A stretch of 64,000 bases of DNA from Chiloscyllium plagiosum. Lineage: Eukaryota. This document shows positions 1 to 64,000 of this stretch, one piece after another. The stretch spans positions 3,189,881-3,253,880 of the forward strand of contig NC_057758.1 in assembly GCF_004010195.1 (NCBI RefSeq). The letters are read 5' to 3'. Under the pieces are notes generated by a model, which saw only the letters and a list, made by a program, of their open reading frames with translations, was not told the origin of the DNA and did not search any database. A program made the translations under genes and the position numbers. The first letter of the stretch is position 1. Every line of letters begins with the position of its first letter.

Positions 1-56
1 CTGGCTTATCCTGTCCACAGTCCTTTTTCTCATTCATACAAGGAGCGAAAATCTCA

Positions 57-59
<3 letters not shown>

Positions 60-93
<34 letters not shown>
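60..93. repeat. (GT)n microsatellite
   Basis: Perfect GT run read directly. Confidence 0.95.
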
Positions 94-96
<3 letters not shown>

Positions 97-925
97 GAAG
101 TTAATATGAACAGCTCATGTCTGATGTATTTAATGGTAATAGGGTTCAGAGTGAGAAAATAAAATGAAACCATGTTTTCATTACGATGTTCCTTTTCCAT
201 TTTTTCTTAAAGGGGAGCTGTTAAGAAGTTGAACACGTGTATTTCACCTTTAAGAGAGAGTGAATACTGAATGCCTGCAAGCACCTGGCAGGTGATGGAT
301 ACTTGAAACATTTGATTGAAGCCTAGTTATCTCAGTTGTCTTCACAGCAGTTTGAATTTAACCAATCATCTTAAATTAAACCATAGATACTAAAATCCAG
401 CCGAATTTGAATTTTACTGTTTTCACAACATTGAACCAATGAGACAATCCGATGTTTGGGCTTTCAAAAAGAAAAAAATTAGCCATTTCGACAGTGGGCG
501 AGAAAAAGTACCAACTGTCATTGAAAGACAGGTATTCAAAACTCTCTCTGTCAAAGGTACCTTTTTCATATGAAACATCTTTGCAGCAGAAGAGCGAAGA
601 TGACCCAGGAATACTAAAAAGACAGGAAGGTTGACACCGGCGATGACAGCCGCTGTCGGATTTTGAATCAATAAATTTAATCAGGGCTTTATTGGATGTT
701 GTTATGGACTGGGAGGTCATAACAAATCTTTAAGAGGTAGTAGGAAGACAGTTGTACAGAATTGTTGTTTAATGTTAACTTTTTGTATTAAAGAAAATGG
801 TAGTTTTGTTAATTATGCAAGTTGTGTCTTTCTCTGTGACACATACTTTAATAGATTACGAGGTGAGTTAAAATTTTCTGTGTATTTTTTTTAATTGGCA
901 GAAAGGTTTACAGGGGTATCATAAA
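94..925 (+). mobile_element. 3' end of a Gypsy-type LTR retrotransposon (3' UTR, PPT, LTR ~219-925)
   Basis: Purine tract AAAGGGGAGC then TG at 219; decayed end GGTATCATAAAA at ~925; 94-420 is homologous to 25450-25795, which follows an RNase H C-terminus. Confidence 0.55.
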
Positions 926-2109
926 AATGCACGTGATTTCAATGGTTTCAAAGCACATAAACATTGTTCGTAATTTTAAGAGAGTGAAGAGAATACTGCA
1001 TTGGGGCGAATTTACTTAAAGTTTTCGAAAATGTCTAGAATGAGTCATAAAGTAACATTAAAAATGTGGGTCATCTCTGAAGCAGAACAAACAGGTACAT
1101 TTTGCATGGATCAAACTGGTATGTTTTGCATGGAATATTAACTTTCTGTTCTAAAATATTACAAGATTATGGTCGATGAACTGCAAATGTCTACAGATCT
1201 CTGAAATATGATATGATGGCAATTGCTAAGTTGCAAAGTTGGATGAGACCATTTGATTAAATTTGGTGGCTGCTGGAAGGAACCAAAATGAAAAAATAGA
1301 AAACTGGGTTGAAATGACAAGTGACATTAAAATATACTTTTGTGAATAGTAAGTTTAGTTGAGAGCACCAAACTGCTTTCTTTTGGTGTTGTTTATGTCC
1401 TTGTCTTTTCTTTTATGCTAATTGACTTTGTGAACATGCCACTTCTAAGGCATCGGTATCATATGTGAAGAGATAAGTAAAACGTTATAGTTCATTTGTG
1501 GAAATCATATGGGAGACAAAACTGTGTGACATGGTCTTGAAACACTAATCTAATTGTGATAGACGAAACGTTACTTCGCAGGTATCAAACATGAGACAGA
1601 ACTAAAAAGTGCACTGAAGAATGGGGCTCGTAATGTACATCCACTTGGCAAAAAGATCAGTAGCTTGGCACAAACCTTCGGTGTAAAAGAGAAGACACTC
1701 GCATAGAATTCACAGAGTTATGGAATTAAAACAACTAAAATAGAATTAGGGAAAGTCACGTAACAACTATTAAGATTAAAATTAAAACTGCATTGTTCGA
1801 TCCCATGAGTATTTTTGCTCACCGAATGTACTTGCGTATACATGGGTAGTTACCATTCAATGATATAATCATTCATCAAATTGGCAAAAAGGGAAAACAT
1901 ATTGAATAAATATCCTCAAGCCGGACACAGATGAAGAGATGGAGAAATGTTGAGTCCATATATGACATGGTTTTACTGTTATTATGTGACTTGATCAGTG
2001 GATAGATAGACAACTAGGAAATATATTTGGAAAAGCATTACTTAAGGAACCCAAATCAGGAATAAAATGAATTTTAGAACCATTTAAGTAAACAGATTAA
2101 CAGCAAAAG

Positions 2110-5100
2110 AAATATAGGCGATACTCTGTTCACCACACAGGTGGCATGATTTGTTGGTTCCTTCACTGTCTTGGCTGCATATTAGGGTTGCGTTATATAT
2201 TTTTTTCGATGGGTTGGTCTGCAAAGGCCACAACGACCGTTAGTTTGATGATACACGTTATTGTTGCATTATTCGTATTAGTGACGTTTCTCCGTTGCAA
2301 GTTTCATCGTCTAGTGTGGATTACACACTTCTGCACAATGTTCTCGTGCAGCTGTCACTGATTTGCATCTGCAATTGTAAAATGCATTGTCAAATATCAT
2401 CATGTGTGGATTGTATAGGTAGTCATGCATTGGGGGAGCCGAAAGGTTAAACGTTAAATATGATATTGGGCAGCTGCATTTAAAATTGATTGTCTCAGAT
2501 GGGATGAAGGGCTAAAACTGTTGATGACACATGACAAGCTGCTTGACCTTGAACAACTTAACCTTGAAGGTCATAGATGATACCAGCAGATTTATTTCGT
2601 CCTGTAGCTAGTTCTGTACTGTCTGTTTTGAAACTGTGGAAGAAAGAGAGAGCTTCACTCAGAGAGAGCGTCTGAACTTGGACCAGGATCGCAAATGGTG
2701 CAGAGAACAAACCTTAGCCTCCAGACGGGTCCCTAACGGTCTGAATGGCTTGAGATTTTCTGCGTTTTTGGTGACTTTCAATTCATTCTTCCTATTTATA
2801 ATTATTAGTATTTAATTGACACCGTTATTTAACCAAATCGCTGTTGTTGAGAATTCTGTTATTGACATTTAACCGAAAAGAACTTACGATTCAAGACTTT
2901 CGTCTATCCGTGAATGATAAACAGTGCCTTTGATGCAGAGAAAATGAGAAGTGCAACCTTTCAAAGAACATGAGGGGGACGATAATTAAACCTGCTTCAA
3001 ACAGAATCAGGTGGTGTGGCATTCAATGAGGATCATAAAACTTCGATAACCAGTCAATATATTGTTAAATTCTATACTTATATGATTAAATCTCAGTCAT
3101 CTGTGTTAAAATCTGTATGTTGATATTGATGGTTTGCTAAGTCAGTAAACGTGCCAATCAGTTAGTCTTAGTATTCTGCACGGGGAAGATGATTATTCAG
3201 TATGGCAGAGTGCTGTCACTAAATCTGTGCATCTGCTTTAATTCGAGTAAAATGACGTGCCATGCTGAATATAATTCAAAAATGACAGAACTCCAGCAAG
3301 CACACAATCACATCAATTTGAAACAATCAACCACGCACAACAAATCTGAACGACAATTCTTGTCAGTAACAAAAGGTGACTGCTCTTCGGTGAGGTAGTA
3401 TGTTTTTGACAACTTTCCAACAAAATTAGATGTTGAGAAACCCCCAGTGATACCCTCGGGGACTTTCCTCATCGTGTTCTTGATTTTAAATAAATAAACG
3501 CAATAACATCGCATAAAAATGTAAGAAAGATTGTGCTCGAAACATTTGAGGCAGAGAGACATTTCTTCAGAAAAAAAAACAAAGATGAAGACTAAGTTTG
3601 GCAAAAGTAATATTATCATAGTGTTCATACAAGTGCCATACGATGTTAGAGAAAGTTAAACGAAGTCACCCGTTGTAAGCACTTTCCTGAACTCCAAATG
3701 TTGTAAAAGTGCTTAAATACGTTATTGCGAACAATTTGCACTGTGCTGTACATTTTCTCTGTGAAAGTGCTCTTTTACTTTACACTGCGCATAATATCTT
3801 GGAGTTTGCCACATATAGTCCAATGTGAGGACCATTTCTTGTTCGAGATGAATGAACCCGACATTGTTGGTGCTACACCCCAAAACGTTCTTATAACGGC
3901 ATAAGCTCATGCTGCATGGCACAGACCCTTTGGTCCAAATGGTTCACGACGACCATATTCCCAAACTAAACCGCTCGACTTGCCTGTGTTTGATCCATAT
4001 CCATATCCTTTCAAATCTTTCCTTTTCATTCACTAATCCAAATGTTTTTAAATGTTGTAACCGTCTCGGCATCCGTCACTCATTCCACACATGAACCACC
4101 CTCTGTATAAAAACGGTTGTTTCGTAACGATATCCAAAGAAGTAAATGATCTCTTCATTTGTCTCTCTGGTTTGCTTCACAGGCTATTTCCAGAATTAAC
4201 AGAGGTGACGATGCAACTCGATTTCTTAAAAAATGGTCGATATGCATATGAATTTTTTGAAGTTTAGCGTCTCTGTTCAATTTGATTGTAACATTCCAAA
4301 CAGTCATTGCCGTGTTTGTACAGTGATAGAACAATGCAAATTTCTACGCCCATCATCCCATACGGCTGTGAAAGGCTTGGATCACTGATGCAGCCCACTG
4401 TGACCTCTGGAAAAAGGGTCGAGCCCATGCGAATTTCAGGGTATGATGTAGCTTCCTTATTTTAGTACTACTCCAAACTGCCCCTCTTCGTTTCGGCAAT
4501 TCGGCGTTATATTTTAAACAAGAAATGAGAGTGAAGTGGCTCTATCATGGCCACCTCTTGCCAGTTAGAGTACTGACAAGAGGTGACACATGCATGGCCC
4601 ATGAAATATTCAGAGCAGCATTCTATGGTCAAGAAGACAATCACCACAATCAGTCTATATGGACAATGCCCAGCTCAACTGAAAATCGTAGCTCCAAAAT
4701 TGAATTTTGTCGGATCCGCAGAAAAGTTTCAGTCTCACAGTATTGTTTCCTTTCTCAACTTGTTCTAGTTCTTTTAGAACTTGATTTCCTGTTTGACCTG
4801 CACATCAGAAATGATACGTTTCTGTGCACCATTTAGGCTCTTCTTCTCTCTGAATAGTCCAAGCACCAGGCACCAGATCACACATCATCATGTTGACATA
4901 ACATCACATCATAAGATCATAGGAAATAGGCTGAGAAAATGAGCATTTAGCCCAACGACTCTGCTCAATCAATAACTGAAATCGTGACTTATGTATTAAT
5001 CCTCAGTTTGACTTTCTGCCTTTCTACCAGCAACGTTGAATCCAAGACTGTTTTATATTGAAGAAGACATCTGTTCATCTCGGCATTATGCATATAATGG

Positions 5101-5140
5101 CCAAGTATTCACAGTAGCAATGAATTCCAGATTCCCACCT
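2110..5140 (-). repeat. Old segmental duplication, copy A (inverted relative to copy B at ~25800-34310)
   Basis: Reverse complement aligns colinearly, e.g. GTTTCAAAACAGACAGTACAGAA, TGTCGTTCAGATTT, CATTTCTGATGT, AAACTTCAAAAAA; ORF-track peptides 4525..4836 and 26070..26375 share CFLSxLVLVLLxLDFLxDLxIRND. Confidence 0.85.
3687..3753 (-). pseudogene. Orphan degenerate exon 1 of a GPR139-like receptor (copy A)
   Basis: AAAATG TAC AGC ACA GTG CAA ATT GTT CGC ... TTT GGA GTT CAG|gaaagt; resembles the family exon-1 end (G-V-P-G|gtaagt) with indels and GT>GA donor loss. Confidence 0.5.
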
Positions 5141-5179
5141 TCTGTGGAATGAATGTCCTCCAAATCCTTTACTTCAATG

Positions 5180-5900
5180 ATTCTAGTTGAAGACAGTTCT
5201 CTTCCGAGATGACAGTGCCTCACGACTGCTCTTTTCTGTATCGCTTGATGTGACAGAAGTGTGCTCTGCTTCACCAGAGCGAGCTGCATATAACACAATG
5301 GGCACCATCTTTATCATGGATGGCGCTTCCCACCCAATCCTCCCCGCGTGCCAGAACAGTGTGCTTGATTCCCTTAGAGATACTGTTATGGACAATGCAT
5401 ATGTGAGAGGTGCGTTGATTCAGAGTCAGTTAGGTCAAAATACTTTTTTCTTGATGGTTCACTGTACACTTTCCACAATTTAGCTGCTTTGCATTTTTGC
5501 TTCAGTCTTCTCAGTCTGTGATTGTCCTGTGGAGACACTTTGGTGATAGACATTAATTACCACACGCTGTGTACCCTTTCCACCCTCAGTTCTTATCCAT
5601 TTTTTTGATCATCGAATAGATCTAGCGTTTCACTGAGGGATACTCCGTAGGACAATCGATGTCCATTAGTAGGATTTTCCTTGACATTCTTTGTTTGTAG
5701 CGCTACTATTGAGGAATTTCCGTGCAATTCGTTTTCAAACTTGATACAACAATGCCAGCACCATTGGCAGATCTGTTCTGCAGGTGGGACAGAATAGAGT
5801 TTGTGATTCCCTTCACATTGTTCATCAGCTCCCATTCTGTGAGTACGACGATGTCAGCCTATCGTCAAAATAGGAATAAAGTCTACAATATGGAAAGGAA
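5180..5900 (-). mobile_element. Highly decayed CR1/L2-type LINE fragments
   Basis: Weak ORF2-like remnants, no intact frame. Confidence 0.3.
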
Positions 5901-6329
5901 TCAAGTGTAATAAAAATTGAAAGAAGGCCGACTATCTGATTGTGTCTTATATTCTCGAAAACAGACGTCCCCCATTTACAACCCCACACTTCAGGCATGA
6001 TCATGGATCCTGTCCTATGTGGGGAAGTGCTTAAGCAGGAGTTCCTCTTCTATTAGGGTGAAGAATGGAGACCATGATACTGGACCATGCCCGCCTGCTG
6101 AGAAGTTGTCACCTAGATGAGAGAAGTCTTCGCCATCTGAAGAAATGCAGAGGATTGTGGGGAGATGACTGTCCTTCTTCCCTCTTCCAACGTAAAGGGA
6201 GACTAAGTGTTAATTTCATCCGTCGTTTTGTGAAGATCGAACAAGAGGAATCGAGTTTATCTCAACAGCAAGATAGGCATTGCCCTGCATTCCACCTGAA
6301 TTTCAAACAATTTTTGCCAGAACCTAGAG

Positions 6330-8356
6330 TTGAGGATAAAATAAAGGGTTTTTACAAATACATTAAGGACAAAAAGGTAACAAGCGAGAGAATATGGCCA
6401 CTCTAAGGTCAGCAAAGCAGCCTTTGTGTGGAGCCGCAGGAGTTGGGGGAGATACTAAACGAATATTTTGTATCAGCATTTACTCTGATAAAGGACATGG
6501 AAGATTTACAATGTAGGGAAATAGATGGTGACCTTCTTGCAAATGTCAATATTACAGAGGATGAAGTGCTAGTTGTATTGAAACGCTTAAAGGTGGATAA
6601 ATCCCCAGGACAAGAGCAGGGAAGCTAGGGAAGTGAATGCTGGGCCTCTTGCTGAGATATTTGTATCATGGACAGCCACAGGTGAGGTGCCAGAAGATTG
6701 GAGGTTTGCTAACGTGGTGCCACTGTTTAAGAAGGATGGTATGGACAAGCCAGGGAACTATAGATTATTTACAGTGCGGAAGTAGGGCCTTCGGCCCAAC
6801 AAGTCCACACTCTCTGAAGAGCAACCCACTTCCCTACATTTAGCCCTTCACCTAACACTACGGGCAATTTAGCATGGCTAATTCACCTCACCTGCACATT
6901 TTTGGAATGTGGGAGGAAACCCAAGCAGAAACCCACGGAGAACGTGCAAACTGCACACAGTTGCCTGAGGCGGGAATTGAACCTGAATCTCTGGCACTGT
7001 AAGGTAGCAGTGCTAACTGCTGTGCCACCGTGCGTCCACGTTGTTGGAGGATGCAATCTTAAGGGACAGGATGTGCATGTAATTGGAAAGCCAAGGACTG
7101 ATTAGGGATAGTCAACGCGAATTTGCGCGTGGGAAATCATGTCTCACAAACTTGATTGAGTTTTTTGAAGAAGTAATAAAGAGGATTAATGAGGGTAAAG
7201 CGGTAGATGTGATCTATATGGACTTCACTAATGCGTTTGACAAGTTTCCCCTTGGTAGACTGGTCATCAAGTTTAGATCTCACGGACTATAGGGAGAACT
7301 AGGTATTTGGAGACAGAACTGGATAAAAGGTAAAAGACAGAGGGTGGTGGTGGTGGAGGATTGTTTTTCAGCCTGGAGGCATTTGACGAGTGTAGTGCCA
7401 CAAGGATCGGTGCTGAGTCCTTAAATTTTCATCATTTATATAAAGGATTTGGATGCGAGCACAAGAGGTATAGTTAGCATGTTTGCAGATTACACCAAAA
7501 TTGGAGGTGTAGTGGATAGCGAAGAAGGTTACCTCACATTGCAACAGGATCTTGATTAGATGGGCCCATGGGCTGAGAAGTGACAGATAGAGTTTAATTC
7601 GGGTAATTGTAAGTGCCTTCGTTTTGGGAAAGCAAATCTTAATCGGACATACACAGTTAATGGTAAGGTCTTAGAGAGTGTTGCTGAACAAAGCGACCTA
7701 GAACTGCAGGTTCATAGTTCCTTGAAGGTGGAGTCGCAGGTAGATAGGATAGTGAAGAAGGCGTTTGGTATGCTTTCTTTCCTTTATTGATCAGAATATT
7801 GAGTACAGGAGTTGGAAGGTTATATTGCGGCAGTACAGACACTCGTTAGGCCACTGTTGGAATATTGCGTGTAATTCTGGTCTCTATCCGACCGGAAAGA
7901 TGTTGTGAGACTTGAAAGGGTTCAAAAAAGATTTACAAAGATGTTGCCAGGTATGGAGTTTTTGAGCTATAGGGAAAGGCTGAACAGGCTGGTGTGTTTT
8001 CCGTGGAGCGTCGGAGGCTGAGGGGTGACCTTATAGAGGTTTACAAAATTACGAGGGGCATGGATATGATAAATAGACAAAGTCTTTTCCCTGGGTGGCG
8101 GAGTCAAGAACTAGAGGGCATATGCATACAGTGAGAGGGGAAAGATATAAAAGTGATCTAAGCTCAACGTTTTCACACAGTGGGAATGGAATGAACTGCC
8201 AGAGGAAGTGGTGGAGGCTGCTACAATTGCAACATTTAAGAGGCATTTGGATGGGTGCTGCCAGGTGGGACATCATTGAGTTGGGATATCTGGTCGGCAT
8301 GGACGGGTTGGACCAAAGGATCTGTTTCCATGCTTGCACATCTCTATGACTCTATG
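6330..8356 (+). mobile_element. 5'-truncated CR1 LINE (ORF2 RT to 3' tail), SINE inserted
   Basis: KGFYKYIK, VDKSPG, GKSCLTNLIEFFEEV, VDVIYMDF..AFDK, PQGSVL; ends CTCTATGACTCTATG; stops and frameshifts. Confidence 0.92.
6761..7037 (-). mobile_element. HE1/V-type tRNA-derived SINE
   Basis: Reverse complement: GCACGGTGGCACAGC..TTAGCACTGCT head, GTTCAATTCCC B box, GGCCGAAGGCC tail; same family as 56946-57232. Confidence 0.9.
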
Positions 8357-9624
8357 CCTCTAACCCAGAATCGACATAAATATTTGGGCAGAGCTCAGAA
8401 ACATCACGGAAAAGCCAATATTAATAGGAGTTGGACATCGAAGTGAAAACTGCAGTAGAACTTTGAGCATACTAAACAGAGGAAATACGATTCCCAATGA
8501 GAGAAATTACTGATACAACTCAACAAGTTTAGTGGCTTTTAAGCAGTTAATATTTCACTTCTGTTGAATCTTTGTCAGAACAGCTTTTGTTCTGACATTG
8601 CTTTGTTTCCACATTGCTTTGTTTCCTTTTACATACGGAATTATTATATGCAGTGCAGTATTAATGAATTAATTGTTCTAAAAAGTAGGAAGAGATGAGG
8701 GCACAAGTGCAGGAGATGGGGAATCACCAATGCATGTGTGTTAATCGGATGAGAGCTGCGAATGCTGCGCAAAATAACAGGCATACGTGGAGGTGGAATG
8801 GATGTAGAAAATGGATAGATGAAGCAATTATTTCGATAGTCAGAGTCATGCACATCAAAGAAATGGCAACTCGAAAAGATAATGAAGTGCCCGATTGATA
8901 CCGTCGTGTGAACGAGGGATCTGGTAACTTAGTAAGATGTAGAAAGGAAACGTTGACCCCAGCGTAATCCAGTACTTCTAAAGCAGCTGTCATCACATAT
9001 TATATAAAGAGGAATAATGAAATTATAAGTGCAAATGTCAAGCTAACGTTAATGAATCTGGATGAATTACTTTTGACAAATATCTCTCGATAGCACAGAA
9101 TCTCCCACATCATGTGAGCTGTGGCAGTGCGGGGAGTCTTTAATGATAAATAGCGTAAACATCAAGGACTGGAGGAAAAATAAGGACTGGTATAGGTGCA
9201 AGAACAAAAAAAATCACTTAGTCTATTAACAGATTACCACTTGAAAATATGCCGTGAAACAGATAACATTGTAAGGGGAAACTTACATGGCATTACTTGG
9301 TCATTATGACCTTGGGAAATGATCAGTAGCAGCTTCACAAGTTTCCAAACATCATTCACTCATTCTGGTGCAGGTGACAAATGTCTGGAGTCGAGGATAA
9401 TGATAAACGTGGAGATTTCAAACACTGATGTCAATGTTGCATATAATCATTGCAGCACAAAATATAAAAATATCCTGCATTTTTGGGAGGGGCGGGAATG
9501 ACTTGGAGTCTGTCTACATTAACCTCTCCGAGGTTGCACTGCTAAGAAGTTCTGAATAAAGATTAATTCTTCCTGTTGTATGGGGGACTCAAGACCTCTC
9601 TTCAGAATCTCCTGCCAATAGGCG

Positions 9625-10175
9625 AAAATAACAGAAGTATATGGAAGTGGGAATACTGCACAAAGTAATAGCTACATATTGAAGTGATAATACGGCTCTA
9701 AATAATAGAGGACATGTGAAAGTGTGCATACTACCTTAAATGATGGGCAACATGAGATATTGGGAATTTTATCTGAAATCACAGGGAACATATGGAAATG
9801 TAAGTACCAGTCAAAATTATCAGAAACACGTAGAAGTCGGAATATTATCTATAAACTCGGGATATCTGGAAGTGCGTATTCCGCCTGAAACAGAAGAAAA
9901 CATAAAGAAGTGGAAATGTTGCCTTATGTAGCAGGACAAAGTCGACGTCCAAAAACCATCTCAAATAAGCTGAACAAGAGGAAGTGAGAATATGGTGAAA
10001 AAAAGATGTTGATGTGGAGAAATGTTTGAAAATAATAGGAATACGTGGAAGTCAGAACACTGCCCGAAATAAGACTGAAAGTGTGAACGCTTGAATGTAT
10101 CCAAAACAACAGCGACACGTGGAATTGGGATTTCTGCCCAAAATAACAGCGAAACCATGCAAGTGACAATAGATT
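9625..10175. repeat. Degenerate ~38-bp minisatellite, about 14 units
   Basis: GGAAGTGG-like anchors at 9643, 9680, 9718, 9756, 9794, 9832, 9868, 9906. Confidence 0.75.
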
Positions 10176-10199
10176 TTCATTCAGGATGTCGAGAACATT

Positions 10200-10660
10200 G
10201 CGTGCTGAACATTTCCTGATGTGTCGATGGTCAAAGACATTTTTTTTTTGCAAATATCTTGATGAAGGCGCGGGATTTGGAATGATCCAACTACCTGGAG
10301 CATTCTGATGTCACAAAACCAGTCCCATCGCGCACAACGCCTCAGCACAAAGTAAAACTAGTTTTGTTTTCATACAGAGTGTCTGCACACAGCTTCATGT
10401 AGCCACACACATAGATAGCCATCAAAACAACGGCAAAGTTGGGTATGCTCATCTTCCTCACCTCATCGAAAGTTTTTTGTATGGACTTCCTGCCGAGCTG
10501 GTCTATCTTTAGCTTCCAGATGAAACAGAAGATACCTCCAGTTTCAGAAACAGCACAACATTCAGGAATGGGCCAGACCTGTGCGACGTAAAACAACAGA
10601 GTGAGGGACTCACACCAGATAACTAGCTTTTTACCTGTAGTTGAATTGAACTTAATTAGC
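10200..10660 (-). mobile_element. Tx1/L1-clade LINE ORF2 remnant (post-RT region)
   Basis: GKKLVIWCESLTLLFYVAQVWPIP...IFCFIWKLKID in ORF 10342..10677. Confidence 0.7.
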
Positions 10661-11554
10661 CTTAATTGATCATGCACTCGAATGAGTGCAGGGCAAGTTT
10701 ACAATATGCCATTATGGCAACATCTTAGTTACAGGATACTTTGTGTGCAGAATACGTTAGTATTTGTTCCAGACTGGATGGAATGATTTTAACAAATCAC
10801 CATAAAAGTTAAAAAATTAGAAGTGGGATTGCTGCCAATATTTCGTGCAGGCCCCATCCCTTCCAAATCATTTTTCCTGCAGCTGCCCTGTTAGTCAGTG
10901 AATGAGTTTTCTTATTCTTTGTCACTGGCAGCGTGCAGCCTTCAGACTGCCTGAGCCAAGTCATAATATAACGGCTTCAAACTTGGAGGCATTTCTTTCA
11001 GTCCCCAAAGGCGTCGCATCCGTCCTGAACTTGCCAGGGCCCATAAATCCACATGCTGGCCTCTACTCTGGGACTCAGCTCTGGGACTCGCAACCGCCGT
11101 GCCGACCTTGCCTTGGACTCACCTGGACTCATATCCCTACGTCGGCCTGACGAAGTACTCAACCTCCGGGACTGCCATGGGGACTTGCGAGCTTTACACC
11201 AGTCTGGCCTCTGATGGGCGTGCACTCACCTCACAGCACTGGCTTGGCATGTTTACTCACCTGTGGAACTGGCCACGTGACGATCTCCTATTTCTTTCGT
11301 TCATCTTCGAGTAAGAAAAAAAGAGATCAAATGAAAATGAGACGGCGCAGCAGTCCAATCCTGCCAATATTGCATATTTATGGAGACAAGTTTCTGCTTC
11401 ACTTTGGCGATGGACTGCTGCCAATATTTCGTGCAGGCCCCATCCCATCCAAATCATTTTCCCTTCACCTACACGTAAACTGTCCTGTTAGTCAGTGAAT
11501 GAGTAATCTATCGTTTCAGTTCCCATTTGACAATGTTGGTGTAGAGCAGTCGGA

Positions 11555-11887
11555 GAAAGTGAGGACTGCAGATGCTGGATATCAGAGCTGAAAATGAAAT
11601 GCCTCCAAGTTTGATGCCTGGTATGTTATGACTTACCTCAGGCAGTCTGAAGGCTGCAAGCTGCCAGAGACAAAGAATAAAGTACAAATACGTTTCAAAA
11701 GAAAACGTTTGATTTTTTTTATTTTTATGGTGATTTTTTAAATCATTCCATCCAGTCTAGATTTTAACCTACTGCGAATCCTCTTAGAAGGATGCCTTCC
11801 TTGAGGAAGCTCGCTTCCTCCCTCTACATCTCCTGCTCCTTGGATGCTGCCTGACCTGCTGCACTTTTTCAGCAACATATTATCAGC
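11555..11887 (-). mobile_element. Penelope-derived non-autonomous element A with captured internal sequence
   Basis: Termini match element B; flanked by GTAGAGCAGTCGGA at 11541-11554 and 11888-11901. Confidence 0.75.
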
Positions 11888-12536
11888 GTAGAGCAGTCGG
11901 ATCCAATTACAGAATCCCTCCCCAAAGCCATTTTGGAGAGCACATCCCTCACATGCATGTGCAATATTCTGTTAAAAACCTTCTCATGGTCCAGGCTGAT
12001 AAGGCAATCTTTCACGCTCTCTCTCGTGCACGCAGGCAATCATATCACTGAGTCATAAAGAAATTGTCCTGTTTGAAACAGCACTGTTGGTTCGGGACAA
12101 ACCACCAATCCCTGAGCACAGCTAATGCGGTTGAAAATAACCTTAAGCAGGACTGTTCAGTCTCACAATAATGTTGACAGCCAAATCCTAATTCCCCCCC
12201 CCCCCCCCCTCCCTCTTCCCCTTGTAGATGAGGGTGACGATGCCTTTTCTCATGTATTCACTCGTTGTAACTGCCAAAAGCATAGTGTCCAGCAGATCCC
12301 GGCCAATCAAGTCCAAAAGAGCAGACCATAAACATGCAGGTAATCACGGCTTCCAGGAGTTTTATTCTTTATAAAGGACTGGAGGGCCTTGGTCGGCTCA
12401 TCCAGAGTAATGACTGATCTACCTTCTCCCACATACTGTTGTCTCAGATCTCCGTAATTGATGGCAGGAACGACTGGGTAATCTCTCTGTCTATGGGCGT
12501 TGTGTCATGCAGTCTGACGTGGAAAGATTTGTTAAG

Positions 12537-12746
12537 GGAAAAAGTGAGGACTGCAGATGCTGGAGATCAGAGCTGAAAATGTGTTGCTGGAAAAGCGCAG
12601 CAGGTCAGGCAGCATCCAAGGAGCAGGGGAATCGACGTTTCGGGCATGTGCCCTTCTTCAGGGAGGGCTCATGCCCGAAACGTCGATTCTCCTGCTCCTT
12701 GGATGCTGCCTGACCTGCTGCGCTTTTCCAGCCACACAGTTTCAGC
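12537..12746 (-). mobile_element. Penelope-derived fold-back mini-element B (inverted arms plus 35-nt tail)
   Basis: Arms 12572-12654 and 12664-12746 are near-perfect reverse complements; flanks AAAGATTTGTTAAG (12523-12536) and AAGGATTTGTTAAG (12747-12760). Confidence 0.85.
12632..12663 (-). ncRNA. Minimal type I hammerhead ribozyme-like core
   Basis: Minus strand C-CUGAAGA-A-GGGC-ACAU-GCCC-GAAAC-GUC-GA: CUGANGA and GAAA boxes, 4-bp stem II, palindromic ACGU stem III; stem I weak in this copy. Confidence 0.6.
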
Positions 12747-14932
12747 AAGGATTTGTTAAGCCTCAGGATATCAGATGGAGATCACATTACCGAGCCATCT
12801 TCTTCCTTTTGGCTGCTGAGCACAGAGCATCTTTGCATCTCTGTCTGGAACAGAATCATTAAGTTGGGATGATGTGTTGAGTTTTCGGATAGGTTACGTC
12901 ATTGTATTGTCTTTTGATTCTGTTCTAATCAGGAATCTTGTAATTAAATTCTGTTTTGTTTAAAACGATAAAGATTGGTCAGCAGCATTCACTCCTGGAA
13001 CATTTGCATTGCACCTGCAAAAAACAAAGAGCAATTTTGACAATTTTGGGCACTTTCTTAAAATGCTGTGAGGGAATCTGGCCTGGAACATAACACAAGG
13101 AAGAGAATGATTATACAACATCTCCTGCGATTGCCGAATCAATGAGAAAGAATCTCAAATTGCAGAAGACACAGATGTGATGGTTGGGCGGGGGAGAACA
13201 TAAGCGTATGCAGATGAAAGAAAAATTGGAGAAAAACATGGAGAAATACAAGAAAAATCTAGAAAAAAACAACATCCCAGATACTGTAGAAGACTGGGAG
13301 AAATAATTGGAATTCCAGGGTAGCAAGAAACGTTTAAGAAGTCTATTCAACGGGAAAGAATGGGAAGAAAGCTGGAAAGTGAAATTAGATGTGGAAGACA
13401 AAACCAGACAAATCTCAGTGTGGAAAAACCTAATTGAAATAAGTGAACACATCGATTTTCAAAGATTATGTTTATTTAAGTAAAAAAAACCCAGAAAGAA
13501 TCAAATCTGCTCCTGCTAATAGAATTGCATATCACGGAAGAATTATACTAAAATGCAGGAAATCAAAGAAGAACCAATACGATCTGTGAAATATCAGCTT
13601 TAAGACAAATTATCACAAATGCTTTATAAAATACGTATGTGGAAAAGAAGGAAAGTCTGGAATACTTCGTGAAATCGATTCAGAGAGCGGGGAGAATAAT
13701 GCATAGAACACCCATGAAAGAGAAAAATATGTAGAGATCACCGCAAGTCAAGCAACTATAGTTAGCAACGAACAGGAACAATTCTAAACAACATAGAAAG
13801 GAACAAAAAATTGTTATGTCAGTGTAACCATTAGAAGTGACAGAGGAAGTATGAAACTATCAGCTGGTTGATTGTGCTTTACCTAAACAAAATTATAGGA
13901 ACTCGGCTTCCGAAAATAAAAACGCAATCGTACATTCTTCAAGGCAAAGTTCAGTGTGATTTGCATTGAAAGGCAATGGATATTCAAAGCTGTGAAGGAG
14001 AGTAGAAAATGACATTTAGCATTTTCCACAGTGCTTCAAAATATTTGAAACCGTCACGCAACAGAGACTGTGCAGACTAATGCAAATGCATGAGATTCAG
14101 TTTGGAACAATGCTTAAAACAACGAGCAGGGGTGGGCTTTTTTCCTTAAATAGAAATTGGAGGAATATTGTTTAAATATGAAATTTGTGTTATTGACCAG
14201 GAAATTGGCCTTAAAACTCTCATTAACTTCTTAGAGCTTATGAGAAGTGTTAACAATAGTTTAAACATAACTACAACGATCCCAGAACAGGAAACAGGGA
14301 AAATATGAATTATTGATAAAACGTCAATTATTCAAAGGATCAGTACATCAGCTTGCGCACATTATGATTATTACCGATGTTCTAAATGATCACGTGAGAG
14401 GAGAACATGCCTGGGCGGCCACTGAACTTAAAAAAGCCTATTACATGTGGAGGAATGGCAGTTGAACAGAGGACCGTGTAAGGACCGGTATTGACGGTTG
14501 AGAAAACACGATTGTGATAAAGGCATAATGATAATGTAGAGATAATAAAAACAAGTGAGTTGCTTCACCTACCTGGAATTGGTTGTAGAAGAAGACAAAA
14601 TCTATTTATTCATTATTAAGTAGTGTGATGAGAGTGTTCTTGTCAATCCAGTGTTTCTTAACCACCTCAAAATGTCCAATTAAATGTCTTAAATTAATGA
14701 AGTTCAAATGAAGCAACGGACCACCTCTGGATACTCAGAAGAAATGAAATGGAATATTTCATGCTCCCACATTGTTGTTAATCTTTAAAAAATTATTGAA
14801 ACATATTTTTAAACCGACTTTGTTCTTTAAAGCTGAAATTTGAGTAGCAATGAGAAGAGATTGACTATGCCTGAGCAATTGGTGCAAATTAGAAGATCAG
14901 GCACTGGTCCATTCGGGGGAAAACAACTCTGA

Positions 14933-17150
14933 AAAAACTATGGATATTGCAATCCTAAAACAAACATGGAAATTGCGCGGATATCTTAGCAGGTCTGGCA
15001 GCATCTGTGGAGATATCGCACAATTAATGCTTCGGGACCAGTAACCCTTCTTCAGAACTGATAGTAAGTAGGAAAAGGATTGTTTTATGCTGAGGATGGG
15101 GTGAAGACGAGGAAAAATAATATAGTGCTGGAGATAAAAAGGTAGTGAAAAGTATTTGGACAATGAAAGGGGTGCTTGAAGGTCATTCTGGTAGAGTGAA
15201 TAGTTGTTAATGGGGATTATTAGTGACTTTAGTTTGACAGTGATTGGTTGCAAACTATGCAATAACAAGGCCGGAGGAATACTTGTGGAAATGTGCTTAA
15301 GCCCACAAAGTGTTCTACTATATGTTAGTTAAAGATGCCTGCAGGTGTCCCAATTGAGAAATAAGGTGCTATTCTTCCAATTTACGTTGAGCCTCGCTGG
15401 AGCACTATAACAGCCTGAGACAGAGATGTTGGCCCAGAAACACGATCAGGCATTGAAATGGCCAGCAACAAGAAGCTGTGGGCATTTTTTGGCTGACAGA
15501 ATACAGGTTTTCCACAAAGAATTCAATTACTCTGCACGTCGTTTCTCCAGTGTAGCGGAGAATACATTCCGACCAGTGAATGCAGTAGATTAGGCTGAGT
15601 GAAGCGCATATGAAGCGTTGCCTCACGGGAAAGTATTTCTGAGACCTTCGATGCATTGGAAGAGGAGGAAATTAAAGGAGAAGTGGTCCAGGGTATCCCG
15701 GACGGATTGGTATTTGCAGACGGCTGACACTAGAGGAGGATGCAAGAATGTCTCTGGTGGTGGCAACCTGCTGGACGTGGCAGTCATGGCGAATAACGAT
15801 TCTCTTGGTTTGAATGCTCTTTGACTTGTAGGTGAGGACAAGGAGGATCCTATCGTTGTTGTAGAAGGGAAGAAAAGAGATAAGGCCTGAAGTGCTGGAG
15901 ATGGTTTGTACATGGCTCAGTGCCTTGTCAACTTCCGTCCAGATGATGTCTTGCTTGAGGAAGAAGTTTCACATTTTGTTGGCCTCTTCTCGATGTTGGC
16001 ACGATTAGAATAAATGCAACAGGGACGGAGGAAATGGGAGCAAGAACAGAGCCTTTACAAGAAGGAGGGTGTGACGTTATACAGTCATGGTAACTGGGGA
16101 GTCAGGGGGTCTGCAGTAGATTTTCTGTCCACTCTCTCCGTAAAAATGGAAACGGAGATGTCAAGAATGACCATGTATTGATGAGAGCAGAATCAAAATT
16201 GAAAGTGAAATCGATAAAGCTTTACTGGTTGGATACTATAGCGGGAATCAGCACCAATGATGCCAGGGAAAGATTTTTGATCAGCAGCCGTGTTTGGACT
16301 GGAACAAAGAATTTTCCACATAACCCATAAGGAGACAGGCACGGCTGTAACCCGTATTGCAAACCATCGCCAACCCGTCGACCTGAAGAAATTGAAAAAA
16401 AATTAAAAGAGTAATTGTTAATGATGAGGACACTCTATCAGACAAAGGAGGAGGATGGCAGAAGCGGAAGGGTCAGACCCTTCTTTTACACAAAAAGGAT
16501 TGGGGAACCCAGAAACTATCCTAATCGGGAATGGATGTGTAAAGGAATTGCATGTCCATGGTAAACAGGCAGTGGCGGGAAGCCGCGAACTGGAAATTCT
16601 GAAACTGATGTAAAGCACTAGTGTATTGATAGAAGTAAATGGGAATGAACTGCAAAGGGGAGAAACAAATCGATTCGACTTTGAAACAGATGTGTTCTTT
16701 CGAGCAAGAGTCGTCCAAAAGAACAGATATGTCTGGGAAATCCTGGTGTAAATTTACAAAAGGCAAAGAAGTCAACTGTGAAGGTTTGTGAGACTACATG
16801 ATTAGAGGCAGTGGAGCAGATACCAACAACTGAAATAAGTTTAGGGACAGTTGTAGACAAAATGCACTGATGTTCGATTGTAGTTTTTGAGTTGGATCTG
16901 AAAGCACGGCGATCAGTCTATTCAGAGGCAGATAGGTCTTAATTGGTATGGGGGGAGTGGCAGAGAAACTCAGACGACCAATACAAATTCGACAGGTCTG
17001 AATGAACCGGTCAGATGTATGTTAAACGTAAGGGGAGGTTCCAGGAGGATAGAGCGTTGGGAAAATGAGTAAAGCGGTCTGTGGGATGAAGAGAAGGTAC
17101 TGGTCCAAGGAAAAGGGCATAGAGGACAGTGTGTATATCAGGGTTCATCG
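14933..17150 (-). mobile_element. Decayed Penelope-like retroelement (RT + GIY-YIG + 3' pseudo-LTR)
   Basis: LFTMDMQFLYTSIP (RT), ACLLMGYVE, RFICASLSLIYCIHWSECILRYTGET (GIY-YIG); terminal repeat with hammerhead-like motif at 15026-15060. Confidence 0.85.
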
Positions 17151-17968
17151 AAGAACGTGGTATGGAAGAGTGCAACAATGAACATAATTAATTTGTATTG
17201 CAATTTTTCAGGAAGCGCATGTTGTAATCCGAATGTTTTCAGTAAATCAGTCAGGCAGCTGGAGAAGGGATGCAAACACAACGGTGAGGGAAGAATGTCT
17301 AATCAACAGGCAGTTACATCAATAATGTTTGTGAACAAATGCTACCACCACAGTTTGTTTTTACGAAGAATGAAATGTTGTGCATTGGCTCAGAAATATT
17401 TCATTCTTGTATTTCATAGCTGTGATCAGAAGACGCTGTCTTCAGCAATAAAGGACATGGTGGAGAAAGAAACATGATTACCGATAAAATCAAGAGGAAT
17501 AAAGCAGGTGGGGAACAAATAGGTTAGGACAGCAAATTTCCTGAAAGATGAGGTGGATGATATTTAATGTTAGAAAACTTAAAATTTTCAAAAATGATTA
17601 CAACCGCTGAAACCCTATCAGCAGTATGTGAATCTGATTGCAATTGCACGACTATCGATGTGATTCTTCCTAAAATTTTATGCAACCAAACAGGCTGTGA
17701 AAAAAACTCAGGTTTAGTGTAGGCCGGCCTTGTTAAATATTCTCCCAATGCAATCGTGGGTTTTCCATAGAATTCAAAGCCCTACACGGACGGAGACTTA
17801 AATTCATAAAGCAGAAGCATCGAGTAAAGGCGTAAGGTGTTGGAACAATGTAAAGCAACGTAGCATAACTGCTAATTCGATGCATTTAAAAACAACTACA
17901 AAGTAGAGCCTCAAAACTACATTGATCAAGCAAAGTGATATCTGAGGTTGGGTAAAAATGTGATTCTT

Positions 17969-18086
17969 GGAGAAAGTGAGGACTGCAGATGCTGGAGATC
18001 AACGTCAGAAGTGTGGTGCTGAAAAAGCAGAGCAGCATTCGAGGAGAAGGAGAACCAATGGTTCGGGCATAAGCCCGTCATCAGAA
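17969..18086 (-). mobile_element. Single-arm copy of the Penelope-derived mini-element family
   Basis: GGAGAAAGTGAGGACTGCAGATGCTGGAGATC terminus; minus strand CTGATGA-C-GGGC-TTAT-GCCC-GAAC. Confidence 0.75.
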
Positions 18087-18677
18087 AGTTAATCTGTAAA
18101 TGTGCATCAAAATATTAGAATAGAATGATTGCAATCTTTTAGGCCCTGACCGATTCTTAGCATCAGGTCACCCTCCATTTCAAGCATTCAGTTACTTGTC
18201 GATTGTGGAGGACAACATAGATTAAACAAAGTGATACTGACACACAGGGGAAGTCGATATAACTCAAAGAACAGTTGCCTAAATCTCATTATTCAAGGAA
18301 CTCACAGAGCAGCTTGCACCAGTGAATGCAGAGGCATGAAAGGTTTAAAACGTTGAGCACACTTTGAGATTTTCAAGACCAATTAAATGGAAAAGCATAG
18401 ATATTGCAGAAGGCATTGACATGAAGCAGGTTACAGAGATACATTGGATGTGAGGCCGCAGATGTTAGCCAAACATTGTGATACACTAATTCACACAAGA
18501 AAATCTTCCGTTTTCACTTTAGTAGGTCTATACTCGATTTTTCACAATTACATTTCGTGTTCCTATCAATGTACTATTTCGGCTTAACATAAGCACGCTT
18601 TCCTAATTATATTTATTAAGTAACTGCAACTACTGTGAGTATTGTGACTAATTAACTCCCTGAAGTTTTGATGCATG

Positions 18678-18689
18678 TATAAATATAAA
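18678..18689 (+). promoter_or_regulatory. Tandem TATA boxes of the GPR139-like gene
   Basis: TATAAATATAAA ~75-85 nt upstream of ATG 18764; the paralogue has TATAAA at 49428-49423. Confidence 0.55.
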
Positions 18690-18763
18690 TGCCGTTTCAT
18701 TGGACTGGCCATGACACGTCAGAGTATTTTACATCTGACAGAAATCATTTACTGCTCCACAAA

Positions 18764-20239
18764 ATGGGGAAGCCTGCAATTCTGCTGGTGAAAGAGATAT
18801 ACTACCCGTTGCTTGCATCTGTTGCTGTTCCCGGTAAGTCGATTCATTTTTAACTGACATTTCCTCATTAATCTGTTCAGAGATGCTTCACACGCCACCG
18901 CAACAGGTCGGATCTCATCCAGGGTTTCTCTGTCCAGGGACAGGGGAACGAACATGACACCCCAATAGAACCTCGTGCGCCGTTACAATTTCTGTGTATT
19001 GATCCCTGCCTTCTCTCATCTTGTTAATTCAGTTAATTAAGTCAAGTCACCATTTTATCTTGTTGCAAAGTTCCATGGTATTAACTGTATGGACTACTGA
19101 TCAATCTTGCTTCACATCTCTGCATTCACTTCATCTTGCTGGTGTGATCATAATGTTCCTGAAACATTTTTGGAATGTTTTGTTATCGCATACAAACTGA
19201 TCTCAATGCCAGTTAATTAAATACTTTTCGTATGCTGTTAATCAGATGCATTGACTCACATAATTGTATATCATTTGAATCAAGAATTGAAATTTTATTC
19301 AGGTTTTTTTTCTCTCTCATAGGAAACTTGGCCACAATTCGGATTCTTTCACAAGGAAAGTGTGGCCTTTCCAACTGTGTCACTGTTTATATGTTCGCTA
19401 TGGCAACGACAGATCTACTGGTCCTAATCAACAATGTAATATTCTACCATATCTTCAGTTATCACTTTCCTTTTTCGTTCCTGTCCCATACTCCTCGTTG
19501 CAGAGTCATTATATATCGGACTGCTGTCACTCCCGATTTATCTGTTTGGTGCGTTGTCTCCTTCACATTTGACCGATTTGTAGTAATTTGCTGCCAGGGG
19601 TTTCAAGCAAAGTATTGTACCAAAAGAACGTCGATCACTCTAATAATGACTATGACAGTTGTGATCGTATTGAAGGAAATTCCAGTTTTGTTTGCTTATG
19701 AACCTCAGCAAATTATTAACGACTTGCCATGGGGCTGCCAGTCAAGTGAAGCTTTTTTTTCGTCTTCTGCAGGGATTGGATTTGTCTGGTTTTACAGTGC
19801 CACTGTGGTTTGGATTCCATTTGCTCTGATTGTCTTGTGCAATTCAATAATTATCAAACGTATTGTACAGGCAAATAGAACCCGCTTTGCTCTCCGGAGT
19901 TCCAAGTGTGGAAATCAATGTGATTCAGAAATGGAAAACCGCAGAAAGTCCATCATTTTATTATTCTCGATAACAGTAAGTTTTATTGTGCTCTGGTCGA
20001 CGGTTGCTGTGGGGTTGTGTGTTACCAAACTGACAAATAGCGTTTATTACCGTGGCAAGTTCACAAACCCTGATTTTATCGCCATGGAAATGGCAGATAT
20101 GTTGAAGTATTTTAGTTGTTTTCTAAACCCGTGTATTTATGCAGCGACACAGAGCAAATTTAGAGCAGAGCTGAAAAATATGGCAAGATTTTCGTGTATA
20201 TTATTTCAGAGACAGTTTTGTCAGAAAACTGTAAAATGA
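18764..20239 (+). CDS. Probable G-protein coupled receptor 139-like class A 7TM receptor; join(18764..18833,19323..20239), 328 aa
   Basis: Exon 1 MGKPAILLVKEIYYPLLASVAVP-G|gtaagt; acceptor tctctcatag|GA in phase 1 giving PGNLATIRILSQGKCGLS; MATTDLL (TM2), FTFDRF (TM3), PWGC (ECL2), EMENRRKSIILLF, NPCIY (TM7); no stops. Confidence 0.9.
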
Positions 20240-20874
20240 ATTTATTCCAACAAATGGCTGTGCCCAATGAACGTTTCATTTCACGTCTCTTTCAAACATA
20301 AACATTCTGTGTTTTTGTGTAAAAATGAAACATGATTGATTTCTGTATTCATGTAACATGGATGTCCCTCAACTTTTTTCATGTGGGTATTTTCCTGGGT
20401 TTTTGTCGAGTAAATGAAACCTACTATATTAAAACTGCGCACCCTTCAATCAAAGACCGAAGATAATCTGATGTTTATGGACTTCAACTTCAATGTGGAA
20501 AACTAAGGGTTTCATTGCAGCCATTGAGAGTAAAGACATAAATTTGAAAAGACCGTCAACCGAGTTTCATTAGTACAAAGCAAAGTTACAATATGCCCAG
20601 ATATCTTGGTAATTTCGTCATACTTTACTTCAGAATATTGTCGGGAGTGGGCACATTGTGAGAGAGAGCTCATCAATGAGAAAGTTGACACGAATCTGTT
20701 CACACGACTGATGTTGTGTAGAGGAAGCAGTCCACATGCAGTCCATCAATGTAACACCTCACTTCTTCGGTCTTGGACATTTCTACAATTAAACCATCAA
20801 GCTCATTAAAACTATTATCTCTTACCAATCTTGATTAGTACAACATAAGTTTTAAGGACACGATAAAAGTATAA

Positions 20875-21005
20875 TATGAAAGAGAAACTCGGCATATCTG
20901 GCAGAATCTGTGAAGAGGCGAAACAGTAAACATTTCGAATCACGTGATCTTTGATCAGGGTGGTTAAGGAAATTTTTTGTGTTTTCTCTGCATCAGCTGT
21001 GAAGC
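20875..21005. mobile_element. Decayed Penelope-derived terminal repeat fragment
   Basis: AAACTCGGCATATCTGGCAGAATCTGTG resembles the terminus at 14985-15010. Confidence 0.4.
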
Positions 21006-21632
21006 ACATGATATAATAATGCAGTAAATAAAAGTTTTCCACAGTATTATTAAGATGTTTGCTTGATGTAAATTAAATGAATCCCAAGAAAACTTCTCCA
21101 TTAAACCTGATAAAATAAGATTCATATTAATTATCTGCTCAGGCAAACAGAAAAGGCAGGAGGAACACTCTAGTTCTTGTAGAAATCATGGAGATAATTA
21201 AATACTGTTTTGAGAACGGTTATTTTTCTTCAGTGTATTCAAACTGAACATTTACATTTGGTGAGAAACAGAAAGAAGTGTTTTTCAATACGCTTTCTCA
21301 GTCTGTCAAGTCATAAATTAAAAACGACATGCAAAATTGAAAATTTGATAATATGATTATCAGTCACCTTACGTTTTCGCCAGGAACACTGAGAATGGAT
21401 TCTCAGTGGAAAAAAACTTTATATGGCGAGTATGGACAGTCAACACTCCGAAGTTAATCTTCCCGTTTTCAGGAAATACATTCTGCAATAAAACCTGTGT
21501 TAAGGACATTTAGCATGGACTACCAGTGTGAACGATTGTTGAGATAGAGTCAGAACGCCAAGGGTCACTGGGGAAAATCCATTAAATTCCAATTCCACTG
21601 AACAGACAGAGACAGATCTATAAGCTTATATA

Positions 21633-21690
21633 TGCGTGTGTGTGTGTGTGTGTGTGTGTGTGGTGTGCGTGTGTGTGCGTGTGTGTGTGT
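21633..21690. repeat. (GT)n microsatellite, imperfect
   Basis: Read directly. Confidence 0.9.
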
Positions 21691-22487
21691 TTAAGATTGC
21701 CTCTGCCTGCAAGGAGGGAGTTAATTCTGTGTGCAAGCCTGACAGACCTCTTGATATTTCAGAAGACTTTTCGAAGAGAAAACCGTGAAAATTTCTCCTC
21801 ACCTTAGTGACTAAATAATAACTATTGCACGAATTAACGAAAGATCATTCTTGAAGCTATATGCACACCAGCGAGTTCGGCCCCAACTCCAACTGACAAA
21901 CGATGATGGATTGTTAAGTGCTGTCCCACAAAGAGTGAATTTGACCAGGATTTGGTGCATGAGGTTTGGACAGATTGAGAGAATCATTTACTCAGTTACA
22001 ACAACTAAAGTCTACTAATTTTCTTTCTGGAGCATTTCAGACATTCCCATTATCCCACAAAAATTCAAAGGATGGAGGTGTCATTAGCGAAATCATCATT
22101 TGTTGTTCAAATTGCCCTATAGAGCAGTTCAGAGTTCACCACGTTTCTGTGAATCTGGAGACAAAGTTAGAGTGGTAGTTACATTCACTTTAGGACATTA
22201 GTGAACCAAATGTTCTTTTTAAGCAATGGCCTTCATTCCAGATGTTTCTCCATCAGTCTCATTGGGTTCAAATTCCCAAATCAGAATAGTGCTGAGAAGG
22301 GTTAGTGGACTTGACAGCTAACAGCTCTCCACAGACACAGTCAAATCCGTTGAATTTCTCGACCGTTCGATTGTTTACAGTATTCCAGTTGAGATCATTA
22401 ATTGTTGCATTAGCTTCACGTTTGTGCAAATCGAGTTTTACTTGTTCAAAAGTGCAGAGGATTTCCGATTGAATTAGCAAATGAGGA

Positions 22488-22805
22488 TGGCATGGTGGCT
22501 CGGTGATAATCACTGCTGACTCAGAGCACCAGTACCCGGGTGACTATCTGTCTGCAGTTTTCACGATCACCCCCCGCCCCCACCACCACCACGAACCCGT
22601 GCCTGCGTGGGTATGCTCTGGTTTCCTCCAACAATCCAAAGATGTGCAGGTCAGGAAATTTGGCATTGCTAAATTGCCCATAGCGTTAGATGCATGCGTA
22701 AGGGGTAAATATCGGTACGGGAATGGGTTTGAGCCTTTCCTTGGAAGGTCAGTGTGGACTTGTTGGGTGAAAGGGGATGTTTCCATGCTGCAGGGAATCT
22801 AATCA
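22488..22805 (+). mobile_element. HE1/V-type SINE, diverged
   Basis: GGCATGGTGGCTCGGTG head, GGTTTCCTCC..CAAAGATGTGCAGG core, GGAATCTAATC tail. Confidence 0.85.
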
Positions 22806-23999
22806 AAGATGTCAGTGAGGCTAGACCGAGGCAAGTAACTTCCCACAGGCAGTGGGTTTCGAAGAAATGTTGCAGTCTTTTGATATGTGATATCTTTCAT
22901 TCCGTTTTTGGTTTTTAGGATAGCCTCATCTACTTTGCTTCATGCAAAATTTTGTGGAAGAAAGCGTATCAAGAACACTCTGATAATTAGAAACAAACGT
23001 TAAATGTGGTAGTATTCCTGCTTATCATTATGGCGGTAGAGATGTTGCTACATTTCCATGTAGATTTAGTTTTAATTCTCTCCGGGCAGCTCACGTGGTA
23101 ATCTGGATGGTGTTACCTTTGAGGTTCTGTTTCAGATATTTTTGTGCTGGCTACGATCGTGGAGCATGTGCATAATGCTCGAGAGTCATGTAGATGTCGA
23201 AAGGATTTGTTAAGTATTGGTTCGATTGTGACCAGGTAAATGTCTGGAAATGCAGTGACAAGAGTGATAAATGCTCGTGTTCACTGAGAGAGCAGCACAT
23301 GGTAGAGCATTAAATTGTGGATCTAAATGCGCTCGATTTTGCAAGTGTGTTCAAATAGTTTCATTAACCAAAACAAAATGGACAAGTGGTGAACCTCCTC
23401 TGTTTTTGTGATGTAAACGTCGATATTAATCGCTCTCAGGTCACGTTTGTATTTAATCCCTCCACGACATTCTAACCTGGACTCATCTCCTTCTCAACTG
23501 TTCAATGTTTTCACATGCAGGTCCATTTAAGTGATCACAAGATGCTGATTTTTTTTTTGAATATCTACCTGTTATCTGCGTTGGGTTGTGTTGGATTTTC
23601 ACTTCCTGCTGTAACTTCTCGGTTGAAGCACCTAAGCTGTGAATTATGCTGTGAACTGAACAAAGTTCCCGCAGCAACTGAAGTAAACACTTAACCTAAT
23701 TAATTCAGTATTTAATCAATTAAACTGATATTTTCTAGTTTCAATTGAAATTTGTGGCAATAAAGTAGCCTATCGAATGGTAAAAGACTGAGGGGAGTTC
23801 TAGTTCGTCGAACATTATCACACATGGTGTGGAGAAAATTTCAATGTATCTCTCTAGTCCTCCAGTTTCTCAGTCCGCACAAACCTTCCACTCTCCTTAT
23901 TTCCTCCATTTACTCTGTGTATACCGAAAACTTGTAAATAATTTAAACGTCCTTTAAAAACTACTGAGCAGCAAAACTAACCGGAAACCAAATGAAATA

Positions 24000-24158
24000 T
24001 GAATGCAGTAAATCAGAAACAAATACTGAAGTAGCTGGGAAAGCTCAGCAGTATCTATGCAGAGAAATCAGAGTTTACATTTCCGGACGACTGAAGGGTC
24101 ACCTGACTGAAACTTTAACTTCAATTTCTTTCCACAGATGCTGCTTGCCCTGCTGACT
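24000..24158. mobile_element. Decayed Penelope-derived fold-back element
   Basis: Left arm CTCAGCAG..ATCT..GCAGAGAAATCAGAGTT mirrored by AACTTCAATTTCTTTCCACAGATGCTGC..CCTGCTGA; CTGAAGGGTC..GACTGAAAC remnant. Confidence 0.55.
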
Positions 24159-24764
24159 GTAAGTCTAAATGTACCAGATTTTGCAAGCGGTTCATTAACC
24201 ACAGCAGAAAAGGACAAGTGGTTGAACTCCTCTGTTTTTTGTGATTTAATGATCGGTGATACTGGCTCTCAGTTCGTGGTGGCAATCGAATCCCTGCAAT
24301 CTGAACTTCTTCTGTCCCATTGGTTTGTCCTTCCATTCTGCCATCTCAATGGTGTTTCTTCAGGGTTATGGGGCTTCTGTGTGGCAAGGACAAGTCTTCT
24401 TCTCCATCGAACTCACTCAGTCAGGTCTCATTGAATATTCCTGTTCACACATTTACAGCCATTTAAAGATTATTCGCCTTGCTCTGTTCACAACCAAATT
24501 TGACAACTTCACATTTATAATAAATTATCTGGAATGCATTTGAACCGTTATTCTGTCTGATTGGGCGTTAATGTTTCATCATGATGGTATGCGTTTCCCC
24601 TCATGTATGTATGCATTTTAATCTATACTCTTAATCGACACAATATTAATTTAGACTACACATGTTGTATGTTTCAGCCTGTTAATCTTTGCAAGATTCC
24701 ATGTTTCTCTGTATACATGCACGTATAAGTTCCTGTACTTATTGTTTACCTTGTAAAGATTTAT

Positions 24765-25090
24765 AAAATATTGGACCAGGATGAGGGTGGAAATTCGGTA
24801 GATTGACGAGGTCTTTTTCCGAGTATGCGAGAGTTCAACCCTAAAGGACCTGGTGAGAAGGGAGAAATATTAAAGGAAGCTAAATGGTAATGTCTTCACA
24901 CAGAGTGAATCATGTATGGAATCAGCTGGCAGAGCAAATAGTGGAGACTGGTACAAGTGCAATATTTCAAACTCTTCTGATAGTTGTATATATAGGAAGG
25001 CTTCGAGTGTTACGGGCTACATGCTGGCAACTGGAATAAAATCAGATTGGGATATCTGTTTGGAAGGGAGCAGTTGGATATCTAGCAGTA
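24765..25090 (+). mobile_element. Old CR1 3' fragment
   Basis: TTTATAAAAT..., TTCACACAGAGTG..GTATGGAAT typical of CR1 ORF2 end and 3' UTR. Confidence 0.55.
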
Positions 25091-25254
25091 TCTCCTACCC
25101 CTTCTGGCGACATCTCTGCTGATCATTCTTTCTGGAGACTTCACCTACACAACTGGTGCAAATGGAATATCTGGACGGGTTGTCAGCAACCTGGACATCA
25201 CGTGCAGATACGTGGCGGCACTTTTAAAGTCGCCAAGCTGCACGATGTTTACAC

Positions 25255-25326
25255 ACCAGTGTTACGAGACGTAAAAATATGATAGCAGATGCGCTATCAT
25301 GGATTTAAAGGGTAAAGTAACCAAAT

Positions 25327-25371
<45 letters not shown>

Positions 25372-25795
25372 TGTTTGTGTGTGTGTGTGTGTAAACTTTG
25401 GTAACTTTACCCCTTAAACCCATGATAACGCATTTGCTATCATATATGTATGTGTGTGTGCAGAAGTTAATATGAACTTTAATTAATGTCGTGGTAATGT
25501 GGTTAGAAAGAAAATGAAGCCACTTTTTGTTTATGAGGTTCATTTTTTCGGAAGGGGGGAGGTGTTATAAAGTTGAAGATGTGTACTGTATATTTAAGAC
25601 AGAATGAACGGTGAAACGCTGGCAAACACCTGTAATGACTGCAGGCACAAAGTGTACTGGCAAATTTTAGGTTGTGACATTTTGCTGCGATGTAGATATC
25701 TGCTGTTTTCAGAGCAGTTCGAATTTAACCGATGATTTATATTATGCCTCCAAATATGTAAACACATTCGAATTTGAAGTTTCCTGTTTTGACAA
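25255..25795 (+). mobile_element. Gypsy 3' remnant: RNase H end, 3' UTR with (GT)n, PPT, truncated LTR from 25563
   Basis: AAAAATATGATAGCAGATGCGCTATCATGGATTTAA = KNMIADALSWI*; GAAGGGGGGAGG-TGTTATAA PPT/LTR junction. Confidence 0.7.
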
Positions 25796-27301
25796 CAAAA
25801 CAATGGGAATCTGGAATGCCTTACTGTTGTTGTAGCGTAGCCTTTATGCGCATTCAAGACCGAGGCGACCATATTTCTTTTTTAATAAAATCAGACTTGG
25901 ATTCAAAGTTTATGTTGGAAAAATAAGTAAAATGAAACTGAGGGTTATTAGATAATCGCGATTTCATAGTTGGGGGGCTGAATGGTCATCTTCTCATCCT
26001 ACATCGTATGATATTTTGGTATAAACTTATGTCACACGATAATGTGTTATCTGCTGCCTGGTGATTGGACTATTCAAAGAGAAGAGTTTTCTGTGAGGTG
26101 CTCAGCAGGCAATCATTTCTGATGTAAAGGTCCACCAGAAAATCAAGTTGTAAAAGAACCAGAACAAGGTAAGAAAGAAAACAACAATGTGAGAGTGACT
26201 CTTCTTCACATGCAGCAACATCCAATTTAGGAGCAAAAAGTTTCTGTTGAACTGAGCTCAGCTTTGCCGACAGAGACTCTTTGTGGCGATTTTCCTCTGG
26301 GCCATAGGGTGCTGCTCCGAATCTTTCCAGGGCCCTGACACGATACATGTCACGTCTTGTCTCTGTATTTCCCACTTGTCAATGCCTTGGCTCTGACACA
26401 GCAAGTAGCAGCCATGATAGAGCGATATCACTGTCATTTCTAATCCAATGTACAACTGCGAAATGCCGAACCGAAGAGGGACACTTCGGAATAGAATTGA
26501 ATTAAAGAAAGAAACTGCTCTGTGCAAGGAAATTCACATGGACTAGGTCTTCTTTCTAGAGGTCAACGCTGCCTGTGACAGTGATAAAGGCCTTTCACAA
26601 CCACATGCGATTATGGGAGTAATGATCGCTATTCTTCCACCACTGTGCAAGTTCAGCGACAACGGTTTGAATGATACAATCAGTTAACAGAAACTGTAAA
26701 CTTCAAAAAATGCACATGTACATCGAAAATCTTTCTTTTAGAAGTCGAATTATATTGATATCTCTGTCAATTCTGAAAGTCGCTTCCATAATAAATTCGG
26801 AAGATAATTGAGGAAATGATTTATTCCATTGGCGAACGTCAAGAGGACTTCTTTTTTACACAGAGTGTGATTCTTGTATGAAATGAAATAGCAGTGCAAG
26901 TGCAGGATGCAGACACAACATTGAAAAGACATTTAAATCAGTATATCCAAATGATACGTTTAGGCAGATATGGACCAAACTCAGGCAAGTGGACCGAATT
27001 TAATTTGGGACTGTGTTCGTCGTGACGAGTTGGACCAAAGAATCTGTGTCATGCTGTGTGACTCTATTACTTTATTAAAAGGTTGACAAACATAGCAATA
27101 CAATGTAAGGTTCATCCAGCACAAGCAAAGTATGTTCCTCTCATTGGTCCATATGTTACAAACTCCGAGAACCTTTTGCAGTGCAAAGCAACACAACCCA
27201 TCCATAGTGAAAATTCATAATAGAACATAGAACAGTACAGCACAGAACAGGCCCTTCAACCCACGATGTTGTGCCGACCACTGATCCTCATGTATGCACC
27301 C

Positions 27302-30035
27302 TCAAATTTCTGTGACCATATGTATGTGGAGGAGTCTCTTAAATGTCCCCAATAAACCTGCCTCCACAACTACTGCTGGCAACGTACTCCATGCTCTCAC
27401 AACTCTGCGTGTAAAGAACCCGCCTCTGACATCCCCTCTATACTTTCCTCCAACCAGCTTCAAACTATGACCCCTCGTGTTAGTCATTTCTGCCCTGGGA
27501 AATAGTCTCTGGCAATCGACTCTATCTATGCTTCTTATTACCTTGTATACCTCAAATAGGTCCCCTCTTCTCCTCCTTTTCTCCAATGAAAAAAGTCCGA
27601 GCTCAGTCAACCTCTCCTTATAAGATAAGACCTCCAGCCCAGGCAGCATCCTGGTAAACCTCCTCTGAACCCGCTCCAAAGCATCCACATCTTTCTTATA
27701 ATAGGGCGACCAGAACTGGAAGCAGTATTCCAAGTGCGGTCTAACAAAAGTTTTATAGAGCTGCAACAAGATCTCACGACTCTTAAACTCAATATCCCTG
27801 TTAATGGAAGCCAAAACACCATATGCTTTCTTAACAACCCTGTCCACTTGGGTGGCCATTTTAAGGGATCTATGCACCTGCACCCCAAGATCCCTTTGTT
27901 CCTCCACACTACCAAGAATCCTATCCTTAATCCTGTATTCAGCTTACAAAATGCATCACCTCACATTTATCCAGGTTGAACTCCATCTGCCACCTCTCAG
28001 CCCATCTCTGCATCCTGTCAGTGTCCCGCTACAGCCTACAGCAGCCCTCTATACTGTCAATGACACCTCCAACCTTTGTGTCATCTGCAAACTTGCTGAC
28101 CCATACTTCAATCCCCTCATCCAAGTCATTAATAAAATTTACAAACAATAGAGGCCCAAGGACAGAGCCCTGTGGAACACCACTCACCACAAACGTCCAG
28201 ACAGAATATTTTCCTTCTACTACCACTCGCTGTCTTCTGTTGGCCAGCCAATTCTATATCCAGACAGCTATGTACCCCTGAATCCCATTCCTCCTGACTT
28301 TCTGAATGAGCCTACCATGGGGAACCTTATCAAATGCCATGCTAAAGTCCATATACACCACATTCACAGCTCGACCCTCATCAAATTTTCTAGTCACATC
28401 CTCAAAGGACTCGATAAGGTTTGTGAGGCATGACCTTCCCCTCACAAAGCCGTGTTGACTGCACTTAATCAAACCATGCTCTTCCAGATGGTCATAAACC
28501 TTATCCCTCAGAATCCTTTCTAACACCTTGCAGACGACAGACGTGAGGCTTACTGGTCTGTAATTGCCGGGGATTTCCCCATTTCCTTTCTTGAAGAGAG
28601 GAATTACATTTGCCTCTCTCCAGTCCTCAGGTACGACTCCAGTGGAGAGTGAGGATGCAAAGATCTTCGCAAGTGGCGAAGCAATTGCATTTCTCGCTTC
28701 CCAAAGCAGCCGATGACAAATCTAGTCCGGGCCTGGCGACTTGTCAATCGTAATGTTTGACAAAATTTTCAGCACATCAGCTTCCTCTATCTCTATCCAT
28801 TTCAGCATGCACACCTCCTCTTCAAAGGTTCCATTCACTACAAAGTTCGTTTCTTTCGTAAAGACAGAACCAAAAAAACTCATTTAGGCCTTCCCCTACC
28901 TCCTCAGACACCACACAAAAATTCCCTATGCTACCCCTGATCGGGCCTACTCTTTCTTTGACCATTCTCTGATTCCTCACATAAGTGTAAAATGCCTTTG
29001 TGTTCTCCCTAATCCGTTTGGCCAAGCCTTTCTCTTGCCCCCTCCTGGCTCTCCTCAGACAATTTTTAAGCGCCTCCCTTGCCTGCCTGTAATCCTGTAG
29101 AGCTGAGCTTGACCCTAGCTTCCTCCACCTTACGTAAGCTGCCTTTTTCCTTTTGACGAGAAGCTCCACTGCTCTGGTCATCCAAGCTTCCTTTATCTTA
29201 CCACTTCTTGCATGTCTCAGAGGGACATATTTATTCATCACTTGCAACAACTTTTCCTAAAACACAGTCTCCACATGTCTATAGTGCCTTTACCATGGAA
29301 CAACTGCTCCCAGTCCATGTTTCCTAACTCATGTCGAATCGCATCATATTTTCATCTTCCCCAATTAAATATCCTCCCATTTTGCCTAATCCTCTCCTTC
29401 TCCATAGCTATGTAGAATGTGAGGCAGTTGTGGTCACTATCACCAAAATGCTCTCCCACCACAAGATCTGATACCTGCCTCTGTTCATTGCCGAGCACCA
29501 AGTCTAGAATGGTCTCTCCCCTCGTCGGCCTGTCAACGTACTGAGTTAGGAAACCCTCCTGAACACACCTTACAAAAACAGTTCCATTCAAATTTTCTGC
29601 TCGAAGGAGGTTCTAATCAATATTGGGAAAGTTAAAGTCACCCATTACAACAACACTACTACGTCCACACTTTTCCAAAATCTGCCGAGCTATGCTTTCT
29701 TCCATCTCTCTGCTGCTATTGGGGGGCCTGTAGTAAACCCCTAAAGAGGTGAATGCTCCCTTGCTGTTCCTAATTTCCACTCATACTGACTCGGTAGGCA
29801 GATCTTCCTCGACAATGGAAGCTTCTGTAGCTGTGATACCCTCTCTGATTAGTAGTGCTACACCCCCTCCTATTTTCCCCCTCTCTATTCTTTTTAAATG
29901 CTCTAAACCCTGGAACATCCAGCAACCATTCCTGCCCCTGAGAAACCCATGTCTCTGTTATGGCCACAACATCGTAGCACCAGTACTGATCCATGCTCTA
30001 AGTTCGTCACTTTTATTCCTGATACTCTTTGCGTT
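27302..30035 (-). pseudogene. CR1 ORF2 (APE endonuclease + reverse transcriptase), frameshifted
   Basis: DVVAITETW, ILDLVLGNE, SDHN, GRSCLTNL, YMDFSMAFDKVPH, GVPQGSVLGPLLF, KFADDTK, LYKTFVRPHLEYC. Confidence 0.92.
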
Positions 30036-30158
30036 AAAGCAAACACACTTCCTTGCCAGGAAAATCCTTCCCACTAGCTGGTCTACCTATTGCTACTGCC
30101 TCATCTGCATCAACTCTCATCTCCGGTGTACAGCTCAGGTTCCCACGCCCCTGCCATA

Positions 30159-31092
30159 CTAGATTAAACCGTCTCGAACTACTCGTGGAAAACTTCCACC
30201 CAGGACATTGGTCCCCTTCCAATTCAGATGCAACCAGTCCTTCTTGTACAGGTCCCACCTTCCCCAGAAAGCATCCCAATTATCTACATATCTGAAGCCC
30301 TCCCTCCAACACCAGCTGCGCAGCCACGTATTAAGCTGCGCCCTCTCCCTGTTCCTCGCCTCGCTATCTCTTGGCACCAGTAGTAAACTAGAGAACACTA
30401 CTCTGTTCGTCCTGCTTTGCAGTTTCCATCCTAACTCCCTGAAATCACTTTTTATATCTTCGATCCTTTTCCTGGCTATATCATTAGTGCCAATATGTAA
30501 CAGGATTTCTGGCTGTTCGCCCTCCCCTTTTAGAACCTTATACACCAGATCGGAGACGTCCCGGACCCTGGCACCAGGGAGGCAACTTACCTTCCGGGAA
30601 TCCCGATCCTGACCACAAAATCTCCTGTCAATTCCCCTAACTATCGAGTCCCCTATCACGAGTACTTTTCTATTCTTCCCCCTTCCCTTCTTTGCCACAG
30701 TGTCAGGCTCAGTGCCAGAGAACTGACTGCTATGGCTTTCCTCTGGTAGGTCATCCCCTCAGCAGTATCCAAAACGGTATACGTATTGCTGAGGGGAATG
30801 TCCACAGGGGACCTCTGCACTGTCTGACTGTCCCCTTTCCTCCCCCTAACTGTAACCCATTTATCCTTGTCCTGAGCCTTAGGAGTGACCAACTCCCGGT
30901 AACACATCTCAATTACCCCCTCAGCCTCCGAATGATCCATAGTTCATCCAGCTCCAGCTCCAATTCCCTAACACGGTTTTCAAGGAGCTGGAGTTGGGTG
31001 CACTTCCCACAGATGTAGCCAGCGGAGACGTGTGCCTTGTCTTCCACCTGCCACATTCTGCAGGAGGAGCAAGCAACTGCCCTAGCATCCAT
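30159..31092 (-). pseudogene. CR1 ORF1 (zinc finger, coiled coil, SGNH/GDSL esterase), frameshifted
   Basis: MDARAVACSSCRMW...YICGKCTQLQLLENRVRELELELDEL; VIGDSIVRG, HIGTNDI, DWLHLN. Confidence 0.9.
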
Positions 31093-32892
31093 ACCCGATA
31101 TATATGGTCACTGCTTTCCTTCCCGGCTGCCCATCTGGTCCTCGTCACTTCCCCCGCTGCTCCCGCTCCTTCTGTGAAAGGGAAATCACCGCTGTCCGCT
31201 ACCAGTGAGTATTTTTTTTAAAACTGCCTTACCTTAGCTGCAGTCTTCCGTGTTCGTCTTACCTCCGCTGCTGCTCGCACTCAAAGTCGTACAATAATAA
31301 TATTGTACGAATTGTTAGAATTTTTAAAAAACATCCTTACGATAATTGGTGCTCCTGGGAAGTGATTTTCAGGTACAATATTATTCATTTTTCTCAATGC
31401 AGTTGCTTCTGATATTTACAGTAAGATCATATAGCGATTGTTGCATATGATTTTTGGAACACCACAATATTATTACTTTTACCGAATCAATTCTTAATCT
31501 TTTTTTTTGTAAAGTAATGTCTCCCCGACTCAATTGATTCAAGCTGCAATTTTCGAGATTTTTAAATATGATGTTGTTGCATTCAGTGTAACGTTTCGTC
31601 CTGTAAAACCAACAACCTGACGAGTAATCTCCCTGAGGGTAGCTATTACTTAACTTTTATCAATATCAGTGTTGACAAAAATGGACTGATTTACTGAAGA
31701 GTAGTGACATTTCTACTGATGGGAACTGTCGTTCAGATTTATTGTGTGTGCGAAGATTGGTTCAATCCGATGATTGTGTGCTTGCTCGAGTTTTGTCATT
31801 TTTTAATCGTATTCGGCGTGGATCATCATGCTACTCTAATCTAAGCAGACGCATTGATTCAGTAGCAGCGCGTTCTCGTACTGAATAATCTTCCGGGAGC
31901 AAACACGAAGAACAATTGAGTGGCACTACAGTACTTCAGGAAACAATCAATACCAACATAGAGATAATAAAACAGATGATTGAGATTTCTTAATGTCATA
32001 TAGATGCAGCCTAACAAGGTGTAAAGTGGTGGTTGAAGCTTAATTAGCCTCAACCAAATGCACATGACTTGATTCTTTTTGCATTGGCTCCATTACCTTC
32101 TGCCTCAGTTCTCCCTCAGTTTCTGTCAAAGATTGCCCGTCTCTTATTCTGTTTTCAGGACCCAAGGCAATACTCACCATTCATGACTAAATCTATGTCG
32201 AGAATCACAATTTATATGCAAGCAATTTTATTTCCATTCTCAGTTAATTACAGTTGAGATAAATTTCAGCAAAGGCGATTTGTTCAAATATTAATTAATA
32301 ATAACGCGAAAAATAAGAGTAGCAAATGGAAAAAAGAGGAGGAAAAGGAACAACTCACATGCCATTCTGCCCGTCGGTCGTCACTTCATTCCACGGCTGA
32401 TCTGAAGACTAAGGTTTGCTCTTCGCTGCATTAGCGATTCTGGAACAAGTTGAAGTCCCTCTCTTGGGAAAATTCTCGCTCTGTAAAAGTGTTTCAAAAC
32501 AGACAGTACAGAAACAGCTACGGATCAAAACCCAGCTGCTGGTACCGACCTCAGCCAGCAAAACAACAATTTGTCAGCAGTCGTTGAAAATTATGCAGCT
32601 TGTTGAGTCTCAGCAAAATGTTTCACCCTTTACCCATCTTAGAAACACTGTTTTCAATGCAGCTTTTTAACATCATCATTAACCTTTAGCTCTTCGGCCT
32701 GTCCAGTAGAGGCTCATCCGATACAGTGCACAGTGATGATATTTGTTAGTATATTTTACAATTGCAGATGCATGACAGCTGCATGAGTAGGCTTCATAAA
32801 AATCGGTAACCAACATTAGATGATAAAAAATGGAATGAAAATAAACATCACCAACACGAACAATCCAATAATAACGTTTATCATCAACTTAA

Positions 32893-34167
32893 CGTCCAAG
32901 AGGTTTATTTGTAAACACTAGCTTGCGGAACACAGTCTCTTCGACAGGTGCTTGTGGAGCAGGGCCATAAGACGCAGAATTTGTTGCAAAAACATCAGAG
33001 TCACATGAGGCTGAGATATATTAAACAACTTAGAATAAGTCTTTCATCTTTTACAATGGATTTCGTAGCTTTGGTTAGTTAATACGTCGATCCCAGTACT
33101 TCAGATTTTCTACAAAAGACTCTATGACAATCGATGAGTGGACACCGCATCACATTCACAAGGCAAAGGTGTTCTATCACAGCCGGGGAACACTTCAGCA
33201 TATCCTGACCGTTTGGCCTCGGACGTTCAGCTGAACATCCTCGAATCGGATGCTTTTCCTGTTGATTTAAGGAAAAGCAACAAAGCAAAGTGGCTGAGCA
33301 GAGGATGATTGCCAAGCTTGGTACCATTGTGAGGGCCTCAACCGGGATCTTGCATTCATGTCACACCGCAGGTGACCCTTCTGCACTGTACACTTTCTCG
33401 CACAAACACAAGCATGCGCCCACACACATAGACTCTCAACTACGACATACTCACACATTAACACAGACCCGTTCTGATTCACAAGTTCTCTCCACACTGC
33501 GCATACATACACACCTCACACATACCCATGCACACACTCGCACACAGGCTTATGCACAAACTTATCACACACAAACTTGGCAAGCTTACAATCATACATA
33601 CTCACACTCTCTCACATGCATATACATGCACACACTCACTCTGTCTCTACTGCGTGCACATACACATAAATTTATGGAAGTGATCTGTATTTACAGTGTT
33701 ATTTTTTTGCTCAAACGTACGTAACCTACTTTCAATCCGTTTGAGATTCATTAAATCACACTTTAGAAATAAAACTAGTCAGACTCAAGGTTGGGAAAGA
33801 GACAGAATTTAACCTTACACCTTTAATGCATTGTCTGAGCTCAGAACACACCTTTTGTTAGAAAATCTGAAGTTCTCTGAGAATGTGATTTAAAAGGAGC
33901 TCTGGGATTTACAATTTAACAACCAGAAACTAGGAAACCCTTTTTGAAAGATGAAAATTTTACACTAAGTTTGTTTAGTTTGTTCCAGCCGCATGACGTT
34001 GTAAATTTTTGCTATAAGTTCCGTGTCTTAATGTCCTACTCCACAACCACCGATGAAGAGGCAGCGATTCGAAATCTAGTGCTTACAATAAAGCTGTTGC
34101 ACAATAACTTGGTGTTGTGAGATTTTTAACTTTATCTACCCCAGTCCAAAACTGGCTCCTCCAACTG
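32893..34167 (+). mobile_element. Truncated Penelope-like element with inverted 5' repeat, GIY-YIG C-terminus and CA-rich tract
   Basis: MSGHR..GEHFS..KVAEQRMIAKLGT..GLNRDL; 32895-33130 inverted relative to ~33890-34100; flanks ATCAACTTAA (32883) and ATCAAATTAA (34168); absent from copy A. Confidence 0.8.
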
Positions 34168-34479
34168 ATCAAATTAAAGAACGTAGTGGCCTTTGTGGAC
34201 CAACCCCGAAATAGAATGATGTATATCCCAAACTTAAGGTACGATCAAGGCCGTGAAGGAACAAAGAAGTCATGCAATAGGACTGAGGTGACCAGAATAT
34301 CATATACCAGAGATCTGCAGAGATTTTCAGTCCATTGGACATAAGCTAAACATGTTTTAAAATAGAAGGCAAACATTCCTGTTGGATTCAGGCCAAACTT
34401 GCTTGATTGTTCTGTTTCTAAGATGACCCAATTTTTTAAGATTACTTGATGACTCATTCTAGACACTTTCTCTGTATTT

Positions 34480-35275
34480 GTCCAAATGCAATATTCTGTT
34501 TGCTCCCTTAAAACAACTGATTATTTTTATGCTAGGAGAACAACACTTGCTATCCTCCATTCATCTGGCAGTGCTCATAAAAATCACATCTGGTCCAGGG
34601 AACGTATCTATTTTTACATTTTCCAGAATTGCCTCATCCTTGTGAGCCTTGATCCCATCTTGTCTTGGAGTGGTATCTTCGTATTGTCCTCGACGAGATT
34701 GTCTTTTTCTTGCGTGAATAGTGAAAAAAAGCATTCATTTAGAACTTTCCCAATCTTCTCCAACGCCACGCATAACTTCCCACTAATATTCTTGATTAGC
34801 CCTAATATTAGTCTAGTCATTCTTGTATTTATGATATATCGAGAGAAAGCTTTAAGGTTTTCCTTGATCCTATCTTCCAATGACGTCTCATGTCCCCTCC
34901 TGACTCTCTTTAGGTCTTACCTGGCTAACTTGTAACTCTCAAGCGCCTTAAACGAGTCATCACATCTCATCGTCACCTAAATCTTCTTCTTCCACTTGAA
35001 AAGGGACCCTACTTCCTCAGTAATCCACGGCTCTCGAGCTCAACAACTTTCTCCCTGCCGGACCTGTACGTACTTGACAAAGAATAAGCTTCACATTTCA
35101 ATTGTGCCTAATTCCTGTAGTTTCATTCACCATCCCATGCATCATAAATCTTATCTAATCGCATTGTAATTTCCTTTCCACCAGTGGTAACTCTTGACCT
35201 GTGTAATATACATATCTCTTTCTATCATGAAAGTAACATAACCAAATTTAGATCACTATCATTACCCAGTGCCAA
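34480..35275 (-). mobile_element. CR1 ORF2 fragment
   Basis: RIKENLKAFSRYI..KVLNECFFSLFTQE; SDLN (SDHN-like). Confidence 0.8.
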
Positions 35276-35287
35276 ATCTAATGTGGC

Positions 35288-35367
35288 ATTGCCTGAGGTG
35301 GGAATTGAACCCCGGTCTCTGGCGCTGCGAGGCAGCAGTGCTAACCACTGTGCCACCGTGCCGCCCA
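35288..35367 (-). mobile_element. HE1 SINE head (tRNA-like part only)
   Basis: GGGCGGCACGGTGGCACAGTGGTTAGCAC...GGTTCAATTCCC on minus strand. Confidence 0.85.
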
Positions 35368-35369
35368 CA

Positions 35370-38300
35370 GTGTGTTGCGGGTAATACAAACACCGAAATG
35401 TAATACCAACACCAAGCTCAAACTGTCTTTTCAGCTGTCGATTATGTCTGCTGATGAACATTCAACTCCTTGAAGAAATACTCGATGGGTCTTTCTATCT
35501 TCTCGTCGTCTTCCTGCAGGAGCACAGCACCGATACCCACATAACATACATCAACAGACACCTTGAAAGGCTTAGTGTAATCAGGTGTGGCTATCACTGT
35601 GGCAACAACACTGTTTTCAGGCTGTCAAACGCCTCCCAGCAACCCGCTGTCCACTGAAACATCTTGCCTTTTATCTTGCATTTACTGAGTGGAACAGCCA
35701 AACTGCTAAAACTCAGCACAAACTTTTGAAAAAAAATTTAATCTTAGGAACGGTACTAGTGCTTTTTTGGGCGATGGTAAGGGAAATTCCCCATTTACTT
35801 ACGTTTTCCCATCCAGTGGGGCCATATGTTCCTGTCCAGTGAACTGGACCAGAAAAGTGACTTGGGCTTTGAAAAATTCATTTGTTGCCAGTTTTACCAC
35901 GAAATCTGCCATTCGAATTTGATTGAACAATTCGGTTACATGCTGTAAATGGTCTTTCCATGAGAGACTAAAAATCACCAGGTGTGCCATTGATGTACAC
36001 AACACAGCTTTGCAATCCGGCAATTACTTTATTGGGTAGTCTCTGAAATGTGGCCGGAGAGGTTTTCATTCCAAATGGCATTACTGTAACTGATCAGTTC
36101 ATTTAGTGTTACAAAAGCTGAAATGTCCTTTTCTTCTTCTGGCAAAATTACCTGCCAGTAGCCTCTGAACAAGTCCAACTTAGAAATATAAGTTACTTGT
36201 CCCACCTTTTCAACACAGTCTTCCAATCGCAGAACTGGGTGTGCATCAGTCTTTGTAACTGCATTGGCTTGCGATCGTCTACATAGATGTTTACCATCTG
36301 GCTTTGGCACCATTACGACGATGGGTGAGCTCCAGTCACTGTAAATGACTTCGATTTTGTCCTCTTGGAACAATCTCCTTTTGAACCTTAGCCAAATAAA
36401 AAGATCTATGTCTATTGGGATATTGCATAATCGGAACAGTACCTCCTATATAAATATCATGCACAATTAAGTGCGTGCTTCCCAATTTTTCTTGGCCGCA
36501 TACCTCCCCATGTGATAGTAATAACTCTTTCAGGTTATTTCGATTTTTCTCAGGTATGTAACTCAATAATTTATCATAATTTCTGACAATTTCCTCATTG
36601 TCCAATTTAATTTGTTGTAACGTACAATTCAGAATCCTCTGAAAATACTTCTTCCCTTCCTGTTGCAATCATTAGCACCTTCACCTCCTGCTTTCCTATC
36701 CTGTCAAAATACCATTTGGGCATGTTCATATCACACACACGGGAGATTTGTTTTCCTGTCTGGAGAATCTATCAAGCAGTACACCTCACTCAATTTCCTT
36801 TTGACCTGATTAGGTCCACTAAACATTGCTTTTAAAGGTTCACCTATGACTATAAGCAAAACTCTGTTACCTTATCCTGATCGGAACATTGCGATTTTTT
36901 GATGTTATGTCTACTTCCTGTTTCATTACATGCTGCAATACTTTTAAATGCGATCGAGCCAACTACCCAGCTCTGTTTAATCGTTCTCTAAAATTTGACA
37001 TATGGTACAAACGCGTAGTCTCTGAATTCTGACATACCTAATTCTCCTTAGTCAATTTCAATGGTCCTCTAACTTCATGCCCAAAGACTAATTCAAATGG
37101 ACTGAGTTTGGTCCATTGATTTGGTGCATTTCTGTCGCAAAAAGCACAAACGGAATTCCCTTATCTTAACCATCTGGATACTCCTGATTATAAGCCCTTA
37201 ACGTGGTCTTTAGCTTTCAACACAACAGTTCTTGCACTTCCTGTGAATTTGGATGTACGCAGTAGATTTGAATTGTTTCATTCAGAAGCTGTCCATAACT
37301 TCCTTGAATAGTTTGGAAGTCCGTATCTAGTAGGAAAAAAATCGAATAATTCCTCGACAATCCTTTTGGCTGTGAATTGCACAATGAGATGGGTTTTGGA
37401 AATCTAGTCGATACATCCATTGTTGTTAGCAAATACTGATTCCCATATTTTGCTTGACGCAGGGAACCTACACAATCAATCAATTTTCTTGTAAAAGGTT
37501 CCTGAAACTCTGGAATAAGTATTTAAGGGACAGGTTTTATCTCCACCTGTTGTTTTAGAATTAGCTAATGTGTATGACACATCTGGCAATATTCAACTAC
37601 ATACTTGTGCAATCCAGGCCAATTGGTACTTTAGCAGTTTTTTCCTCACTCCAAAATAACCTCCAAGTGGTAGCTCATGCGCCACTCGTAACACCTCATG
37701 CTATATTACACTGGCATGACAATTTGATGCATTTCTGCCCATTTCTCATCTGCTTGACTATGGGATGGTCGCCATTTCCTCAAAAAGATATCATTTTGAC
37801 AGGTAACAACGCTTACTGATGCATTCACATTCATCTCACCATATGCCTTTCGATACAACTGCTTCACATTTTCATCTTTTTGCAGTAGCTCAATAAGTTT
37901 TGCAGAACTAAAGATATTTGCATGATTATCACTTCGCTCCTTTTTTATCTCAACTATCTGATCGAGCGCAGTCCCTGACAATGCCACTTCAGCTTCCTTA
38001 GCTATACCATTTGATCTCCCTGGTTTCAACTGGTGACTCTGTGACCTTGTTACTACACAATCAGGGAAGAATCCGGGATACAAATCATGCATACTTCAGT
38101 TGCCTGAGTCTCCAGTGGCTTTTCAACCACAGTAGGCAGCGCACCTACCGGTGAATCAGCTATATCATTCACAAGAATAAATTGCGTTCCTGGAGCAGCG
38201 TGTTTGTCCAGTACTCCTACCACAAATTCTCCATTCTTTTCTGGACTCTCTAGCCTCACTTTACATAATTGAGGCTTTTTGTCTCACCGTGAACTTTAGT

Positions 38301-40790
38301 ACCTTTTTTGACAGTAGTCTTTCAGGAGTACACATCTCTTCATACTTTAGTATCACAGACGGACAATATCCTATGTCCCTTTATGTTGCATCCTCTCTAC
38401 CCGCTATTCCTGGCCTATTTGAATAACCTTTACCTTTACAGGTATATTTTCGAAGCAGGTCCGCCATTTACTCCTTAATCAGCCTTCGATCAGCTTGTAC
38501 ACTCTGATACAGCTTTTCAGCTTCCATTGTGCTTTCTGTATCCTTTCCAACAAAGCTCCCAGACTTGTCTTGTTTTCTTACATCAGGTTGTTTTCTCGCC
38601 CATAGACAAGGTGATTTCATGTGGGCTACTTGATTGCAATGAAGACACCGGATCTTTTTACCGTCTTTACCCCTTCAAGAGTTTGTTCTTTACCCTGTGG
38701 TGAGTTATCCTTCGGGTCTTCAACGAAATCTACCTTTCCCCTTTGACGTGGGGATATTTCTTTGTCCCAATTTCGGTCCCTCGTGGATTGAAATTGATTC
38801 TGAAAGCCATACAGTGTTTTATGGAATAGCTGATGATCATCAGCCACTTCACTTGCTAACCTTGCCGTTTTAACTCTCTAAACTTCCACATAAGTTCGCA
38901 ATATGTCAGGCAGTGAATGTTTGAACACCTCCAAGATAACTGTCCCTGGGATAGCTCTATTTTGCTCTAAATTTGCTCTATTTTTAATGCTTGCTTCCAT
39001 CTGTCAAAATTACTTTGTTTGTTCCTTTCAAACTCAATATAGGTTTGGCCAGAGGTTCCTTCTTAGATTGCTGAAACGTTGTTTACAGGCTTCTGATACA
39101 AGGTCATATTCACTTGAGATAGATTTTTTCACCTCTTAATATTCCCCAGATGCCCTGTTAGTTATGCGAATACCTCACGAGCTTTAACTACAAGTTTGGT
39201 TTGGGTCAACAACACCCACATGGTCTCTCGCCACTGCATTTGTTTTGCTGCTTTTTCAAATGAGATGGAAAAGACGTCCACATCCTTCTCATCAAATCTA
39301 GGCAAATGCTTAAATAGTTTCTCGCCAGGGCTTTTGAATAAAAGGGGCTGGCTCATCCTTACTCTCTTCCTCACTAAGCCTATCTTCAGCCTTCATCTCC
39401 ATCCTTTTAAGCGGGCTTTCATTTCTAAGTGTCATTTTCAGAAGATTAAACTCTCTTTCTCTTTCTTTCTCTTCTGCTGAAGCCCCTCATTTATTTTCGT
39501 TCTCTTTCCATTTTAATCGCAGCTCAAAGTGTTTCATTTCTGCGTCAAACTCAAGTTTCTTTGTTTGCAATTGAAGTTTTCTATTTCTACATATTTTGAT
39601 GGGGTTTCCAGCAAATTTAAATGCTGAGCTGCGGCTGCAATCATCTCATCATTCCTTACGTTAGGAGGCAACTTCAACTTCAGCTTGTCTACTAATTGCT
39701 GCAGCTTGGTCTGTTTTGGCCTTTTGGGACGGCAGGGTGGCTCAGTGGCTAGCACAGCTGCCTCACAGCGCCAGCGACCCGAGTTCGATTCCAGCCTCAG
39801 GCGACTGTCTGTGTGGAGTTTGCACATTCTCCCCGTGTCTGCATGTATTTCCTCCGAGTGGTCCGGTTTCCTCCCACAATCCAAAGAAGTGCAGGTTAGG
39901 TGAGTATTGATGCTAAATTGCCTAAAGTGTGGGTTAATGCTCAAGGGTAAATGTAGGGAAATGCATCTGTGTGGGATACTCTTCGGAGTGTCGGTGTGGA
40001 CTTGTTGGGCTTGTTTCCATGCTTTAGTGATTCTAATCTAATTAAACCTCCAAGGTCACTTCAGCCACCTTCAGAATCTCCTTGTTGACGGAAAAAGCCA
40101 TTGTTGTCTGAGCGCTGTTTCAACAAACCAAATCAACACCCAAAAGAAACGACACTAACACTCACCACAAAGAGACCCCAATCTGTTATGGACAGGCCTG
40201 ACACAAAAATCATTTCTAAGCAGGTAGCCCATTCTGTTTGCTATTTGTTTTAGGTAAGTGTGTATTGTGGATATTTCCAATGTGAACTAACTGGTCCAAC
40301 TGCCAAGTTTTAAACAAACAGAATTCGCTCAGAAAATCACAGAATGAAACACAACAAACCAAAAATAGAACTACCCAAATAGCTTGTCATATCGGAACCC
40401 AAGAGGTTGGACTGACTTAAAGATGCTGTTCCAAACACAGTCGCGATGAACACATCCGATGAGCACATAGACTAAAAATGAATCCAATTATGGGTTATAG
40501 GCTTGAAGTTGAACAGAAAGAGTACCCGGCTGTATTTGCCCCAGCTGCCCTTCTTCACACTCACGGCCGCGGAACTGAACCAAAAACTCGAATCTAAACG
40601 AAGGCTATCTGCACAGCTCGTGAGCCACTTCCCTTGGACTTCACCGGTTTTAACGCATGAAAGCCTTAGAACGGAGGCATTATTTGTTAGAGGTAAACAA
40701 AAAGGGCCCAAATACAACTTTCAATCCCAGTCTCGGAGCCTGGCCAATTACCCCTGCTCTAGAAAATTAACCGAGGGCAGAGTAAGAAGA
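35370..40790 (-). mobile_element. Gmr1-type Gypsy LTR retrotransposon, decayed (5' LTR from 40184 up, gag, PR, IN, RT, partial RNase H)
   Basis: gag PRFDEKDVDVF..FEKAAKQMQW; IN IDCVGSL..QYLLTTMDVSTRFP; RT SDWSSPIV..PKPDG, SKLDLFRGYWQV; RH PFKVSVD..GIGAVLLQED; LTR end CATAACA followed by TTGGGG PBS-like site. Confidence 0.9.
39726..40042 (+). mobile_element. HE1/V-type SINE inserted near the gag start
   Basis: GGCAGGGTGGCTCAGTGGCTAGCAC..GAGTTCGATTCC..TTCTAATCTA. Confidence 0.9.
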
Positions 40791-40799
40791 CCAGCATTG

Positions 40800-41065
40800 T
40801 GGCAAGGGATACACAGAGAATAGGTGAGTAACGCTAGAAAGATAGGTAAGTGTGGGCAGACAGACCAGGAGTCCCAGGTTGCCATTCCGTTCTCCTACAG
40901 GTGCACCATTTTGGATACTGTCGTGTGGAGAGATTGGCCTCTCGATGAAAGTATTAGCACCATGAAAATGACATCACTGCTGACACTGGTACAGCAGGGA
41001 GTTTCGAAGCGCAAGCGAGCAAGTGATAGGGGACTCTGCAGTCGGGGCACAGGTAAGCGTCCGGA
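40800..41065 (+). mobile_element. CR1 ORF1 fragment
   Basis: QESQVAIPFSYRCTILDTV, VIGDS; homologous to 30656-30940. Confidence 0.7.
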
Positions 41066-41885
41066 ATAAACATAGTTAACCTCCTCCACACCCCCTCCAA
41101 TGTCAGTACATCTCTTCTCCATTACGGAGACAAAAACTGCGCAAAATACTCCAGGTGTGGCCTCGGCAGCACGGTAAACACTACAGAATAACCGGCCTGC
41201 TTTGAAACTCCATCCTTCCAGTAATGAATAAGAATATTTTATTTTCCTTCTGAATTCCCTGATGCACCTGCAAACCAATATGATGTGACATTTGCACAAA
41301 TATACCAAGGTCCCTCTGCACAGTAGAATGCTACTTTTTTTTTACAATTTTAAAAGTAGTCGATTTGTTGATAACCATACCAAAATGGATGATATCAAAT
41401 TTATCAACATTGTACTCCATCTGCTAGACTCTTGCTAACTCCCTTAAACTAGCTATATTCCTTTGCAATCTTTCACTGTCCACTGTACATTTTCCTCTCT
41501 TAGAGTCATCTGCGAACATTGACCCATAACAACTACCAACTCCAAACAATCTCTGTAATTGTAAACAATTGCAATCTCAACACTGATCCCTGAGACACAT
41601 CTCGGCACTGATTACGAACAAGTAAAGCAGCCATTTATCCTCACTCTTTACTTGGTGTTAGTTAATCAATCCTGTATCTGAACTAACATGTATTACCCAT
41701 AACATGTTTCACCTTTATCTTCAGCAGTAGGTCTTTATGCAGCACCTTGTTGAATGCCTTCTGGATATCTACATGCTCCATATTCACTGATGTCCAGTTG
41801 TCGCCCGCCCATGTCTCACAGTATTTCAAAACTAAACATGAGACCACGCTGCGTCTTTCAGATGGAACAATTTATATACAAATTA

Positions 41886-42192
41886 CAGATTATACTACAG
41901 TGTGGAAACAGGCCCTTCGGCCCAACAAGTCCACACTGACCAGCCGAAGCGCATACCACCCATACCCCTACATTTACCCCTCACCTAACACTAGGGTCAA
42001 TTTAGCATGGCCAATTCACCTTACCTGCACATCTTTGGACTGTGGGAGGAAACCGGAGCACCCGGAGGAAACCCACGCAGACACGGGGAGAACGTGCAAA
42101 CTACACACATTCAGTCGCCTGAGGTGGGAATTGAACCCGGGTTTCTGGCGCTGTGAGGCAGCAGTGGTAACCACTGTGCCACCGTGCCGCCC
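41886..42192 (-). mobile_element. HE1/V-type SINE
   Basis: Full-length match to 56946-57232 in reverse. Confidence 0.93.
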
Positions 42193-42474
42193 AAATGTCT
42201 CGTTATTTCTTACTTGATAGTCGATTCAAGTATTTTCCCCAAGCTAGAAGTTAAGTCACTGAGCTTATAATTAGCGGGCTTATTTCTGCATTATTTTTAA
42301 AATAGTGGGGTCACATTTGCAGTTTTCCAATCTGCTACAATTGCTCCAGAGTCCCGAAACTTTTGGTAAATTAACAGAAGCACTTTTGTTATTTATTCCC
42401 CGATTTCAAACTGGGCCATGTGGCGTGTGTGCATTTATTCCCATTATCTTTCCTAGCACTACCTCTTTATTGGA

Positions 42475-42985
42475 TTGAATCTAAATCGTTTAAATATCAT
42501 GTGCTCTCAGTGAAATGTGTCCAATGTTGCCACAGACAGCGACATCTTAGGTGCAGAGCATCTCGGTACAAATCTTAGGTACTAGAATATATTAGATACA
42601 AAAGAGAGAAATAAAGAGAAAAGCTAAGAGTTTTACATTACAGTTCTTCGCAACATAAAGTAGGAAGTTAAAGAATTAAAGTTAAAAGAGAAATATTACA
42701 GTCCTTCTGTAGCCTGCAATCTCTTCACGCTGTTGGTTTTCCAGGCTTGGCTTCGTTCTGCCTACACTGCCAGCCTTGAGATATGTCCAGGCTGATTGCT
42801 GCAGATCCCAGTCCAAGGGGGGAACCACTCAGAGTCCCCAAACCGCAGTTTGCTCCGCTCCGACTCTACAACCTCTGGCAGCCCTGCTCTGCTCAGGCCT
42901 ACCGACCACTGGCTATCGCACTGGACCCTTGCCGACGACAACGTACGGTCCCGCTCCCTGTCAGCCCATGAACTACTGGATAATT
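42475..42985 (-). mobile_element. Unclassified non-autonomous element (GC-rich 5' half, LINE-like 3' tail)
   Basis: Interrupts the old CR1; minus-strand end CACATTTCACTG..CACATGATATTTAAA. Confidence 0.45.
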
Positions 42986-43164
42986 CAATGATAATGTTCC
43001 ATTCTAGATCCTCATCCATTATAGAGTCCTTGTCATCAATGTCTTCCACTGTGAAAATTGGCATAGAATACCTTTTCAATGCTTTGACCATTTCCTTATA
43101 TCTGATTACAAAATTGTCGCTTTCATCCTCCCAACGTCCGAGGTTTACCTTTTCATTTTATATA

Positions 43165-43740
43165 CGTTGAAGAAAACGACGAGAGCCAAACATTAACCAT
43201 ATTCCACTTTATTACACAATGCATCATGGGAATATCCTCCGTCCTTTGATTGGCTCGGTAGGATTCCAAAGTAGAACAGAAATTTACAAGATTACATAGA
43301 AAAAGACAAGGCTGAAACACGGGCTTACCATTAATTACGAAGTGTCAGGATGGTCCGAGGAGGTACTGAATCAGGGATCAAGTTTCAGTGTCAGCACTAA
43401 AAGATGCTACACATGCTTGAAGTAAACAGGATGTAAACTTATCACCTAACATGCTGTTTACATAGATACGCCACAAATGCAGGACAGATGTCCTTAATTA
43501 GAGGAACAACACACGAGCAATATATCATGGAGAGAGAGAAGCTAATTGAAAAAAAGGATATGCCTTTGAGCAATAAGGCTACGCACAACAGCAATACATC
43601 AGTAGTGACAGAGCATCTAAGCTAGATGCGAGACAGCCTCCCCCAGATACATACCAAATACTACTGATCTGCTCGGTGAGGTGCAGGGTAATGATTCCTT
43701 AACCAGCATGGACGTCATAGCACAAAAAATGGCTCCCACA
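43165..43740 (-). mobile_element. Solo LTR, 576 bp
   Basis: Minus strand TGTGGGAGCC...AATAAA...TTCAACG; ATATA at 43160-43164 and 43741-43745. Confidence 0.75.
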
Positions 43741-44204
43741 ATATATTTCTAGAAACGTTTGCTATCTGTTTTTATATTCTGATCTGGTTTACTCTCATTT
43801 TCTATCTTATCTTTTTTTAATAACATTTTCCTTGCAACGACCTTTACAGATTTCAGAATTCTCTAGCTTCCCACAAATCTTGGTGAGGATGTTTGCATTA
43901 ACTTTCAATTTGATACCAACCTTTATTTCCTCAATTAGCTATGGGTAATTATCCCTTTATCTGCAGTTCTTACCTTTAAGTGGTGTATATATTTGTTCAA
44001 CGCTGTGAACATCACATTGAAAATACTCTACTGTACCTCAGTTGTTATACCATGTCGTTTTTGCTCCAACTTGACCTTAGCCATCTCGTCTCTTATCCCA
44101 GTATGATCTCATTTTTGCGATTAAAATGCATTGGTATTGGATTGTCCTTCTCACCCTCCAGCTGTGTCATTAATTCAATTGTACTATGTGCACGGATCAC
44201 AGAA

Positions 44205-44298
44205 ACAATGAATGGCATATGCCCAAAACATCGACAGTCCGGGTTCTCGGATGCTGCCTGAACTGCTGTGCTTTTTCCAGTGCAAAGTGTTTAGACTT
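44205..44298 (+). mobile_element. Decayed arm of the Penelope-derived mini-element
   Basis: GGCATATGCCCAAAACATCGA..CTCGGATGCTGCCTGAACTGCTGTGCTTTTTCCAG. Confidence 0.7.
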
Positions 44299-46029
44299 TG
44301 TACTACGATCGCATCATCCGAGAGGTCCATAACGTTGAGATTATTAATTATTATTGTATCATTACGCAGAATAAGATGTAGGGTACATTGTTTCCTTGAA
44401 GGTTCTATTGTGCATTGTTTAAGAACATTATTGAATGCATTTCAGTGAACTCCTCCGCAAAGCTTCCATGATGGACTTGGTTCGAGCAATCAATGCATCG
44501 ATTGAAATTCTCATGATAATTGCCGCAACATTTTTTGCATCTTTGATGTATTTCCTTGTTTAATGCCTGTCCGCCATTATGTTATTATTTAGTGTTCTAT
44601 GGACTCGCCTATCAGCGATATTCCTCACTTCATGGATATTATTTCCATCCACAGTGATTCAATCTTTTTCTTCGCAGAACCCATGCCGTGTCTGACTACC
44701 CTTCGATGTCATCCTTAAATATCAGACGTAAACGACCTCTATTTCCTTCCAGTCTGTCCTTCCGTATGACTTGATATCCCTTAATATTTAACTCCCAGCC
44801 CTGACCACTCTCCAACAACGTCTGTGCAAAGGCCACTGAACCATATCCATTCACGATCATTTGTGATGTTAACTGATTTACTGTGTTACGAATGTTGCAA
44901 GGTAAAATGGCCTTGTGCTGGTTTTTATACTATCTTTTTGAATCCTAACTACTTCATCAGTTGAGCCTTCACTTTTATGCATACCCTGTTGTTCTTTCAC
45001 TATTTCGCTTCCAGTCAGTTTCGTAATAGATACAACTGCTTTTTACATTTTTATTTCAAATCTTGATTCTCTTTGTTCCCTTTGAACACTCACCCACTCT
45101 AGCCAACTCAGAACCTACACTTAGGTTTCAATCCCTTTGCCAAACTAGTTTCAAGTCCTCCCAGCTGTACAGGTAAAACCACCAGCAAGGATATTGGATC
45201 AATCAATCTTTGGTTGAAGATCATCCCTATTGAACAGGTCGTATCTTCCTCAAAGATGAGACAAATCATTCAGAAATCTGAAGCCCTCCCTCGTGAATCA
45301 CTCCTCCAGGCAGGCATTCAGCTGCCTAAATTACCAATTCCTAACTTCCATAATGCGTGGCAAAAGTAGCGATGCGAATATTACTACGTTTGATATTCTG
45401 GCTTTCAATTTGGCTCCTAAAACCGTAACTCCATCCTTCAGGACCTCAACCCTCTTGTTATTTATGTCATTGGCACCGGGGACAATGGTATGGTTCTCTC
45501 CCCGCTCCGCAAATGCCCTGAAGTCAATCGGTAACTTGCAGAAGCTTTGCACCACTGAGGCATCACACAGTACTGGTTTTATTGATGTGGCCACAGAAGG
45601 ACCTCTCAGTTTATATAAGAATTAACTTTCCTATCACTGCAGCTCGAACCGCCTACTTCTGCCCACTCTGTGCAACTGAGCGTTCTGAAATGGTATCCAT
45701 TGTACTTGGGCTGCAATTTCCTCAGGCAGTATTACCATCACGAGAACTCAACACAGAGTACAGTTTAGTTACTTGTATGGCCTAAAGGGAAACCTGCTCC
45801 ACTTGCCTCACCACTTGTTTGCATGCGATAGTCACCCACTTCCCATAGTCTTGCATACTTTAACACCATGGAGTAACCACAAACATGTACGCCCTGTCCA
45901 CGTAATTCTCTTTCTAATGGATGCACCTCGGTGCCTCAACACCTCGTTCAAGCTTCATAGTCTGGCGCTAATTTCAAGCATCCAAGAACTTTGACATATT
46001 CCATGTGGAGCATACAGCGCCTCGGACTT

Positions 46030-46500
46030 TCCAGGATTAAATTCCATCTAAAATTACTAAGTCAAATTCAACAGTTGATCATGTCATACTGCAACCTAAG
46101 ACCACTTTTGTCATTCTCAATAACACCATAAATTTTGTGTTATCTGCAAACTTACTAATTACCCCTTCAGCATGCACATCAAAATCATTAATTGAAGTCA
46201 CAAATGGCAAGTGTTGCAAATGTACACCACTGATCGCAAGCTTCCAAGAACAAAACAGATACCCACCAATAGCCTTTCCCTCTTATTTGCAAGACAATTT
46301 GGATCCAGTTCTCCAACTTGCATTGGATCCCACGCGCTCTTACAGTTTGGGCCAGCATTCAACGTGTGACAATGATAACGTTCACATCAATGAAATTTCG
46401 TTACCTGTTTAATTAGTCCGAAAGAATCTCCACCACCAAATCCATGTTGACTACCCTTGTTTAACCACTGCATTTCCAAATTAGTTGATCAATTCTATTT
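46030..46500 (-). mobile_element. CR1 RT fragment
   Basis: GTGTTATCTGCAAACTTACTAAT = ISKFADNT on minus strand. Confidence 0.65.
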
Positions 46501-46815
46501 GGCAATTATCAGCCTGGAGCTGAGGATCCATAGCAAGAACAATTTATGGAGGCTTTGGTAGTGTTATCTTCCAAATCTTCCAGACGGGCTGAGATTTATA
46601 TGCACATCTTTGATCCTCATTTAATACATCCACTGCTCTCCATGTGGTCTCCTCTACATCAGAATGATATGGCACACTGTCATCGTTTTTTTTTTATTTG
46701 CAGAGAATCATCCGCTCCATTGGAAGCATGTGCTGTATCACTTTATCGCTGAAGCAGTAATGTGGTCCACTGAGACTGCAGATCATAATCAATATTTGGA
46801 ACACATTCTTTTTTG

Positions 46816-47111
46816 ATTAGATTACTTAGTGTGGAAACAGGCCCTTCGGCCCAACAAGTCCATACCGACCCGCCGAAGCGCAACCCACCCATACCCCGAA
46901 ATTTACCCCTTCACCTAACACTACGGGCAATTTAGCATGGCCAATTCACATCTTTGGACTGTGGGAGGAAACCGGAGCACGCGGAGGAAATCCACCCAGA
47001 CGCGGGGAGAATGTGCAAACTCCACACAGTCAGTCACCTGAGGCAGGAATTGAACCCGGGTCTCTGGTGCTGTGAGGCAGCAGTGCTAACCACTGTGCCA
47101 CCGTGTCGCCC
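46816..47111 (-). mobile_element. HE1/V-type SINE
   Basis: Full-length family match. Confidence 0.93.
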
Positions 47112-47390
47112 ACTAGTTGTTGGCTTTTTTTGCCAAATATTATTGGAATACGACGTATGTCAAAGTCAAGTTTTTATTGACATACATAAAATGAAAAAAT
47201 GAAACAATGAGACTTGCGGCCATTCACATGCTAAGCTTCAAATGAATGATACATTAGTGGAGCTATCTGTTTTGTTTTCTGAGACAAGATATTAAAATTG
47301 ATCGAATCCAGATGTATGCAGCCCCTACCAAGGATACGTAGTGTGTTGCTTTTCCAGCACAGACCAGGATAGATTGTTAATCATGTATAC

Positions 47391-47645
47391 TTTAAATTAA
47401 GGGGGGTTAGGTATAGGACAAATGTAAGGGGTAGGTTCTTTACTCAGCGAATCGTGAGTTCATGGAATGCCCTGCCAGTAGCAGTGGTGGACTCTCCCTC
47501 ATTATGGGCATTTAAGCGGGCATTGGATAGGCATATGGAGGATAGTGGGCTAGTGTAGGTTAGGTGGGCTTGGATCGGCGCAACATCGAGGGCCGAAGGG
47601 CCTGTACTGCGCTGTATTCTTCTATGTTCTATGTTCTATGTTCTA
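47391..47645 (+). mobile_element. Young 5'-truncated CR1 3' end inserted in the pseudogene exon 2
   Basis: (TTCTATG)n tail, CpGs retained, TATAC at 47386-47390 and 47646-47650. Confidence 0.9.
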
Positions 47646-48550
47646 TATACAGGTTCATTCATATAATATAGCGATACGTTTTCCACAAGACAGTGCTGAC
47701 ACAATTCCTTTCACCCATGCTGCCATCTAAGTGCAATATTTAATTTTCAGCTTCTGTTAACAAATGGCAACATAACGATCAAAGGTGAAAGCCACGGTTA
47801 ACAGGCAGAACTGTAAATGGCTGCAAAATTTACAGTTGCACGAAAACTGCAGATGGGTGTGATAGAGAGGAAACTGAATGGGAAATAAATTCCAGCGATC
47901 CGATTTAATATCAAGATCGTGACCAAAACCAGGAGATCGGTCACTGCCATAGATAATAAGTCATACATCCTGACAGGCCGCACCTTCTTTGCAATTGTAT
48001 GATAATTACTGCCAAGTTAGGTAAAACAGAAAGAAAGAGCAAAAACAGGGTTTTACTGTTTTCACTCCCTTTGTCTTACCGGACATTGTATGGATTTTAA
48101 TATTTAGAGATGTGATCTGATATGTCGACGGGAAATTCATATGGCTTCAATACAATCATTCGTGCAAAACATAAATAATTGCCAATAACATAACAACATA
48201 ATAAATCTTATGAGTGCGAACTGAGAACAGCATGAGTGAGAAAAGCTGCAATATATAGAATTCAACATGACAGCATTACATTGGCATAAAAACTGTCACA
48301 TGACCCATGAAATATAGAAGATGTACAAACATAAGAAAAAGGAACAAGGGTAAGTTACCCAGCCCTCTGCAACTGTTGCAATTACAAGTAAATTGGTACT
48401 CCACCTGATTTCAACTGTAACTTTACATTCCCACGTCTAACTACTTTCCTTAATACTCTGCTTCAACGGGCTGTTGAGACAGGAATTGCAAAGACTCGCA
48501 ATGCTGTACAAGAAATGAAAACCACTGCATATCTCTGAGGTTTGTACTCT

Positions 48551-48850
48551 GGCGGCACAGTGGCTCATTGTTTAGCACTGCTGCCTCCCAGCACCAGAAA
48601 TCTGCGTGCGATTCCCACCTTGGGCAACTGTCTGTGTGAAGATTGCACATTCTTCCCTGATTGCACAGGCTGCTACGGTTTCCTCCCACAAGCCACAGAT
48701 GTGCATGTTAGGTGAATTAGCCATGCTAACTTGTCTGTAGTGTTAGGTGCATCAGTTAAGGGAATGGGCCTGGGTGCGTTACTCTTTGAAGGGTTGGTGT
48801 GGACTTGTTGAGCCGAAGGGCCTGTTTCCATACAGCAGGGAATCTGATCA
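48551..48850 (+). mobile_element. HE1/V-type SINE in the pseudogene intron
   Basis: GGCGGCACAGTGGCTC head, GCCGAAGGGCCTGTTTCC tail. Confidence 0.88.
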
Positions 48851-49422
48851 CTCCGCTATTTTCGAGACATGATTCCTAATTATAGATTTTCCAATATGAA
48901 AAAATATATAATCATAGTTGAATTCTTTCAATAGGCAACCAGTTAAATCGACGCAGGATTCTACTTAGTTTAATCATGTCACGCTGACTCTAACAATGTC
49001 CAGCCTATCTATTGTTTCCTGATAGGTTAAGCCACTTTTTCCTCGTACTGGTACATTCTGAAATAACCTTGATTTGAGGGGATAACTTACAATACAAATT
49101 TCGCGAAATACTGACAGTAAACTGAAAATATCTATAGATTAAATTGGGTGCAATAATGTCTTGAATGGGTAATATATTACACTCGTTAAATTTAAAGGGG
49201 GGAATGGATGTTTGAAAGGGTGATAACTGCCACTGGAAAGAATGAGAACTGACATGTCTAGGCAACGATATGTGCACTACAACAACAAACATACTGGTCT
49301 ACCTGAAACTCTGTCAGTAGCAAAGTCTACATAAGAAATGGCAAACAGCAGACCTCTTTGTACCTCATGCATTTCGAACAGATGTTCTGCAGTGATTCAG
49401 AAATGCAGTGGAAAGTACTCAA

Positions 49423-49428
49423 TTTATA
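49423..49428 (-). promoter_or_regulatory. TATA box of the pseudogene
   Basis: TATAAA ~50 nt upstream of ATG 49372. Confidence 0.45.
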
Positions 49429-49486
49429 TGCGATGTCAGACTCCTGAGATTTAATTGGATGTTTGATCTTTAAAATAACTCACATT

Positions 49487-49798
49487 AGGGCAGCACGGTG
49501 ACTCAGTGCTTAGCATTGCTGCCTCACAGCACCAGGATTCCAGGTTAGATTCCAGCCTCGGGCGACTGTCTGTGTGGAGTTTGAACATTCTCCCCGCGTC
49601 TGCGTGGGTTTCCTCTGGGTGCTCTGGTATCCTTCTACAGTCCAAAGATGTGCAGGTCAGGTGAATTGGCCATGCTAAATTGCCCTAAGTGCATTAGTCA
49701 GAGGGAAATAGGTCTGGGTGGGTTATTCTTCGGAGGGGTCGGTGTGCACTGGTTGGGCAAAGGGCCTGTTTCCACACTGTAGGGAATCTAGTCTAGAT
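49487..49798 (+). mobile_element. HE1/V-type SINE
   Basis: Full-length family match. Confidence 0.92.
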
Positions 49799-50509
49799 TA
49801 TATACTGCAGGGATTCTATGAAAAACTCAAACTCATAATCTATAAGACTCAATAAGGATCACAGTCAAATTTCTGCTTGTAAAGAACAATAAGAAGTTTC
49901 AGTCTATAGCTAGGGCAAAGCGGTACTGTTCATACGTAGCTTTCTAGGAGATGTCCAGTTTCCTGTTAAAGCATTGCCAAATTCTGTGATAATGTATATT
50001 GGGATAGTTATTATTTGAATACATCAGAATTTTTAATTTGACCTCATGCATGTTTCGGGAAATTTCTCCTCACTCTACTTAAATTTAGTTTGGCTATTTA
50101 CCCTCATCTACGGTTACCTTCAGTGCAGGTAGATTCAAGTGCATCAGGGCAATTTTATTCATTGGGCAGAAATGTTGTTCTCCAGAAACAGCAAACGTTC
50201 AAACATTCAGTTCAGTAATTGTGAATTCAGGGTATAGTTGAAAATGAGAACCGACATAACTGTGCTGGACAGGAACAGTAAGATAACTTCACGTTCAGAC
50301 TTTACATTAGACATCCACATATTCAGTTTAGTTCGGCAAAATTGCGTTGACTAACTCTAACCATGTAGTTCGTCACATTTCACAAAAAAAGAATTATCAG
50401 AGTTGGCAAGTATGGCTACGCAAGCGCAAAGTCTTGCCACAGAACTGGCTACGAAGTTTGGTGAAATGACGAAGATACTTGATGGGTAGAATAGCGAACA
50501 TTGTCATGT

Positions 50510-51910
50510 TGTCATAGAGACTTAGGCTCCTTCAGCACGGGGGCATGCCGACCAAAATACCCATTCATGCTCGTCCCATTTTCCTGCACTTGGGACATAT
50601 CCCTCTAAACCTTTCCAATTAATACTCTCAGTGTGGCCTCGCATTAGTGCTGCACAACTGCAACATAACTTCCCAAATTCTATACTCAACACCCAGGATG
50701 ATGATAGTCAGAGTACCAAAAGACTTTTTTCAATCCCTGCCTAACTGTGACTCCTCTTTCAGAGAACTGAGCACTTGAACTCCAAGGTACCTCCGTTTCA
50801 TTACACTCCTTAAGGCCATACCATTTACTGTGGCACTCCTGCCTTGATTTCACATGCCAAAATACAAGATCTCGCTCTCACCTATATTATACTCCAATTC
50901 TCATTTGTCAATTCACTTGGCCAGCAGATCAAGACACAGCTGCAATTTCTGATAACCTTCCTCATTGTCCACGATACCGCCTATTTTGGTGTCATCTGCA
51001 AACTTATTAATCATGCATTATGCATTCTCATTGAAATTATTGATACGGGTAATAACCAGCAATCAACCCAGCATCGACACCGAAGGCACACTACTAGTCA
51101 CGGATCTCTAGTCATACAAGCATCGTCCCACTATTAGCCTCTGCTTCCTACCATAAAATCAATTGTATAACGGATTTGCCAGCTCGCACTGGATTCCATG
51201 CAATCTAGCCTTCCAGAGAAACCTACCATGTGGAACCTTATCAAAGACCTTACTGGAATCCATATCGCCATGACTACATCAGTTGTCGTGGCCACTTCAT
51301 CAAAGAACTTCAACAAAATTATGAGACATGGTTTCCCACGCGCAATGTCATGCTGACTACTCCAAATCCAATTTGGAATTTCCAAACGTATGTATATTTG
51401 ATCCATCAGAATCTTCTCAAATAACTGATCTATCACAGATGTTAGGCTTACTGGTCGACAAAATATGGAACATATAATATAAAACAATGCAGCAACAGTA
51501 CAGGCCCTTCGGCCCATGATGTTGTGCCAAGCATTTATCTTAGTCTAAGGCCAACCTAACCTACATACCCCTCAATTTACTGTCGCCCATATGCTTGACC
51601 AGCAATCGCTTAACTGTCCCTAATGTCTCTGACTCTGTTAACACGGCTGGCAGTGTATTCCATGCATCTACCACTCTGCATAAAAAAATCTACCTCTGAC
51701 ATCCCCCTCTGTACGTTTGTCCAATCACCTGAAAATTATGACCCCTCGCGACAGTCATTTCTGCCGTGGGAAAAAGACTGTAGTTCTTTACTCTCTTGTA
51801 AATTATCTTGTAAACCTCTATGAAGTCACATCTGTTTCTTCTTTCCAACGTGAAAAGCCCGAGCTCACTCAATCCCATTACATAAGACAAACCCTCCAAG
51901 CCAGGCTTCT
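50510..51910 (-). mobile_element. Two CR1 fragments (RT to 3' end 50510-51450; 3' end 51480-51910)
   Basis: ARGKPCLIILLKFFDEV, SKFADDTK, LGLFTLERR. Confidence 0.8.
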
Positions 51911-51929
51911 TCCTGGATTTATGAAGTAG

Positions 51930-53325
51930 GGGCATTTTGGGAGTTAAGATAACCCTGGTAATTATAGACCAGTGACCCTTACTTCGGTTGTGGGTAAAGT
52001 GTTGGAAAAGGTTAAAAGATAAAGGAGTTAGAATCATTTAGAAAGGAATAAGTTGATTCGAGATAGTCAACACGATTTTGTGAAGGGGAGGTCATGCCTC
52101 ATAAACCCTATTGAGATCGCTGAGAAGGTGTCCAAACAGGTGGATAAAGGTTAAGTGGTTGACATGGTGGATATGAATTTCGGTAGGATGTTTGATAAGG
52201 TTCCAGACGGTCGGCTATTGCACAAAATGGAGTTTGGAATTTATGATGATTTAGCGGTTTGGAGCAGAAATTGACTAACTGAAGGAAGACAGAGAGTATT
52301 GGTTCATGGGACAAGTTCAACCTGGTGTTTAGCTTCTAGTGGTGTACCGCAAGAATCTGTTTTGGGTTCACCGTTGTTTGTAATGACTATAAGTGACCTG
52401 GATGAGGTCGTAGAAGGATGGGTTAGCAAATTTGCAGATGACACTATGGTCGGTAAAGTTGTGCATTGTACTGAAGGATGATGCAGGCTACCGAGGGTTA
52501 TAGATAAGCTGCAGAGCTGGCTGAGACGTGGCAAATGGAGTTTAATGTGGTAAAGTGTGACATTATTCACCTTGGAAAGAATAGTAGGAATACAGAGTAC
52601 TGGGCTAGTTGCAAGATTTTTGGTAGTGTAGATGAGCAGAGAGATATCGCTGTCCATGTGCGCAAATCGCAAACATTTGCCACCCAGGTTGATAGGATTG
52701 TTAAGAAGGCAAACATTGTTTTCTCTTTTATTAGTAGAGGGATTGAGTTTCGGAACCATGAGGTCAGGCTGCAGCTCTACAAAACTCTAGAGCGACTGCA
52801 CTAAGAGTATTACCGACAGTTCTATCACTATATTATAGAAAGGCTGTGGAAGTATTGGAAAGAGTTCAGAGCAGATTTACGAGGAAGTTTGCTGGTATGA
52901 AAGGCAGGTCTTATGAGGAAAGACTGAGGAACGTGAGACTATTTTCGTGAGAGAAAAGAGGTTTGAGAGGTGACTTAATTGTGACATACAAAATAATCAG
53001 AGGGATAGATAGGCTGTACAGTGGACCCTTTTTCCTCGGATGGTGATGGCTAGCATGAGGGAACATAGCTTTAAGTTGAGTGTTTATAGATATAGGACAG
53101 GTGTCAGAAGTAGTTTCTTTACTCAGAGAGTAGTAGAGGCGTGGAACTCATTGACTACAACAGGAGTAGACCGGCTAACTTTCAGGACATTTAACTAGAC
53201 ATTGGATAGACATGTCGATGAAAATCAAATAGTGTAAGCTAGATTGGCTTTGGATTGGTTTCATAAAACGGAGCAACATCGAAGCCAATGGGCCTGTACT
53301 GCGCTGTATTTAATATGTTCTCTGT
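51930..53325 (+). mobile_element. CR1 fragment (RT to 3' tail)
   Basis: GVPQESVLGSPLF, SKFADDT, MEFNVVKC, LQLYKTL; GGCCTGTACTGCGCTGTA tail. Confidence 0.9.
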
Positions 53326-53329
53326 TCTG

Positions 53330-54790
53330 TCTTGATAAATCTCCTATGCACCCTTTCTAAAACATCAACATCATCCCTACAATGGGACGACCAGAATTGG
53401 ACACAATGCACCAAGTGCATTTCAACCAGGGTTTTATAGAGCTGGAGCAAATCCTCGCGACTCTTAAGCTCAGTCCACTCATTATTGAAAGCTAACGCAC
53501 CATATGCCTTCTTCACAACCCTATCAACTTGGTTGGCAGCTTTGAGGGCTCTATGTATGTGGTCGCCAAGATCCCACCTTTTCTCCACAATGCCAGGAAT
53601 CCTGCATTTAACGATGTATTCAGCATTCAACTTCCACATTCCAAAATGAATCATTTCACATTTACTCAGGCTGAACTTCACCTGCCAATTCTCAGTCCAA
53701 CCTGTCAATGCCGGGTTGTAGCCTGCAACAATCGCCAACACTATCTGCAACACTAACGACCTTTATGCCATTGGCAAAATTACTTACCCTCCTTCTTCAT
53801 CCAAGTCATTTATAAAAACTACAAAGAGCACAGCCTGTTAAGTAGATCCAAGCGGGACACCATTGGTCACCGAAATCCAGGCGTATTACTTGCCATTCAT
53901 TACCACATACTGTCTTCTTTCGGCCCGCTAATTCTGTATGTAGCCAGGGAAATTTCCCTGTATTACATGGCTCCCCATCTTTCTGAATTGTTCCCAAGTT
54001 TTCCTTTCCTGACCTTTTTGAATAAGGGCACAAAGTTCGCTGCTCTCCAGGGTTCCAGGACCTCACCCGTAGCTAACAATAAAGCAAATGCATCAAACAA
54101 GGAACCTACAATTTCTTCTCTGGCCTCTTCCAGTGTTCTTGGATATATCAGCTAGGGACGAATAGATTTATTCAACTTTCATTCATTGTAACACGTCCGA
54201 CCCCTTCTCTGCTTTGATGTGCACTGTCTGCAAGATATCAGTACTAACTGTCCAAAGTTTCAAAGTCTTCATGCCTTTCTCCACGGGAAAGACAGATGTG
54301 AAGTATTCAGCGAGGACCTCCCCCTTCTCCTATAGTTCGACAGATACATGACCACTTTGGGCATTCAGAAGTTATATTCCCTCTCGAGTTATCCCTTTTC
54401 CTTCAGTATATTTAAAATATATCTTTAGATTGACCCTAATGGTCTCAGCCAAATGTACCTCTTCCTCCCTTTTCATCCTCCTGATTTCTTTCTTCGGTAT
54501 AAACTCCGGCGTTCCCTACATAACCTCCAGGGATACACCTGGTCCCAGGCATCCTTCTTTGTTCCGTTCAAAACCTCAATATCTCTTGTAATCCAATGTC
54601 CACTATTGCTGCCAACATTTCCCTTCACCCTCGCAGGTAAATATAGACATTGTACTCTGGCTATTTCACTTTTAATTGCTTTACACTTGCTGAAGATCCC
54701 TTTGGTTACGAATATAATATTGGAACCAACTCTTGGAATCTCCTGCCTAATTCCATCAAAATTTGCCTTGCCCCAATTTCGAACTTGTGA
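53330..54790 (-). mobile_element. CR1 ORF2 fragments
   Basis: WQVKFSLSKCEMIHFG, LLQLYKTLV in ORF 53310..53753. Confidence 0.85.
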
Positions 54791-55870
54791 TTGTCTACAT
54801 AGAATTTACTAAAACTTCAAATAAGGCCCTTCGGGGCAGGCTGATCGTGAAAATGAATTCCCATGGGATCCACAGTGAGTTGATCATTTTGATTACTTTG
54901 GATAGAGAAGAGATTTGGAAGGGTGTTCATTTGACTAGGTATTCGTGAACAATTGTGTACTGGAATAACCAGCTCTTCGATGCTGTTGTAAATGATTTAT
55001 AAGAAACTATTAGCTATATGGTTTGTAATTATGCAGACAAAAAGAAGGTTGGTGCAGTTGTCGGGAGTGAAGAAGGTTGCCAACCTATAGAACAGACATA
55101 GATCCCTAGAAAAGTCGGGCATGGAAATGGCAGATGGAGTTCAATTGGAACCATTATGGAGTGATACATTTTTACAGGTTAATTGGAAATAAAAATTATG
55201 CAGTGAAAGACGTGATGCTTAGGAACATTGCTGTGCAGAGATGTGTTGAACTGCAAGTTCATAGCTCCATGAACATCAAAGTACGTAAATAAGATGTTAA
55301 TGAATGTGTGCAATTCACTTGTCTTCATCGGTCAAATATCGTAGTTGTGGTCGCAAGTTGCAGCTGTTTAAACCTTAGTTAGGCTGCATTTGACTACTGT
55401 GCGCATTTGTCGTCACCGATTTCCCAGGATGCTGCCTCGGTTGGACAAGCAAAAGAAGAGATTGGACAAACATTGACTGATTTTCTCTGGAGTTTCGAAG
55501 GCTCGGGGTGATCTGGCAGAAGTATTTTTAAAAATCAAACTAATGGATAGGATGGATAATTGGGGCAGCTTTCCATGAATTGAAATGAAAAATGTTATAC
55601 GGCATATGTTTAAGACGAAAGGGAGAATGTTGAAAGGAAATATGCAAGGCAAGTGTTTTTCATGGATGGTAAGGTGTTTCAAATGCACTGTAAGTGGAGA
55701 TATTAAAAGCATATACAGGAGGAAAGTTTAAGAAGTCTTTAAGAACGCACATGAACAGACAGGCTATGGAGAGATGTGGGTAATGCACAGACAGATAGCA
55801 TTAATTTAACACATGGACAACCATGGTGCCATGAAGGGCCTGTTCCTTCTGCTGGACGGTTCTATATTAT
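54790..55870 (+). mobile_element. Old CR1 fragment (RT to 3' tail)
   Basis: GGAAATGGCAGATGGAGTTCAAT; GAAGGGCCTGTTCC..TTCTAT tail. Confidence 0.75.
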
Positions 55871-56444
55871 ATCGAGCTAGCGCAATTTCTGTTTGACACT
55901 TTTTTTGTGAAAGGCCTAGCTCCCATTCAACACTGTCCATTTCGGTGAGATCAGACTCGGCTTTTCCATACTGCTGTCACAATGGTGTCGACAATCATCC
56001 CCCAAATACATACTTGATTCTTAATGGTCCACTGGGTATCCTGAGTCTGTGACCTCCAGGTCTGAACAACACACTGCGGAACGTCACTAATGCTTCCATG
56101 TGTCCAATCCCCTAAACATTCTATGAGTTTCAGTGAAATAATTGCAACTCTTCTCAACTCCCATTTGTCACAGGGCAAACGTGCTGCACCAATAATGAAC
56201 ATTGTAAACATTTACTGAACTCTTTCTGTGGCAAATCAGTCTTTTCTCCAGAGAAGGTGATGAGACCTGCACACAATACCATTGATAAGTTCTTACCATG
56301 TTGTTGCTATTTTTCTTTAAATCATTGCGCTCAAAACAGATTTGCCTACGCATCAGCTTCTTCCTTGACTGCTTTTCTGCAGCTGTAATGCACACTGTAA
56401 TTAACAATGCTACATTCCCTGTTTTTTTTTGTTTTGTCTCCTTT

Positions 56445-56810
56445 TAGGAGATCTGAACCCTTCCAGAAACCATTCCTGCCCCTGTGATATCCATGTCTCT
56501 GCAATGGTCACTGCATCGTAGTTCCAAGAAATGATCCATGGTCTATTTTCATCACTCTTATTCTTGTCACTATTTGCGTTGGAGCAGACACACTTTAACC
56601 CATCTCATTGCCCTATTAATTACGTATCCTTCCCAACAGACTTTCTACATTCCATTTGTGCTCGTTTACCAACGACCCTGTCCTCTGATATGTAACTAAT
56701 TATCATCCACCTGTCAAATGAGTTTCAACTGTCCTGAGGTGCTACAATAAATCTCCCGCCTAGGATATTAGTGTCCCTCCAGTTAAGAGGAAATGCAATG
56801 CTGTACCTGC
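56445..56810 (-). mobile_element. CR1 ORF1/ORF2 junction fragment
   Basis: Homologous to 29910-30230 (YDAVTIAET). Confidence 0.65.
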
Positions 56811-56945
56811 ATCTTTCCTTTCTTTCGGTACCGGTCATGGATCAGTCCAGATGCTCCACTACTCGACCGTCACCATTTCACCATCCCCACCTCCCCCACT
56901 ACTCCAAAGCATTGTCAGTCCTTGGCCTCAACTGTAAGTTTTTTG

Positions 56946-57232
56946 TGGGCGGCACGGTGGCACAGTGGTTAGCACTGCTGCCTCACAGCGCCAGAGACTG
57001 ACTGTATGGAGTTTGCACGTTCTCCCCGTGTCTGCGTGGGTTTCCCCCGGGTGCTACGGTTTCCTCCCACCATCCAAAGATGTGCAGGGTCAGGTGAATT
57101 GGCCATACTAAATTGCCTGTAGTGTTAGGTAAGGGGTAAATGTAGGGGTATGGGTGGGTTTCGTTTCGGCGGGTCGGTGTGGACTTGTTGGGCCGAAGGG
57201 CCTGTTTCCACACTGTAATCTAATCTAAATCT
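56946..57232 (+). mobile_element. HE1/V-type SINE (B-box region deleted)
   Basis: GGGCGGCACGGTGGCACAGTGGTTAGCAC...(TAATC)n tail. Confidence 0.93.
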
Positions 57233-57234
57233 AT

Positions 57235-60200
57235 TTATTCAAAGCCGGGTTTAATGAGCTGTGCTCCATATGTGATTCAAACTGTCCACCATTACGCCTC
57301 AATAAAATACACTTCATTCATACAATACAGCTGAAGTATAAGAAGAAAAGTAATTAGCATAACGTTAACACTGTTGGAATTGTTAGAAAAACAACGTGCT
57401 ACCTAAAGACCAATCATCACCTGTTGCAATGGTTAAAAATCCTACAAAGACACCTGAGGTAAGGCAATTTAGCAAAACAAGTACGATTCTCATGTTCTGT
57501 CTGTCTGCAAAACAGAAAAAAGAAACAAGCTGCCCCTTTTGGGTTTTAGTAGGAAATCTCGCTACCTAAGACTGCCCTCCAGTAGAACTCTCGCTTTTAG
57601 CTATGAAGTAGCAGAAACTTTCTCACGAAGTGAAAACAAAGCTGAAAACCTTCATTGGTCTGCATGGCTCCTGACCCCCTAAACGCATGCTTCTTTTGTC
57701 CAATTTTAATGAAAACACACCCGATATAACTGCAACCTGTTTATTAACTGCCCGTGTGAAGCAGATATCCTGGCACCAGTGTGGCCACACAACTCTGCCA
57801 GACAAACAGGACACAACATATCACTCTTAAAGGCGCACTATCGTCATATATCCCTTTAAAACATCATATATTAATATACAAAGTTCGCCTCATTTTCAAA
57901 GTCATTATTCCCACACTATTAGTATTCGACATTACGTAAAAGTGTGTGTATGTGTATCGAGTATTAACTCTGCACATGTTAATAATACAATCAATCGTCA
58001 ATAAAAGAAATAGTCAAACAGCCAATTATGCAATTCTTTTCAGTTTGCTTCTTGCACCTCGAACACTTCCATTTTCTTTCATCTAAGTGATGATGAAGTA
58101 TCGCCAATTACATCTCTTGTCCTGCCAGCTTTATAATTTATACACTGAATGGATGTAATAAAATAACTCGTCTAAACGGTCTAGTGTTTATCCTTAAAGT
58201 TATCCAAAGAATTTGGGGGGTTCTCATCAGTATACACAATTATCTCAGTTACATAACTGGCAACATAAATGTTGAAAAGTTGTAACGGTATTATCAAATT
58301 CAAGATCTCTTTCTCAATGATGGAATACTTCTTTTGAATAACATTCAACTTTCTGGAACAAATTCTGTATACAGTCGTCGTCGTCTTGTGAGTGTACAGC
58401 ACAGACACCACACTCAAATCATTCCGATCAATGAGCACCTTTACTGACTTTGCACAATTTTTGTTGCAAACACTGGGCCGGTGGTCAACACAGCTTTTGG
58501 GATTGAAATTTCTTCTATCACTCTTCAGTCCACTGAAATTTTCTGCACTTCTTCAAAACGTCAGTCAGTTGAACAACAATGCTGCTAAAACTGGTATGAA
58601 TGATCAGCAAAAAGCACTCAGGTCCAGGAATGGCAGTAACTCGCTCTGTGTTAACACTATGAGAAACTTGACAGCGAATGTGCAAACTCCATGCAGGCAG
58701 TCGCCCGAGGCTGAGAATCGAACCTGGGACTTTGGTGCTGGGAGGCAACAGTGCTAACTGCTGAACCACCATGCTGCCCTGTGTCACTTCCATCTCTTGT
58801 ACCAATACTAATTTAAATGGACTGAATTTAGTTGCAGCATTAGGTGTATTGCTAAATACTAAAATTACAAATGCAATTCCTTTCGAGCAATCCTTTGGAT
58901 ACTCTTGACTATGGACATTCAACATGTCCTTTGAAGATTGATGTCACGGTGCAAATGTATCCCGTGATTCTGAATGGTACGAAATTGGTTTAAGTCGCTT
59001 TAATTCTGAGTTATCCATAATTTCCTTGAATAACTTTGTTGTAAAATTAGACTGTTGATTGTATTGTATTTGGTGAGTTGTCTGTATCTGTTTAAAAATG
59101 GTACCTCCTCTGCCGTCCTTTGAGCAATTTCAACAATCTCGTGGACATATTCATTATCGTGAACAAATATGTATTCCTACTTCTCAGTTTAGGGAAATCT
59201 CCCACGCAATTCATTAACAATCGTGTAAAAGTTTCCTCAAAAGCTGGAATCGGTGTTCAGGGTGATGGTTGTTCACTGACTGAAATGTTTTCATTATTTC
59301 ACAGAGTTGACGTGTCCAGCAAAATTCAAGCACAGCTATATGCAATCTCTTCCAACGAAAATATGTTTTATATTTTGTCTTGTGCTTTCCATACTCCCAT
59401 ATGACCTCGTGCTGTTTAGTAATATGCTGTCCACGACACCTCCCTTCTGTAACCCACGGGAAGTACAACTTGCAGACATTCTGCTCATTGTTCATCCACC
59501 TGAAAATGTAATGATCTCCGTTGGCTCAAGACTCATTTTACGAAAATAAAATTCTGAGGTACACTCACAGTTTTCTTCTCAATCTGCTTTTGGATCCAAC
59601 AGCTTCATATTTTGCTTCTTCTGTCGTAGTTCAGCTAACTTCCCCGAACTAAGAATGTCCACTTTGACCTTCACTTGTTCTTGTTTTTCTTCTTAACCAC
59701 TTGATCATACAGAGCCACTGATAATTGAAAGTCAATTGTCTTATCTTCACTTTTTGAATTTCCCTCCCATTTTAGCATACGGCTTTGTGACTCTGCTTAC
59801 ACGCAGTCAGGAAGAGTTCCACGATATATCTCCTGTAACATTTCAATTGTCCGATTTTCCATTGGCTTTTCAATCACAATCGGCATCACTACAATCTGTG
59901 ATCTATTTATGTCATTATTTACGTTTAACTGTATGTCTTGAACAGAGAATTGTTTTATTATTCTTACAATTGCATAATCGTTTTTCATCTTAATTTCCAA
60001 ACTTGCTTTATTCAATGGAAGGCTCCTCTATCACCAGAATTCCACATACTACAACCTTTTATGGAACATTCTTTCTGAATTGCATCTCTCTTCATCTCTC
60101 ACTTTCAATGATTGACTTGCTCCCATATCACTCTTTCAAACCCAATCCTCCTGGCACAAATGATTAAAACCTAACCCAGACAGGTAAATTCCTTGAAGAG

Positions 60201-61500
60201 GTCTACGACTTTTTTCTCAAAAGACTTAGCCATCTGACTAAGTTGCGATCATTTTGCTTCATCTATACTTTCCATTACCACCTTCATCAAAAACTTACTT
60301 GCTTATCTTGATTAATCACAGCTACCTTCCCAGTGCTTTTTATTTAACCTACCAAGGCTGCGACTTCAAGTGTTTTACTTTATAAAACATTTGACGTTGT
60401 TTAATTTCTCTTTCTCCCTCTTGGCTTTCTTTCTTAACGTATGGAAAAATATATTTAATATCTTCAATATCATCACATTTCCCTTACCAAATGAAGATTC
60501 CTATTTTCCAAAATTTTTCGCCCTCACTGATTGCAGTTGATGCTAGAAGCCAAAGTTTGATTTATTAACTGACTCATAATCAGCTGCTATGTTTGCTACT
60601 GACATTACAGTTATAACCCTCTCTTCTTCAAGATGAGTTCTGATGACCTTTTGACGCCTTAAAAATAACAGCTTCTCTCCGAGCTTCATATGTTATCTCA
60701 ATAGTCAATACCTTTATAAAAATATCAACGTTACTTTGACTAATCCATTCTAATTTTGTGAACGTTTTATCAGGTTTTTTCTTCCGATTTCCTGGAACGT
60801 GCTCTGTGGGCTTCTGGCACGGGTTCATGTGCAGGACTTAACAACTTAGCTTGAGTGAGCATTGATCACGCAGCCAGTGGTCATGTCATTGTTTATTCTC
60901 TTTATTAACTCGTACATTCTCGTCGAAGCTAAGCAACGTTTGAACAGATCGTCACCAGGCCGTTGGCAACGATGGATTAGATCTTCATCACTGACCTCAT
61001 CACTACTCTGACTTGTTACTTTTACCTGAACTATTTAAGGCGCAATTGCCTTTTCATGTACAACTTCCAAAGTTCTCTCTTTCTCGGTTTTTCCGATTTT
61101 GACCGTAATTCAAATGTTTCCTTTTCCTTTTCAAATGCAAATTTCTTAAATACATTTGTTCTTTGCTGCATGGTAATTATCTCTTTCTTTATCTTCTGCT
61201 TCTCTTCCCTTTTTGTTTGTTATTACCACAAATTGAAATAGATTTTCTTGTAACTTATTCTGTTTTTTTTCCAAACTTGCGAATGCAATCCTGATAATTG
61301 TAAATGCTGAGCTATCTCCACTTATACCATCTGATTACTCACGGGCAAAGGCAAACACAACATCAGCTTGTCCGCCAATTCTGAAAGCATTGCTTTCAGC
61401 CCCTTCTGAAAGCAACTCCAAGTGACTAACTTACAGAATGGAAAATCGACTCCTCTGAAAGGAACATTATTAAACAGTGCACTCGATTTGTAAAGTCTCG
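57235..61500 (-). mobile_element. Second, more decayed Gmr1-type Gypsy element with internal deletion; 3' LTR below ~57848
   Basis: gag remnants 60600-61400, IN C-terminus TPNAATKFSPFKLV, RH KLNVIQKKYSIIEKE..IVYTDENP, PPT-like TTTAAAGGGA. Confidence 0.75.
58670..58780 (-). mobile_element. HE1 SINE 5' fragment at the IN/RT deletion junction
   Basis: GGGCAGCATGGTGGTTCAGCAGTTAGCAC..GGTTCGATTCTC. Confidence 0.8.
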
Positions 61501-61509
61501 TTTCCTCGG

Positions 61510-62052
61510 AAAGAAGGCAAAGGAAGGACCGCAGAAAGTGCGATGTGCATAAAAGGAAACTTATCACGTGGATTCACGGCCTTGTTTCCAGGGAGCCCTA
61601 TCTGTGGGGAAGCACATTGTGCATAGGTAGTATGACACTAACTTACATTGGGAATTCGCAGCCTTGTTTCCAGGGCATAGTATCAGAGGGACGGGCACGG
61701 AACAGGATGAATAAAAAGCCTGACTTAACACAGGGGCTCGTGGCCTTGCTTCCAGGGAGCAGACACAATGTGGAAAGCACATGGAACACCGTGAACATTA
61801 AAGCTAAAATGCCTTCGTGATTATGTTTCCTGGGAGCGAAGTCAGACGGAGGAGCACAGGCGGTAAGCATAAAAAAACTAACATGCATTGGGGATTTACA
61901 GCAATTTGTCTAGGGATTGGAGTCGGAGAGTTGAGGATATAGAGCCATGAGTGTAAAAAGTAGCCTACCTCGAAGATTCACGGTCTTGTTTCCAGTGAGT
62001 GGAGTCTGAGGGATGAGTACAGAGAGCACGATGAGTATAAAATATGTTTACA
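61510..62052. repeat. Degenerate ~82-bp minisatellite, about 6.5 units
   Basis: CTTGTTTCCA-like anchors at 61581, 61663, 61745, 61822, 61904, 61985. Confidence 0.8.
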
Positions 62053-62057
62053 AAAAG

Positions 62058-63560
62058 CATAGAACATAGAATATTACAGCGCAGCCCAGGTCGTCCAGCC
62101 CTTGATGTTGCTTTGCCCTGTGAAACCAATCTGAAGCCTATCTAACTGCGACTATTCCATTCAAATCCAAATGCCTATCCAATGACCATTTAGATTCTTG
62201 TAAAGTTGACGAGTCTACTACTGTTGTGGGCACTGCGTTCCACGCCCCTACTACTCTCGCAGTAAAGAAACTACCTCTGACATCTGTCAATTATCTATCA
62301 TCCCCCAATTTGAAGCTATGCCCCCTCATGCAATCCATCACCATCCTCGGACAAAGGCTCTCACTCTTCACCCGATCTAATACTCTCAACCTTCTTCTCT
62401 CGAATGAAGCAAGTCTCAAGCCCCTCAATCTTTCCTCGTAAGACCTTCCCTCCATACAACTGCAATGTATTGTTCTATGTTCTATGTAAGTATATTTTAC
62501 ACTCATCATGCTCCATGTACTCATCTCTCAGACTCCAATCCCTGGAAACAACACCGTGAATCTCCGAGGTAAGTTACTTTTTAAACTCACTGCTCCATGT
62601 CCTCCAAACTCTGACGCCAAGTAAATCTCCTCTGAAACGTTTCCAAAGCTTCCATATACTTTATATAATGTGCTGGCCAGAACTGCATACAAAGCTCCAA
62701 GTGCAGCTGCAACACATTTTGATATAGATGGTATAATGGTTCCGAAACTTGATCCCTCTACGAATAAAAGTCAATCCATCATCTGCCTTCTGAACAGTTG
62801 TCTCTACCTGGGTTGCAAATTTGCGGGATCAATGTACGTGGACACCGAGATCTTTCTGCTCATCTGCACTACCAAGCAACTTAGCCTTCGCCCAGTACTC
62901 TGCATTCCCGGTCCTCCATCCAAAGCGAATCACCTCACAATGTTCCGCATTAAACTCCATTCGCAACCTCTCAGCCCAGCTCTGCAGCTTATCTATGTCC
63001 CTCTGTAACCTACAACATCCTTCAGCAATATTCACAACTGTACCGACCTTAGTGTCATCCGCAAATTTGCTAACATATCCTTCCATGACCTCACCCAGTA
63101 CTTTCATAAAAATTGCAAACAGCAGTGAACCTAAAACAGATCGTTGCAGTGCACCATTCGTCACTGAACTCCAAAATGAGCATCTCCCATCAACCACCGC
63201 CCTCTGTCTTTTCTCAGCTAGCCAATTTCTTGTCTAAACCGCCAAAACGCCCTCAATCCCATGTGGCCATATGGGGTGCAAAAGCCGGCCACGGGGAACC
63301 ATGTCAAACACCTTACTGCAATTCGTTAACACTACATCTACCGCTTTACCTTCATCCATCTGTTTGGTCACCTTCTCAAGAACTCAGTAATGTTTGTGAG
63401 GCACGACCTATCCTTCACAAATCTGTGTTTATTACCCCTTATCAACGTATTCCTTTCTGTATGATTATAAATCCTATCTCATAACCTTTTCTAAAACTTT
63501 ACCCACAACCGAAATGAGGCAGTTTTGCAGTTGTAACTCTGCTTCCCTTCTTGAACAAGA
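62058..63560 (-). mobile_element. CR1 fragment (RT to 3' tail), interrupted at 62460-62618
   Basis: SVLGSLLF, SKFADDTKVG, LQRDIDKLQSWAE; (ATAGAAC)n tail. Confidence 0.9.
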
Positions 63561-63574
63561 TGCAGGCTTAGACG

Positions 63575-64000
63575 AACAAGTGGTAAGTAAGATTCGTGCC
63601 ATGTAATAATCATATATTTACCATCACCAATAATACATACCCTAACCATTGCCCCTTGGCATTCAACGATATTACAATCACTGAATTCATCACTATCAAC
63701 ATCCTTGGGGTTACCATTTACCAGAAACTCAACGAGGCTCACTGCATAAACACAGTGGCGACAAGAGAAGGTCAGGTACGAGTGATACTGTGGCGAGTAA
63801 CTCACCTCTGGACACCCCAAAGTATGTCCACCATCTACAAAGTAAAAGTCAGGAGTGTGGTGCAACACTTACAACTTGCCTGGATGGGTGTAGCTCCAAC
63901 AACACTTCGGAGTCTTGACACCATCTTGGACAAAGCCACTCACTTGATTGGCAACACATCTGCAAACATTCATTTTTCCACCACCAGCGCTCAGGAGCAG
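63575..64000 (+). mobile_element. CR1/L2-type LINE ORF2 C-terminal fragment of a different family
   Basis: INILGVTIYQKL, STIYKVKVRSV, LAWMG. Confidence 0.7.

What the first reader, a model, noticed from the sequence alone, without database searches (positions are those of the whole stretch)
3687..49372. Birth-and-death cluster of GPR139-like receptors: one intact gene, one pseudogene, two orphan first exons
Seen: four loci share the same design, a ~67-70 nt first exon ending in TM1 with a phase-1 donor; exon 1 is exactly 70 nt in both the intact gene and the pseudogene. They are highly diverged and lie in both orientations. Established: GPR139/GPR142 are single-copy aromatic amino-acid receptors in mammals. 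Inference: a very short N-terminus, clustering and rapid pseudogenisation resemble a chemosensory or immune-sensing receptor repertoire specific to cartilaginous fish, with unknown ligands.
Basis: partly seen in the sequence, partly recalled or inferred. Interest (0 to 1): 0.7.

Follow-up and report, generated by a model that had tools for sequence, protein, structure and literature searches.

The report
Expanded shark GPR139-like receptor repertoire
This stretch of shark DNA holds one open-frame gene, one broken copy and two probable relics of a large cartilaginous-fish family of GPR139-related receptors whose predicted ligand pockets vary much more than those of their low-copy relatives, so they likely form an overlooked chemical-sensing repertoire.

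Summary
The cluster is real, but weaker than described. Gene A (328 aa, two exons) has an open frame. B is a clear pseudogene. The two orphan first exons are probable relics only: neither has a GT donor, one is split by a 4-kb LINE, and they are one inverted duplicate, not independent genes.

Gene A is not the GPR139 orthologue. It belongs to an expansion of 1,130 clusters at 90% identity; all 139 clusters whose names I saw are chondrichthyan. Horn shark alone has at least 33, of which 21 lie on one contig. Two low-copy sister lineages exist in bony vertebrates.

Predicted pocket positions are hypervariable in the expansion (entropy 2.79 vs 1.98 bits; 0 of 5,000 permutations as high). They are conserved in both low-copy lineages, which keep a GPR139-like pocket. 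That pattern fits a repertoire for diverse ligands.

Tissue and ligands are untested. Ten literature searches found no paper describing the expansion. It is most likely a chemosensory-type repertoire; immune and reproductive roles remain open.

The parts
18764..18833 (+). Gene A exon 1, 70 nt, ends in TM1, phase-1 donor GTAAGT
   Evidence: rank 1 of 2,563 ATG starts
18834..19322 (+). Gene A intron, 489 nt, GT..AG
19323..20239 (+). Gene A exon 2 (TM1 to C-terminus and stop); open frame, 328 aa in all; Arg at TM3 3.31; nearest named proteins are two zebra-shark paralogues at 72-76%
18678..18690 (+). TATA-like run about 80 nt upstream of gene A's ATG (promoter role inferred)
   Evidence: sequence
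20071..20553 (+). 483 nt skipped in one contig of run X3, removing TM7, helix 8 and the stop; likely a null allele of gene A, or a near-identical paralogue
   Evidence: table 5
49303..49372 (-). Pseudogene B exon 1, 70 nt, donor GTAGAC; same subfamily as its exon 2 (P0160/P0163 type)
   Evidence: rank 2 of 2,563
47646..48020 (-). Pseudogene B exon 2, TM1-TM4: acceptor AC, frameshifts, 3 in-frame stops
   Evidence: (score 180 vs null maximum 23)
47386..47645 (.). LINE 3'-end fragment inserted in ECL2 of B
   Evidence: self-BLAST
47281..47385 (-). Pseudogene B resumes (ECL2 to start of TM5), then stops; no TM5-TM7 found downstream
3687..3753 (-). Probable relic first exon C, 67 nt, compensating frameshifts, donor GAAAGT (no GT); no exon 2 within the window
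   Evidence: (rank 17 of 2,563); weak on its own
31289..31357 (+). Probable relic first exon D, 3' part; its first two bases lie at 27213-27214, across the LINE; donor GGAAGT (no GT); no exon 2 found
   Evidence: (rank 3 of 2,563)
27215..31288 (-). Near-full-length decayed LINE (esterase-like ORF1, RT ORF2, tandem-repeat tail) inserted into D's start codon; CR1-type label is recalled
   Evidence: PF13472, PF00078
956..5137 (-). Segment holding C; inverted duplicate of 25804-34531
   Evidence: blocks of 65-71%; 72-76% over aligned columns
25804..34531 (+). Segment holding D; inverted duplicate of 956-5137, interrupted by the LINE and other repeats

Best explanation
Gene A is an open-frame member, and B a dead member, of a large clustered family of GPR139-related class A receptors in sharks, skates and chimaeras, whose predicted ligand pocket is hypervariable while the cytoplasmic half is conserved, so the family likely works as a chemical-sensing repertoire in which each paralogue would detect different small molecules or peptides from outside the body and signal through a shared, probably Gq-type, G protein. 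Shown: gene structure, family size and clustering, gene death by stops, frameshifts, splice-site loss and LINE insertion, low-copy sister lineages, and the contrast in pocket variability. Inferred: the ancestor had a GPR139-like pocket for aromatic amino acids (the amphibian/sturgeon sister keeps F3.33, W6.48, N7.39 and a basic 6.51); local duplication multiplied it and the pockets diverged; expression is in sensory or epithelial cells facing the environment (nose, taste buds, gut, skin). C and D are probably one dead first exon copied passively in an inverted duplication.
For: 1,130 clusters at 90% identity with E<=1e-3. Chimaera and skate members exist. 35 of 37 family rows form a starred clade, 95/95. 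Pocket entropy vs other extracellular-half positions: 2.79 vs 1.98 bits in 69 diverse members (0 of 5,000 permutations as high) and 1.59 vs 1.21 in 120 close members (p 0.023), with the intracellular half lowest (1.03, 0.70). The opposite holds in 119 TMEM183A-type sequences (0.71 vs 1.06, p 0.028; R6.51 in 118 of 118) and in 21 amphibian/sturgeon sequences (0.12 vs 0.57, 0 of 5,000 as low). R3.50 is kept in 120 of 120 and 69 of 69, and both disulfide cysteines in 120 of 120. The N-terminus is short, with a sequon in 1 of 80. Gene death is seen in this window and a possible deletion allele in run X3. Precedent: nematode srw, related to myosuppressin/FMRFamide receptors, expanded by birth and death as candidate chemoreceptors (PMC2576165 passages), and GPR139/142 share an origin with those receptors (PMC8514136 passages).
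Against: No tissue or ligand evidence exists for any member. Within one species (33 horn-shark clusters) the pocket excess is not significant (p 0.076). Sequences are related, so permutation values overstate independence, and pocket positions come from recalled class A numbering mapped by motif anchors, with no structure model. Pocket diversification also fits immune or endogenous ligands. In the catshark paper the 50 most specific genes of the brain-plus-olfactory library included no GPCR (PMC11979771 passage). Gene A may itself be impaired: Arg at 3.31, and 19 departures from conserved columns, second highest of 37 rows, though its two zebra-shark neighbours have 16 and 14. 1,010 of the 1,130 clusters were not listed. 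G-protein coupling is borrowed from GPR139.
Confidence: 0.5

Rival explanations
1. The family is an immune or irritant-sensing repertoire on leukocytes, granule cells or skin afferents, doing the job that MRGPR or formyl-peptide receptors do in mammals.
For: The same anatomy (short N-terminus, clusters, variable pocket, turnover) fits. Cartilaginous fishes lack MAS1 and its relatives (PMC8455134 passage).
Against: No GPR139-named entry in the 4 supplementary files of a shark immune single-cell atlas; this is weak, because members may be listed under locus ids. The low-copy sisters keep an amino-acid-type pocket.
Confidence: 0.2
2. The receptors read endogenous or mate-derived peptides in reproduction or neuroendocrine control, like the related invertebrate sex-peptide/MIP receptors.
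For: GPR139/142 share an origin with MIP/sex-peptide receptors, and GPR139 responds to ACTH/MSH peptides (PMC7318219 passage). The family keeps the TM3-ECL2 disulfide cysteines. Some catshark V2Rs are expressed in testis.
Against: Receptors for endogenous peptides are normally stable in copy number (nematode comparison); dozens of paralogues with turnover are hard to match to a fixed peptide set.
Confidence: 0.15
3. The expansion is mostly neutral: repeat-rich regions copy the gene, most copies drift or die, and only a few do anything.
For: Three of four loci here are dead; C and D look passively duplicated (exon no more conserved than flanks); gene A carries odd residues and possibly a deletion allele.
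Against: Variation is ordered pocket > other extracellular > intracellular, with R3.50 and the cysteines nearly invariant across members as far apart as about 40% identity; subfamilies span sharks, skates and chimaera.
Confidence: 0.12
4. Gene A is the shark GPR139 (or GPR142) orthologue with a few local copies.
For: Most relatives carry the automatic name 'probable G-protein coupled receptor 139'; human GPR139 is the family profile's best solved-structure match.
Against: Exon 2 alone gives no GPR139 match at E<=1e-3, whereas human and zebrafish GPR139 are 70% identical. Only 1 of 6 GPR139 pocket residues is kept. Bamboo shark has separate gpr139 and gpr142 genes.
Confidence: 0.01

Closest known systems
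GPR139 / GPR142
   Same: Best solved-structure match of the family profile (E 8e-18, next 5e-14); close TM1 and TM3 likeness; two exons, as reported for GPR139; W6.48.
   Different: Multi-copy; has C3.25 and an ECL2 cysteine, where GPR139 shows Asp at 3.25 (alignment); gene A keeps 1 of 6 pocket residues; shorter N-terminus; sharks have their own gpr139 and gpr142.
Non-mammalian GPR139-like orphans ('GPR210A/B', PMC6504862; 'Orphan 139-like', PMC5207463)
   Same: I find two low-copy lineages: a TMEM183A-named type in sharks, sturgeon, teleosts, coelacanth, amphibians, turtles and squamates, and an amphibian/sturgeon type that groups with the expansion at 89/87, unstarred. Both have the same short N-terminus and cysteines.
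   Different: Their pockets are conserved. The passages I read name no cartilaginous-fish expansion; PMC6504862 has 0 occurrences of 'shark' or 'cartilaginous'. Which GPR210 group matches which lineage was not verified.
Nematode srw chemoreceptor family
   Same: Derived from the same wider neuropeptide-receptor group; clustered birth-and-death expansions; proposed to sense environmental peptides; srw clusters appear among feature look-alikes.
   Different: An independent expansion in another phylum; the srw ligand proposal is itself speculative.
Vertebrate OR, TAAR, ORA/V1R, V2R, TAS2R, and MRGPR/FPR repertoires
   Same: Clusters, pseudogenes, variable pocket; size rivals the 40 catshark V2Rs and exceeds the 8 ORs.
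   Different: Unrelated subfamily; TM1 intron; no demonstrated sensory expression or ligand. The MRGPR/FPR comparison is partly from memory.

Membership tests
Class A (rhodopsin-like) GPCR | 7TM domain with R3.50, C3.25-ECL2 cysteine pair, N7.49/Y7.53 | tested here: met
   PF00001 on all 120 listed homologues; residues present in gene A
GPR139/142 subfamily (broad) | Closest characterised relative is GPR139 | tested here: met
   profile search of solved structures; same for the low-copy relative P0227
GPR139/142 subfamily (broad) | Groups with GPR139/142 in a tree | not testable with these tools
   no true GPR139/142 sequence came back under a usable id; trees lack them
GPR139 orthologue | High identity across vertebrates (70% human-zebrafish) | tested here: not met
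   no GPR139 match to exon 2 at E<=1e-3; benchmark
GPR139 orthologue | Pocket E3x32, F3x33, H5x43, W6x48, R6x51, N7x38 | tested here: not met
   gene A has T, A, Y, W, V, D: 1 of 6
GPR139 orthologue | Single-copy gene | tested here: not met
   separate gpr139 and gpr142 in bamboo shark
GPR139 orthologue | Conserved synteny | not testable with these tools
   no genome held; no other host gene recognised in the window
GPR210A/B | Orthology to the named coelacanth Ensembl proteins | not testable with these tools
   ids could not be fetched
Chemosensory receptor multigene family | Many clustered paralogues with gene birth and death | tested here: met
Chemosensory receptor multigene family | Hypervariable ligand pocket on a conserved signalling face | tested here: met
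   not significant within one species (p 0.076)
Chemosensory receptor multigene family | Positive selection at pocket codons | not testable with these tools
   no paralogue coding DNA was available
Chemosensory receptor multigene family | Expression in sensory cells | tested here: inconclusive
   laid no reads and counts as no test; supplement searches blank or limited to true gpr139/142
Chemosensory receptor multigene family | Activation by external chemicals | not testable with these tools
   needs a ligand screen

The most novel reading that the evidence does not exclude
Cartilaginous fishes have a chemoreceptor family of their own, built from the GPR139 lineage and as large as or larger than their V2R set. 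It is expressed in olfactory, taste or skin sensory cells and detects amino-acid-like or peptide cues, which would explain how sharks smell with only a handful of odorant receptors and would be a vertebrate parallel to nematode srw.
Probability: 0.3. Interest if true: 0.9.

Novelty: new variant of a known kind. Interest (0 to 1): 0.66.

Why it matters
Papers describe sharks as poor in GPCRs and odorant receptors (PMC8455134; PMC6368271). A family with dozens of paralogues per species, hidden under one automatic name, contradicts that picture. It supplies concrete candidates for in situ and ligand screens on how sharks sense chemicals. The conserved low-copy sisters in frog, salamander and fish give tractable handles on the ancestral ligand and on the GPR139 family generally. 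The window itself is an ordinary, mostly decayed corner of this family.

Tried and rejected
Expression: no RNA holder listed. Two single-cell runs gave 0 reads on 18300-22200 from about 2% and 6% of each run; they are one sample of unknown tissue, and the tool calls this no test. Depth spikes in X1 and X3 are not taken as copy number.

First-exon scans: searches had faulty pattern extraction (9 and 1 training peptides) and were discarded. The broad profile and DNA alignment to gene A's upstream region (B 428, C 168, D 125 of 3,173 windows) did not single out B, C or D. Combining exon and upstream scores gave ranks 4, 8 and 7 of 2,563. The subfamily profiles were chosen after seeing the candidates. 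The join of D was off by one base and was corrected. An exon-like hit at about 53934 lies in the antisense strand of a LINE and was rejected as chance.

Other blanks: no exon 2 relic for C or D and no 3' half of B (scores 16.5, 20.4 and 20.8 vs reversed-sequence maximum 23). No Rfam family. No genome held. No structure model was made. Earlier scan notes: none.

Literature: ten searches found no description of the expansion; 'GPR139-like' gave 0 papers and 'gpr139'+'shark' gave 4, of which I read passages of two. The library lacks most subscription papers. Supplements: that of PMC11979771 was unreadable and only 12 of 24 files of PMC8455134 were searched; both may hold counts or expression of this family.
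Full report
Observation. The window holds one long receptor frame. Gene A has a 70-nt first exon (18764-18833) with a phase-1 GTAAGT donor, a 489-nt intron and a second exon to the stop at 20239, giving 328 residues. Pseudogene B lies on the minus strand. Its first exon (49372-49303) is also 70 nt. Its second exon has AC where the acceptor AG should be, frameshifts, three in-frame stops and a LINE-end fragment in ECL2, and it ends near the start of TM5. A frameshift-tolerant profile scores B at 180 against a reversed-sequence maximum of 23, and finds no further exon 2 anywhere in the window. B's two exons point to the same subfamily, P0160/P0163, which differs from A's.

The orphans. C (3753-3687, minus, 67 nt) and D (27213-27214 plus 31289-31357, plus, 71 nt) occupy matching places in an inverted duplicate, 956-5137 against 25804-34531. 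A 4-kb LINE with esterase-like and RT frames splits D's start codon. Neither has a GT donor. Support is moderate. Scored from every ATG with three subfamily profiles plus a donor term, A, B, D and C rank 1, 2, 3 and 17 of 2,563, but those profiles were picked after seeing the candidates. A broad profile ranks B, C and D only 4,010, 1,225 and 106 of 127,824, and DNA alignment to gene A's upstream region is not significant. C and D are 76% alike in the exon and 72-75% in the flanks, so there is no sign of selection after the duplication. I read them as one dead exon copied passively. C's second exon could lie off the left end of the window.

The family. Exon 2 finds 1,130 clusters at 90% identity among 1,669 candidates; 120 were listed and all are elasmobranch. 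My tally: horn shark 33, Heptranchias 23, Pristiophorus 23, S. canicula 12, whale shark 8, S. torazame 7, zebra shark 6, C. plagiosum 3, white shark 2, and Mustelus, Cetorhinus and Amblyraja 1 each. By shared contig length, 21 horn-shark clusters lie on one contig, and all 12 S. canicula clusters lie on one. At 50% identity 88 representatives score below 1e-30. Nineteen further family clusters were named, all chondrichthyan, including chimaera and skates; that makes 139 named, and 1,010 clusters were not listed. The nearest proteins are two zebra-shark paralogues at 72-76%, so the source is probably a carpet shark (inference). Contigs of two DNA-like runs of one study cover the intron and show other first exons with different flanks (10 of 12 listed loose ends at 18758-18796).

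Relation to GPR139. Human GPR139 is the best solved-structure match of the family profile (8e-18), but exon 2 alone does not reach it at 1e-3. True orthologues are 70% identical from human to zebrafish (PMC7318219, passages). A supplement of PMC13689627 lists separate gpr139 and gpr142 for bamboo shark. Two low-copy relatives emerged. One, named after TMEM183A in some records, occurs in sharks, sturgeon, teleosts, coelacanth, amphibians, turtles and squamates, with no bird or mammal among the 120 of 145 hits listed; it is 29% identical to gene A. The other occurs in amphibians and sturgeon (21 of 25 hits). In a 57-row IQ-TREE, 35 of 37 family rows form a starred clade (95/95); all 37 group with the amphibian/sturgeon type at 89/87, unstarred and unresolved at the base. 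Twelve of the family rows were unnamed and labelled by assumption, and no true GPR139/142 was in the tree. So the expansion, not the lineage, is particular to cartilaginous fish.

Pocket test. I mapped 26 generic pocket positions (class A numbering, recalled; anchored on helix motifs) and compared their entropy with 41 other extracellular-half and 65 intracellular-half positions. Diverse family members (69): 2.79, 1.98, 1.03 bits, with 0 of 5,000 permutations as high. Close members (120): 1.59, 1.21, 0.70, p 0.023. Horn shark alone (33): 1.24, 0.97, 0.52, p 0.076. TMEM183A type (119 sequences under 400 aa, of the 120 listed): 0.71, 1.06, 0.68, p 0.028 in the other direction. Amphibian/sturgeon type (21): 0.12 vs 0.57, 0 of 5,000 as low. 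Of the six GPR139 residues that bind Trp and Phe, gene A keeps only W6.48. The amphibian/sturgeon type has F3.33 and N7.39 in 21 of 21, W6.48 in 20 of 21 and Lys at 6.51 in 21 of 21; the TMEM183A type has R6.51 in 118 of 118. Related sequences inflate these p values, and no structure model was made.

State of gene A. The frame is open and the core motifs are present, but Arg sits at 3.31 and gene A has 19 departures from conserved columns, second highest of 37 rows. One contig of run X3 reads Leu at that codon, and another skips 20071-20553, removing TM7 and the stop, while further X3 contigs cover that stretch. This fits alleles, including a null allele, but a near-identical paralogue is not excluded.

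How it most likely works. A GPR139-type receptor with an amino-acid-like pocket was multiplied by local duplication early in cartilaginous fishes. The cytoplasmic half stayed fixed and the pocket diverged, giving many tunings on one signalling output, while copies keep dying. The step from this pattern to sensing of external chemicals, the tissue and the Gq coupling are inferred. I give this 0.5, an immune or irritant role 0.2, a reproductive or endocrine role 0.15, mostly neutral copies 0.12 and orthology 0.01.

What is known. PMC6504862 (passages) names GPR210A/B as non-mammalian GPR139 relatives and does not mention sharks. PMC5207463 (passages) lists 'Orphan 139-like' in a table. PMC2576165 (passages) describes the srw parallel; PMC8514136 and PMC12208981, both passages, give the shared origin with invertebrate peptide receptors. 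PMC6368271 (abstract and section 5) counts 40 V2R and 8 OR genes in catshark. PMC8455134 (passages; 12 of 24 supplements) speaks of a paucity of GPCRs in cartilaginous fishes. PMC11979771 (passages; supplement unreadable), PMC10620051 and PMC12294341, all passages, gave nothing on this family. Supplements of PMC13188829 (8 files) and PMC11372145 (4 files) gave no match. Ten searches found no account of the expansion; the library misses most subscription journals, and the genes are already in public annotation under the automatic name.

Verdict. The cluster is a real, partly overstated sample of a large receptor expansion that I could not find described. It is a new variant of a known kind, interest 0.66; if it proves chemosensory (0.3), 0.9.

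Noticed in passing
P0227, P0274-P0391: A conserved GPR139-like receptor, named with TMEM183A in zebra shark and a frog, found from sharks to squamates and turtles; no bird or mammal among 120 of 145 hits listed; invariant R6.51 and aromatic 3.33. A good deorphanisation target; may be one of the GPR210 groups.
   Followed up: partly
P0207, P0400-P0419: A second low-copy relative in amphibians and sturgeon with an almost invariant GPR139-like pocket; nearest bony-vertebrate group to the shark expansion.
   Followed up: partly
P0254: A representative without a species name that groups with the vertebrate GPR139-like lineages at 100/100; I labelled it amphioxus from recall, not from a call.
   Followed up: partly
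window 20071-20553 and 19518: Run X3 shows a 483-nt skip and an Arg/Leu difference in gene A, plus five more exon 2 differences at 19819-19871 (three change the residue).
   Followed up: partly
window 18824-19333: High variation in gene A's intron between the window and runs X1/X3 (11 differences in one 565-nt contig); the 11 differences listed for the X1 contig all lie in the intron.
   Followed up: no
window 6756-7047, 22596-22807, 35289-35377, 39722-40044, 41887-42208, 46811-47123, 48551-48850, 49473-49800, 56941-57230, 58676-58780: At least ten copies of a roughly 300-nt SINE-like repeat, 70-87% alike; the elasmobranch HE1 label is recalled, not tested.
   Followed up: no
window 35700-39200 and 58184-58943: Decayed LTR-retrotransposon-like pol remnants (RT, RNase H).
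   Followed up: partly
window 32882-34114: An insertion bounded by inverted repeats in D's downstream region; 33113-33484 matches the non-receptor tails of two C22-subfamily gene models (P0147, P0152), possibly a Penelope-like element (label recalled; no Pfam match on the opposite-strand frame tested).
   Followed up: partly
window 10768-11001 / 11412-11761 and 12572-12746: Inverted-repeat pairs 82-93% alike, like non-autonomous DNA transposons.
   Followed up: no
P0001, P0002, P0016, P0059, P0172: Family members carry misleading automatic names (CCR6-like, allatostatin-A receptor-like, GPER1-like, GHSR-like, capa receptor-like), and many models have wrong N-termini fused to repeat sequence, so name-based counts will miss members.
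   Followed up: yes

Follow-up and report, generated by a model that had tools for sequence, protein, structure and literature searches.

A fold-back insertion with a hammerhead core in Chiloscyllium plagiosum, probably an ordinary by-product of Penelope-type retrotransposition

Results

The window, by which we mean the whole 64,000-nucleotide stretch of Chiloscyllium plagiosum DNA analysed here, is vertebrate intergenic DNA that holds tRNA-headed SINEs, RT remnants and one GPCR open reading frame. The latter is an intact, single-exon, rhodopsin-family frame of 340 codons (19217-20239, plus strand; PF00001, E 1e-17). Decayed LINEs with RT and an SGNH/esterase-type ORF1 lie at 27300-30760 (minus strand), 52000-53800 and 62100-63500, an RT-RNase H remnant lies at 58184-58552 (minus strand), and 82-bp-spaced direct repeats together with a 150-nt inverted pair, 404 nt apart, occupy 61494-62620. 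We compared the stretch at 85% likeness with four of 24 public sequencing runs, which come from three species (organisms A, B and C). The fold-back insertion at the centre of this report, copy B, sits between two other repeats (12200-12400 and 12764-13007) with depths of thousands to tens of thousands; the first of these resembles a LINE RT piece by eye and gave no Pfam match.

Table 1. Features of copy B and of its relatives in the window
Feature	Position	Strand	Basis or remark
Copy B, left target-site duplication	12523..12536	.	14 bp, last 11 exact
Copy B, tail: 35 nt between the family's two 3' ends (putative RT start sites)	12537..12571	-	sequence comparison, loose ends
Copy B, left arm: end module in minus-strand sense	12572..12654	-	arm alignment
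Copy B, core of a minimal hammerhead, with CUGANGA, GAAAC and GUC, one added A and a stem II of 4 bp	12634..12661	-	helix I down to 1 pair
Copy B, fold-back centre	12655..12664	.	family letters, pairing
Copy B, right arm: module in plus-strand sense, core-internal start, untailed end	12664..12746	+	
Copy B, right target-site duplication	12747..12760	.	pairs with 12523-12536
Copy A, in the subfamily of B	11552..11887	.	composite inside duplication 11541-11551 / 11888-11898
Copy C, one tailed arm, decayed core	17969..18087	-	module alignment
Copy D, one untailed arm, decayed core	44187..44297	+	8-bp duplication 44179-44186 / 44298-44305

Copy B consists of two head-to-head copies of the end module, from hammerhead to tail, of an abundant repeat (Table 1). 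Its arms are complementary at 79 of 83 positions across a 9-nt spacer, the 35-nt tail is present on one side only, and 13 of the 14 positions of the flanking duplication are identical. A duplication of at least 14 bp with at most one mismatch, bounding a 210-bp interval, occurs at one of 63,500 window positions, that of copy B, and a looser search (slack of 5 nt either way, an exact 11-mer) yields three clusters in the window, copy B and two others. The hairpin folds at -164 kcal/mol (z -20.4), a value equalled by none of 200 shuffles. At its centre, bases 12662-12664 fit both arms in family letters, a 3-nt overlap in which copy B carries one substitution, and the same bases pair with 12654-12656 across a 5-nt loop. 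The left arm retains at most three bases ahead of the hammerhead core, and the right arm starts within the core.

With its conserved boxes and stem II present, the core (read from 12661 to 12634) is the sole exact match in the window to a minimal-hammerhead descriptor that matched nothing in any of six shuffles; with one mismatch allowed, the window holds six matches, one of them copy C, against zero to three in shuffles. Helix I has one pair among its first six positions, even in family letters it contains an internal mismatch, and the right arm has no hammerhead core. In the folded RNA of copy B the pair probability of stem II is about zero across the ensemble, and forcing the stem incurs a penalty of 29.4 kcal/mol; of the 4-5-bp helix I and the freedom to fold that mark an active minimal hammerhead, copy B has neither. 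Among the aligned copies, stem II is paired in 15 of 16 cells, invariant and with no compensatory change, in an alignment where only four rows carry letters. We consider the ribozyme of copy B likely inert, its helix I having been lost at the junction and its core being predicted to lie buried in the hairpin, and we propose that the motif is a passenger from the terminal repeat of the parent element.

Three further copies lie in the window. The arms of copy B, the ends of copy A, and copies C and D can all be aligned to a single module that has two 3' ends with 35 nt between them, and each of the four copies has its own layout, one of them being a palindrome. Target duplications vary in length, from 8 bp in copy D through 11-14 bp in copy A to the 14 bp of copy B, and none is convincing around copy C. 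A profile made from the window copies recovered its own training copies (both B arms, the A arm, C and D) with E values of 4e-19 or lower and, more weakly, two pieces from a second family (in three rows, with E from 1e-5 to 0.14); in five shuffles it gave no match better than E 0.12. A loop II base common to both B arms is absent from C and D, and copy A and both B arms carry the same subfamily letters, so that their common end base is the inner end of the subfamily.

A first-pass annotation made from the letters had described in copy B two inverted arms of about 83 bp, an unpaired one-sided extension of 35 nt (12537-12571), a 14-bp flanking duplication with one mismatch and a minus-strand hammerhead core with an extra base, and had noted the same 35-nt tail and end base in copy A; each of these observations is borne out by the comparisons above. 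In the Rfam search that it named, no hammerhead family was among the 11 matches for copy B up to E 5, all of which were sub-threshold hairpin matches.

Copy A is a composite made up, in order, of the tail plus 10 nt, inverted nearby DNA, a 69-nt high-copy segment (11760-11828) and a 59-nt untailed arm; its module ends are thus 45 and 59 nt long with foreign DNA between them. The flanking duplication is exact over 11 bp and reaches 14 bp if the next three shared bases are counted. The captured piece (11588-11761) is an inverted copy, 89-90% identical, of 10768-11001, which lies 550-780 bp upstream, and it is joined to the element ends by short overlaps; we propose that the capture was a local template switch or a repair fill-in during insertion. 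Inside the source region, 10826-10907 is a direct, 82%-identical copy of 11412-11504. Because this patch is absent from the captured piece, with which an organism B contig (run X9) agrees apart from one gap, it seems to have arrived later, in organism A. The 69-nt segment has about one-tenth of the depth of the end module in all three species and contains a short frame after an ATG, which we take to resemble the N-terminus of shark Penelope ORFs; three protein searches with this frame, a query too short for sensitivity, returned no matches.

Pieces of the second hammerhead-end family are also present in the window. An older fold-back with a B-like layout lies at 23998-24165 (local score 51 against a shuffle maximum of 39), and at 14950-15085 (minus strand) is a single arm, one copy, in which a pyrimidine run and CAG immediately precede helix I, an arrangement reminiscent of Drosophila virilis Penelope, where an intron end was mapped to helix I in the available text of Cervera and De la Pena (2014; PMC4209133).

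In the public runs, the summed depth over copy B, which is not a copy number, reaches 2-5 million for organisms A and B, as against 0.4-1.5 million for organism C. Unique flank has a depth of about 5-15 in most bins of runs X5 and X9, the depth of the repeat family is about 100,000 times that of the flank in the three species, and the family is plainly very abundant. Loose ends gather at 12537, the end of the tail, in all four runs (562, 386, 943 and 175 records), and at 12580-12581 in three of the four (188, 504 and 76 records, with none listed for X5), the position, slightly interior to the inner end, from which the letters of copy B's subfamily differ; loose ends of the inner end gather near 12572-12581. 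In a consensus drawn from 825, 1,376 and 235 DNA contigs, letters upstream of the core stay shared over about 5-8 nt before they break up, and most family copies seem to begin just before the core, a clustering read from consensus cells rather than counted. Upstream of the core, 321 RNA reads run on into a shared longer sequence (agreement 0.57), which suggests that some copies belong to a longer parent, and the high-copy segment of copy A also points to one.

The arms are joined in many ways at other loci. Among the 15 joints listed, beyond which there are 518 more, left arms cut at 12566, 12592, 12593, 12595, 12601 and 12617 are found fused to a right arm with its start at the core. Contigs that span the centre register of copy B itself number 80, 106 and 48 in X5, X9 and X15, about 2-3% of the DNA family depth at 12649, and the register is also spanned by 47 RNA reads, of which 40 share one letter at 12663; the centre of copy B is therefore not unique. 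Near-identical centres vary, with a 2-nt insertion behind 12663 in nine of 81 reads and one contig with seven gap letters across the centre.

The insertion at this locus appears to be shared with a second species and older than the split of the two organisms, because organism B contigs join both flanks to the element: one passes from unique left flank into 25 letters of the tail (under the 31-letter bridging rule), and 31 letters of the right arm continue through the duplication into the right flank at a depth of 2.9. The flanks of copy B differ by about 5-10% between organism B and the window, and the public runs compared list no empty site. The RNA run gave 3,516 records on the stretch out of 12.96 million, 97% of the 3,516 running into unlike sequence; the unique flank had no depth, no RNA record was listed for the copy B locus, and there was no pile-up of read beginnings or ends, a weak test in this poly-A single-cell library.

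Discussion

Copy B has the published Penelope signature in miniature, as one old and probably inert copy among very many. Insertions of EN+ Penelope elements are recognised by an inverted, 5'-truncated, head-to-head copy, a one-sided tail of 30-40 nt bounded by two family-wide 3' ends, target duplications of variable length and a minimal hammerhead motif in the terminal repeat, and copy B displays all four, with a tail of 35 nt. The Penelope-like origin that the first-pass annotation had suggested is thus supported by the letters of the locus, because the inverted copy, tail and duplication occur together with a minimal hammerhead in which A9 is followed by one additional base and a palindromic remnant of helix III is retained. 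Membership of copy B's family in the Penelope group is assigned entirely on such non-coding signatures: a Pfam search of all 69 window ORFs of at least 100 aa found no PLE domain and no RT or GIY-YIG tied to the family, a six-frame motif scan of the window gave scattered single motifs with no PLE cluster, GIY-YIG, MG..P or YxDD, and the tailed arm of copy B has a stop in two of three frames. Exact tail patterns occurred at no locus in viral, prokaryote and metagenome collections, as expected of a vertebrate repeat, and the literature searched, with Repbase, Dfam and most subscription papers outside its scope, gave no description of the family.

Our preferred account, which we hold with somewhat more than even confidence, is that copy B was made in one insertion event by a Penelope-like RT/GIY-YIG protein that laid down two copies of the module, and that it has likely been inert since. 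The protein would nick both target strands 11-14 nt apart, and each nick would prime a cDNA inside the element RNA (twin priming). The outer start site would give the tailed arm of about 126 nt, and the inner site, 35 nt upstream, the untailed arm of 83 nt; both cDNAs would end at the hammerhead's front edge or slightly ahead of it, the probable beginning of the template RNA, and the two cDNA ends would be joined through the 3-nt overlap at the core. What the sequences themselves display is the anatomy of the insertion, two ends common to the whole family, differing layouts and centres, the overlap and the loss of helix I; the enzyme, the priming and the start of the RNA are inferred. The stereotyped ends pointed out by the first-pass annotation have a published explanation, in which RT starts at two internal sites (Frangieh et al., 2024; PMC11167929). 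Copy A speaks for two cDNAs made independently, because in it the same two ends enclose foreign DNA. Twin priming is the simplest account of copy B and, for this family in vivo, a proposal; against it, the loop II base shared by the B arms fits self-copying equally well, and the centre register of copy B recurs at other loci.

These two observations lead to a serious, if rather improbable, rival that keeps the same origin and would yield the same copy B by a self-primed join, in which a cDNA started at the tail end would fold back on the core stem and copy itself, the second arm being cut or resolved 35 nt short. The centre of copy B, with its three paired bases and 5-nt loop, is exactly such a hairpin, the loop II base is found in both B arms and not in C or D, recurrence of the centre would be accounted for, and self-priming has been proposed for the palindromic junctions of PLE inverted repeats in the available text of Arkhipova et al. 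(2013; PMC3846280). The second arm, however, would have to stop at the inner end used by copies D and A, which two start sites explain directly, and many of the listed joints have other centres and no such symmetry. The 3-bp stem is weak, and a 25-nt strand ending at 12664, in copy B's substituted letters, folds into stem II instead; nor is the foreign DNA between the ends of copy A simply given by one self-copying strand.

The recurrent centre also bears on a reading in which the palindrome would be a non-autonomous element in its own right, with a fold-back master that is transcribed and recopied whole by the Penelope protein into many 210-bp daughters. We regard this as unlikely, and less likely than either twin priming or self-priming. 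The same-register centre in contigs of three species and the one letter shared at 12663 by most of the RNA reads that cross it are what such daughters would leave, and non-autonomous PLE derivatives exist (Craig et al., 2021; PMC8557442, in the text available). Yet the centre accounts for only a small share of the family depth, near-identical centres differ by a few bases, one of four window copies is palindromic, the RT would need to unwind an 83-bp duplex, and a microhomology hotspot would yield the same recurrence. We give a similarly low weight to a reading in which the core acts as a fold-back signal in DNA, its 3-bp cDNA stem priming or joining the second arm and the palindrome then being recopied by the Penelope protein as a non-autonomous, dsRNA-templated element in the three related species. 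A short non-autonomous RNA of a single module may exist, because the upstream ends seem gathered 5-8 nt before the core and not random.

The first-pass annotation had gone further and taken the 210-bp unit to be a non-autonomous, ribozyme-containing element (retrozyme/mini-PLE) mobilised by Penelope RT and GIY-YIG; a retrozyme, in which the hammerhead would cut an RNA that circularises and is reverse transcribed, we find very improbable. The core letters and stem II are intact on one arm, and a relationship between animal retrozymes and PLE pLTRs has been described (Li et al., 2026; bioRxiv 10.64898/2026.07.22.740005, in the text available). Against the fold-back as a mobile unit or a retrozyme stand the four layouts and many centres, the lack of any head-to-tail repeat of the unit, the single core with its lost helix I and sequestered fold, element ends that fall downstream of the cut site by 62 and 97 nt, upstream ends that lie before the core and not at the cut site, and, as a weak test, the absence of a begin or end pile-up among the RNA reads; as copy B is no head-to-tail tandem with a hammerhead in each unit, we reject the retrozyme reading for it. 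Least credible is a MITE-like DNA element or a hairpin gene of microRNA type, for which one may cite the long inverted arms and the Rfam matches to mir-680 (35 bits) and mir-3127 (33.9 bits); this reading is rejected in both forms, the scores lying far under the gathering thresholds of 104 and 82 bits, and the one-sided tail, variable 8-14-bp duplications and single-arm relatives being unlike a MITE with a short fixed duplication and inverted repeats at both termini.

Copy B is thus probably an ordinary by-product of Penelope-type insertion, with mobility of its own as a unit unsupported. Its family, with two fixed 3' ends, gathered upstream ends and a recurrent 3-nt junction, offers material on whether the inverted repeats of Penelope elements arise by twin priming or by self-priming, a step left open in the available text of the PLE papers. 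If same-centre palindromes should prove to be inherited as units, they would constitute an unusual hairpin-templated non-autonomous retroelement.

Comparison with known systems

An inverted copy with a 30-40-nt tail and a target duplication is an already published signature of PLEs, and we draw the comparisons below from the accessible text of the papers cited. PLE insertions have been described with an inverted pLTR, a one-sided tail of 31 bp and target-site duplications of 8-10 bp, with unrelated DNA captured between solo pLTRs, and with palindromes at inverted junctions that were read as self-priming (Arkhipova et al., 2013; PMC3846280); a 30-40-bp tail with an inverted truncated copy is reported by Craig et al. 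(2021; PMC8557442), and the same insertion signature by Schostak et al. (2008; PMC2377424) and in PMC8969392. The copies described here resemble EN+ PLE units in their head-to-head inverted copy, one-sided 30-40-nt tail, duplication and palindromic junction, and copy A also in the foreign DNA between solo ends. Copy B differs from those units in that no ORF lies between its arms and that it measures only 210 bp, and the duplications here, at 11-14 bp, are longer than the 8-10 bp of the PLE report (PMC3846280).

The minimal hammerheads of PLEs, reviewed in PMC6765202 and PMC6155905, occur on opposite strands 100-700 bp apart, most solo motifs having been attributed to truncated PLEs, and are inactive as monomers (Cervera and De la Pena, 2014; PMC4209133). 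Like those of metazoan PLEs, the core of copy B has the conserved boxes, an extra base between positions 9 and 10.1, the G10.1-C11.1 pair, a palindromic 15.2-16.2 without loop III, and an opposite-strand arrangement; its stem II has 4 bp, and its helix I is reduced to one pair where 4-5 bp are typical. Animal non-LTR retrozymes likewise are non-coding, contain a type I hammerhead, are related to PLEs and measure a few hundred bases. Retrozymes, however, are head-to-tail tandems (Cervera and De la Pena, 2020; PMC7229834; Li et al., 2026), every unit carrying its own hammerhead, and they produce circular RNAs, whereas copy B is head-to-head with one blocked core.

A mechanistic parallel to the proposed twin priming in copy B is Poseidon of Anolis carolinensis, for which both strands were nicked and extended in vitro, the tail corresponded to the gap between two internal RT start sites, insertion was independent of hammerhead activity, and RNA ends were absent from the cut site (Frangieh et al., 2024; PMC11167929); the joining of two cDNAs is not demonstrated in the accessible text of that work. 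The Poseidon ORF starts inside the hammerhead, whereas the tailed arm of copy B is interrupted by a stop in two of its three frames. Both Poseidon and the B family have two 3' ends, one tail apart, downstream of the hammerhead: in the B family they lie 82 and 117 nt past the point at which stem II begins, and the Poseidon site lies 111-118 nt inside an ORF whose start is at stem II.
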